Notes under the pieces: model-generated
The model's database searches: none
The model's input: only the letters and a program-made list of their open reading frames with translations
What the model was told of the DNA's origin: nothing
Part shown: positions 1 through 64,000 of the stretch, piece after piece
Layout: the number at the start of each line of letters is the position of its first letter
Numbering within the stretch: position 1 is the stretch's first letter
Assembly: GCF_037042905.1 (NCBI RefSeq)
Contig: NC_087245.1
Coordinates: forward strand, 10,790,001 to 10,854,000
Length of the DNA: 64,000 nucleotides
Source of the DNA: Lytechinus pictus
Lineage: Eukaryota
Reading direction: 5' to 3'
Program-made: the position numbers and the translations under genes

Positions 1-212
1 GGTATATTTTCAGTGTCCGAATGGGAGATGTTGTACGTGTGTGACATCACAGATCTTGGTCGCATTGCCAATGGGGGGATCTCCATAGCATTAGTGATCT
101 CGACATTCAAATGCTCATAACTCTTCTATTGCTAGTCCTATTTTACTCAAAGTTTTGTTGATCTTATTCTTTGATTTTTCTGCTTTCACAAAAGCTAACT
201 TGCTCCAAGAGT
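1..212. mobile_element. Truncated right part of a non-autonomous DNA transposon, similar in layout to the element at 43783-44260
   Basis: Seen: GTGACATCAC...CTCATAACTCTT...TTCTGCTTTCACAAAAGCTAACTTG loosely matches the arms of the element at 43.8-44.3 kb (by eye). It is cut by the window edge. Confidence 0.45.
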
Positions 213-694
213 TCGTGAAACTGTCCATTACTGAGCACATCAGTATCTCGGCGTGCGGAAAAAAGAACAAAAGGTCGAATCAATCGATATGCGAACGACT
301 AAAAGTTAAAGCTTGAATCTCCACGGTCGGCAGACTTAGGGTGATTAAAAGTTGTAAAAGGAAAAATCAGCGCCTTCCTCAAATTTAGTGGAATGATCAT
401 CATTGATTTCTTGATAATTTTGATGAGTATAATGTCATTTCTGTAACACATAACTTCCATTTTCATTGCTATTACTGAAAAATCAAATAATCTATTTCCG
501 CCCAGCCTCAACGTTAGACCAATTATTTAAGTGGGCAGTGCTCACTCAATCATACATAGTTTTCCATTTTTTGGTGTCATTTAAAAGTTGAGCTTATTTG
601 GTTCCCATATTTATAAGCTTTTCCCCCATAATAATATATGTATATATTTTGCATTTGGTAACCATTTCAAAAGTGTATTTTTTTAGACGCACTG
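213..694. mobile_element. Tc1/mariner-type MITE fragment with only the right terminus visible
   Basis: Seen: ends in TTTTTTAGACGCACTG|TA, the same terminus type as the element ending at 6217 (GGGACGCACTG|TA). The left end was not found and the start is approximate. Confidence 0.5.
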
Positions 695-3284
695 TACAAG
701 TCATTAGAGGAACAGATTTACGATATCCTTTCCAGGAATAGTTTCAATAGCCCACAAATAGAAGGCTATTTAAATGCAAATGGCTAAAATATAATATGTC
801 TAATTATCTTCACGATTCACAAAGAAAAGAAAATAAATGTTAATTAAATGAAGCCCCCTTCAATGGTCGGTATATCACCTTTGAAGTACATTGTTGGTAC
901 CAATTTATACTATTAAATAAAGTTGTTTTCTGTTGAAGAAGTTATTTTAAAAATTTCTTCTTTTTATATCCCCTTTCATCATTTCTCTCCAGGTTTTTAT
1001 CATGTAGTGATTCTCATCTTTGTCATCTTGTTCTAGTTGATATTATTTTTTCTATTTCATATAAATTATCCGCCGACATAAAAGCAAGCATTTTTCTTCA
1101 TTTTATGAGGGAGGGAGGAGGTGGTTCCCATTTAAAAATATCACTTATTTTGTTTTGAATAGCTGTTACCGTTAAAACAATTATTTGCCCTCACCTAAAT
1201 CATTGGATACAATGTTCCCCTTTCTCCCTTTTCTGATTATCGGACCCACTCAATCGCACACATTTCCCTACCTCCGCTCATTCTTTAACCCATTACACTG
1301 TCCCCTCGTTTTCCATATTTAAAAACAAAATAATCTTGACTCTATTTCATAGGATTTTTATTATAGGTTTTTCATTCATTCTCAATTATTGGTTCGCTTT
1401 CTTTTCCTTTGCCTGTTAATTATCAGGATCAACTGTCGCTGTAAATACTGCATAATAATTGCATTTCGATAGAAAATACCATACAGATTGCAATAACTGT
1501 ATGATAAAAAGCAATTTCCTCCATTAATATTTTCCATCATCCTAATTCAGAAAGAGATTGTCTGTGGAATTAGCCCACATAGTAGGTCTATATGGGAAAT
1601 TTTGTTCGTGTGAACTGACAACCAAGAAACAACAAGTACTTATGACCTAGATATAAATTTGAAAATGCCAAAATTCTTTGGAGAACAGTTTATCGGTTAT
1701 AAACATGTTGGCAATGTGGGAGAGATGAAAATCAGAATCCTTTCCGGAATATATATATAGTTTTGTTTCCATTACCGTAAGCATATTTTTTCCCTAGAAA
1801 ATAATACAGAGAAAAATAATAACCCTAGAAAATGATATATGAATTAAAAAAATGAATTCGATTAAACCGCTTGTAAGGAATATTGGGAAAATTAATAAAC
1901 TGAACATGCTGAAGTCGTAATTACCTATTTATACATTAATTTTATGTTTTTATTCTACACCTGTCCCGAACTACAGCATGCTTGCAGGGGGAATTCATAT
2001 AATTTGCAATTGAATACATATCCGTCAAACACATGTTTTGCTGATTATTTGTCACACTGACAGGTTAAGTCACACAAACCGTCTTAAAGGATATTAATGT
2101 GTTACGATTCATGTGATTTCTGCTTAGCTTTATGTTTCAATTGAATTGAAATTGTATTCCTCATGCAATGACATCACTTTCCATCCCCCAATCAACTGTT
2201 ACCATGGTTACAAACTTACCCTACACGTCATTCTTCATTTTGTTCACTTGCATAGGTTGAGGACCGTGCTCAGAAAAAAGAACGATGGTATTTACTGGTA
2301 CGATTTATTGGAATGCCTTGGCTATGACTCTTTTAGACAAATACGAAATTTTCAAACATTATATGAAAGCAAAGCTTCTTCGGTATAATGAAAAAAAAAC
2401 CTGAATTTCCTATTTACTAGCATATATTTATTAGTACATGTATATCATGTAAATATATTTTTTTTGTTGGGGGGGGGGGGGGCACAAAGCTTATAGATTA
2501 AAAAAAAGACAAGTCTATTTAGTTGGTTGTTTCTCACTTCATATGTTATTCTCCTTTTTTTAATACCGTTTCTCTGCTTTTATAAATGTTTATCTGTATT
2601 TATTTTTCACGTTTGTGAGTTGCTCTTTGATTTGTTTTTCGGTATGACTACGTCGTCACGTGCATAAATAAAAACTGAAGAGTTATGTACAAAAAGGAAA
2701 CCTTATCGACAATCATTCTGCCTCTTAGGTTTCTTCCACACGTCATTCGTGTTGCATATTCATTCAGAATGCTTGTTAATCATGTTTTATATTTATGGTA
2801 TGTATTCAAAGGCAGTTCAGCATAGTGCTTTAATTATTATTTTTTTAATGTCACGTATCTCCGGAAATAAGATATTAATGAAAAATGAAATGCATATGGC
2901 ACTACATCAATTAACGTGCATCGGTTTTAGGTTAAACGTTTTAAATCGAACTCATTTTCAATTTGGGGTCAATATTACAATGGGCGAAGTGGAACAGAAA
3001 TAATTCGTGCAACACCCACGAAATCCTGATTAAACTAATTAATCACTATTATAAAATTTGATTCTGACAATGATTTTACATCTATTTGTCAGCTCCACGA
3101 TGTGCCCTACAATGATTCGATGAAATTTTGGCAGAAGCGTAACGAGATAAAAATTCTAAACTGCGAGTTTTCTTTTGAAGCATTTACTTATTCATTTATT
3201 TATTTTTATAAAGAAGTACTCCGTTTATCATTATATGTTTTTATTTCTCTTCCTCGATTTTATGATCATGATCAGAAAATATAT

Positions 3285-4103
3285 GAAGAGTTTAGTTGCA
3301 AAAGGGCTTAGGTCCGCTTTGGACCAATCTGAGAAAAACCATGTTTTTTAAACTCACTTACTGCAATATTCTTATGAGAAACTAAATTGTCATGATTTAC
3401 TACCCTATCATGTGAACATAAAATTGGGTATAAAAGAAATCTACCTGTCTTTATTTTTTTCCTATAAATTCTTTTAAAAATTATCATTGTGGACCTAAGC
3501 CCTTTTGCAAGTAAACTGAAATGAATCCAATCTATTTTGATTAAAAAAATGATTTTTCTTTGCCACTTTTTTTACGTTTTCATGTAAATTTCAAATTTTC
3601 TTTGTTTTCAACAAAGCGACTAAAAATTTAGAGGTTTTGAGACAGAAAACAATAAAATTTATGAACAATGGACCTAACCCCTTTTGACAAATGAGCTCTT
3701 CAGAAGAGTTTGTTTGCAAAAGGGGTTAGGTCCACTCCAAAAAAATATTTTTTTAATTCTCATATATTGCATATTGTTATGCGAAACTAAATTTTGAATA
3801 TTCCCTACTATGACAACATAAAATTGGGTATAAAAGAAATCTACCTTTATTCATATTTTTTTAAAATATTCTTTTCCAAAAAAATTCGGTGTGGACCTAA
3901 TCCCTTTTGCAACTAAACTGAAATGGACCTAACCCCTTTTGAAAAAAAAGTGATTTTTCTTTGCCATTTTTGATCACTTTTAAATAGGAATTTTAACTTT
4001 TCTTTGGTATCATCTTATGGAACTACTAAAAATCTATACATTGAGACCAAAAAATCAAATTTGATGAAAAACGGACCTAACCCCTTTTGCAAGTGAGCTC
4101 TTC
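3285..4103. mobile_element. Head-to-tail dimer of a ~410-bp TIR element (units 3285-3701 and 3703-4103) flanked by ATAT
   Basis: Seen: ATAT|GAAGAGTTTAGTTGCAAAAGGGCTTAGGTCC ... GGACCTAACCCCTTTTGCAAGTGAGCTCTTC|ATAT, with internal junction GAGCTCTTC-A-GAAGAGTTTG. The two units align along their length, and GGACCTAAxCCCTTTTG also recurs internally. Confidence 0.85.
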
Positions 4104-4369
4104 ATATAATGAAAACAAAAAAATCTCGTCAAAAGAGATTTTTTTATATCGATGAAATCATACTGAGATAAACATTTTGTCGATGAAATACATAATAATC
4201 TCGTTTTTTGAAAGAGCTTCGTTAAGTATATTTCGCTTCGATTTAGAACGACCTCGAGAGATTAAATATACATGCATTCTATTGCCTAAACCCGTTTTGT
4301 TCTCTTTCTAATTTCCTGAATATTCTCGGAATAGGATTGACAAAATTTAGCAAACATCGTAGGCGGAAA

Positions 4370-4906
4370 GTTCGGGCTACATGACGTTTCTTTCATTTTA
4401 CTGACACAAAGACAATACAAGAAATTGTGCGTGGGGAAGAAAAAAGCAACGTGAGCGTGCGGTTTCCTGTCAATGTATAGTGCGTCAATCTCTGCGCGTC
4501 GACCACATACAAATCATGATTGCTCTCACTACTCTCGTCCATTTCCAAATGCAGCATTATTACGCTTGTCATTCTAAGCTTTTGATTGGTCTAAAACTCA
4601 GTGCCTACCAGTGGAATCTTCATGAAGGGAAAGTGGGGAATAGTATTTCTGTTCAAATGAGTACATAATTCCTTTCAATTTCTTGACACAGGTGCGAAAG
4701 AATAATACTCTGGGAAATACGGACAGTGGCGGGAAAGAGCACGCTTGGATTTTGGCGTCGCTTCGAGTGGTTGGACCTTACCAGCTGTTCTTTGTCGCCC
4801 TAGTGTGGGGTTCCTTTTTTAAACCAAGATTTTGCGGCTCCGCATCTGATATCTCTTCCACTACCACCACTAGCATTCGAGAGCGGGGGACCGACGGGGG
4901 CGAAAG
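4370..4906 (+). promoter_or_regulatory. CpG-richer 5' region of the orexin-type gene: candidate proximal promoter and 5'UTR
   Basis: Seen: TGACGT at 4382, TGCGTCA at 4481, inverted CCAAT (ATTGG) at 4585. There is also a possible acceptor TTTCTTGACACAG| at 4691 and a possible donor AAC|GTGAGC at 4451, so a short 5'UTR intron is an alternative reading. The transcription start cannot be fixed. Confidence 0.45.
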
Positions 4907-5184
4907 ATGAGGCTTGGAAGGTTATGCAGCATCGTGGTGTTGGTGATTGCTGCCTGCTGTTTACTGGTGAGGGGTCAATCACCCTGTTGTCGGAGAGCTA
5001 AGGGGTGTTCGTTTCCCCCGGGCTGCAGTTGCCCGTTGAAGATGAGTTTTTGTGGGGATCCATCCCGTGGACTACAGATCGTGGGTAAGAAGAGTGACAC
5101 GTCTTCTACCGGAGGATACAGTACTAACAATCTACAGAAATATGCTTACCACCCCGCCGATAGAGATTATGTAAAACACGACAG
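4907..5184 (+). CDS. HCRT: Orexin-type neuropeptide precursor (echinoderm orexin-2-like), first coding exon: signal peptide aa1-23, mature peptide at nt 4976-5083, GKK at 5084-5092, start of C-terminal propeptide
   Basis: Seen: ATG at 4907, hydrophobic signal MRLGRLCSIVVLVIAACCLLVRG, then QSPCCRRAKGCSFPPGCSCPLKMSFCGDPSRGLQIV-GKK (CC-x5-C-x5-C-x-C-x6-C). A donor ACAG|GTGAGA lies at 5184/5185 (phase 2), so the ORF-track stop at 5186-5188 is probably intronic. Known: echinoderm orexin-type peptides have six cysteines starting with CC and a DPSxGL-type amidated C-terminus; human orexin-A begins QPLPDCC and is amidated. The symbol denotes the family homologue only. Confidence 0.93.
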
Positions 5185-5411
5185 GTGAGATTTTGTAAGA
5201 ATTTGTTTATACAAAAGTATAGATTTAGCAGGCATGTATACAAGAAAAGTAACCTCAAAGGCATATAATGGCTTTCAGAATCGAATTATAACTGTTTCGT
5301 ACACGAAAAGTCTGCCATTGCATATTGACTGTACGTTATACCCCCACCCCTCTCCTTAATACCTGACTGTAATACATATGTGGTAGGTTTGTCTTTTGAC
5401 AGTTGGGTATA

Positions 5412-6217
5412 CAATGCGTCCCACAAAAAACGAAACCGAGATTTTTAACTTAATCACAAATACAATAGACAAATGACCTACCATTGTAAAGCTTTAAATC
5501 TCCTCTTTCATCTGAAAGTACTTAGATTACTTCGCATTCACGCATGAGTGAGCGAAAACAATTTGAAGAGGTGATACCAAAAAGTCATTTGGCGGGCTGT
5601 ATCTGGGTTTCAAAAAGAAAACCACATTTTTAAAAAGTTCAATATCTGCCCTTTAATTTGATACCTCAATTACAGAAAATGGTCAAGAAATAACAAAGTT
5701 CTGGTTATTTGAGATAAGGCTTGAATTTCAATAATTTCATAAAATAAAGAGGTTTTACAGGCTAGCGTTACAACTCTCTCGACACTCCGTTTTGTTGACG
5801 ATCAGCCATGCATTAAGTCTTTTGTTAACCATGCGATAGCTTCTGTGGGAAACCGGTGAAAACACGTTTATTTAATGAAATTATGGAAATACAAGCATTG
5901 TTTCGAGGGAACATAACTTTTTTTACTTCTTGACCATTTTTTGTGATTAAGGTATCAAATGAAAGAGCAGATATTGAAATTTTTGGCATGTGATTTTCTT
6001 TTTGAAATTCAGATACCCCCCGCCAAATGAGTTTTTGGTATCCTTTCTCCGAATTGTTTTGGCTCACTCATGCCTGAATGAGAAATAATCTAAGTAATTT
6101 CAAATGAAAGAGGAGATTCTAAGCTTTACATTGGTACGTCACTTGTCTATTGTATTTGTGATTAAGTTATGATAAATCGTCGCTTAATCTCGGTTTCGTT
6201 TTTTCTGGGACGCACTG
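5412..6217. mobile_element. Tc1/mariner-type foldback MITE (806 bp, ~350-bp inverted arms, TA target duplication) in intron 1
   Basis: Seen: TA|CAATGCGTCCCACAAAAAACGAAACCGAGATT ... AATCTCGGTTTCGTTTTTTCTGGGACGCACTG|TA. The arms stay complementary inward (e.g. GATACCAAAAAGTCATTTGGCGGG vs CCCGCCAAATGAGTTTTTGGTATC). Known: CAGTG termini plus a TA TSD typify Tc1/mariner. Confidence 0.9.
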
Positions 6218-9200
6218 TATAATATATCATATTTGAAATATTTTTCTTGCAAAAGATAAAATAATACCCTAAAATCATTTAAAGTATTAAGGCGACAAAT
6301 CACACTTCACTAAGCAGCTATGACATTATTAAATCTGCTTTGTCTTTTCCTTCATGCACCATATTAACCAAATCGTTATTTGACTAATATTTTTTTAAGC
6401 GAAATGAAGAATGGTATTTAACATTGTTTACTGTGAGTGTAAGAGCTAATACAATATATACTGAAGAAAGATCAATTATGAGACAACATTTCATAGTTCT
6501 TACTTCACAAATAACCATGAAAACATACAGATGTATTAATTTTTCTTTTTCGATCAGATTCATTGAACTTGTCACTTTCTTACAGTGCAATATTTTTCCA
6601 AACTTTTCGTTTAAACAAAATAAATTCAGTTATTAAAATTTACAAGGATGAGTACATACAAAAGCATTGTTCCTGAACGGAGATTACAGACCTATTCATA
6701 ATTTTTTGATCTACTGGATCTTTCCAACTCGAAAAATACTTGCATGAGAGTTTGCCAAGAAATTCAAGTTTAAATACTAAAAAAAAATGATTCCTTAAAA
6801 TCTTTAAGACATTAGGAATCTATAGCGAATTAAATGCATTATTGTCCTTACTATTAGATTTTTTTCAAAGCATCATGTGATGTGTCGACAATATTCGTAT
6901 AAATTGTGTCTCTTAAAGCTATTGAAGATACGCTGCGGAACAAGCACTGTTTGAAACTATAGATTACTCCAGTTCTACGCAAAAGACGGAATCTGAATGG
7001 ATGGAAAGTGTTCGGGAAGGTGACTACATCAAGTAGACTATCATCCGTGAAATTGAATGGGAAAAAAGTTGTTTCTATGTCCCATGCGTCATTTCTACTT
7101 CACTCCAAGCACCGATTTATTGCTGGTGATCAATTGCCGTGTGTGAACGGGGGGGGGGGGGGGGAGGGGTCAAGATGGCTTAGGATTTGACTACTGAGTG
7201 TTGTAATTCCCATGTAACTTATATTATAAATTTAGGATCATCACATTCCAATCGGTAACGGGTTAATAGAATCATCCAAGGCTTGTAGGCTCAACCAAAT
7301 ACCTTTATCAAACCATGTTTTAGGTTGTGATGAGGACAATTTTTTATTTCACACTCTGTGCTCGTTTTGTAGTCAGTGTGGCCCCTTTTACATGCATTCA
7401 AAATGATGTAAACATGTAAGTAGTTTTATGGCCTATATTTGCATATAGTAGCCTATTTTACTCCGAATCTGATGAAATTATCATAGTTAAACTTATTTCA
7501 TTTACAAACCCAAAATTTGAATAACATCATGCATGTTTGCTATAAGTTGTATTTTTTCTCCATAGATATAACTGTAGCTGCAAACGGTCGTCTCCTAGTA
7601 CATCACCCTTCAATCAAAAACGATACTTTTAAAATATCATTTCGCCCAAATAGGCAACGTCGCAGGGTGCACTGACGGAGTTTGATAAGCATTGTAATAA
7701 GAAAAGAAAAATTTGACCAAAGGCCTCAAAATCTGTTGCAAATCTGTTTGTAATGACTGACTTAAGTTTGGGTAAAGACTCTACGATGTGAAATATATTG
7801 GGTCATTTTCTAACATTGAAATCATACAAAAATGCAATGAACGTTAAATAATTAGCATTGGATAATGTTTCAATAATGGGAATTGTAATGTCAAGCAAGA
7901 GAGTTTATTAGATACGTCTATCATGTTATTGATGTTTGTACTCAAAGCGATTAAACACATTACGATTCAGTTAATATATACCAGGCAAGGTCAACATGGT
8001 AATCATGATTCACGAAGATTAGATCCTCCTGAATAATACCGTTTGAAGAAATAACAATTACAAAATCTTCATTTGAAATCTTCGTGGAATCTTCATGTTT
8101 GAAAAATAAAAATTTGAATTTATTCATTTTTTCTGTTAGGTTCAGTGTTTCGACTGCATTATTTAGCGCGTTTCATGATAAAATTTTTCAATTATTTTCA
8201 ATCGATGAAGTCAAATTTTTGAAACAATGAAATCATATTTTGCCGAAACTTATACAGGCTTTAAGATGAACTATTTAAACTCATTGTTATTAGCCAGATG
8301 TCCTCAAATCCGTTACCTTCAACTCTTCCTCGTAATCTCGCCAAATCCTACCTAACCACACACCCACCTCCAAGTTCTTACTAACAAACACAAACGTACA
8401 CACCCTACCCGGTCACTGATAAGTTCCATTTTTTATTGTAGGACTTTAACATTTGGCTAGAACAGCTTCATTTCTGGAGAAATATATATGTATAGATAAA
8501 AGCAGAAATCTCGTGCAAGTGGTAACAAACATTTTAATGGAGGTAACTGATGGGTGGATGTAGATACACTCCTTGTGATTGGTCTTTTGTGTGCCTCAAA
8601 GCCAAATGGGAGGACGTGCATAATCCGCACTTGCTATAATTCTGTTGGGATACACATATAATATTTCAATATATTCATGTTCCCAATTCATTCAACATTC
8701 CTTGTTCAGAATAAACAGCTAAATATCAGCAACGAAGCAATGAAGTCATTCCTCCAAACATGCACATTTTCTTTTATTTCGATGTTTGAATTATGAGTAG
8801 TGTCTGCGTTGTTGTTTTAGGTTCGTTACAATTTTTAGTAAAATATCCCCACCCTTTCTATGTTTATGATATGGCATTTTCTGTTTAACTTCCCAAAATT
8901 GCGATTTACCATTTAGCTCCGGGGCAATACTTCAAATTGCTCATGTGATCGATCGTCTCACCATATCCCCCAACGACTAAATTTACAGTATTGTGTAGAT
9001 GGCACAAAGGGTGGAAATGAACGAATTTCAAATTGTAGATTCAGGCACCCGTGACGTCCCAAATACCCGGGACAATCAAGGCACTCATTAACTTGGTCCC
9101 GCTGGAGGAGGAATTCGATTTAGGATTGGCAAATCTCAAACATAGAGCTATTACTATGGGCACCTGCAAGGGGTGCGAACCGTACACCGTATGCAGCAGA

Positions 9201-10725
9201 AGACGAAGAACGAGGGGCTAGCAGAAGGAAACACACGTTACAGGAATAAGTTAAGGCAAGGTTTCGAAAAGGGGAAAGGGGGCTGTGTCGTACTTCGTAA
9301 ATGTCCCTTTGGGGTTATGTACATAGATTATTGAAAATTGATAGATAACTGAATACAGGTTAAATGGTATTTGTACAGCTTGGCTAAACTTTTTGATGAG
9401 AATGTTCCGCCATGGGTAATTCGTCCTTCTCTTGTTGCACAAGATTTTATTTCAAAAGTAGACACTTAAAAAGCACAACAACACACACACACACAAAGAA
9501 AGAAAGCTTATGAATATATATCCTCATATACCTCTACCTTAATTTCAGTATATTAATGGGAATGTTACACGCTAAATACTCAATGTAAAATGGACTCTTG
9601 GACTGTCAGTTTGTGTCGATATGAAGGCCTATCTACTCTTTTATTTAAAAAAAAATCCGCATTAACCACTTTCGGAGTACAGTGTCATATACACTGAATA
9701 TTTGAATTGTATTTTGTCCACTTTGTAATGATAAAAATGATAGATCAAAACTTGGTGACATAAACTACCTGGCAAGTTTAGGAAGAAAGTTTAGATCCCT
9801 GAGATACCAAATATAAAAACAGACAAAGACGTTGAAAGCTAATTAATGAATAACTTAACTACTTTCGGAAAGGCCGTTCAGTGATTGCGCAATCGGTATG
9901 TAGGCGCTAGGCAACTAACTACTATTCTAGCAATTAGTATCCGCCTAATGTTAACGGGCAGACACACGCATACATGCACGGTATGTTCATATCTAATGCT
10001 GATTAGATTTCACAAAATATAATCAATGCATAAGATTGAAAGAAATTTTCATCAGTAGTCCCTTTTTTCAATCTTACTGATCTGGGCATACGAGAAGAAT
10101 AATTTGTAATTCCTGCATATTTTCATTTGATGTGTTCAAAATCACGAAATACCGGACAAAAAGGCGTCCTAGGTAGGGCCGTACAATACGCTCGAAAAAG
10201 TTTTTGAAATCCATGACGACTTGTTACCTTGTATCCAACTTTACATACACAATATATAGATACACACAACACCCCCCACACACACACACACACAACCACC
10301 ACCTCGTTGAAGAGGAAAATGGTCGAGGATGAAAGTAATCTACGATTAAATATCTTTGGACTTTACAAAGAACTCGAGGAAAGGTCTACTCACGTAAGGA
10401 TATAGAAGCACCATAACTACATCATCTCATGGATGTATGATGATATTATCATAAGCTAGATGCCCATCACACTGATGGAGATAACATACCCCTCTATCAC
10501 CGCTGCTAATGTTACGACATTGTCAAGGTCATCGGGGCTCAATCCTTCCGTGTTCGGCTAAGAGGAGTCAGGGCTTGTTGAACGATGGTCGGAAGCTTTT
10601 ACGCCTCTTTGAATCTTGAATTACTCTGATTGCATTGTGACTGGATGTGGAAGAATGGAATTAAAAGATGATGAAGTGGAGTTCTACTTTTCAAGGCCTA
10701 CCTAGGGGTAGAAAGCAAACACACC

Positions 10726-11106
10726 TTAAATGCGTAAGTTAACGTTATATACATGTAATAAAAAATAAAGCAGAGATGAAATATATCCATGGATGCCTTT
10801 CTATTAACCTAAAAACTCTGAAACCAACAAAAAAAATCAAAAGAAATGCTTTTGATACGTTATGATCAAATATTTTGTGTAATTTCTTTCGTGCCGACAA
10901 TAATAGAACACATAAGTGTATGTGATGAAATCAAGATGGTGTTTCCAGTCACTTTATGTTTTACTTTTTGAAGCACCAAATAATAATTTTCGGAAGCGAT
11001 TCTATCTGGGCTTCATTTTTGTAACATATCACAGACACAGGTGACAGGTGGGACCTCGCAGCTCAGACTTTTAAAATGTCAAATCAATGTTAGCCAATGC
11101 CTTTAA
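10726..11106. mobile_element. TTAA-flanked non-autonomous DNA transposon (Kolobok-like ends), degenerate
   Basis: Seen: the right end AATGTTAGCCAATGCCTTTAA loosely mirrors TTAAATGCGTAAGTTAACGTT at ~10726. The reverse complement of 10940-11106 aligns by eye with 24266-24426. Confidence 0.55.
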
Positions 11107-12615
11107 CATTTAACTATTATTCAGAATTGTTAGAATTAGAAAATGTCAATTGAAATGGGGGGGGGGGGGGGAGGGGTTAGTTCATTTTCTATTCGTCGAC
11201 CCCCTTTCTAAAATAAGTATCTAGTTATTAACATGTAACAGGATTTTTTTTGTCATTCAATTTTCAGAGCGAAGGTTTCCAAATGTTCTTCACTTCAAAG
11301 AAAGTTTCATAATTTACAAATATCCATAATTATAGACAAATTTTCATATGAACCATACCAATATACACAAGTCAATGGTGTCAGAAACTGTTAATCATCA
11401 CACTGCCCAGAACTTGCAAATAAGCGTCAACGTATCACGTATATAATACAACAGCGCAAAAAAGAAATCCGCAGTATGATTTAATTTATTAATATAGGAT
11501 TAATCTCATTATCTTGACTAAAGAACAATACAGTATTCATTCACTGGTACTTTTAATGAATAATTAATTGACTTTTCATTTTACTGAGGTATACTAATAA
11601 ATTCTTCGTGTTGCGATGAAGCTGAGAGAAAAATATCGGTATTTTGTTTTATATTTCATTTAAGATATAATATATTATCGATATTTCATTTAATATACCG
11701 TTAATTCATTTTTTCAAGGCTTAAATTGATGCAACTTTCACATGGGGGCGAGTTGGAAGTACGAGTTCCGAAATGTTTTATTTTTCATTTTTATTTCTTC
11801 ATAAATTTTACTTTTAAACTTTTATTTTCTTCAAGGATGTTCACGTGACATCCATGGAGACATAGAAGTTGTCATAAGCCGACGCTTTTTTCATTTACAA
11901 ATCGTGGTGGCTGAGAAAGAACATTATGTCTTACCGGCCTCTAAATATTTGCATCTACGGACGAGGCACAACATAATAAATGATGCAATGGGGGCTTAAT
12001 GTAGCTTAGAGCATCAATCAATGTATTCCATAGTGCGCTCTTTCTAAAATACATTATACATATTGGATTGAGCCTGCAAGAAAAATCAATATTCATTTTT
12101 TGACACATTATTTCATAGTATGTCGATATTGCGAGTTGCATAGGATTCAGTTCGCACCGTCCATTGATAAATCCGGATCTGTGTAACATTATAACATAAT
12201 TTTGGAATATATCTATAACGAATAAACCATTCCATTTATGTCATATACATTTTTTTTTCTATTTCAATTTTATATTGTATGGTATGCTTATGGCATGCTT
12301 CGGCTGTCACTTTCTATCTGTCTTAGCAACATTAGCCAAACGCTTTTGAATGTCATAATTGCCTAGAACATTATAGGATGAATGACTGTGATCTGAAAAA
12401 GCCGGACCAATCTCCAAAACGAAGAGGAGGTTTGCTTTACTTTTAATGTTTGCGTTCTAAATACTTTTGTCAATTTCATATGAAAAAGCTTGTAGTGTCA
12501 CTCATTCTGTTCATATCTTAAGAAGATAACAAAGTTGGGAAATATTTTGTGATGGTTAAACTTCGCTACTAATTTTTTTCCCGAAATAATTCAGTAAGTG
12601 GATGACAGTTTTAGT

Positions 12616-12881
12616 CAGGGGTCAGGGGTGGATCCGGAATTTTCCAAAGGGGAGGGGGTGGCATTTTTATACAGGCAAATACTTGACAACCAAAAAAGTT
12701 TTCACTACAAAATAGAGGTCATTTTGTTCCAGGGGAAAATGACAATTAAATATATACATATATATATATATATAATAAGGTCTTCACTTGAGTTTGCACG
12801 ACAGAGACCCCTACAACAAATAGTTGTTGTGCCTCTCAAAAGGGGCACGGGTCGGATGTCCCTTTGCTCGATCCACCACTG
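12616..12881. mobile_element. hAT-type MITE of the same family as 50129-50390
   Basis: Seen: CAGGGGTGGATCCGG ... CGATCCACCACTG termini, degenerate 8-bp flanks GTTTTAGT/CTTTTGGT, and internal GGTCTTCACT and GTGCCTCTCAA motifs matching those of the 50.1-kb copy. Confidence 0.75.
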
Positions 12882-14150
12882 CTTTTGGTCTCTCCTACGG
12901 CATAAAGATGTAGCCTTACGATAATCTCATGTTGATAGGCAATTACTTAGGATTAATTCTTAGTGTCTTTTTTTATTTGTTGCAATATTCCGCCTTCTTG
13001 CACATCTGATATATCAATAAACCACTTTCCTGACAAAGCGCCTGTTTTTGCAGGATTGTTTCGGTCATAAATTCTTGCAGGTAGAGTTAAGCAATAAAAA
13101 GTATTTTCTGTTATAAGAACAATAACTTATTCATATTGTTAGTTGAGTGTTACAATATGAACGATGATTAAAAAGCTTAATTTCATAGACCGCCAGACTT
13201 TTAGGGCAATTAGCTGAAGGCATGTATACAAACAATCTCCGTTTAATTTGATTAGAATGCAATAATCTCTACCTTCTAACAAACAACAAATGTCCTGTTG
13301 ACGGTTAGGTAACCGATATAACCGGGATAACCGGGATTACCCTAGTTATTGATCCGAGTGTTGACGGCGAATTACATATTACGTATGTTAATGTCTCTCG
13401 CATTGCTATCATGTACTATGAAATCAATTAAGGTGACCTTCGAAATCTAGGCCATATTACAATGTTTGGAATCGTCGTATGCCATCATGCTACTCGGAAA
13501 CCATCAAAGATGGATTGGGAGTGCATCGATCGTCTGGGTAGCTTCATTTTGTATTAGGAGTAATGTTGTCTCGATAGTTTTTTTAAAATCTTCTTTACAT
13601 AATATTATGTCGTATCTGTGGTAAAAGGATTAATTGAATTAACAGTTCACACATACATACAACGCTTTAAATCATATATTTTTTAAATATATAACTTATA
13701 GAGAAATCATGATCAAAATGAAATGCATGTAGGCCTGAGTTTGAGTGTTAATTGGACCATAACTACAAGCCAATGACATGATATAAAAAGTTTTGTAATT
13801 AAGGAAATTATCTGAATGTATTTGATAATGCAATTTCAATCAAAACATATGATAATTGCAGGTTGTACATTTCCTTTTATCTCTTCTCGGTTCTTTAACG
13901 TTCCTTTATCTTTTGTTATTTTTCACATTTGGAAATGACAATCTGATTTCACATTGTTGCTGTCTTGGTTACTCCTTTTTAAATATATTTGATTTAATTC
14001 TAGTTTTAGCCTGAAGGCAAATATTCCAAATGAATCTAACATTTTATTCATGAAATCTGATGTACAACTCACAATTCTACCGAATATCCATGATCATAAT
14101 ACACGAATAACTATATAACTCATTCATTTTTCGGAAGTGTTTCATTTTTA

Positions 14151-14384
14151 CAGGCTTTGCGCCACCAGGGGTGTGTGCAGGGGGTTATCCCCTTTGATTT
14201 TCAAAAAGTGAAAAAAGGGGAAGGAGGTAAAGAAATGTAATAAAATTGAGAGAGGAAAGAGAATAAACAAACGAGAAGAGTAAATTAAAAGAGTTTTCGC
14301 AATAAAACACGATACTACCCCTATGATTCGATGAAAATAAACTCTGACTCCCTCCCCTGTCAAAATATCCTGGCACCGGCCCTG
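14151..14384. mobile_element. Degenerate hAT-like MITE (CAGG...CCGGCCCTG)
   Basis: Seen: GC-rich ends CAGGCTTTGCGCCACCAGGGG and ATCCTGGCACCGGCCCTG around an A/G-rich core. No clear TSD. Confidence 0.5.
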
Positions 14385-15179
14385 CATTAATACATGATAT
14401 TTGGATTTAACGAGTTTGACACAAAGAGAATAATATGTGTGTAAATGACAGAAAGTTGATATGTGTGTAGAACTGAACAAAACAAATAAAGCATGTAATT
14501 AATTTATTCAGTTACGTGATATTCCTATTTTCATAATGATGCCCATTCTGCAGCCTAAGATTTATGATATGAGCCTTAATAATAGGAATATAATTTTACT
14601 GCACTCTTGCACGACGCTTCGTGCATGAGTTTTGCTCGAAAGTTCATTTTTCGTTGAAAACATGACGGAATGAGTCACGTCGACGACCATTTAAGCTTAG
14701 CAAAATGAGGAACACGTATTCCCCAAAGAGGGAAACAGGGTCTCCCTCATTTTAATTGACTCTTCTCTCGAGAAGTGGTTGTACATGTACTTAAAGATCA
14801 GTTATCTGGTATTTATGAGCAGTGACCGCGAAAATGCCATTACACGCATTAGTTGAGTCCGGTCCAAAAGAACAATCCTGTGTGGGCGAACGATCTAGGG
14901 CTGATGCCGTCTTCCGATGTCATTTGTCCTAATGTCTGGTCAACAAGGAACAGGGATGCCGGATGTGATTGTTCCGTATAGTTTCTGAGGAAAGAAGCTT
15001 TATTCAATATCAACCAATCCTGATTAGCTGCAGGAAAACCGGAAAAAACAAATTACGATATATTTTCTAAACAGAGAAATATTTAACCCGCATTGTATTG
15101 TTATTTTTTTTCAAATAGAAACTTGCATACATTGGTATTATTAATGTATCTTGTATTCATAATCTATTTGATGCAAGAT

Positions 15180-15281
15180 AAAAGAGCATTGCAGATAAAA
15201 TGCCTTCCTCAAGGACAGTGCTGAGAATCGAACCCCGGACTTCGATAGGGAGTCGGGAGCCTTGGGCCACGGCACCTCGCC
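15180..15281 (-). mobile_element. tRNA-derived SINE, 5' fragment
   Basis: Seen on the - strand: GTGCCGTGGCCCAAGGCTCCCGACT...GGGGTTCGATTCTCAGCACTGTCCTTGAGGAAGGCATTTTATCTGCA, i.e. a Pol III B-box followed by the GTCCTTGA..AAGGCA core common in deuterostome SINEs. Confidence 0.7.
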
Positions 15282-15936
15282 GTAACTGTCGACATACGAT
15301 TTCTTCCGATGTAACAATGTACACATATTTACGCTTCATCATAAGCTAAAACGGTGATGAAAATGAGTTAGACTATCTGTCATTTTACATTATTTCATCA
15401 TTCAAGGCTTTGTAGAAAGATGAACAAATGAAAGCAAATTGAATGGATTACTATTGTGTAGTCGCATTACCTAAATAAACCCACCAAATGGTCGGAAATC
15501 AATTCGTGCTTCACAAAAAAAAAGTCGATAGCCCAAAGTCCATCTTGGAGACAGTTATCTTGATCTAAATGCCAAGTTATCCAATATAGTACCAAAACTT
15601 TTTTTGTATTTGTAATCGCAATATGTTTCAATTAAAAAACAGGAATTATGACCCAGGGCCTACACAATAATGATTCCTCCTCGATTGTCCGAGATCATGT
15701 TTACTGTAATCTAATGTGGGATATCATATTTCGAACATCTTCGGAAAGAGATATAAATGGAAGTGGAAATGCTTTTTGAGAGGTTATGAGATTAACGGCA
15801 ATTTGAAAACAAAAGACAACTTGCAGATTTGTATTTTAAGAAGGTGGAGGTAGGTCTTGACGTATTATACATATTTTGCTATTTTACAAGAGGGAGAGAG
15901 ACCGAGGGGTTTACAAAATGTGAGCGATATACCCCT

Positions 15937-16380
15937 GCAGAAAGACCTTTTTGCTTCAATGGGGGCTTCAAAATGGCGAATTTTCCAATAAAAAGGCAAA
16001 ATACTGAAAAGGGGTGGGGCAACATGAAGAGCCCATAGAGGGGGGGGGGAGGCTTCGGTGTGCCAGGACTTATCCCTCCGGAGCTGACAGAAGAAAGCCT
16101 ACTTTATCCTCTCCGAATGGTTTAAGAAAAAAAAATGATTTACTGTATAGCAGAAATGCCTTTTTGCTTCATTGGGGGCTTCAAAATGGCGAATTTTCCA
16201 ATAAAAAGGCAAAATACGGAAAAGGGGTGGGGTAACTTGAAGAGCCCATAGATGGGGGGGGGGGGGGTGGGCTTCGGTGTGCCAGGACTTCTTCTTATAT
16301 GCAGCTGATAGAGGAAAGCCTACTATATCCTCTCCGAATGGTTTAAGAAAATAAAAGTGGCTTTACTATACAGCAGAAAG
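15937..16380. repeat. Tandem duplication: two units of 213 and 223 bp plus the start of a third
   Basis: Seen: units start with GCAGAAA at 15937, 16150 and 16373 and share GGGGGCTTCAAAATGGCGAATTTTCCAATAAAAAGGCAAAATAC, GGCTTCGGTGTGCCAGGACTT and TATCCTCTCCGAATGGTTTAAGAAAA. Confidence 0.92.
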
Positions 16381-16460
16381 GCTTTAACCTTTCACCTCTA
16401 TTCTGATTAAGAGTAAAACGCATTACAATACTCCATTCAGTTCAGTATCAGCTATCCCTG

Positions 16461-16617
16461 GGGGGCGTTTCATCAATATTTTCGTCCGACAAGTTGTCAG
16501 ATCTGACAACTTTCCTGGATTCCGATTGGTTGAGAAGCACTGTTACTATAGTAACTGTCGGATAAAACAGGACTTGTCGGATAAAACGTCCGACAAGTCC
16601 TTTCATGAAACGCTCCC
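16461..16617. mobile_element. ~157-bp MITE with PIF/Harbinger-like GGG termini, copy 1
   Basis: Seen: CTG|GGGGGCGTTTCATCAA ... TTCATGAAACGCTCCC|CGG with internal TCCGACAAG/TGTCGGA repeats. A second copy lies at ~47280-47441. Confidence 0.85.
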
Positions 16618-17655
16618 CGGATTGTTGCTCTGGAGATGGCCGGGAACTTAAAGACGTGTTTCTTAATGTAAAAAATATGTTAGCAGCCAATAGCCAAATT
16701 ATATCATTGATAAGTAATTAGCTTTAAAGCTATAGTTTTTTTTATCAGTTTCGCAAAATCTTCCGAGAGACACAGAAGTGATCGTGTGTGTAACATAATG
16801 GAAGCAACAGGCAATCGTGTGTGTATGATGAAAGTGGCTACAATTTGTTTCTTGAAATTATGACGATCAATAAGGTAGTCTGGTCCTTCAACTGGCAATA
16901 TCAATAGCTCGTATAAACTGTAATCACATTTTACTTTGCTCTCCTAGAAAATGGTAGCAACTAAATAAAATATCAATGTCATCTCTACTTACGTGGCAGA
17001 TTTTAGCTGAAGTATTTTAAAATAGAATATTCCAAGCCTAAGCATGTATACAGGTGATGTGCGATATTTTTTTTATCATATCAGTAGTCGTAACAGTAGT
17101 CACGGGAAGCAGAGAAGTCTTAGAACACAACATAAATCTAGGCCATCGCTAGATCTATCCAATGATTACATTACCAACCATACAAAAAAACACGAGATGT
17201 TTTCAAATATATTATATCTCACCAGGACAATGTGCGATGTATAAAGTCACTGTAAATCGCAACTAAAACGGGTTTTGTGCACCGAGTACTGTTGCAGTTT
17301 CACGAAATTGATTTTCTGTTCAAACGGGCTCCTATTTCCAATGTGTGGGCAATATCTTTGTATTAGAAAAATAGCGTATATTCTTCCATTTGATGCTCCT
17401 TGTAAAATACAGAAAGTGATATATCGATTCCATCAAATCCTTTTATTTCCTGCATTTTGTTAAAGAAAATTAGTTATACAAAGGAATGAGTTTTTCTTAA
17501 TCTCCCAACCACAATTTCTCAACATCTCCGACCACTTCTCTAAATATTACTGCAGCCTATCCAATATTAAACCCGATAAGACTTCTATTTCACTTTGATT
17601 GTTTAAGCTACATGAATATTTCATTTGGAAACAGATAAAATAAAAAGATTACATG

Positions 17656-18273
17656 GACTAAGAAGAAAGGTGCAACTTTACGGGAAAAGGTGCAGAGCGA
17701 GTATTCGAGCATTGTTGCACCTTTTACTCGCGACCGCACCTGCGTAGGCCCACAGCGAGTGGTTGGGTGCAAGTTTGAACCTCGCGTATAGTCTAGGTTC
17801 CTGTTATACTTCATCCTTGTCAAAATGCTTTAACCTGCTAGGCAATGAAAAAAAGAACAACTTTTTCTCGTTTGTGTGTGTGTGTGTGTGTTAGAGTGTG
17901 CGTCTTGTAAACATGAAAGGACAATAAAACTATGTTTTACTTGCGAAATTGCTCGTAAATTATATCGTATAGAGTTTAAAGGGTCCGGGAACAAACTGAC
18001 TGCAGATACCACGAGGTGAGTTCGAGTCCAAAGCAACGTAAACAAAACTTAAAAGTCCATAGAAAAATCTAAAGTGAACAAACAGGTAGTCTCGACAACC
18101 TTTTGGTATTTTTGGTGGGGGTACATATGGAACTCTTCACGTAATTTGCACCTATCAGAGAGGTGCAATGTTGCACCTTTCCAAAAAGGTACAAAGTTAG
18201 ACCCTAAAGTGGACCAAGTGTGTCATCTGGTTTGCACCTTTAAAGGTGCAAAGTTGAACCTATTTTCTTAGTG
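17656..18273. mobile_element. CACTA/EnSpm-like non-autonomous element with AGGTGCAA/TTGCACCT subterminal repeats
   Basis: Seen: left TG|GACTAAGAAGAAAGGTGCAACTTT vs right AAAGTTGAACCTATTTTCTTAGTG|TG, many TGCACCT motifs in both orientations near the ends, and a possible 2-bp TG duplication. Confidence 0.65.
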
Positions 18274-19749
18274 TGCACCTTACTTTGCAGTGATAATCAG
18301 ATATTGCCTGCCCTGATATATTGCTCTAATCTAAGAATTTCCTTCAAAATAAAAAAAGAATGAATGGAGTAGCTGTTTTTGATATTTTGGAAGCAAAATT
18401 AATAATAAGATTTGCCTTCATCCTCTATGACTATCTGTTTACAAGAGTCCATGGTCTGTTTTTGTTTATATCTTAATACTTTCAAGGATACAATTCTTAA
18501 TATTCTTTATCTGAAAAAAAAATGCGTCGCCGACGTAAAACCTTTTTTCTCATTACGGCGCAATCTTGATATACTATAAAATCCTACTTACAAGTTATTA
18601 GCAGTATTCTTGGTGTTTCTCAATGTGCGGTTTGGTTCACTTGACAGTTTTATTCCGGCATAAGGTATCTATGCATGCGATGGGTATATATGAAGACAAC
18701 AATCATCAATAAAAGAAACCTGAGATGATATTTGTGCGACTTACCGAGGATAATCCACACAATTATTGTGAAAGGTATGGCGAATTCGATATTCACAGTA
18801 TTGGTAATAATACCCCTGTTTAATAAAAGTAAGCAGAATACTCTCGTTTACTAAAATACAAATGTGAAACTGGTATTCTTAAGAGATAGAGAGGAAAAAA
18901 ATGTATCAGCTAGTATTGAATTGCAGAGGAGTTTCATGTTGTGTCGAATATCACACCAAGAATTATAACATGCCCCCTTTTCAAATAAACCCGATGTGAA
19001 TCATTAACTGAAGGCAAATATTAAAACGAAAGGTTGTACAATAATTCGAACAACATTTATGTTTTAATAATGGACTGTGTGTCACCGATATGGGTAGGAA
19101 AGATGTTTGGAACTTTTGAAATATGTATATTATAAAACAATTTCATTTGTTAAGAATGGAAAGTAAAACATCCTGCGAATAATCGTATGATTATTATTAC
19201 AGACCGCTGCAAATTTGTCAAATACTATCAAATATGAGAAGTTATTTAAACAGTCTTTTATTACAAAAAAAAACACTTTTACTCGATTCCATATAATTCA
19301 TAAAAAAGGTGACTTGACCTTCAGTGCAATGTAAATGTAGTCTAAGTTTCACAGGGTCATGATCGTTATGGGTGACGGGTTTAATTTCTTTATTAATTAA
19401 GAACACCCACTGCTCCGCTACTCACGTGTAGAGACATGGTCAATTAGGATACAGGTCGTTCCCATAGACAAAGGTGTGATGATAGAGAATGCTTACCACA
19501 AATACACGCATTTCAGATTACGAGCTCTAACCAAAGGCATAACCAAAGGCCTCAAAACTCCTTATACACGCAATATTCATTGGCAATGAGCATGTTGCAA
19601 GACAGGCGGAGACTTAAGGCGTCTTCAATCAATTTTCTTTCCCTTTTCGTCATGATACATCGTTAATGAGATAAAATACATCCACTGACATTTCAAGGCT
19701 CTCAAGTTCATTCAGATCCATTTTCTACCTAAATTGTGTTAGTCTTGAT

Positions 19750-21300
19750 TGTGTAAACCCTCTCTCCAGTCTTTAGTAGTCGGTAGTAACAAAATGAACA
19801 AACAGAGACCCTCCCAGAAAACAAATCTGCCTTCATTAGTTTCCCCATGCGGCAGTTCGTGGAAAGAAAGTAAGTGTACCATTATAATGAATACCGGGAT
19901 ATTTGGACGTGATGTTAGTAATCTTGACCTTGTTTACTGCTTAATCATTTCACAAAGAGGTTTAATCCCTACATGGAGTCATTGTGTGAGCCCTGGATTG
20001 ATATTAACTAATTCCAAGACATTGTTCCTCACTGATTAAATAACTGTGTGTTATTGTTCTTTTTGATTGCTTTAGGAGTCGATAGAAGTTGCAAGCTTAT
20101 TGCAATCATTACGTCTCAATCCTATAGTGCTCTTTGAGACGTATGTTGGTAGAGCAAGCAATTCTTTTTTAATTTGTGCTAAAAAAAAAGTTGAACCTTT
20201 GGTCTTTTCTATGTTTGGCTGACATCATGATGAGTACGATACATTTTTTATTTTATAGTATATTGCACCAATTTTATCGGCCGTAAAAGTAGGCACACCC
20301 CCAAAGTTACTGTTGCTGTTGCAACTGTTAATTGTTCATACAGTACTTGATTTGGTTGGCCTACATAGATGCTTTCATTGCGTGTCTCGTGAAATGTCCT
20401 GTCTAACTCAGCTGGTTTTGCTGGATAATAATTTCCGGAACAGGGCGTTCAAATAATTCGTCCTGCCAATCTATGCCCTTTGTGGACCCCGAGATGAAAC
20501 AGATTAACATTTTTAGAACTTTGGTACGATGTCCGCGGTACACCCCTGTTGTCCGGCATCATACAGCAGTAACGCGAGGACGAATGTTTGATTTATCTCT
20601 TTGCTAGTTTTGAGATTCATCCCAGTTGTTTCACGACTCGATCATTAAAACGGTTCTAGTCAACACCGGTACTGTGGTTGCGTGCGTCAAGATCTTATAA
20701 GTTACTTTTTTAATCGATTGAAAATATAATACCCAAGGAATGATACATTAATTTTTCACATCCTTGCAGGCTGAAGTTCTTGGTGGAATCGGAAATAAGT
20801 TTATTTCCGGTAGGTGGTTGACGTGAGCAGCTAGCAGGCAGGGATCATAGTCTCTGTTAATGAGCGGAGTCAATCTTATTGATATTCATTGATGCTCATC
20901 TCTCCCAGCTTATAGCTCTTAAATATAGTTTAAGAGTTGTGGGGCCTTTCCATGTTTGCGGGTGTTATCAAGTGTGGCGCCTGATCTGGTTGCGATGTTA
21001 CTTTTCTATAATTATCTGAACAAAGATGTCATAAGGGCCAGGCGTTAGTTTTGACAGGATTGATGAATAGCCTTGATCACTCCATCGGGTTTACTGCCAG
21101 ATTCTCATGAGTCGTCGTTCAATTTGTTGTAGAAGTCTCTCAGACGGATCATTGTGTTTCTTTTAGGATGCTATCTTTAGTAGGATCTCTAATCCATGTG
21201 ACCATTTACTTGTCGTCAGTGAGCCAATATTGGCCACATTACGTTTGATAAGCACTAACTTATAGATTAGCCACTTGGGCAATCTAAAAGTTTATTATTT
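19750..21300 (-). mobile_element. Heavily decayed non-LTR retrotransposon (LINE) reverse-transcriptase remnant
   Basis: Hand translation of the - strand gives colinear degenerate RT motifs: S*ESGSKPDG (~21080-21112, cf. SWxxGxxPxxW), N*RLALMTS (~21025-21050, cf. NYRPIALTS), RSGATLDN (~20964-20987), NRGVPRTS (~20528-20551, cf. GVPQGS) and SM*ANQI (~20349-20370, cf. YADD). There are many stops and frameshifts, and boundaries are approximate. Confidence 0.62.
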
Positions 21301-21729
21301 CTGCAATGTTAAGGGCTTGTTGAACCTGTTTCTGGTAGCTTGGTAAGCACCGCGTCCAAAATGTATTTGTGTAGTTCTTCTGATTTCTACATCGTTTTAT
21401 CGTCAGTCTTGGTGTGTGTTCACTGTTTGGTATGGTATAGACACCACGGAGCAACTCTCGCAACAATTACTTCGTGTACTACACATCATCGCTCTATGTG
21501 CGATGGAAATACAGGGCTGTGTCGAGTCTTTACAGTTGTCACAGAAGGTTTTCTCTACCTCAAGCATTCTGGTAGAGAATGTGTTTTCCTAAGTCGCCCA
21601 AGAATCCTTAGATTTAACTTTCACCTAATGAGGCGATGACCTGTCCAGAAGTCAGCTCTCAGTATCTGCGGAGTATCTACCTTTAAGTCATATAATCGAT
21701 AACGAAATGATACGCTTCTCAGTAATGTT

Positions 21730-21971
21730 ACACAACATAAAGTGTGAGGTTAACTGGTGTACACATCAGTAACATAACTCTGGTGTTAAATTCACAGTGT
21801 TTACAGTTCAATATCAATGGGTATTATTACAGCACAATTGGTCATTGCTTTAACACTCGTTGGTGTTATGTTCAATCTCTGTAGGGTGCAATTTTAACAT
21901 CCCATACACAGAGTGTTGTGTTTTTAGAGACTTCGACTGTTATCAGTTTTAACACCCTAGACTATACAGTG
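21730..21971. mobile_element. Degenerate CAC...GTG MITE with AACAC/GTGTT internal repeats
   Basis: Seen: repeated GGTGTT/AACAC motifs ending TTTTAACACCCTAGACTATACAGTG. The left terminus is poorly preserved. Confidence 0.4.
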
Positions 21972-24265
21972 CAGAGTCACCATTAGAACATAGCTATGGA
22001 AACAAAACATAACAAAATGATGATTAGAGGTCTAATGTAGAGGAACATTCACTGCGCTTACTTATACACGACAAGGTTTTTTTTCATTTTATAATATAAA
22101 ACAAAATTGAAAATTTTAAAACTGCATGGTCTCTTTAATTCTTGTATGAATATTGTAGTTAGATTTTTTACGTAATAAATGAATTGACAGTTTTTCATTA
22201 AAATTGATAATTTATTAAACCTTTTAGTGATGTCGAATTGTTAAATACTATTACATATCAGAAAAAACACACCAATCAACCATATGATTGAGCGCGCATG
22301 CAATTATTGTCAGTGTTTGAAGAGGGATTGTCCCATAAATATGACTAATTTCACATCGCGACGAGCACCGGTAATGGAAATTGGCCCTTCGAGAGTGTCG
22401 AGGTGGAAGACCACTCTTGGCAATGTGGAAACTAATCATGACGTTAAAAAGATTTGTTCATGCACATTGATTTTTAAATCTGTAAAAGGATCATATGAAA
22501 TACCTTTCGGCTTACGGCAGCAACTGTTCTCTTTACGAAATGTGTAATGCATTTGAATGTTATCTTCTTTGTGCATGATTAAAAAACGTATCATCAACTT
22601 AATAAAGTATAAATATACGAATACGAAAGAATAATCGTGTCAGCAATGAAAATTTGAATTGGTGATCATGATCATCATTTCAAGTACGATTTTTTTTCTT
22701 AAGTTTTGGAAAGAATGGCAAAGAAATGCAGTTCTAATATGTGCTCACCGCTTATTAGTGTATACCATGGTAAGGTGCAATTGTCAGGATGAAGGTAAAT
22801 TGTACATGAGGTAAAAGCGGATTAACGCATCGTACATAAGGTGAATGAGAATATGAAAGTTAAGTATACATGTTGTGCAAAGGATTAGGGCACACAAGTA
22901 AGCTTTATAGAAAACAAAATACAAAATGGGGTATTTTTATGCTTAAAAATGAGATAAAAGTTTAACGGCTTCGAGCAATAATTTAAATAGAGCCTCGATT
23001 CGAATCGATGATAGAGGTTTGCATCATTTTTATACTCAAATAAAAGTGAGTTGTACTGTGTACCATTAAAAAAAAAGCGTACTTAAATATGCGTTATCAA
23101 GCGATCATTGATTTGTTTACGCGCGTATATAAATCAAATTATGTGCGCACTAAAAGTAAACAGGGTCGATGCACCAGAAAGTGGGAAAGGGAGAGATTGA
23201 TATTCTTAGCTTCGAAGCTGTGTCTCAATGTCAATATAATATCACGGTTTAAATGTCTGCATTAAAGAGAATAATGTTACCATTGCTACCATTCCTCTTA
23301 TGAAATGAAATCGTTTCCAATATGAGAAGGGAAGAAAAGATTACCATTGAGGCATATAATTATGGTTTCCGGGACTGGTTTACAGAGACTAGACAGCGAA
23401 GGGCGTGGGACAGACAATGATGCACTCGCTGATCGTGCGCGGCTGATATTATGAATTGATGGGGGTATTTGTATAAGATGATATAAAAATGTCACAGTCA
23501 CTTTCCATCATATATCGGTAAGAGTAAAGGATGGTCTATTGACATTGCTCTAAACTGCTAAACATGCATCCAACTTAAGCGGTTGATAAGACATGAACCT
23601 AGTAACCTATAGCTATTAACCTGAATGTGAACGAATTGGCTATCAAAATATTGCGCTAACGGTCAATTTAAGCTTCCGGGAAGTATAATGGTAATCACTT
23701 ATGAATTTATTTCTATCCTCCATGGTGTGCTTTACTCAATAAAACAGATGATATTTTAGCGTAGTATTTCTCAGTATGTATTCAGGAAATGCATGTATTA
23801 AGTATTGTTTGGTATCTCTAACGAGATCTATTAATAAACGCAATTTTGATGAATATAAAAGCTATTATAGGTCCCCGCAGATGAATATCAGTCATGTTAT
23901 TGAAAATAATGTACGAGTATACATTTTTTTACATACTTTTTTACATAATTATTTGAACATGCTATAAAAAGATTTACAGCATATTCCGCAACAATCCCGA
24001 AGCAAACACGATTTTTCAGTAAATAACTTTAAATTACAAGCATTTACTAGAATAAATATACATATGTATCACCAGAAGAGAATTTAACAACAAGCTATTT
24101 TGAGACGTAATCGTTAGATATCAGTAAAATCTAGTTTACGAAATGAACTCGTATTTTCACTATATCTGTAAACATTTCTGTCGATCTAAAAATCAAGACG
24201 ATTACATCAATCCTTCTAAATACTTCTCATGGATATTACGATATGAGACCTTTAGATCGGCATTC

Positions 24266-24426
24266 TTAAAGGAATAGGTTAACGTGGATTTGACTAAAAC
24301 AAAGAAAATAACTTATAAGGTTCCAGTTTTCACGTGTGTCTTCATGTTAAAAAATAAAAACCAAGAAAATATCGCGTCTGAAAATAATTATTAAGTGCTT
24401 CAAAATATGAAATATAAAGTGAAGAC
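24266..24426. mobile_element. Terminal fragment of the TTAA-type element family seen at 10726-11106, in inverted orientation
   Basis: Seen: TTAAAGGAATAGGTTAACGTGGATTTGAC...ATCGCGTCTGAAAATAATTATTAAGTGCTTCAAAA...ATAAAGTGA aligns with the reverse complement of 10940-11106. Confidence 0.6.
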
Positions 24427-27400
24427 TATTAACGACTTGAAGAAGCAAATTTTTAAAATCGTGGTTTGCTTTCTACTTATAACCATTTCATTCTCAATAA
24501 TGGTTGCTCTCAGTGTTATTGTTTAGTTCTAATACATAAGCTCATAAATACGTTCATCTTGGTGTGAAAATATAAATTGGCTGTTCGCAAAGCTATCCAA
24601 TGCCTTTAAACTAAGATTTCCAATTGTTAATATGCATCTTGGAATCTTAACAATGTAATGTTCCCAAATAAAGAGAAATAAACTGCAATCTTGATGATTT
24701 ATCATATACCGGTAAGGCGTCGGTAAGATTATTCGCCTTTTAATGGTACCATACATCGAAAGACACATTAGTTTAGTGTCATGTCAAAACGCGTCAAAAG
24801 TACTCGTTATGAACTTCTTGATTACACTACAAATCACATCAAACAGTGGTGACGAAGTGTTGCATTCTCGCTGCTTTAACGTTCTAGGTTCTCTCGTTGC
24901 AGTAGTTTCCAGGCATTTTAGATGCTCTGTTCTCCCCTGTGATTTGTTGTTCGAATCTGTGCAACAACACAAATCAATCGATATTTAAAAGACATCGCAA
25001 GTCGGTTCTTTTTCTTTCGTCATTTGTCACGCAACATGTCACGCCATCAGTTTTCTTTTGATTCTTTCCAAAGTGGCACTAAACGAGCAATCTCACTTGG
25101 ATTCCATCGGTGTCCTATTAAATTGGCTGGCGACGTTGAACCCATTTACTTCAATTTGCCGCCATCAGTAATCGGAAGAGTCGCTTTATTAGGAATCGGC
25201 GACCCCCATAATTCGGCACATTCCCTTCTCCTAATCTCTGGGACACGATCTAAGCTAAGTCGCGAATATATAAACGGGGTATACCAGGATTCGTGCCCTA
25301 GAAAATCGCTTGTGAGTTTCATCATACAGACAAAATACTGGGATATTTGATACTCATGTAACATGAGAGGACGATTAGCATCCCCCAATTTAGGATAGCT
25401 TTTATTATTCCTATGAGAAGAAAGGCTTATCTACTCATGTCAATGTTATGTTGATGGAATCTAAAAAAAAATCAATTACATTTCAATTTTCGTAATACAT
25501 AGTTTTGAATGCGATCTCATCAGTCAGGTACCGTGTGCAATAATGCTAGTTCAGTTTTGATTTTCCAATATATGATTTTACATCAAAAGAAATTCAAGTA
25601 AGTAAATTAGCTGAAACTTAAGAGGATCGTGTTACTAAGGATTATTAGTAAAAACTCGATTGCAATGATTAGTCTGCAATACTCGTATATGTTTTAATGG
25701 CATGCGCTTTCATTTTATTGAATAGCTAACTTTACCGGGAATGTGTTTTGTTAAGTTCAGATATTGATTTTGAGCATTCACTTTACTTTTGTCCAGAAAG
25801 ACATGATGGGCATCGTGGAGTATTCGATTTATCGAATATTACTTTTTTAAAAGAGATGGTTGAACAACAGAAAAGGAATATAATAAGGGAGAAATCATCG
25901 CCCTGTCTCGCCAGCAGTGGATAAGAGCAAATTTTGATGGATAGACTAAGAATGGGCATGATTCCGTTACACCTACCGAGCTCTTTCTTCATTCCCAGAT
26001 GGTTTTCGCAACAAAAGTGTTTAGTTTCGCTCGTGGCGCTACGAGAGGTCACTGCAGAAACATTTGCCTCCTACAAAAATTACACACAACTTGAAACCGC
26101 ACACGATGTTTAAAAATACTAATGTCGACATGTCTGTTGCTAAATGGGGAACTCAAATGTTTTAAGTGACAGGCTGGTGGATGAGGATGCCTCAGTTTAG
26201 TCGTATTACAACATTCAATAGAACACTTGGAACAGCAAATACTTTTCCATCATTATCCAAAAACGTGCCTTCTCTGCCACCCATGTATTCTTTTTAAATC
26301 TGTATAGAAAACTTGGCATGTGAATTCAAATGCATTCAGCATGTTCCGTTCATACATCGAATACAAACTTTACGGGTATTATAATTTATGTGTCGTAAGT
26401 ATACCGGTTGAGTTAGCAAAAAATAACAACCAACTTATCAAAAGTTACCTCTTTTGTCCTGAGAAAAAAGGGCCACCTACATGGCGTGACTTCATCACCA
26501 ATAAGTAGTGTTTATCCAAGCGTGAAGAAATACCGAGCTAAAAGGTTACCTCCTGATCTGTGGATAAACTCAGCTGTTTATATATGATGTTTTGATTAGC
26601 GATTGTTAAGGTGTGAACCGTGGTTCGACTCACATTAAAGATGTCTTTTTTTTTCTTTTTTAACACACTTATCAGCATTCGGTATTTAAAAAAATGTTTT
26701 ATCAAGCGATTTTACTACCACATTGTTGGTGAGTTTGATACAGTCTTTGAAGAAAAAAAACACCATTAGGACTTTAAATAATACGGGTAGAAATAAACAG
26801 TTTGTGTGCTAAACTTAAATCACTAGACAGGTCCGTTCAATCATGAATTGTAGAAAGAAATTCATCCATTTGCTTGGTTGACATAATATTTTACCCAACA
26901 AACCAATTTCACCACAACACCGGATCATGTGTCTTTTTGGTAGAAAGCCTGGAAGTCAAAATGAGTGAAATTTAACATGATTTTCAAAATAGCTTAGAGT
27001 AGTAGCAGAGGTCTGCTACCTGAAATGCAAGTTCAGAAAATCTTTCCATATTCATTAAAATTGGATTTCAGTTCTGTTCCTCGATATAATTCCGTTTTCC
27101 GATGCTTAGGCTGAATTTTTCACACCCAGACACTCACACTTCCTGTCCTTTTCTTAAGCTTTATGTCGTGTCCAAAGGCGACTTGTGTCATTGATAGTCC
27201 ATTGTGTGGTTCAAAAATGGACGAATGCTTTAGTCTGAAACAGACCGTAATGAAAGAAGTAGCAAGATGGTTAGTGTACCAATCTGGACATCCCAACTGA
27301 TGCCAAACAGAAAACAGAAGACAATTTAATATCATGTATATGATAAGGTGTGCCGTAAATGAGCACGGATCCCATACATTTCTTGAAGTTATTAATTTTT

Positions 27401-27482
27401 TCATTATATTCGATTGAAGGAGAAATGAAGTCAGAGCCTATGAAGCATCATTTCATCCGGATGTTTTTTATAGACAGGGTGT

Positions 27483-27668
27483 CATTGCTTAAAAGTACAC
27501 AATGTCCCGCAGTATGTTAAACAGTGTGTCCACAGTGTGGAACACAATGTGAGTAATCTTTACACTGTTAAATTTGAAAATTTTAACAGTTTGCACCTAT
27601 CGTCACTTTGTCCACTATGTGAACACAGCAAGGACACACTGTGTGGGACTGTGCTTTTTTCAGCATGG
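27483..27668. mobile_element. Short palindromic MITE-like element
   Basis: Seen: outer arms CATTGCTTAAAAGTACACAATGTCCC vs GGGACTGTGCTTTTTTCAGCATG, a central hairpin ACTGTTAAATTT-GA-AAATTTTAACAGT, and repeated CACAGTG/CACTGTG motifs. Confidence 0.6.
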
Positions 27669-30600
27669 TAACTGATTCCCACATTAAATATGGACATTCG
27701 ACGATTGATATATAGGTAAGAACAGTTCATTGCCTGCAAATATCAAGCCATAAGATACATATTTCTGCCTCGAAATCCCGTGAATTTCGTGTAAAAATCA
27801 GTTTGGATATTGATAGTCTCTTTACTCTCCCGGAAGTTCGAAAGTGAAACTAAATGTGTTATTGACCTGCCTTAATCACCTGCGTGTATTTACCAGCAGA
27901 TGGTATTTATATGACGTCTCTTGCGTGTTTGTTTGTTTGTTTGTGAAAATATGGCTGGCAACAATAATAACATTTGGTCGCCCAGCGGTAGATCTGCCAC
28001 AAGGTCCTGACTTTTCCCTTTGGAGTGTAATAGAAAGCCATATGCAAAATGTATGGTCAGTTAATTTTTAAAACCACTAATCAGTTTTTCTTGGTTTATT
28101 GGGTATGCTCCAATACCTGCTCAGAAGGGAGGATTTATGTCGACCTCCTGCAGGAGACAGTTTATTTTTAATCAAAGATGTAAAAAAAATCATAAATTAT
28201 ACTTGACTTAAATGTGTATACATATCTTATTATAAATTGATTTACATGTATTTTACAGGACAATTTTTCACAATGAAAATGAATTTGAAAATAAATATAT
28301 GAATTTGTAGAGATAAGAAGGCCCTTTAATAGAAGTTTACTAAATAAATTCTTATTCATAAAGATGTGGTCGTTGTAAGGAAGGGGTATTGAATACAAAC
28401 TCTCATACATATCACCTTCCAATGCAGTTTGAGCGAATATATCTCTTCTTACAACATACATTACACTTTGAGATTGGTTTATCAGTAGTTAATCAATTAA
28501 TTAATTAAGAATAGACGACAAAAACTTTACTTTCCAATTTTCCACAGATTGCACGTTGATATAATCATGAATGCACCTTATGCTATGATTTATATAAACG
28601 TGATGCAAACAATGATGTCTTAACTTCTAGATATTTCCATTGTATGACTTTTATATTCGCCAAATCTATTGTGATAAATTACATAATGAAATAAGAAGGG
28701 AATACGAAATCAGAAATAATATGCTTATATTAACAATCATTTGTGCCTGTTAAACTGCAATCTGAATGTCATCGATCATATTTCAATTGGTAAGAAAAAT
28801 TACTTAATTTTCATGGTAGATGGATGCATTGTTCAAAATGGAGATCAAAGCTTCATGTGTATAGCTCAGAGCATTCATATTGATTCAATGTGGTCAATGA
28901 AGGGGTTTGTTTCCCTTGACGAAAATTAAATCAAAATTAGGGCGGGATTTTTAAAGATTCAAAGGGAAAATCTGACCTGACTATGTAAGTGGAATAATGT
29001 ATTCCATTTTGAAGTAGTATTAGAGAGGGGTGTTTGAGAACCATGACATGTGATACCGTAATCCCTATTGCTCTTTAGACCCTCCCTCTATAAGTAGTAG
29101 CTTGCACGTTCAGACACGAAGATAAACTAGTCAAAATTGGCGGCGCCATTGTAAATATTTGATGAAGTGAAGGGGTTGTTTTCCGAGAGAAGAGAGAGAA
29201 AGAGAGGGCGGGTGGGGGGGGGGGGGGTGTTGGTAGAAGAAGATGGATGAAAGGGGTGAAGAAATATGTTTTGGAAGTTCTTGTAAACATTTGGTAAGAC
29301 ATTCTTATAATCTTTAGATGAGTAAATACAGTGAATTCTACCTAATACTGTGTACAACTAGTGCGTGTTTGTTGAGTGAAATATTTAGTAAATAAATGCA
29401 CATTTTATTTGGTCAATTTCCACACAACAATTGTCTTATATTTACACAAGATTTACTTTGATGGGCATGCATGTTTTCATTTTCTTTGCCTGATATTAGA
29501 TACGTTGGATGAACTAAAGTAATAGTGCAACAATACTTTCAAGTTTTGTCAATCATTTTGAAAGGCTAGCTTAAATTTGAGTAGGGTCTGAAGGGTCTCT
29601 ACAACCTGAATGGAATGCACTGTTAATTGCTTGACTTTGACGAGAAGGTGTGTGGGGGGGGGGGCTCTGGTGTCAGCCCATGAGACATTCTGATCCATTC
29701 ATGGAGGCAATTGAAGTCGTAAAACGCCGTGGTTCCGCATCTCTTGTGTTCAGCCCTTAAGACAGAAACAAATATGCTATCCCCTTCAACGTTATTGAGC
29801 ATTTTGTGAATCTGAAGGATTGAGCATGGCGATTCATTTCACTTTCTATCTTTCACTCTTTCAGTTTCCTTTCTCTCGCATTCTTAACCTCTCACCACCC
29901 CTCTGCATCTATTTCCTTCTTTGGCATCCCTCTTTTCTCGTAATCTTGATGGATCGGAAATCGTATGCTCTTGTAAGAGGCAATGTATACTGAAAATCTA
30001 AGTCTCCTTCCCAAACTCTCTCTAGATACGATCTTGCTTACCACCTTTCTCCTCCACATGCTAGAAAATACGAAATTGATATTACAACGGTGGCTGTTAT
30101 GTTCAAACGCCTGAACTTTATCAGTGTTTGATCTAATGAAATACATCTTTCCTACTTCAATGAAAAAAAAACCAAAATAAAGAATGCTCCATACGAATCA
30201 ATAGTTGTAATTTGTCATTTTCAAGCATAAATGTGAATTTCTGCCGGGGGAAGGGGTTATACAAAATTGCCGCTAGAAAAAATACTTTTCGATGAAAAAG
30301 CATCAAAACAGAAATTAGTCTTCTTAGATTTCTTGTTTGCCAAAAATCGATCATGCTTATGCAAAGTTAACCAGCGAACGGGAAAGTGCTTAATAGTATT
30401 TGAGATATGTACGTATGTCGGTATCTCTGGCGTACAAATAGGGGACTTGGAGGTTATGGACCCCCAAAATGTTCGCGACCAAGAAAACAAGATAAATATT
30501 TTTTTAAAAGGAAAAGAGGTGAAATATGATACTATTTTCTGAACATTTATGTATAGATATATCACAAAATAGGATTATTGTAACCCATTATATACTAATG

Positions 30601-33600
30601 TTATTATTATTTTCCCTTTATTCTAATGTCATGACAAAACATACTTTTTTGAGAACTATGAATTAACTGCAAGATAAAAAAAATGTATTTGGTGATTGGA
30701 ATTGTTACTGGAATTCAATAAAAGTGTGGTCCAATTCAAACGGTTAATTAAACCATTGCCACGAGAGTACAAGCTAAAAATGTAAAATTACAGCTTATAC
30801 AGATATCTGATTTTTATCTTAGAAACTATATGACTGTCCATTCTTTTACTCTATGATTTAGAGGTATTTTTTCAACGGAGATTCTAAATGTCAAAGGGAG
30901 CTTGAAGAAGGAAATATATTACGAAATCTGTGAGTTTTATTTACTTAGTTTTATTAACATTTACATTAAAAAAGGATACAATAACTCCATTGGGGTCAGG
31001 AAGCTTCTTTTCATGATCATTCGACCTAAATACCAGTGGACTGTTGCAATGTGAATCTCAGTGTCCTCGCTTGGCCCAATTTTATAGCAAATTTATTTGC
31101 GACATATGACTCCAGCGGAACACGCACTATTCATCCAGCTCCTGAGGATATGTTATATTATACAGAGATGAAAAGCAACTACTGAGATTAAAGATGACTA
31201 ATCATAGCGATAGCGGGAAAGAAAAACGCCCTTCCCGACCCCAAGCCTGAGGGGTGAATCTTCCGCCCACTATTCCGGCCGTTGATGCGGCAGATCGGAG
31301 GATAGCCTGTATACTGCGTGAAGGGGAACTTATACCTTTGATAAGGGGAAGAAAGTACCGACAGATCTTAGTCCTCAGTGCGTCAATAAAACACCCATTA
31401 GAGTTAATCCATTGAAACATGATGCTATTATCAAATGAGATTCTTTCACAGACACATCTCCTCATGTTGAACCGTGTTTACAAACCCGCGATAGTACGTT
31501 TATACCGGCCGGGGGTGTTTGCTTGTATAAAATGACAGTTCGAAGAACTGCCTTGTACGGATTGTATAAATATTCTTCTAATTGAAAAGTCGGTACCCTT
31601 TGGAGAGAGCTAGGTATCAAACCTCGAAGGAAAATGTTTCAAAGATACCCATATAATATGAATCATTTCTTCTCAAGACTCATAGATAACATCAGAATAT
31701 CATTCGCAAATGAAACTGTTACACTCCCTTATACCTTAATTAAAAAAAAATATGTGAGTTTGTTTAAAGAAAAGTAAGGAGAAAATGTTATTCATTTAAA
31801 GCTTAATTTTGATATTCTGAAAATATGCTAGAGGAACTTCAATTCCTTTGGCAGCAGCTCAATATGGACTATTACACACGTCCCAACCACGTGGATACTT
31901 TACTTCAGTAGCTATAATTCGTCTATAGGACACGTGACGCTTCGATATTTTCCTTCATAAATGAGAAAGTCGCTTCATTGTCGTTAATCACTAATTCCTT
32001 CTTCAGAATATGACCTATGCTGAAATATATTTATAATTCTATGGGTTTTTGAAAGTAGGATTTTCAGATTACAAAAAAATACTGCATTATTTAAATTTCA
32101 ATAAATAAAATTATCTATTAGCATATCGTTAGTAAATGCAATTTTAACTCGTTCATATCTTTATACATATTACATGAACATTGTGAAAGCAGTTATATTT
32201 TAGAATAAAGATAGTAGGTTATATTTTAGAATATTTAAAGATTAATTTCTTAAGTTTTTATGATCTGTATTGCTTGTAATTATTTATTGAGAGTGCATCC
32301 ATATGCACACAATCTCCATGGGTCTTTCTTTTTTCTTGATATGATTGAGAACGTACGTTTAGAAAAAGAACGAAAACGTGTACCAGGTTACCTCTATCAA
32401 CGGACAGTTAGATTTAAATAAGTAAATAATAATGCAAAATGTGCAACACTGAAAACTCCTTGACCTCAAAGAATGAAATTAATGATATTTTGAATTTCCA
32501 TTATAATTCACAAGATTTTATGTACAACATGGGCATCATAAAAAATGATAGAGTTGCATGGTTAGCCACTTGCTATTTATTTCGTAATATCAAATTCTAT
32601 GTTGCTTTTTATTCAAAAATAAGGATTTTTTTTGTTGTATCATATTTAAGTTATGGAGATTTGAGAATGGAATCAAAGTACGTTTAACATTAGGGAAGCT
32701 AAAATGTTATATTTTATTATAAGAAACATAAAATAAAAAGTAGTATTGTGACAATAACGTCATTTAGTCAGCTATTTTAAGAAATTTAGCATCATCTTTA
32801 AAGGCTGCAACCTTTATAGATGTCAAATTTTGATTATATATCCACGTTCTTTCAAAAAATCTTAGTTATTTACCTAAAAAAGGGCTCGTTTGCTTGGACT
32901 CGGATTTGTTATTATATATCTTTCAGACGTTCTATTTATATGTTTACTTTAGGGTTTATTTATCGTTATTATCATTGTATCGATCAATCTACCTACTTAA
33001 ATGTATCTCTATAGAGGTCAAATGGGCCTACTTATGGTTCAATTTATCACGCTTTACACTCTTAAGAAAAGCGATTAGAAAGGAATAATCAGTTAACCGT
33101 GCAGACTAAATGATTGAATCAATATCAGATAATGTCTGCTTTTGACCAGTGATTAGTTATTGTATACATCATGCCTGATAAACGACCATGCATTAGTAAT
33201 TACTATTGACCTCTGACTTCCACGATCACCTACCACTTATCTATTATTGAACACGTCAATATCGACCTCCTCTACATTATACCAAACTGTCCAAAAATAT
33301 TTGCACTTTGATGAGGTTAATAGTTGATTGAAGATAATTTGTGAGAAGGTCTAAAGGATCAATTCTAGGACGATCGAAGTAAAATGATTTTCTGGCGATT
33401 GCTTTTCTCATGCATTACACTTAAAACGACTGTCTTGATTAATGCCCCGACAACAAATCATTTTCTTTTCAAAAGTGGAATAAATGATAATCAATCTTTA
33501 CCGTACTCATCTATCGCACGACCCACAAAATAGTACAAAATGGGTCAAAATGACTTTTTAAAACAAGAACGATGACGGCGAATAATACTGAATGGTAGAA

Positions 33601-34525
33601 TCAAATGTTTCCCGCCAAATATAAATTGCACAAAACATGTAATCTACAACTTTCTATGAGAACTCTCAAATAATATGCATCTAAGATTCAGAAGGCCGAT
33701 TTGAAAAGTTGTGTTGTTGCAGGTAAAATCAAATTTTCCATCGAGATTCATAACTCGCGTCACACTATCAAAATTCAATTAAAGGCACTCTTCATGTTCA
33801 ATTCCCAACTCTTGATCGACGTTCACACAAAACCTCACTAAATCACGAGAATAAAAAGAGATTTCCAATTATATGAACATAATTCAATTCATCTCGCTGA
33901 CTCCAATACTGGAAACCATCAATTCAAGACATTTTGGAAGTGTCGTCCGCTCGACCCTGAACACTCCGTGGTTAGGAACAACCAATAGCTTTGCATAATC
34001 GGAAGAGGATTCGAAATAACAGGTTGATTTCGAATCATATATTCGAAATACAGTGGTTCGAAGTGTATGCTTTTAGAATGTTTTCCTTCAGGCTAAGTGA
34101 TTTCTTTGAATTTCTCTACTACTCTTCTATTTTTCTTTCATTGCATCTACTCTGTTCTTCTGTTCTCCATGTCTTTCCTTCCTCTTCTTTTAGCCCAAGT
34201 GCGCCCTTGCAGATTGATTTCAATGGATAGAGTGGGAACCGCTGCGATATCCGACGTTATGCTTATTTCTCTTTTCTCTATTTATTCGGATCAGCCTGTT
34301 GCTGGGGTCGACTGGGACTTTTTTTTATTACGTTTTGAGTTTAGATTAAAGTTTCTAACCATGTCCCATACTTTATATAATTGTTCAGTGCTCCATTTAG
34401 CTTTGCAAAGCGCCTTTTGCATCTTTATACCGTACCGCCAATCAAATATTTTTTTTTTCTGGTTATCTTTGCAAGGTTGGATGGAGTTCGCCCCTTTTTT
34501 GTGTATATTGATTAAACCATGTTTG

Positions 34526-34537
34526 ATATATATATAT

Positions 34538-34604
<67 letters not shown>
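34526..34604. repeat. (TA)n microsatellite; a second, interrupted (TA)n tract lies at ~34744-34791
   Basis: Seen directly. It creates the spurious IYIYIY ORFs in the track. Confidence 0.97.
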
Positions 34605-34609
<5 letters not shown>

Positions 34610-34610
<1 letters not shown>

Positions 34611-34710
34611 GAGGCAAAGAAGTAATGCATTGCAGTTCCATCAAGTTTATTTCCAAGTATTCTTGGAAATAAACTTGGTTGGAACTGCAATCCATTACCT
34701 CTTTGTCTCT
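34610..34710. repeat. Near-perfect ~100-bp palindrome (48/49-nt arms, 4-nt TATT loop)
   Basis: Seen: AGAGGCAAAGAAGTAATGCATTGCAGTTCCATCAAGTTTATTTCCAAG-TATT-CTTGGAAATAAACTTGGTTGGAACTGCAATCCATTACCTCTTTGTCTCT. Confidence 0.93.
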
Positions 34711-36457
34711 TTTATCTCATTTGTGTCCAACACGCGGAATTTAATATATATATATATATATATACATACATTCATATACATATACATATATATTGTATGC
34801 TGTTCTGTAAAATTAATATGTGATTTTTTTTTTACCTTGTGAAACATTTTTAATTCAGCCATTGGCTGCCAAGAATGTTTTAATGCTAATAAAGACCATT
34901 ATTATTATTACTAAATGTAAAAAAGAAAACAAAATTATTTTACCTGCCCGTTGTGTGTGTGGGAGGGTGCGTGCGTGGGGTAAATGTGTGGGAAAATACC
35001 TTCACATTAATATCAAAGCTACACGTATATCTTATAAGCTTTTGTTATGATATTCGTAGATAACATAATTCTGTTACACTTTCTCGGAATATATTACTAC
35101 AAATTAAATTTCATAATAGGTTCATATCTTCGAAAGATATTATGTAACGTGAAGTCAGTAAAAGGCCAGCGTACAACGGAATTTGATTTTTTTAAACTAT
35201 TCAATTTTGACTGAGTTTCTACACTCATTTATTGAATTAAAAATACCTTGGTCCAGGAATCGACCTTTAACGTTATCATCCAAAGGGCGTGATCCATCGC
35301 GCGTCTCGAAATACGGATTTCTCAATCAGTTTATACATTCTCGCATGTAGCTAGATTTTGGGCACATGCAACAACATCTAGTAACCATTTTAATGTTTTC
35401 TTGATTCTATAATAAGTTAGGGAGTACTAAACGTACTTTCGCATGGAGAAGGAATTCACATCTACCGTAGATGAGAAAGAGTAATGAGATAAATTGATTA
35501 ATTAATCAATTGAGGGTTACTATCATTCTGTTATAATCTTTTGGAACAATTAATGATAAATCTGAAAAACGTACCTGCAATAATAGAATGATTTGAGAGT
35601 GAAAAATAAATCTGAAGGTAATTTACGTTTTTTATTACAAGTTCATAAAAATGTATAAGGCACCTTTTCAGGAAGATCCCAAATGATTGATAAGCAGGCA
35701 ATTATTTTTAAAGAAATATATACAATGGCTGTCATTTCCCATATTAATTTGAAGTAGGCATTGATATGTTTAATGGCTGACATGTTAAAAACGACATAAT
35801 ATTTCTTTGTGACATTCAGAATATGCCAAAGAATACATCAATAACACAAGACTATCCAAACGATGAATTCCCAAAACGACGTCCGTCAAAATTTATATAT
35901 TGATTTCTTCTTACATTCATTTTATCATAAAGGCTATTGTTTAAACCCCAACTAATCTAATTTTAGTATAGACAAAAATATATCAATAACAGAAAGCCTT
36001 GTAACAGTACCTCCTCAATTAATGCACCAGTTGATCACGTGTTTGTGTGTTAGATGTGGGCATCTTGTGATTTATCTTTTGACGCGTTATTGTTCAAATT
36101 CTTACCAAATATAAAAGAAAGAATTGTCATCACACTTTCATTTATTATTTTGCTATAGGTATTGTAGATTATTGGCCAAAGTTTCCATTCCCATGTCTTG
36201 AATTATTCGTTTTTTATATATATTTTAACAGTGTCCTACTATGACCACCATTACACATACTTATAAATAAACAATATGAATATAATCCACGCACAAAGTA
36301 AAATGTACATTTATCACGGCAAAAACAATTATGTCATTATCGGGTGATTAAGGATATTTATTAGCTAATAATTGGCTAATAATATTCTTTCCATTGGTTG
36401 AGCTTGTGTGCAAGGATAAGTAAATTGCCAATTTCATGTTAGAGGTGTCCTCGATCT

Positions 36458-36676
36458 CGTCAGGCCGGATCTAGGATTTTAGAATGGGGGGCAGAAAGTA
36501 GGTTTGACGAGCAAGAACAAAATACTATACAATTCAAAATTTGACTCTTTTCTATCTCTCTCTCTCTCAAAAAAAAAGAAAACAAAGAAAATAGCCGCCC
36601 AGAGTCTTCACTCACATATCATTCCTAACTTCCAAAAGGCTTTATAGGGGGGGGGGCAAGTGCAACCGGAATCCTG
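36458..36676. mobile_element. Degenerate relative of the hAT-type MITE family at 12616 and 50129
   Basis: Seen: CCGGATCTAGGATTTTAGAATGGGGGGCA start, TTTGACGAGC and GTCTTCACT motifs, and a G-run near the right end. The termini are eroded. Confidence 0.55.
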
Positions 36677-39600
36677 TTTAAATTAGCATTACCACATATT
36701 TTTCCCTAATACATTTAATCAGAATATGACCTCGTACCCCTACTAATCATGCATATACCATAGGTACATGATACTTGTTCTGTGATAGTAACCTCTGTGC
36801 CGTAATACTTCAAACAAGATTGGAAATTGGCAAGTCATCCAGCCTCCTTGTTGGGATTCCTCTTTTTTATTTGCAAATTGACTCTGACCATGGTCATGAG
36901 ACTGTAATGAAATTACGGGGGGAAAGGGTTTGCTTTCCTTCGAGTGGAATAGATCCATTCAAATGTCTTGGGGAGGCCTTAAAAGAATTTACGAATGTGA
37001 TGTGCCGCTACAAAAGATTTCAATTGTCACTCTTTTGGTTAGCAGTGCAGCTACGACTGTGCATAAGCATTCAGATGATCAGTACACCCGAAATGCAAAA
37101 GAACTAATTAGGTTCTTAATCACACTCCTCTCCGAGTAAGACAAGGATCGGTCATTTTGGAGTGGGATTCATATCTTTTGAGAGTGAATAATCGCTCCTT
37201 GAGTAAAACTGTAAAAAAAATATGCACAGTTCAATCCAGAAGGAGTTATAATGCACTCAAAAGATGCAAATCCCATTCCAAAATAGCCGGTCCCTTGTAT
37301 CACTCTGAGTGTGACTAGGGACCAGATTAGCTCGTTTGCATTCAGAAAGTAGTACCCATTTCTGGATATTATTTTATTATTTTTTTTATTATTTGGATAC
37401 AACGTTCACTACATATAGTATTTTCTAAACAATCTTTCCTTGTGACTTTTATCGTCAGTGCGCAATTAGTTAAACATATCATAGTACTGATGTTCTTTTT
37501 TAAAACCAAGCATCGCTTCATTTGAAGTTGTTGATACGTGTTTTTTCTACCTTTCTGTCAAGTGTTGTTTTGGCAGAGAATATTGCTAACCATTTATAAA
37601 GAATACCACGATGATTGATCTCACTACGACGAGTACGGATGTCTTCCTTTGTCCCCATCACTTCCTCGTAGTATTTGTATGCACCTTTCTGATTAAATCA
37701 TTTCGTCATTTCATTTAGAGCAGTCCTTGACTATTTTTTCCATAGGCAGCAGATTAATTAGTGATAGATTATACTTTTCAATAATTCAGTTTATCACATT
37801 CTAGATATAGAAAGGGAGTAGCCCTAAGGTTAAGGACATAGAAAGGCAATAAATGATGATCTCATTGTTTTATTGCTCTGGCCACTAATTTAGTGTCAAA
37901 GTCAATGCTATAGAGCATAGTGACGGCTTGAATTTAGCCGTGCATCTATTTATAGAAACATATTTAACTATGTCAATGTGGATTGTGACGTCTGGTGTCG
38001 AGGTTCTTTTTAAATTTTTTTTACAATGATTTATGATCTGGAATAGGTCTGAAAGTAGATGGACATTCAATCACATCAGAAAAAATGATAAGTGAAAACA
38101 ACGGAGGGTAATTTTCGAACCCTAAGAGCGGAACAAAAAAAAGAAGAACGAAGAAGAATGCAATCAACCAAATAAAAAAACAAACAGACCAAATTGATCC
38201 AAAAACATTCTCTGAATTGAATGTAAGTGAATATCAAGTCATTTTTGTTATATCTATGAACATAATATTCAGAAATGGCGGAAAATGATATGTGAGAAAC
38301 AAATAGAAAAATTCTTTTGGTGAAAGAAACTCCCGAGGACTATGCGTCATTGATATACAAGGACTAACAAAACACAATAAAGTCATTAATTCGGAAATAT
38401 GTGAACAACATAATTTGTTCTCTTCACCATTTGAGAAAAGGTTGTAAAGATGAATAGTTTCGTCATTGCATGGAATTATTACAATACATACATTCGATAT
38501 ACAATAGTTGCATTGGTTTTTTGGTTTGTTTGTCCTCCTATTCGTAATTTGACTGTAACTAAAATGATACTTCATGCATTCAAGCACCGAACTTTAATTT
38601 CCATGATCACGTTTAATCAGTCTGTTTACCCAAGTTAAAATTGTGTTGATCTTTCACATAATTATCTGACTGTGATGGAAAATAATAGGGTCATTACCAC
38701 AAAGTACTCTCCGTAATGGAAGAGGTCTTGAGTCCCGGGATGTATATGTGCTTTGCTAGCGCCATTATGCCACCCTGTTGAAGCACCTAGAGAGTAAAAT
38801 CATACCTATCACCTTATAAAAATGTTTCCTGAAGTCATTCTGTCAGAGTCCGGCCCGGGAGGCAAGAAAGTGGCGATTAATCAAGCAGTTTAATTTCCGA
38901 TATTAGTTTTTCGGGGAGGGTTAATTTTTATTCCAGCTCTCTCTTTCTGTTTCGTCTTCTATCTCCCCCCCCCTCTCCCTTGTCACTTTTTAATTCCCCT
39001 ATCCTTCTTCCATTCTCTCATACATACACACCCACACTAGCACACACACCCACACTCGCACACACATCCAACTCTATATTCACACATTTTCTTTTTCAAA
39101 TATATATTGTACTCTCCGTGTCATCTTTTAAAAGCGCTTTTCTATACCACCCGTGTTTTATATTTTTCTTAAATAGAATAATAAGTGAAACTTGAAAATG
39201 TCTGGGCTTTCTTCTTTTGATTTTATATAAGATTTTGATGAGGTCATCTTTACATATAATGCTTGTTAAATTTTGTTTATCATTCATTAAAATATCAACA
39301 TATTGCTGGAATCGAATTATCGTAGCACATAGGAATTAATCCTATTTTGTGTATATTTCTTTGTATTCAAATCAAGATACTGTTGGAGTGGTTTTGACTT
39401 TCAACTCCCGGTTTTCTCTGAACCCTTGTTGGTTTTGTACTTTATTTAACAAACTGTCCAACAGTCCAACGACTTTGAGCACGTTTTCTTTTGACGTGGT
39501 TTGATGTATAATTTTGATTGCTTTCGATAATATATGACCGGAAATTAATAATTATTGTATACCAATTCGAATCCGTCACTTTTGCTCATCTACTAGCTGA

Positions 39601-40194
39601 GATTTGTCTCCATCGGAAATGCGTTGTAAAAGACGACACCGTCAATGTAGGGATATATGCTGAGTTTATGGCTTATACTGGGGGGTAAATCCTATCCCAG
39701 CCCTGCACTCCTGCATACGCCTGCTGCTCCTGCTTGGAATAATTTCAATGCTCTTTAAGTATTTTTTTTTTGATAGCATTTATTCCATTCATCATAAAAC
39801 AAAAACAAAGCACATACAAAGTTTACATAAATTACACGGGAAAATTGCAGATAATACAATGATAAAATCTGAGAAACAGTTGAATAAAAAAAAGGAGTGT
39901 ACACAATTTATAAATGAATGAGGATGCGAATAGAAAGGGAAAGCCTTATTAGCGCTGCCACCTTTACAAAAATCTGGAAACTGAATATATATATGATATT
40001 GTAAAATACATGATGTAATGAATACTGAATACCAGATATAAACATTGAACATAAAAGGGGGAAATACAAATTATAACACAATGACAATATATATAAATAT
40101 GTATATATCAACAATTACTATGGTACAGATAACAAAATTAATAGTAGGTCTTTAATAAAAGCAAATATGTAAATTATCAATACTTCAAAGATGA

Positions 40195-40325
40195 GGATAA
40201 TGATGATGAGGTGTTGGTATTAATAATGATAATAATTATAACAATCTTAAGAATAATATAATAACAATGATTATGATGATACTTGTTATCATAAGGAAAT
40301 CAATAATGGAAATAATTGTAATAAT
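40195..40325. repeat. Degenerate (ATG/AAT)n low-complexity tract
   Basis: Seen directly. Similar tracts occur at ~45875-46030 and ~60850-60970. Confidence 0.75.
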
Positions 40326-43300
40326 TTCAATTCATAAACTGCTAACATTTATTACAAAACGACAAGGGATAAAGACTTTTGCAGTGAGATACTCTTATTG
40401 AATCCATTATGGGCTCCATCACGATGTCCGTTATCCACTTACCTATTCTCATCAGTGTCGAAATTTATCTCTCGTTCAGTGCAGTGATAATCTCTTTCTT
40501 ATCGGTATTCGATCATGAAATTCAGACCTATTCCCGTACCCAGAAATATGAATTTTGATGAGACGCTTAAGATTTTCGGGTCACGTGACTCTAGGGAACA
40601 TTTTTCTTCCTTTCATCCTCTTAACCCATATCTTAAGTCTTATAATCCTTTTATCAATTGCATCTGTCCCCCCTGCTGCGTACGATTAAGCGATTCTTGC
40701 TCCGGGCTGTGTTAAAAATTGCATGAAACCTTTTCAAGATACAGTTGTATTCTTGACTGTACTTACAAGAAGGGACATCCGTTCTTAAATAAGCAAAGAA
40801 AACGCGGCATTTACATCTTTTTCACTGCTTTAAGAACAATATGAACACCTGTTTGAAGATTGTGAAAGGTCAGTGCCTCCCTTTTTTAACCTTTGTAAAT
40901 ATTCTGGAAGCAAGATCTGCCTCCGATCGGTAGATAATTCTAAGCATGGAATGAATAGTTGCTTGTTTATTGTCTTTTACGTTCAGGCAATTATTATTTT
41001 CCTTTGTGGGAATGTCGAGCTGCATAGCATGCACACTGAACAATACACTTCGACACGTATTTAGGGAGAATAAAAGTGCTATCGGCTTTGATCCAAGGCT
41101 ACCTCACAGCGCCTTACCCTTCATAAAGCACCACTTAAAAGGTAACATTATCCAGCCCACAGAGGTATTCATGTCATAAATTGTGCCATGTCAAATGGAA
41201 AATTCCCCAATATGGCCAGCCGATAGTGTAAATTCTACGGAGTTCGTGATATTTGCAGCATGGATGGCTTATTTACGGTAATAGTTCGCTCGACCACTTC
41301 TGTAAACAGCCCGCATTGTAAAAGCCTTCATTATTATTCTTCGCGCAATTTTCAACATGAACAGAGAATTTAGATGACATAGCTCTGAATTTCATTGTCA
41401 ATAAACTGTTTGGATTCTCATATTTTTTTCTTCTAGTCGTCCTTCTCCCTCTCTTCTCCATCGCTCAAACGAGTTCCCCTATTTCTTTTGGTATCCTTTT
41501 CATTACGGAGTTTCCATCATCAACGGATCTTGTCTCTGATTACATGGAAACTGAAATAGTACTTATATTTCTACGTCATATTGTGAATACGATATCAAAA
41601 TCACTCACAAATATTACCTGCCTTTCAATACATCATTTCTTTTCAAATAGAAACCAAATATTTACCGAGTCTTGACTTACACAGACTCTTTCATCTTTAT
41701 TTTCTTTCGAAATGCGGGATCCTTCTGAAAATCACTATTAAAAGAAGCTATAGAAATATGATTCTGTTATAAATCAACACATGATTTTAGCTGGACTGTG
41801 CAACTAAAACATGAGAAAAAAAATTCAGCATACTTTACCTTAGCAAATTCTTCAATGTTTCACTTCCAATCAATACATTTAGTTTTAACGAACGCCAGTA
41901 TCTACCGAACTTTAAATAACATTAATCAGCTAAACTTTAGTATCTTTTATCATTGAATAATTTATTTAGAAATAAAATTAGATCACGTGTAACTAAAATG
42001 AATAGTTAAATCAAGAACTTTTTACGGGGATATTTAACTTTAAAAAATGAATTAAATATATATGTATGTATATATATAGGTAGGTAAGTATATAGTGATA
42101 TACTGCAATATATAATAGTGCTCGACTGTGTAGGAGCTGAGTATATATATATACATATACATATTTATTTTTTAGGGGGTAGGGGAAAGCAACCTCTATT
42201 TATCGGTGAATAATACAGTGTCATCATATCAGTTTGATCTGCCTCTCGGTAGGAAAGAATATTGGTGTAATATTATCCAAGAGCCTAAATGCTTCGAATT
42301 ACACCCCTGTTAAAATAACCTTACAACTCTGTAACTGCGGTCAAAATATAAACAGAAAAGTAAAGCGACGCATGCATGATGAGTAAGTCGCCGTATGAAT
42401 ATCGATTATTTTTTTTTATTTGAACAAGAAATAAACAAACAAAAAAGAATGAATAAAATAAAAAATAGAAAGGATAGAGGAAAATTGCAACTAGCCAAAT
42501 GAAATGCGGGGTCGAAGAACTAAGTGGGAGAAATGAAATCAATGAGTCCAATGATCCATTGGAATTTTTAGCGGAAGACCAACCATGAATTATGAATAAG
42601 TATTGACGTCTTGAAAATGAAGAGTCAATAATGTATTCTGTGCATTACACATCATAAATACGGAGTTCTTTTGTGTAAGATTTCGAAAACAAATTTTATG
42701 GTCGGAATCTATATGCAGCATTCCATATTTTGTAAAAGGTCTATCAAAATGGGATATTATGAAGCGAGCAATTATGATAACCCAAAACGTCAGTTTGTAG
42801 GCTGGTTCCGGAAGACATAGATATACCGAATTATTCCAGTGCATGCATTCAACTATTTCTCATGAAACATATTTAAACTAATTTTTTGCTAGGTCTATGA
42901 TGAATCCTTTTTTTACGATATTTTTATTGAATTTTTCAATATGAATATAAAATGAAAAGGGACCACATCACTATCTGATGTCATGATAGACAAAACTTTG
43001 CTTGGGCATAAAAATAATTACACACACTCGTTACCTTTGAAATAGACAAAAAGTCCTCGGCTAATGTCTTGGATGTGTCAGACTTGTTACAAAAGTACCT
43101 CGTAAATGCGAGTAATTCTTACTAATGACGTCCATGACGTGTATCATTTGTATACTAATACTTGCACCAAGACGACTCTTTAATCAACTTGTCTGAAACT
43201 CTGAATAAATTTGGGTTAAGAATGTGTTATGATGTATTTAAAATGACAGTGATACCTATTGGCAATAATTATATAGCCATATTAGCTATGAGTTGTTTAT

Positions 43301-43641
43301 TTTGTTTTCCACAATGATTGATAGTGTTTCTATATTTTCTCTCTATAGAAAAAAGAAAAAGAAAATGTCAAACATCGTCGACTTTATTCATCTTATATTG
43401 CTGGCAAATACATTTAAATTTTATTCTCTAAACAGGAGAAAACCCATCTCCGCCACTAAAATTCCGACATTATTTTAAGATTTGGAACCCCCGTGTTCTC
43501 TTTGTACAGAAGTGCCCGCGTTAGTGGTTCCCACAACCACGATGTGGCCAAAGAGTCGAACAGCAATTTTCAGCATTAATTCAACTCATTGTGTCTCAAA
43601 GAGGGTCATTCATTTTTTTTTCAAACCGTTGTTCTTGACAG

Positions 43642-43727
43642 ACACAGCAGAAATCGAAGAAAGTTGGAACAATTAGTACGGAGTAACAACTTGGAGCTTT
43701 CAGACATCTTAAAGGCACTTCAAAGAG
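43642..43727 (+). CDS. HCRT: Proposed coding exon 2 of the orexin-type precursor: (R)HSRNRRKLEQLVRSNNLELSDILKALQR
   Basis: Seen: pyrimidine tract and acceptor TTCTTGACAG| at 43641, donor AGAG|GTATGG at 43727/43728. The 86 nt are open in the frame that completes the phase-2 codon of exon 1 (AG+A=Arg), end in phase 1, and encode a natural-looking amphipathic helix after a basic cluster. The link to exon 1 is inferred from phase and sequence character, not from transcript data. Confidence 0.72.
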
Positions 43728-43782
43728 GTATGGATCTACTTTAAAGGATTACCCTGGTCATGGAATTCATATGAATGGATCC

Positions 43783-44260
43783 AAGGGCAATTTTACCCTG
43801 GCAATAAGTTGGTTTTGATAGAAGCAGAAAAATAGAGCAAAAAAGTGTCGAAAGTTTGATGAAAATTCCGTCAAAGAATAATGGAGTTATGTTTTTTTAG
43901 TGTTGACTTTGGGACGTCACAGACGAACAGCTCCATCGTATGCCATGTGATATAAGTTTTAAAAAAATGTTATTTAATCGAAAAATGTAAAGTGATTTTA
44001 TTTGTCCGGTAGATATATCACCTCATACCCCCTTCCATAATAAGAATTTTAATTCATCTTGTTTAATTTAAAAAAATAGTTGATCTTACATCATAATGGA
44101 GCAGCTGCGAACATATGACGTCATGATTTAAAAATGTTAATAATTCATATTACATAATTCTTTTATCATTTGATGGATTTTCTCCAAACCTTAACCTATA
44201 TTTTTCTATAATTTTATTCTTTTATTCAAACAAACTTACTTTCAGGGTGAACTTCCCCTT
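43783..44260. mobile_element. Palindromic non-autonomous DNA transposon (TTAA/Kolobok-like ends) just inside the proposed intron 2
   Basis: Seen: AAGGGCAATTTTACCCTG ... CAGGGTGAACTTCCCCTT(AA), with inner mirrored motifs GACGTCACAGACGAACAGCTCCAT vs ATGGAGCAGCTGCGAACATATGACGTC. Confidence 0.7.
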
Positions 44261-45264
44261 AAAAATTACATTCAACATTAAAAAACCCATAGAGTTCAAT
44301 GAATATCGGATAAAACAGTTACTATGGACTACATGACATCTTTCAATATCAGAGTGATCTAGCGAAAGTTTTTTTCTTCTCCGAAAAGACATCAAAAGAA
44401 TTAAATAAGTAAGATCATCATGTTTTACAAGAAAGGTTGTTTTAATACAAAATTAAATGATTTATAATTCAAATAAAGATTTCGATTTCGGTCAGACTTT
44501 TAATATTTTGACTTCTTAATTACATATTATTTTCATTGATATCAATTTCAGGCCAGAATACTTTTTTGTATTGTTATGGTTGTTCGAAAAACATGTAGCA
44601 TTAACCAATCATTTGTTTATGACTTTAAAATTGCCATTAGGGATACATAAGCAGCATCATTTCGGGTGCTGTCTCGCAATGAAAAAGATGTAACATGAAA
44701 TAGAGTTTTTAAAACTAAAATTTCAGCATGTACACTTTAGAAGTACCTATGTACCATAATAGAAAGTAAAGTCCCAATCCAGAACGGAAATATCAAAGTC
44801 AGTAAAAAAATAAAAAAGGGGAAACGTACTTTTATGTCGACGTTCCTTTTATACTTACGTCTTAAAAATGTTCTTACTTATTACATTGTTATTTTGTTGG
44901 ATAACTGTAAGTATCGAATGGTGTCTTTTCATGCATATGCTGTATGTCAAGTCAACGAAGTGCGCTTTCGATTTTAACTCTTCTACATCTTTAAACGAAT
45001 TGACACCTACAAGACATGAGATACTTGGTATCATAATGGTAGGATGAACACGAACTGAGATGGAATGACGGTTTAGAGTTACCCATCACATGCTATTTCA
45101 GACAATGTCAGATGAAACTACGAGAGAAAAAATAAAGAACCTTTGAAGATTTGGTATCAGACACAGAACACTAGAAATAATGCCTCAGCATTAGTCGTTC
45201 AAAACGGGAAGTACACATTATATTACAGGGGTCTGTCTATGAACATCGACTCTGAACATCTACC

Positions 45265-45860
45265 AATAGAGTCAGAAAAAAGTACACCTCTGAAATCGCC
45301 GATGTAATGATAAAAGGGATATTCGAAACACAATAATCTCATAAATTTCCTAAAAGAGTATATCATCTCCAGAACAATTCGATACCATATTTACATTTTT
45401 TGGAGTATACCATGTATACGTTTACGGTTGGATACGGTCGGTAATTCTTTGTTATGATGTAAAATTCGATTTTACCCAATGAAAGGAACTCATAAATCTA
45501 TACTTGCCAGAATTGCAGTAAATGTCGTCTCAAAAACCTTTTCAACTAGATTGAAATAGATGCTAAAAACGTTTTTATTAAACAATTATCAAGATAACTT
45601 AACAAGTACTATTTTTGCAATGAAGATTATCATATTTATTGCAACTCTTGTAGGATTATGACTTGATATATATCTGTATTCATGATTTACTTCCTGCAAT
45701 TCGAATTTTACATTTTACAACAGGTTAATATCTCCTAATTGTACGGTATTAAGTTATTCTGGAGAAAATACTTTTTTGGACATATATGAGACTTACGTGT
45801 TACGGACATTGTTTTGGGTTTTTTTTACGAAATTTGCGATTTTTTTTAGGTCTCGCTTGA
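45265..45860. mobile_element. Old inverted-repeat (foldback) DNA element
   Basis: Seen: TCTCATAAATTTCCTAAAAGAGTATATCATCTCCAGAACAATTCGATACC (~45337) is mirrored by GGTATTAAGTTATTCTGGAGAAAATACTTTTTTGGACATATATGAGA (~45746). Outer ends are uncertain. Confidence 0.5.
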
Positions 45861-47279
45861 GAACACTGATAATCTTAATGATGATATCAACAAAGATAAT
45901 GAGGATAATGACTATGATGATGAAGGTGAGAGGAAAAGTAAAAATGTGTTAAGTATCAGTGATGATAACGACAATGATGATGAATATAATTGTACGACTG
46001 ATAATGATGATGATGGTGATAATGATAGTATAGTACAATTCATTTAGAAATTATTTTAATAAGTTCTTAAATGAGACAACTGTGTCATTCAAGATTTGTG
46101 TTTACCACATTAATGAATAATTATCATTATCGTTTGAACGATGATGTTATTTTAGAAGAGTAACATACGATTGGTGCCTGGAGATTAGGTTCTCTAGATT
46201 TATAGTTCCCCTATCAAAGTCATAAATATTTCATTGGAATAGAAATTAGTTTAATGGCATTGGATTTATTATTATTTTATCAGAGAAATACTAGGTCAAT
46301 CATTTATATAATTTCCGATAGTAAAGTCTGCATATTCTCTATTCTCAATCAATAATATATATTAAATAGCAATTTTCCACCCAAGGCAATTTAATTAATA
46401 GTCCAATCTCCTGCTATAATAATAGGAATCATTTTACCAATGATTTAACAATTACTAGTATATTCTAGTTGCTTTGTTTAAATACTAATGATCATACAAA
46501 GAAAATGATATTGACAATTAATTTGTTAGAATACTTTGACCTAAAAATTTTGATCAGCTGGCCTTGAATTGAGTCATGCATGCTGACTAAATGTAAAATT
46601 GGTAATCGTGCAAATTTATAAACCAAGTCATGTTTTTCCGGCGGCTACGGTGCCAATAAATGCGACTGAAAATGATAATGATACTTCACAGCATTCATTT
46701 TGCATTCATCCCAGCATTCAAATATACGGCAAATTTGCTTTTCTTAATGGGACGATTATTGCGGCAGAAGGTTGCTCGCATCGCCCACTCTGAAAATTAT
46801 TACGGGAAATTTTTAGAAAAATACTCTTTTTAAAGGATAGGTGTAATTGTTTTATCTTCTAAAAGGTAATATTGGTGACACTGAATAACGGTGCCCTTCA
46901 GCAGTCACGTTTATAGCTTTGGAACTCTTTGAAAGTAATTTATTTATTTGGAAAAGATGATATTGACGCTCATGAGAAGTTATCATTTAGCCCCCTTAAA
47001 TTTCCACCAGGTATTATGATCAAATATTGTAAAAAAAAAATGATTTTTTTATGTATATACTGCGCCTTAAAGCTCTTCTTACAGTAACTGATATTCTATC
47101 TTTCATCTTTTTGAAAAGTATTTTTTTTAAGAAAAAGCAATCAAAAGAAAGTCTGTCTGAGATTGCGCACTACAAAAATGCTGATTTAAGATTACATGTA
47201 TGTAAACGTTTAGAAAGAATTTGCAATTATGTTTTGTGTTTACTATTCGTAATATAAGTGTTAATATTCAATGAACACC

Positions 47280-47441
47280 CAGGGAGTGTTTCATCAATAT
47301 GTTCATCCGACAAGTTGTCAGATCTGACATCTTTCCCTGGTGTTCATTGGCTGAGAGACACTGTTCCTACGGTAACTTTCGGATAAAATGGGACTTGTCT
47401 AATAAAACGTCCGACAACTTCTTTCATGAAACGACCCTCTG
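47280..47441. mobile_element. ~157-bp MITE, copy 2 of the family at 16461-16617
   Basis: Seen: GGGAGTGTTTCATCAATAT...TCCGACAAGTTGTCAGATCTGACA...TTTCATGAAACGACCC, colinear with copy 1 in the same orientation. Confidence 0.85.
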
Positions 47442-47929
47442 ATCATCACAATTAGAAATGATTACAACGCCATTGAAAGAAATCGAAGGTCAAGAAGTGT
47501 CCCTGTCTTTTAGATTAATGAACACTGTATTATTTTTAGTTATATATTATTAAACGTATATAATTTGAATTACATTGAGAAGGCTGCTTAGTTATTTTTA
47601 CGAAAAAATTTGTTCATGCATGATTTTCTGCCACTATTTAATATTGAGCAATGTTCAATAATTGATATTGATTATTTCTATCATTAATGACTGTACTTGA
47701 ATAGCCATGATGGCATATTGGATATATTGTGTGCAGATTTTAAATGCTATGTCATGCATATTCATGCAATACTTACCTTATTTTTGGTCACTTTACTGAT
47801 GTTAGCCAAACTCTAATCTAGAAACAAATGAGTCCTGAACCCTGTATAAAATATAGCTTTAGCTTCAATGTCATCCAGAATAAATTGATGTTTTAAACTT
47901 GTTCCTCATATTCTTGTTATTTTCTGCAG

Positions 47930-47967
47930 ATAATGGATTACCGTGGACCAGAGGCCAATTACCGTAA
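47930..47967 (+). CDS. HCRT: Proposed terminal coding exon 3 of the orexin-type precursor: DNGLPWTRGQLP-stop
   Basis: Seen: strong acceptor TTCTTGTTATTTTCTGCAG| at 47929. A phase-1 join with exon 2 (G+AT=Asp) reads to TAA at 47965-47967 and is followed by UTR-like sequence. The full precursor would be 93+28+12=133 aa. Confidence 0.7.
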
Positions 47968-50065
47968 TACCGGCTTATTCCCTCATTAGATTTTTGTTAT
48001 GTACCTTCTATACGTCCCCCACCCGTCCATTATAAGCTCTCCGAAGACGCCCCGATATTGTAAGAAACCCGTATCGTTTATGAAACCAGAATTTTCGTGG
48101 TGTGTATTGAAAGTATTGTACGGAGTAAAATACAAATTATCATTATTCATGATATTCAGGACCAGGCACGGCGTAACTGAATTCAGATAAAAGATATCTT
48201 AATTGACCAAAATGTCATCAGTTAATTTGGTCGTCATGCATTTTCCAGTCACATAAGAATGTGTTTGGAATTTAATATGAGAAGAAATTAAAAATGTTAA
48301 CTCGATAACACTCAACGTAGAAGCTGGTTTTTAACATGCCTGAATATCAAGTGAATAAAAATCATTTTCGTAATGCTTATGTTAATTAGTTTGCTTACGT
48401 CATTAACTAGGGAAGTCTTATTTTCGCAGAAAAGGAATAAAAGATTGTTATAACGGCAATACTATCTATCTATCAGGTGCTTGTGTAATTCAAATCTACC
48501 GATATCGTATGATATCACAACTTTCATGGGTTTATGGAAGAGAATGTTGCGTTGTATAAAAACAGACTGGGTTTGTCATCAGGAAAACCCCGATATAATC
48601 TTTAATGTTTGTTCGCGGGTTTCTGAAATTTGAATAGTGGTAAGATATAATATTGGGTTAAATGGAAAGGCCTTGTGGTTGAACTATAGCTGGAATAAAT
48701 ATTAGTGGGATAACGTTTGAAACGATTTCTGTATTGGAAATTGAGATGGAAAAAGTACCGAATGTTGATACATGTTGTTACGTAACAATAATTTTTTTTG
48801 CTTGCACGTTTCTTTTAAAAAGAATTTGATGTATATAAATATTATGCTTTCAGACCATCGTTTTGCTTTGAGGTTCGATGTAATGTAAGTTAATGCTTAT
48901 AGTCTCGTTCGGTAGTGCGTGTATCCCATCCTGATATATGCACTGTAGAATAGAAAATGTTCATTTCTTGTTATAAAAGCCTACGGAAGGTGAAGATACG
49001 AAATGTGTTAATAGAGATAGAATATATCATAAAATTCATTTCAATTTAATCAGATGCTTTATTTTGGGTACATAATGTATATGTGTAAGTCAGGAAAAAG
49101 TATTTCAAGGACATTTTATCGAATTGTTTGTGAGATAACGTGTACATATCATTGACATTCATGTCTTAGAATTTGATGAATAAATAGGACACCATTCCTC
49201 TCTGTCATGTGTATGTATAAACAATTAATTGCTAATTATTGCAGTATTTCTAGATGCATGAGAAAAAACCTTCAACGTTAATGCTGAAAACTTCGGATAG
49301 AAATGAAATGGTCCTGTTGCATTTAAAAGAAAATAGGTGGTATTCTGATATTTACTTCCCTTTTTTATGTTTATTTATTATAGGGTGATCATTTACCTAA
49401 ATTGAAATTCAAATAAATCGTTTCACGACAAGAACCACCTTCAATAGGTATTTATGTCAACTGTTTACGTATATGGAGTCTATTTAAAACTTAGAAATAA
49501 CAATCTGTGCTCAATTTTGTTTATCGTAATCTGGGTATATACGAAATAATTACGACATGAGCAGTTGTTATTGATATAGATTAGACCCAATTTCCAATTT
49601 TATTTCAACGAAGACGGCCTACATAATCTTTTCAAATAGCTGATGACGTAGGAGCCTTCTGCTTTTTCTCTTGTTCAATAATATATTTTAATACATGATG
49701 TACAGCATTGTCATAACAGTACTTGGAAGAAACCCACGTGGACTTTACAGATGTTCTTTTCTCTTGATAGGGCAATGAGACACGTACATGTATGTATAAC
49801 GTTGTGTTTCCCAGGCCATCTAACTATCATGATTGATTTGGCTCTGATTAGGATACGTTTGCATTAGGAAATTGGCCCCATTTTTTGTTCATTAACTGTG
49901 GCCTCTGTGTGTTTTGACCAGTCTTGACGTATACTGAGTCTATTTATGGTTCTATGGAGTGAATATCACAGCGCTTTCGTCTTGTTGATATTTGAAACGA
50001 TGTCTTGTAAAATAGGTTTCTTCTGCATTTTGAAAAATAAATCACAATATTCAACATGTATTTCT
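47968..50065 (+). other. Putative 3'UTR of the orexin-type gene with several AATAAA signals
   Basis: Seen: about 2 kb free of obvious repeats after the stop, with AATAAA at 48354, 48436, 49179 and 50036, the last followed by T-rich sequence. Which signal is used cannot be determined from sequence. Confidence 0.45.
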
Positions 50066-50128
50066 ATTGCATATCATTTATTTCTATAAACTGTTGAGAG
50101 TCAAACATGAAGTATATACCCTGTCAAC

Positions 50129-50390
50129 AAGGAGCGGATCCAGGATTTTCCAAGGGAGGGGGCACATTTTCCCAAGGAAAAATTTGACAAGCCCCCCCCC
50201 AAAAAAAGGGGGTTTTAAAATTAAGGATATTTCGTCCACGAAAGAAATTGACAAGCAAAAAAAAAGGGTCTTCACTTTCAAAGGGGGGGGGGGCACACTT
50301 CTGTTTTAAAGCAGTTTCTACATTACAAATTTGATTGTGCTTCTCAAGGGGGGGGGGGGCACGGGCAGGCTCCCCATGGATCCGCTAGTG
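50129..50390. mobile_element. hAT-type MITE with an 8-bp target-site duplication
   Basis: Seen: CTGTCAAC|AAGGAGCGGATCCAGG ... TGGATCCGCTAGTG|CTGCCAAC (TSD 7/8 identical). Known: an 8-bp TSD with short TIRs is typical of hAT. Confidence 0.85.
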
Positions 50391-51489
50391 CTGCCAACCT
50401 ATACGATGAGTGAACAGATGTCAAAGTATTGAATGCTGAAATGTATGCAAACAAGAAAGGAGAATGATGTATAAATTGAGCAATTAGCAGACTCACTTGT
50501 TAATGTTTCGAAAATCCCATTGGAGATGGATATTTCTTATTATAAAAAGAGAGTAAGAGATATAAAAAGTAATGCTTAAAGTTAACGAGAGAGAGAGAGA
50601 AAGAGGGGGGAGACGGGTGTTGTATGAAGGTTGAGAGAGATTTTTATTCAAAGAGCACATGAAGAGAGAGGGGGAGAGCGCGCGCAGTAGAGACGCAAGG
50701 TGAGATGGAGAATGGGAAACTGGAAGATGGTAAAAAAAACTGCATGGGAAAAAGTAGTCTTGAAAAGCGGCATTGGGTTTAAAAGAATTATATAATCGCA
50801 GCAATTAGTGACATAATAGATTGTACTGAACTTGATAAAGGAGGTAAAATGAATTATTCACAATCTGAGCGGAAAAGTATAAAGGGGTCTGTTTATTAAG
50901 ATATTTAGCAGAGGCCATATACCCCGAGGTCATTCTGTTGTTAGGGGGAGGGGACTGCAAAAGAGTTTCGTCGTGAAGAAAAATAGGAAAATCGCGCCAG
51001 AGCATTTTGCAGGTCCCTCGATTCTCCCATTTTTCCATGGTCTTTGTTGGAACTAGTCTGTCAAGCAGGGAGGGATGGGGGAAATTTTCGTTCTTTTCTC
51101 ACTAATTTTATTTTAGACTTTATACTACACGGCTCTGATTGATTCCTAGTAGATCGCTCGCAATATTGCTCATAAAGCATGATTTACATGATGTACAATT
51201 TGTTATCCGTTTATCAAGCTGTTAAAATAGAACTATATAAATAGAGAATGAGAATTAACTCTCAATAAAGACCATGGACAAACGCACATGAATATGGCAT
51301 TTCCGGTTTTTTATTTTTGTATTTTCTCAGAGTGGGAATAATGAGCATTACCAGAAAAATAAGTCACCTTTTATGATTGTAAACTCGTTCATTTAAAATA
51401 ATTCATGAAACACAGACAACCATTAGCTTCTATCAACATTTAATCCCACTAACAATCCTACATATCATTATCCTCCCCATACCCTCATC

Positions 51490-51665
51490 AATCCACATGC
51501 CCACACAACCACAGGCCAATACACACACACGTACACCCTCATACACACCACACACACACACACCCTCACTCGCGAGCACCGTCACATACCCCTACTGACA
51601 CACATTAATCTAACACAAACAACCAACAAAAACCGACCTGCATACACAAATACACTCACTCCTCC
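51490..51665. repeat. (CA)-rich degenerate microsatellite
   Basis: Seen directly. Shorter (CA)n tracts occur at ~9477-9495, ~10262-10293 and ~39020-39066. Confidence 0.8.
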
Positions 51666-53308
51666 CATGGACCCATGCTCCTCCTTATCCACCTGTTATC
51701 TCCTTTGCTTCTTTTTTCTTTTCTCACTACAGTTTATTCCGAGATCATTCATTTCCTTGTCAAAGTTTTTTTCCCCAGGCTGCCAGGCATCTATGTTTTT
51801 TCACGTTTCTAGATCACTTGTGTAACTCTTTGACTTCAAATAATCCTGTCACGATCATCCAAATTTTCTCCAATGCTCAATTGCTTCGTGTGCCGTGTTT
51901 GATCATTATCATGTTCAGGGTTTATTCACTTGCCCGATCCTAGTCCCTTTTTCTCTCTAGCTAATGTGTACAGTATGGCCACACATGAAGATTAATCTCA
52001 CTCATCTCACCTTTTCTATTCCTCCTTCATCAATATGTTGCTGTTTTTAATTTATCATTTGACTTTTCCCATCTTTCCCTCCTTTTTAAAAAGTCGAGTC
52101 CGTCATCAGCCATCCATTTCTGACTTGTTATCATGTCAAACGCAACGCTTTCAACACCACTCAGCGTACGAATTACAAACAGTCTTTGATTGGGAACCCG
52201 GCAATTATAGCTCATCATCGTTCGCTTTTTTCCCGGGCAAATTAGCCGAAACTTATTAACCTCTTGTCTCCTCGCATTACCGGCTTTAAGACGAGTAAAC
52301 ATGTTTGAAGGTCCCCAGCGACAGATGAGGAGTTTATTTGATGAAGGATGGATGCGGTCTTCTCCTGAAAAGGTTAACGAGGGATGACCATGCTGGACAT
52401 CATGGGAGTGAGATGTAGTAGTTCAGAATGAGTGTTTGGAAATTTGTTCTTGCGAAATAAAATTGCTCCGAACTTCGTCAGATCTGAGGAGATGGAATCG
52501 GGAATAGGGGTAATGCCGCAAATTGAATTCCATTGATTATATTTTGAATTTACCACAACGTGATTCTTGATAAAGGATAGACACTGACGTAAGAAAAGTA
52601 AGAATGGAAAGGCCAGTATAGGATGCGATCAACAAAGAATTAAACATTATGGATGTTCATCTAAAGTACATGAACATGATTAACGAGGATGATGATGGTC
52701 CATGAAGTCGAATTACGAAAGACAACAAGAGGGACTCAGTAAAGAAAATCTTTATCTCGAGATGTGCAGGGAACCCTTTTTAAGCTGAGAATGTAGGTGA
52801 AATAGTAAAGCTATAGATCAGGCCATTTTCACTGTACCCTAATTTAAATTCATTTTTCCATTGAAATGATGATGAATACTGTCATCATGGGATTCCCATA
52901 AATAAACTGATTGATTGGTGAGAGATCCCTTCTGATTAATTCTAACAGAGTGCAATTGAGGTTACTGCTATGAAGGTTTTGGCAGCGTATAGGACAGACA
53001 CTAGAGAATACATCTTACCCATAAAGCCATGTTTGATACCACGTGATCTAGAGTAGATGTGGACTCATAGTCTTAGGAAAACATTATTTTAGCGATCTTT
53101 CCTACTTCTCTATCAATCAATGATGTTTCTAATGCCAATATCTGTAGCACAAAAATATTCTGAATAATATTTCAGAGGTTACATGTTGTATTAATGTGCT
53201 TGAAAATATATGGGGATATATCGAAACGTATTTAAGTGGTTACAGCCTACCTGGAAGCACACCTAAGTCTACCTCTTGAACTTCTAAAACTGCAACAACT
53301 ACTCATAT

Positions 53309-53314
53309 TACTAT

Positions 53315-53349
<35 letters not shown>

Positions 53350-53425
53350 CTACTTCTAATACTACTGCTATGACTACTACTACTACTATTACTATTACTA
53401 CTACTACTACCACTACTACTATACT
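53309..53425. repeat. (CTA)n microsatellite
   Basis: Seen directly: ACTACTACT... with a few interruptions. Confidence 0.95.
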
Positions 53426-56186
53426 ACAAATACAACTAGTAGTACCTGGTCAATTGTTTCCAAAATATAATTGCACCCCTCCAATTCTTTGGCATTTTCA
53501 TCCGTTAATCGGACAAAGAATATCAATTTTTATCTAGATTTTGAGAAAATCTGTTTTCTTTTTGGTATTTTGTCAGTCTACACATAAAGATACTGACATT
53601 TCACAATTACTATGCATGAAAAGTCAAGGTCGAAGATTATACCCTTTCCACCTTGAAATAGCATGACCACCCTCGCAAAACCAAAATTAGAAATATATTC
53701 AGAGAGTAACCTAGATTAAAACAAGTTTCCAATGTATCACAGGCACAGCTGATTTTATTGATCGTTTCGGCTCAAACAGGGTAATCTGGGTGAGTAGTAG
53801 GGGGAAACAGGTTGAGGGCTAAATGTGGCTAGTTCGAAGTAATGGATGAGGAAAATTAGCGCGCCACATTCGAAACTGAATGATGGCCTCGAACACGCTT
53901 TCTGGCAAACTGAATCCTTGTAGATTAATGAGACATGGGTGACCAGAAAACTCTTCCTCCTTTAAGGATGATAAAAGACAAAAGGGGAATAAAGGACACA
54001 GAGGTGATGTTGAGATTAAATGTCGTTAATGCTTGCATGTCCATACAAACAGGAAATAGGGGTTATATGGCGGACGTGAGGCAATAGCACAAGCTTCAGG
54101 CAAAAATAATGTCGTAGATTCACCAAAAGTATGGCAGCCATGATTAAGATTTTGCTAAACATAATAATGGAAAATCCACTGAGAGTATAAAATAGGACAA
54201 AACAGATAATGTAATTAGAATTAATTAGCTACGTTGATGAAATCTGCATTAATAGACAAACTGTTGAAGAAGATACAGGCGAAAAGCGGAACTGATATCC
54301 ATCCCGATTTTGCTATTCTATGTAAAAAAGGGTCTGATCTTACTGCCAACCCCCCCCCCCTCCCCCAAATAAAAATGCATTTTCCCCTATGATTTCCGAA
54401 TCCATGCAGAGTTAATGAAAGTATTGATAGATGTAATGGGATAAGGTGAAGTCTTAAAGTCATGAATGCCTACTGAATTCTGGAAAAAGTAGTTGTAAGA
54501 AAAGGATTGATTGATTGAGGTTTAACGACACCACCAATACAATGTGTCATATAAGTGTCTGTGAAAGAAAAGAGGGGGAAAATGGAATTCAAATAACATG
54601 AAAGGGGCAAAGAATAGAGGTAAATGAATACGATAGTGGCAATAAAATGGACAGAGGAAAGACAAAAAATAACATTATCCTTCTCTAAGCATGCTTAGTT
54701 ATATAAAGTATAAGATTAAAACACGATATATACGTTGATTAATTGATTGCCGAACGGAGAATAAAATAGGAAAGTTGATCGTGTCATTTGCAGTAGAAAA
54801 AACCCATTATCTCAGGAGGATTAAAGCTACAATGATTTATAACTAGGCTTCAATTATGCATGGAATATTTATTGCATGAATATGCCCTCACTAAATGTGA
54901 CCGTAATTGGTGTTCAGAACTGGGGGACCTTTGAGCCATAAACTGCAAAATATCAGAAATCTCTGGTCTTTTTGATGCAATTTGAGGGGTCATCACCCTC
55001 TTTGTAGAGTAACAATAATTGTTTTGTTCATGTCTACATCTATTGACACTCTCTCTTGCTCTCTCTGTGACTCTGTATCATTTATTCCTACAAATACCCA
55101 CATATCCCTCTTTTCCATCCATCAATCAATGATTTGCATAACCCCCTCCTAAAAAAAACCCATACATTTCTTTTTTTAGGTGAAGCGTTCTCCTTTGTTC
55201 CGTTAAGACTATTTTCGTTAACAAAACAAAAGCCGACATTACATTGCAAAGTCATATACATTAAGACAATTGTTCAGTGTTAGACAGAATTATAGATTAC
55301 CATGAGAAGAATGATAAAGGCCTGGGAACAATTTTTAAAGATGGGATGTTCGTTTGTTAAAAAAGAAACCACAAGTCCACCAAAAAAGGTTTTAAATGAA
55401 AATGAATCGAGGTAAAGAAAAGAGCACAAAACCTGAAGCACTATCCGAAACAATATGTATGAGGAACAAGTCCAGTTTGAATACGTTAAATAAAAAAATG
55501 TAGGCACAAACAACACGCAGATCTTTTAAATAAATACAAAATTAAGGTGCAATCGTTACACCGGTGATGTTTTCACCTAGATGACCGTCCGACCTCTTCT
55601 TATACTATTTTCTTTATTATTTTACTAATACAACTTGATCCATTTTTATTTTATTTTATGATTATCCAGATTATTTGTTCTTCCCGTTTACACCAAGGCT
55701 TGTCATTGTGAATACCATGAACACATAATAGTGTCATGGTAGAATATCGGAAAACGATAACACCCATTGTACGAGGATTAATATATCAAAATCGCAGAAT
55801 TCATCTAGAAATTTGACGAAATTATCAAGTTGCAAATTATATCATTTTGCTATCGGAAATAATATCAGGTTGTCATTGTTAAAGTTCCTTCAGGGGGAGG
55901 GGCATATCTGTGTGTGTTTTTCGCTAAAACTTTACATGTGTGAAGTTTTGGTCAACTCCCTTTCTGTCTACGAAATCTTAGTTTTATTCTAAATATCATT
56001 GCCCCCTGTTGTCGCTTCGGAGCACAAGAAGTAGACGGCTTATTTAAAAAACATAATAAACTACCATAAAAAAATGACACCCCTTAACGGAGGCTAAAAT
56101 GTTGATCGGATTTTAGTACTGCATAGTCCCCCACCCGTCTCTCTTTCTCTATCTATGTATTCTTATCTCCAGAACTTTGCATTTCA

Positions 56187-58496
56187 ATGCTACAGTCACA
56201 CAGTCGCTTACGTTAAGTTACGTCCGCAGCGAATTGATACGATGATCAAGATACGATAAGTGGACGCACCAGTGGACGTAGGCGTGGACGTAGGTACTTG
56301 CTTGCTAGTAAGTAGACGTAACTCTTAGTAACTTACGTCCATTTACGTCCATCGTAAGTATTCACAATTACCTGCAAGTACCCGTATCCTTACATTTACG
56401 CACGTTTTCGGACAGGTACGAATGCTGCGGACAATTGCGTCTTTTGATAGCATGTGAACCATGATGTGGAACCCAAACTACTCGTCCTGCCTTTCCCTGG
56501 CCCTACCACATTGATTCGGGGATCGGGGGGGGGGGGGGGGCTAAAAAAATAATCTTATTCACATATATCAAAAAGGAGCAAAGACCAAGCAACATGTGAA
56601 CAAGGAAAAGAAAACAATTAATACATTACAAATTAATATTATGAAAGGAAAGGGGAAAACCAATATGCAGCGGGTGTAGGCGATTAGCAAAGGACAAAGA
56701 CCTATCAAAGCGTATTAGTAAAAAGCCAGACAAATTAATAGTAATTAAACAATTCCAATGCAACATAAATAAAACCACAAAAGGCTCAACTTTTTTTTAA
56801 GTTGATGGAGAGTTGACAAGATATGTTTTATATTTATGTTAAAAATATAGTAATCATAATGATAAACTGGTGCTTAGTCACTTTCTATCATCACGACAGA
56901 GATGGATAAGTTTTAATTTATCTTGTCAAATCATTCCATATGACACTTCCTTAGCATCTAATAACAGTTCTACAAAAAATATATATTTATTTCGGAGATA
57001 AAATTCATTGATGTTTCTTGTTGAATACATAATTGCATTACTATTAAGATGTAAAAAAAACCGTTGATAGTATCTAGTAAGGTCTCTTTTGAATAAGATA
57101 AGATAAAACAAGCAACAAACTAGCGATGTAAATCATGCAATTAAACAAAAAATCAAAGCTTCTGAAACAATGGGCCTGTATGGGCAAGACATTTTGAATA
57201 AGTGATTATTATTGTACGTTTTAGCATATTATGTTTTGTGGTGATAAATATGATGAGGTGCTTACCCATATTATGTTAAAATGTGATAAATAAGGCAAGA
57301 TAATTGTCTTGTATAAATTAGTAAAAACACATGTGACGAGTAAGTCACGAGATGCAAGTCTACTCATGAAACCAACAATACATGATTATGGGCTTTTCAT
57401 GTATGGTTATTGTCAATCTTATTTCCAAGGACATTTTTTGTTAGCTTGTTTATTACTTTCTAATTGATGCGGAAACTAATCCTCATTATAATTCTTTTTT
57501 TAATGATATGATTAGTTTTTTTGCTTTCAAGATTTATCATTAATTTGTTGGCAAGGAATTTTAGAAATGTACTGTGTGATTATTCTTATTGCACGTTTAT
57601 GCATTAAAAATACATTTTTATTTCATCTCATTGGTGGCTTTTCTCACACTCGGTTGTCCAATCTAATACTCTGCACATAGCTTATGTTATTTTTTAAAAC
57701 TTCTTTCTTTTATGTAAAAATACAATTTTTACACTCCAGTTTTCTCATTCGTAACCTCATGTTTGACATGATGATCGATTTGTGTTTTTTTTTTGGCCAT
57801 TTTTTTTATTTGAATTTGAAATAATGTCTACATTGATTTGTTTTAGTTAGTTCAGATTCAATTTTAAAAAGTCCTTGTTTGAAGGGAGGCATAACTCGCG
57901 GAAAGTTGTTTTCTCGATGAAGTTCAAAATATATACTGTTTGGGCATGCAGGGGATGTTCCGAGGAAACCACGTTGGTCATAAATATTCGTAACGATCCG
58001 TTAACTTTTCGTAATCTTCCGCATCTGTTCGTTAATATCCGCAACTCTCCGCAAGTGTTCATAAGTATCCAGAAGATTAAGCAAATCGAAAGAAAAATAA
58101 CGCATCAACTGGTAAGATTTGCAAGTATCCGCATCTAATCGTATTTATGCGCATCTTTTTCTTAGATATCTAAATCCAGGATTAAACCAAAACCGACTTC
58201 CCCCGAATATTTCCGAACCGATCTAGCCGAATTCGGCCTAATTCGGATGGTTCCAGTGGATTTGAATGTTCCTGAATCCTTTCTGAATTTTCTCGTATTC
58301 GTGGAGGGAGAATAGAATACTCCCGAAACCACATAATTGCCTGTATTCGGATAGATTCGCAGCTGATTCGGTTCCGGATTAATTCTAGCTTTAGAAAAGA
58401 AAATCAGTGATGAGATGAGATCCGTTGGGATCCGCAGGAAAATTTTCTTTTTTCTTAATGCAACGATGGACTCAGAGCAATGTGTTGCTGTAGCAT
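56187..58496. mobile_element. Candidate ~2.3-kb non-autonomous TIR element with CpG-containing subterminal repeat arrays
   Basis: Seen: left ATGCTACAGTCACACA vs right TGTGTTGCTGTAGCAT (14/16 complementary). The left array is GGACGTA/TACGTCC (56210-56430), the right arrays are TCCGCA and ATTCGG (57985-58440), and the middle is AT-rich and noncoding. The TSD is unresolved. Confidence 0.55.
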
Positions 58497-59255
58497 ACAA
58501 TCTCTTCATTTGCCTTCAATACGACCTTCCCTTTGATGTTCATTCCGCTTAATATTATATTCATTACTACCTTAATGATTTATTAAAATGGGGATCCAAC
58601 AATTAGGCAGTGTGCTTGTCTTTTCCATGATTAAGCTCAAGTGCATTTTGAAACCCCTCGGTATAATAAGAAAATATTTCTGTCATCGCTTATTGTGTCA
58701 AATCAACATAGCATGCATTATTATTCCCTTTTTAACCTACTGCTTTTTGTGTAAAAGAAATAGATTATATGCCTAAAATGCAATATTATCTTATTCACAA
58801 AACTTTGTATTCCACTTCCTTACTTCTTTTTCTCCTGCTGCTGCTCCTCCTGCTTCTCCTTTCCCTTCTTCTCACTCGTCACACTTTTCTTACCTCCTAT
58901 AATATCTTCTTCAAGTTCATTCTTTCTATCTCCCCTTTATATTGGAAAGGTGTTTCAATTTTCTTTTCTGCAGTCACCAATTTTTAATCGTTTTATGTAA
59001 TTGTTATGTTCATAATGTGCTATCTGTATATTTATTAATCTTTTATCATTAGTCCTGTACTTCGTTCTAAATCGAGTAACCTGGACTTATTTTCATTGTA
59101 TGTTACTTCCCTTTGTTTTACATTGAATAAAGGTGATAAATAAAAAATACGCTCAAAAAACAATTGGTCCGTGTTTTAATTGCAATCCGGTCGTATGCTT
59201 TTCATTAAGTATTCGACCTCTTGGTTAAAACATACCAAATAAATGTAATTGTTGT

Positions 59256-59405
59256 ATTATTATTATGTTATAATTATTATCATTATTAGTATCATTATCA
59301 TTATTATTATTATTATCATTATTAATATTATAATTATTGTTATTATAATTATAATTGTTATTATTACTGTTGTTTTTATCATTATCATCAATCATAATTA
59401 TTCTT
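59256..59405. repeat. (TTA)n/(TCA) microsatellite
   Basis: Seen directly. Confidence 0.92.
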
Positions 59406-59684
59406 ATATAAAAGGAAGATATTAATATTTAACTCAGACACCTCTATCATATATATTTTTTTCATTTTAATTCCCTTCGTTGTTGATTTATAAGGATGTG
59501 ATCTGTGATAAAGCATAATTTTATTTAAAAACAAATTATAAGTTTCAGTTATTTTCTGTTATTACCCGCACTTACTATACGAAAAAGATGCGATTAATCA
59601 TTGAGAAATATTTAGCCAATAATGAAATAGATAACATAAGCAACATTTGTATAAAGCTTTAAACAATGTTTCTATGTATTGCAT

Positions 59685-59918
59685 AACTATTACTACCCGG
59701 CTTCAGCACGGCTAGTCTGATCAAGTCCATGTTCTGATCAAGTGGCTGAGCATTTAAGGAACTCCTACCTTCCTACCTGGTAGCCGTTAACTGCATCTGG
59801 GTGGAGAATGGCATAATTATGTGAACGCCTTAATTGCCGAAGGACGTAAGTGATGTGGTGGGATTTGAACCCGGGACCTTGTGGTTCAAAATCTGGGGAC
59901 TTATTTACTCAGCCGCAC
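59685..59918 (-). mobile_element. tRNA-derived SINE, near full length
   Basis: Seen on the - strand: head ...TTTGAACCACAAGGTCCCGGGTTCAAATCCCACCAC (B-box), core ACGTCCTTCGGCAA...CTCCACCCAGATGCA...TACCAGGTAGGAA, and tail ...GCCGGGTAGTAATAG. Confidence 0.8.
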
Positions 59919-61249
59919 TGTAAGTTTGAGCTTGGGTAATTATACCAATTTAACACTAAAGCACAAAAAATAATTTCTCAGTCTCACCTGCAAAATGCAA
60001 CGAGATTAGGCCTATGTATCATTTCTCTTGACGTCGGCATAATTGCAATAACGATACTTTTCCATGAAATGAATCACAATGAGCACAAAGACAATCTAGA
60101 CAAATATCGGGGGAGATATATTTGGAGCACCCAAATTTTCCTATTTTTTCTCTCACATTTTTACGCTAGAACCTCGAGGAAATGCTGATGCACGCTTTAG
60201 TGTCAGACCAGATTCTTGGTACAATGTTAACACTCTACATCAATAATAGCGAAGGCTTCAAGCAATATACGATCCGTCATTTATATCTGCAGTATTGATA
60301 CAATCTGTGGCACCTTAATCACCTAATCTCTCCCCTGGGAGCAAACACTCCTTTGAATCGAAAGTTCTAATCATTTTTCCACTTCGTGCAAATTGTTTAT
60401 ATTCAAATTCAATTTCGAATGACACAAATAAATGGGAACTTTTACCCTCCGGTTGCAAAGGTGTTTTATCTCATCAATGACTATTGATGACTGAATATTG
60501 ATTGCATCAATACCTTTTGTCTTTTTCTCTTACCTCAGTAACTTTTCTGTAGTTCACCCCCTCTCTCTATCTCTATTTGCCTGTATGTTTGTGTGTGTCT
60601 CTCTTTTCCCCGCTTTCCCCTTCTCTGTCTGTCTGTTGGTCTGTCTGTCTCTCTCTATCTATCTTCGTCTCTCGCTTTGTCCAATCCTGACAATGGTACT
60701 TCCATAATCAGGTGGTTTGTATTTCCAATATTCCATCTGATTTTTGATGCGATAAGGCGACATGTCTTCTTATACCTAAAACAAAGTGATGAATAAATCT
60801 AGAAAGTCTACCCACCTGCTATTATGTTTTAAAATGAGATCTCATGTTATGACGATGATAACGAATATAATAACAATTATGATAATAAAAAATACCGACA
60901 ATGGTGATGATAACAACATGAGGGGGTTGATAACAATAACAGTATTGACAGGAATTATGATAAATGATAACGGTGCTCGTGATTGGGTGAAAAAAGCGAT
61001 ATCAACGATGGTTATTTTAATAATTGCATGGTATTTATGGGAGTAATAAGAGTCCCATCACATTAAGGTTAAAATATTTCTGAATAGGCCTTTGATTAGA
61101 GCAATATATATAAAGATATGGGATGTCCACAACCGCGCTACATCTTGCTCTCTTGATGATTCCCATACCCCTCTGCTTGTAACATCTATAGCTTGATTAA
61201 TTCACGTTCGTTATTGGTGTTGATTTTTACCTGATTTCTAAGACAGAAT

Positions 61250-61423
61250 GAATGTCTGCAAGCAAACAACCAGAGGACCGACAGATAAATTTCCATTCTG
61301 ATGGACCTGATAATGAGGATATAAATATCTTAACAAAGGGTACTAACTAGTGCACCAAGTGGGAATCGAACCCGGGTCACCGGAATCCGAAACCCCACTC
61401 TACCGACTGAGCTATCGCGCCTC
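61250..61423 (-). mobile_element. tRNA-derived SINE with intact Pol III A and B boxes
   Basis: Seen on the - strand: GAGGCGCGATAGCTCAGTCGGTAGAG (A-box) ... CCCGGGTTCGATTCCCAC (B-box), followed by a non-tRNA body. The acceptor and anticodon stems do not close, so it is not a tRNA gene. The 3' boundary is approximate. Confidence 0.8.
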
Positions 61424-63489
61424 GGCTTGTAATGTTCTCTATCATTCATGCATTATCAACGATACAGTATGACAACTTCATCCCTTGTCTTCCAAAGAAA
61501 CTAATTTTCAGGTGCCTGGAATTAACTTGACTATACATACAGTATCAAAATAAAGAAAGAAAGAAACATTCCAAGCTCATCCTGTATCATGTGATGCGAT
61601 CATGTCACGTGACCAAAGCGGATGTAGAATTGTGTTATTACATCCGCAACAGGGCCTTTCATCTCTTTTTCTACCGATATTGGATAGTTTAGTATCATTT
61701 GTATTGATTGTTTATTGTGAAATGATGTGACCGAGTGAACCCTACGAAGAAACTTGAAGAATAAATCGAAAGACTTGGATATTCTGTAATGGTCTCATTT
61801 TCTAAGCAAATCACCAATTTCATTTTCCAGGGGCCGTGTAGAGAGACGATGTAGGAGGAACATTTCAAGAGACCAATAAATCAAGCCAACGTAAGCCGCA
61901 TCTTGAGAGAAATAACCTACTTTTGAAATATCTGAAAAACAAAAACGATAATTTTCCAACTCATTCCTCATTTTACGATACACTTTTACTACAATGAAAA
62001 TCAGTAGGCTCATCAAGGAAAATCCCATTGGAATTAAACTTCGATATCTAGACTAGAGTTTCGATTTTCAAGGAAAAACTGCTCGTATTTTCATGTAGTT
62101 TACAGTGTCCGTCATTCCTCATACAGGCTTGTTCTTATGTTCATTTATGTACCAAATTAGGTTGATCAAAGACCGAAACATGATACCATGTTACATTAAA
62201 TCTTCACAAGAATTAAGCGGACGGTCTCTTAATAGCTGTTGAGGAAAATAGGCTAGGAAGGAACCTGTCCCATATAACTGAAACAATCTGGCCTATCATG
62301 TCTCTAGAATTCTTCTTTGGATTCTGGGACATATCAATACGGGGTATTTTGAAGAAAGAAAAATGTGAGCATTATGTATTCAGGCGGGCTTTATCTTGAA
62401 ATTAGTCACCTCTCTTCTCGTGTGTGTCGCTGTGTGTGCACTCCTTTGTGTACGAAGTCAATGGGAGTGAGTGGAAAGAAGTCACCAGCGCTGATGAAAT
62501 AAACGGCAGTGGATGGACTGGTGACTTAAACCAGGATAAAGCCTTTATGGCCAAAAAATTCCAGATCCATTTAATGATGTGACACCTTCTCACTAGCTTC
62601 TTTCTTATGTTAATGACAAGGAATTAACTCCATGGTGTGTAGGTAGGCGCCTAATTCATGTGACTTTCATTCACGACTACATACAATTGTGTGTTTTTTC
62701 CATTACGTAACGTTCACGTGTACACGTGCACAATCTTTCACGCGAACAAATTCATTCATATCATGACTTTGATTCATCATGTATGTTACTTAAACATCAT
62801 ATTTATGATGACAATCGGCTTAAAAGACTTGTAAATAATTAAATTTAAGATAACAAAGCAATTTCACTCACCCCATTGGGCTTGAATCAAGAAATTAATC
62901 GAAAATGAAAGACAACTCTGCGCAGCATTATCCAAGGGCAGTCGAGGAAAATAAGCGACACGCCACCAGCGGTCAAAATAAAACCTATTTCATCGCCGCT
63001 GGTGTTGCATTCAAATTCGTCTACATCTTCAAGTATCAAGATAAATTAGTACAACTGAATGGTTAATGTACATCGAAAAATTGGTGAATCGATAGTTTCA
63101 GAAATATTTGCCAACTTCACACCCCAAAGCTACTTTTAAAACTTCACTACATAAATCCAATTTAATACAATTTATCTGTCATTGCTTTTTGCTTATCGAT
63201 ATGCCATTTTGGGTGTTCGCTCTTGTGACTTCCCAGGTGCTCTCCCGACTTGAATATGAAAAGGGGAAAGAAATGCTAATTGTGGCTGGATATCAGAGCA
63301 ACTTGCAGCTTTATTTTCCCTTGAGATTAAATAGGATACAATTTCAGGCATGTGACTGGATTACGCATTGCGTATGCTGCATAGTATCACCAGATATAAT
63401 GTAGTTTTGCGTAGACACGCAAAATTTCCCGTAGACGATAATGTATACCAAGCCTTCGACGGTCTACTGTACGCAGATGGATGAGGAAT

Positions 63490-63975
63490 TACTCTCTACG
63501 AAAAATAGGTTAAAAGGCTAAACTTTGCACCTTTGATATTAGTATTCTTATTACTCCGAAATATCGAATATGCACATCAAGGCTGGGGCACCTATAAAGG
63601 TAAAATTTCTTACCTACTTTGCAACTTTCAGAAAAGAGAACACATTGGAAGGCGAAACTTTGCACCTATTTGTTTTTACTGAAAGAAGCACAGTTATACC
63701 AATAAGAATGCGCTCTCCGTTTCACACTGATAAATGTGCAATGTTGAAGTTTTTCGTGTGTATGGGAAAGGAGTATCCGAAAAGAAGTTGATAAGTCTCT
63801 CGCGACCTTTATTTGATAAATTGGGATATATTTTCAGAACGTTTTGACTGGCGGAAGAATTTTTTATTGTTTTAGAGATGAACGAGATTTCCTCACGAGG
63901 GGGCACCGTTTCATTCTATCCCATATTGTTAAAGGTTAATACTGCTCTTTCAGGGCACCTTCTTTCAGATGTGAA
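63490..63975. mobile_element. Degenerate element related to the TTGCACCT-repeat family at 17656-18273
   Basis: Seen: AAAAATAGGTT...AACTTTGCACCTTT at the left end with further AACTTTGCACCT and GGGCACC motifs. The right end is unclear. Confidence 0.45.
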
Positions 63976-64000
63976 AGCAAAAGAGAGAATGAATAAAAAT

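What the first reader, a model, noticed from the sequence alone, without database searches (positions are those of the whole stretch)
4907..47967. Tiny neuropeptide ORF spread over 43 kb: two hidden exons complete a 133-aa orexin-type precursor
Seen: exon 1 ends in phase 2, the 86-nt exon at 43642-43727 is phase 2 to phase 1, and the exon at 47930 reads in phase 1 to a stop, all with canonical GT-AG sites. Joined, the C-terminus reads ...GLQIV-GKK-SDTSSTGGYSTNNLQKYAYHPADRDYVKHDR-HSRNRRKLEQLVRSNNLELSDILKALQR-DNGLPWTRGQLP*. Inference: most of the window is a ~38.5-kb intron of this gene, and a single-ORF call (93 aa) truncates the protein.
Basis: partly seen in the sequence, partly recalled or inferred. 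Interest (0 to 1): 0.7.

Follow-up and report, generated by a model that had tools for sequence, protein, structure and literature searches.

The report
Sea urchin orexin-2 gene, three exons
This is an ordinary, spliced sea urchin gene for an orexin-type neuropeptide precursor: three coding exons with a 38.5-kb first intron, nearly identical to a protein already annotated in the purple sea urchin, and its predicted active peptide lies wholly in the first exon.

Summary
All four splice sites are canonical and in phase. Assembled contigs from public runs skip both introns to the base: 5184>43642 in 2 of 2 contig runs laid on both stretches, and 43727>47930 in 4 of 4 runs. The spliced 133-aa protein is 123/133 identical to S. 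purpuratus RefSeq XP_011675746.1, also 133 aa. It is the OX2-type orexin precursor. The sea cucumber OX2 gene has the same three coding exons, phases 2 and 1, and an 86-nt middle exon (Chen 2019 supplement). The OX1 paralogue lies about 15 Mb away as one coding exon. The predicted bioactive peptide (residues 24-59, six cysteines, Gly-Lys-Lys) is entirely in exon 1, so the 93-aa call loses only the tail. A 37-38 kb intron is also on record for sea cucumber OX1. One untested lead: exon 2 may be an eroded remnant of the allatotropin/hemichordate 'cryptic' domain. It rests on a by-eye match only. The scan held no earlier orexin note.

The parts
4541..4906 (+). 5' UTR part of exon 1 (minimum extent; true start not shown); holds three short upstream ORFs starting at 4549, 4622 and 4657
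   Evidence: Contigs of runs X15 and X2 begin at 4541 and 4544 and run unbroken to 5184; uORFs
4907..5184 (+). Coding part of exon 1, residues 1-92 plus two bases of Arg93
   Evidence: 87/93 identical to XP_011675746.1
4907..4975 (+). Predicted signal peptide, residues 1-23
   Evidence: Hydrophobic core from residue 9, Kyte-Doolittle 11-residue mean 3.4; cleavage site inferred, SignalP not available
4976..5092 (+). Predicted mature OX2-type peptide (Gln24-Val59, six Cys at 27, 28, 34, 40, 42, 49), amide-donor Gly60 and Lys61-Lys62 cleavage site
   Evidence: same Cys spacing as the OX1 paralogue; 36/37 identical to S. purpuratus and 27/37 to Diadema over residues 24-60
5185..43641 (+). Intron 1, 38,457 nt, GT-AG, phase 2
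   Evidence: Skipped exactly by contigs in 2 of 2 contig runs laid on both sides
43642..43727 (+). Exon 2, 86 nt, residues 94-121, predicted helix-turn-helix with a tribasic site at 98-100
   Evidence: 28/28 identical to S. purpuratus, 20/28 to Diadema; one match in the genome search; helices only at pLDDT 54-67
43728..47929 (+). Intron 2, 4,202 nt, GT-AG, phase 1
   Evidence: Joint seen in 4 of 4 runs, 4 studies, two organism labels
47930..47967 (+). Coding part of exon 3, residues 122-133 and stop
   Evidence: 8/12 identical to S. purpuratus
47968..50058 (+). 3' UTR, about 2.1 kb, with AATAAA at 50036 as the likely poly(A) signal
   Evidence: X15 contig ends at 50058; contigs of the other three runs reach 49973-50002; hexamer positions

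Best explanation
The window holds a three-exon, spliced sea urchin gene whose 133-residue product is the orthologue of echinoderm orexin-type precursor 2, predicted to be secreted and cut to release one disulphide-bonded, amidated neuropeptide. Shown: the exons, both junctions, the 133-aa frame and the near identity to the S. purpuratus protein. Inferred from family knowledge: the signal peptide (1-23) is removed, a prohormone convertase cuts after Gly60-Lys61-Lys62, Gly60 donates the amide, six cysteines form up to three disulphides, Gln24 may cyclise, and the 36-residue peptide activates an orexin/allatotropin-type GPCR, most likely in control of feeding or activity. Exons 2 and 3 encode only the C-terminal pro-region. 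The long intron is ordinary non-coding, repeat-bearing DNA.
For: Junction-spanning contigs. No contig continues into intron 1: mean depth in bin 5018-5268 equals the value expected if cover stops at 5184 in both contig runs (4.63 and 36.7). Orthologues of 133 aa at 123/133 and 98/133 identity. A. japonicus OXP2 gene: coding exons CDS 1-284, 285-370, 371-417, so phases 2 and 1 and an 86-nt middle exon (PMC6586643 supplement 3). By eye the peptide shares the Pro-x-x-Cys-x-Cys-Pro core with the OX2 precursors of A. rubens, O. victoriae and A. japonicus and with S. kowalevskii orexin. The paralogue L002:1474-1848 aligns to P0001 at E 6e-10, matches by eye the S. purpuratus precursor listed as orexin in PMC10987541 and is a single ORF like AjOXP1. 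Two six-cysteine OX precursors are on record for S. purpuratus (PMC4772807); an S. purpuratus orexin receptor is listed.
Against: No Pfam Orexin match for the window protein or its two orthologues; only the paralogue hits it, below the cut-off (E 0.084). In the ESM Atlas an orexin cluster ranks 15th of 30 at 0.83, behind CCAP and neuropeptide S, all under the 0.9 lead level. RefSeq calls the orthologue 'uncharacterized', and I could not check directly that XP_011675746 is the accession named SpOXP2. The cleavage site is Lys-Lys where the other precursors seen have Lys-Arg. No peptide mass or receptor assay for an echinoderm orexin turned up in my searches. The RNA status of the contig runs is a tool guess; junction 1 rests on two runs.
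Confidence: 0.95

Rival explanations
1. The gene ends at the stop at 5186-5188 (93-aa precursor by read-through or intron retention), and the downstream exons belong to something else.
For: An in-frame TGA sits two bases inside the donor, so a retained intron would give a clean 93-aa precursor that still holds the whole mature peptide.
Against: Both contigs leave the window at exactly 5184 and resume at 43642; no contig depth beyond 5184 in that bin; both database orthologues are 133 aa with this C-terminus. Contigs drop rare forms, so a minor retained isoform is not excluded.
Confidence: 0.03
2. The spliced contigs come from a processed retrocopy or another locus, not from splicing of this locus.
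For: The tool marks these runs only as guessed RNA.
Against: Genome searches gave one exon-2 match and, for exon 1, only this locus and the 32%-identical paralogue. The X15 contig differs from the window at only 2 of 644 and 15 of about 2,130 bases. Intron positions are conserved in sea cucumber.
Confidence: 0.01
3. The gene model is right but the peptide is not an orexin: it is another cysteine-rich secreted peptide.
For: No Pfam Orexin hit; Atlas neighbours are mixed neuropeptide families.
Against: Cysteine spacing, the amide-plus-dibasic site, the paralogue pair and the exon structure all match published echinoderm OX1/OX2. The Pfam model is titled prepro-orexin and barely reaches the OX1 paralogue either.
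Confidence: 0.02

Closest known systems
Strongylocentrotus purpuratus XP_011675746.1 / LOC105443818 (inferred to be SpOXP2, Sp-Ox2)
   Same: 133 aa, 123/133 identical, exon-2 peptide 28/28 identical, same Gly-Lys-Lys site
   Different: Ten substitutions, four in the last 12 residues; RefSeq name is 'uncharacterized'; its intron sizes were not available to me
Apostichopus japonicus AjOXP2 (MF401989; Chen et al. 2019, PMC6586643)
   Same: Three coding exons, phases 2 and 1, 86-nt middle exon, Asp-Arg just before junction 1, six-Cys peptide; by eye 5 of 28 exon-2 residues identical in register
   Different: Coding introns about 5.4-6.2 kb and 4.7 kb against 38.5 kb and 4.2 kb here; has a 5' non-coding exon, not seen in the 2 contigs here; Lys-Arg site
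OX1-type paralogue (L002 here; AjOXP1; S. purpuratus BCM_Contig134164)
   Same: CC-x5-C-x5-C-x-C-x6-C spacing and Gly-dibasic site
   Different: Single coding exon; no similarity in the tail (alignment stops near residue 71); in A. japonicus it is the OX1 gene that has a 37-38 kb intron, in the 5' UTR by the transcript coordinates
Saccoglossus kowalevskii orexin precursor and protostome allatotropin precursors
   Same: Six-Cys peptide (hemichordate); by eye a similar hydrophobic helix pattern downstream of the peptide
   Different: They carry a full 'cryptic' domain ending in an acidic loop that looks EF-hand-like (my recalled label); that loop is not kept here
Vertebrate prepro-orexin (Pfam PF02072)
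   Same: Signal peptide followed by a Cys-bonded, amidated peptide
   Different: Four Cys and a second peptide, orexin-B, in vertebrates; six Cys and one peptide here; no Pfam hit

Membership tests
Echinoderm orexin-type precursor (OX2) | N-terminal signal peptide directly followed by the peptide | tested here: met
   Hydrophobic core and Gly23-Gln24 boundary by hydropathy; SignalP not available, cleavage site inferred
Echinoderm orexin-type precursor (OX2) | Six cysteines, the first two adjacent (eleutherozoan pattern, PMC9793003) | tested here: met
   Cys 27, 28, 34, 40, 42, 49; definition
Echinoderm orexin-type precursor (OX2) | C-terminal Gly followed by a dibasic site | tested here: met
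   Gly60-Lys61-Lys62, kept in both orthologues; Lys-Lys, not Lys-Arg
Echinoderm orexin-type precursor (OX2) | OX2 gene structure: three coding exons, phases 2 and 1, 86-nt middle exon | tested here: met
   against the A. japonicus coordinates
Echinoderm orexin-type precursor (OX2) | One of two eleutherozoan paralogues | tested here: met
   Genome search found 2 matches: this locus and a single-ORF OX1-type gene
Echinoderm orexin-type precursor (OX2) | Statistical sequence or tree placement with named OX2 precursors | tested here: inconclusive
   Only two unnamed echinoid orthologues were retrieved; comparison with named OX2 sequences was by eye
Orexin/allatotropin signalling system | Mature peptide activates an orexin/allatotropin-type GPCR | not testable with these tools
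   An S. purpuratus orexin receptor sequence is listed; no assay seen
Vertebrate prepro-orexin (PF02072) | Pfam gathering score; tandem orexin-A and orexin-B | tested here: not met
   No hit for exon 1, P0001 or P0002; one peptide only
Allatotropin/hemichordate 'cryptic' domain | Conserved helical segment plus acidic loop downstream of the peptide | tested here: inconclusive
   By eye 6 of 19 identical and 5 aliphatic swaps for residues 101-119 against the S. kowalevskii precursor; acidic loop absent; no profile test could be run

The most novel reading that the evidence does not exclude
The small, strongly conserved 86-nt exon 2 is the surviving helical half of the 'cryptic' domain that links allatotropin and hemichordate orexin precursors. 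Echinoderm OX2 precursors would then keep an eroded copy of a domain said to be absent from them (PMC10987541), as its own exon with fixed length and phases, possibly released at the tribasic site 98-100 as a second peptide or acting as a folding or sorting module.
Probability: 0.3. Interest if true: 0.45.

Novelty: already known. Interest (0 to 1): 0.15.

Why it matters
Little beyond annotation: it gives a verified gene model with UTRs for an OX2 precursor whose S. purpuratus orthologue is labelled 'uncharacterized', and it shows the OX2 exon plan is shared by sea urchins and sea cucumbers while intron 1 grew about sixfold. Echinoderm orexin function is still open: the papers read report only expression data and down-regulation by SK/CCK in sea cucumber. 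If exon 2 is a cryptic-domain remnant, the domain's loss would be gradual and lineage-specific, and a conserved second product of the precursor could be tested.

Tried and rejected
Raw RNA reads X23 and X24 (about 6 in 100 of each run read) gave zero depth on exon 1; tissue unknown, so no conclusion. The run finder listed no holder on record as RNA. Nested genes: 27 of the 37 stop-to-stop frames of 90 aa or more were scanned in Pfam (left out: the exon-1 frame and nine others, mostly low-complexity); none reached a cut-off and three had sub-threshold hits at E 0.02-0.08; small exons of another gene are not excluded. Rfam: 0 matches. PDB sequence search: 1 chance hit at E 1.6. AlphaFold model of P0001: mean pLDDT 48, not used for fold search. 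ESM Atlas, whole protein and residues 88-133: all feature scores under 0.9, no allatotropin cluster shown. A profile of the two orthologues found no further relatives among 101 candidates. The 1.84-billion-protein profile search never ran, so the cryptic-domain idea has no statistical test. An upstream exon at the acceptor-like site 4691 was considered: 2 of 2 contigs run through it. Jekely 2013 and Mirabeau and Joly 2013 were not held; the supplement of PMC6209648, which may list Sp-Ox2 with its accession, could not be read. A full-text search for the accession and two peptide motifs found them in no main text. A search for the cryptic domain with orexin, allatotropin and Saccoglossus gave 2 papers, neither placing it in echinoderms in the passages read; one search added none among the one paper of seven that I opened for it.
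Full report
Observation. Exon 1 (4907-5184, 278 nt) ends in phase 2 at a CAG|GTGAGA donor. The 86-nt exon 43642-43727 has an AG acceptor and a GT donor. Exon 3 opens at 47930 and reads to a stop at 47967. Joined by script they give 402 nt, 133 residues and one terminal stop. Splice signals alone are weak evidence: a simple filter found 55 phase-compatible open candidates between exons 1 and 3, including the true exon, and a stricter one found 15 and missed it.

Splicing evidence. The run finder listed 24 runs, 18 holding the exon-1 stretch, none on record as RNA. I laid four runs on 500-8000 and four on 43300-51300; X2 and X15 were in both. In X15 a 2,859-nt contig covers 4541-5184 with its bases 1-644 and then leaves the stretch. 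A record of the same length and depth places 43642 at base 645, 43727 at 730, 47930 at 731, and ends at 50058. In X2 a 1,006-nt contig does the same (641, 642, 727, 728). So junction 1 is direct in 2 of 2 contig runs tested, with no exon in between. Junction 2 is listed as a GT..AG joint in 4 of 4 runs, from four studies and two organism labels. The contigs of X9 and X12 extend 512 and 541 nt beyond exon 2's 5' side; I did not lay them on exon 1. Depth in bin 5018-5268 equals what cover ending at 5184 predicts, so no contig retains the intron. The two raw-read runs gave no reads on exon 1 in the 6 in 100 read. The unit spans at least 4541-50058, with AATAAA at 50036.

Identity. The exon-1 query found 2 proteins among 4 candidates, both 133 aa: S. 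purpuratus XP_011675746.1 ('uncharacterized LOC105443818') and a Diadema setosum protein. The spliced product is 123/133 and 98/133 identical to them; exon 2 is 28/28 and 20/28. The precursor has a hydrophobic N-terminus, then Gln24-Val59 with cysteines at 27, 28, 34, 40, 42 and 49, then Gly-Lys-Lys. The genome search gave a second match about 15 Mb away on the same contig: a single 124-aa ORF with identical cysteine spacing and Gly-Lys-Arg. It hits Pfam Orexin weakly (E 0.084), while the window protein does not.

Literature. Semmens et al. 2016 (PMC4772807; passages and section 3.3.8) define ambulacrarian orexin-type peptides by six cysteines, an amide Gly and a dibasic site, and list two S. 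purpuratus precursors. Wood et al. 2018 (PMC6209648; one section; supplement unreadable) measured Sp-Ox1 and Sp-Ox2 transcripts in embryos. The crinoid paper PMC9793003 (passages and supplement hits) places the OX1/OX2 duplication in the eleutherozoan ancestor. Chen et al. 2019 (PMC6586643; section, Table 2 passage and supplement 3 rows) give AjOXP1 one coding exon and AjOXP2 three, at CDS 1-284, 285-370 and 371-417. That is phase 2, phase 1 and an 86-nt middle exon, exactly as here. Their coding introns are about 5.4-6.2 kb and 4.7 kb; AjOXP1 has an intron of 37-38 kb. The supplement of Rinne et al. 2024 (PMC10987541) prints an S. purpuratus precursor that by eye matches the paralogue, and OX2 and hemichordate precursors whose Pro-x-x-Cys-x-Cys-Pro core by eye matches the window peptide. 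I conclude that this is the OX2 orthologue. That XP_011675746 is the sequence called SpOXP2 is inferred, not checked; a full-text search did not find the accession.

Mechanism. Shown: gene structure, splicing, frame, orthology. Inferred from neuropeptide biology: signal cleavage after Gly23, convertase cut at Lys61-Lys62, amidation from Gly60, up to three disulphides, possible pyroglutamate at Gln24, and action on an orexin/allatotropin-type GPCR (an S. purpuratus receptor is listed). Function is least certain. Feeding control is suggested by down-regulation of both sea cucumber orexin genes after SK/CCK injection (PMC13548532, passages); OX2 is up in female starfish sensory tentacles (PMC9759900, passages). 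The mature peptide lies wholly in exon 1, so the 93-aa call truncates only the pro-region.

The intron. It is 35% GC, with a foldback element near its start, dispersed repeats and AT microsatellites. No Rfam family and no Pfam family above cut-off in 27 of 37 long frames was found. A 38-kb intron in an 812-Mb genome is unremarkable.

The lead. Exon 2 is better kept than the spacer before it (28/28 against 27/31 in S. purpuratus; 20/28 against 19/31 in Diadema), a small difference on small numbers. Its length and phases are fixed between urchin and sea cucumber, and it is modelled, at low confidence, as two helices with a break at 109-111. By eye, residues 101-119 line up without gaps on the first half of the S. 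kowalevskii 'cryptic' domain: 6 of 19 identical plus 5 aliphatic swaps. My hand estimate of the score is not significant by itself, and amphipathic helices often match by chance. The acidic loop that follows in the hemichordate and allatotropin precursors is missing. Rinne et al. state that the cryptic peptide is not found in other orexin precursors; two reviews (PMC5860471, PMC5818035; passages) cite it only for hemichordates and protostomes. The Atlas gave no allatotropin neighbour, and the profile search that could test the idea did not run. I put it at about 0.3.

Verdict. Observation confirmed, interpretation supported, novelty low: a known neuropeptide gene with a known exon plan. Interest 0.15. 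The one earlier scan note near this place concerns foldback transposons upstream of the window; a word search for orexin notes found none. Other papers seen only as search listings or opened without bearing (bioRxiv 10.1101/129783; PMC6629687) are not used as support.

Noticed in passing
L002:1474-1848 (G000:C1, near 25.82 Mb): OX1-type orexin precursor paralogue, 124 aa in one ORF, same contig about 15 Mb from the window.
   Followed up: partly
window 5446-6169: Foldback or MITE-like element about 260 nt into intron 1: 304-nt inverted arms at 85% identity, outermost 25 nt perfectly complementary; very abundant in contigs of other loci.
   Followed up: partly
window 16461-16612 and 47282-47433: The same 153-nt dispersed repeat (85% identical) sits in introns 1 and 2; the second copy attracts very high contig depth in all four runs.
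   Followed up: no
window 3334-3702 / 3740-4104 and 15937-16385: Tandem duplications of about 370 nt (78%) upstream of the gene and about 230 nt (86%) in intron 1.
   Followed up: no
window 4646-4691: Acceptor-like site in the 5' UTR, not used by the 2 contigs seen; the sea cucumber OX2 gene has a 5' non-coding exon, so an alternative upstream exon is possible.
   Followed up: partly
window 4549-4670: Three upstream ATGs give short ORFs of 39, 12 and 3 residues in the 5' UTR.
   Followed up: no
window 5084-5092: The cleavage site after the peptide is Lys-Lys in all three echinoid OX2 sequences, against Lys-Arg in the other orexin precursors seen.
   Followed up: no
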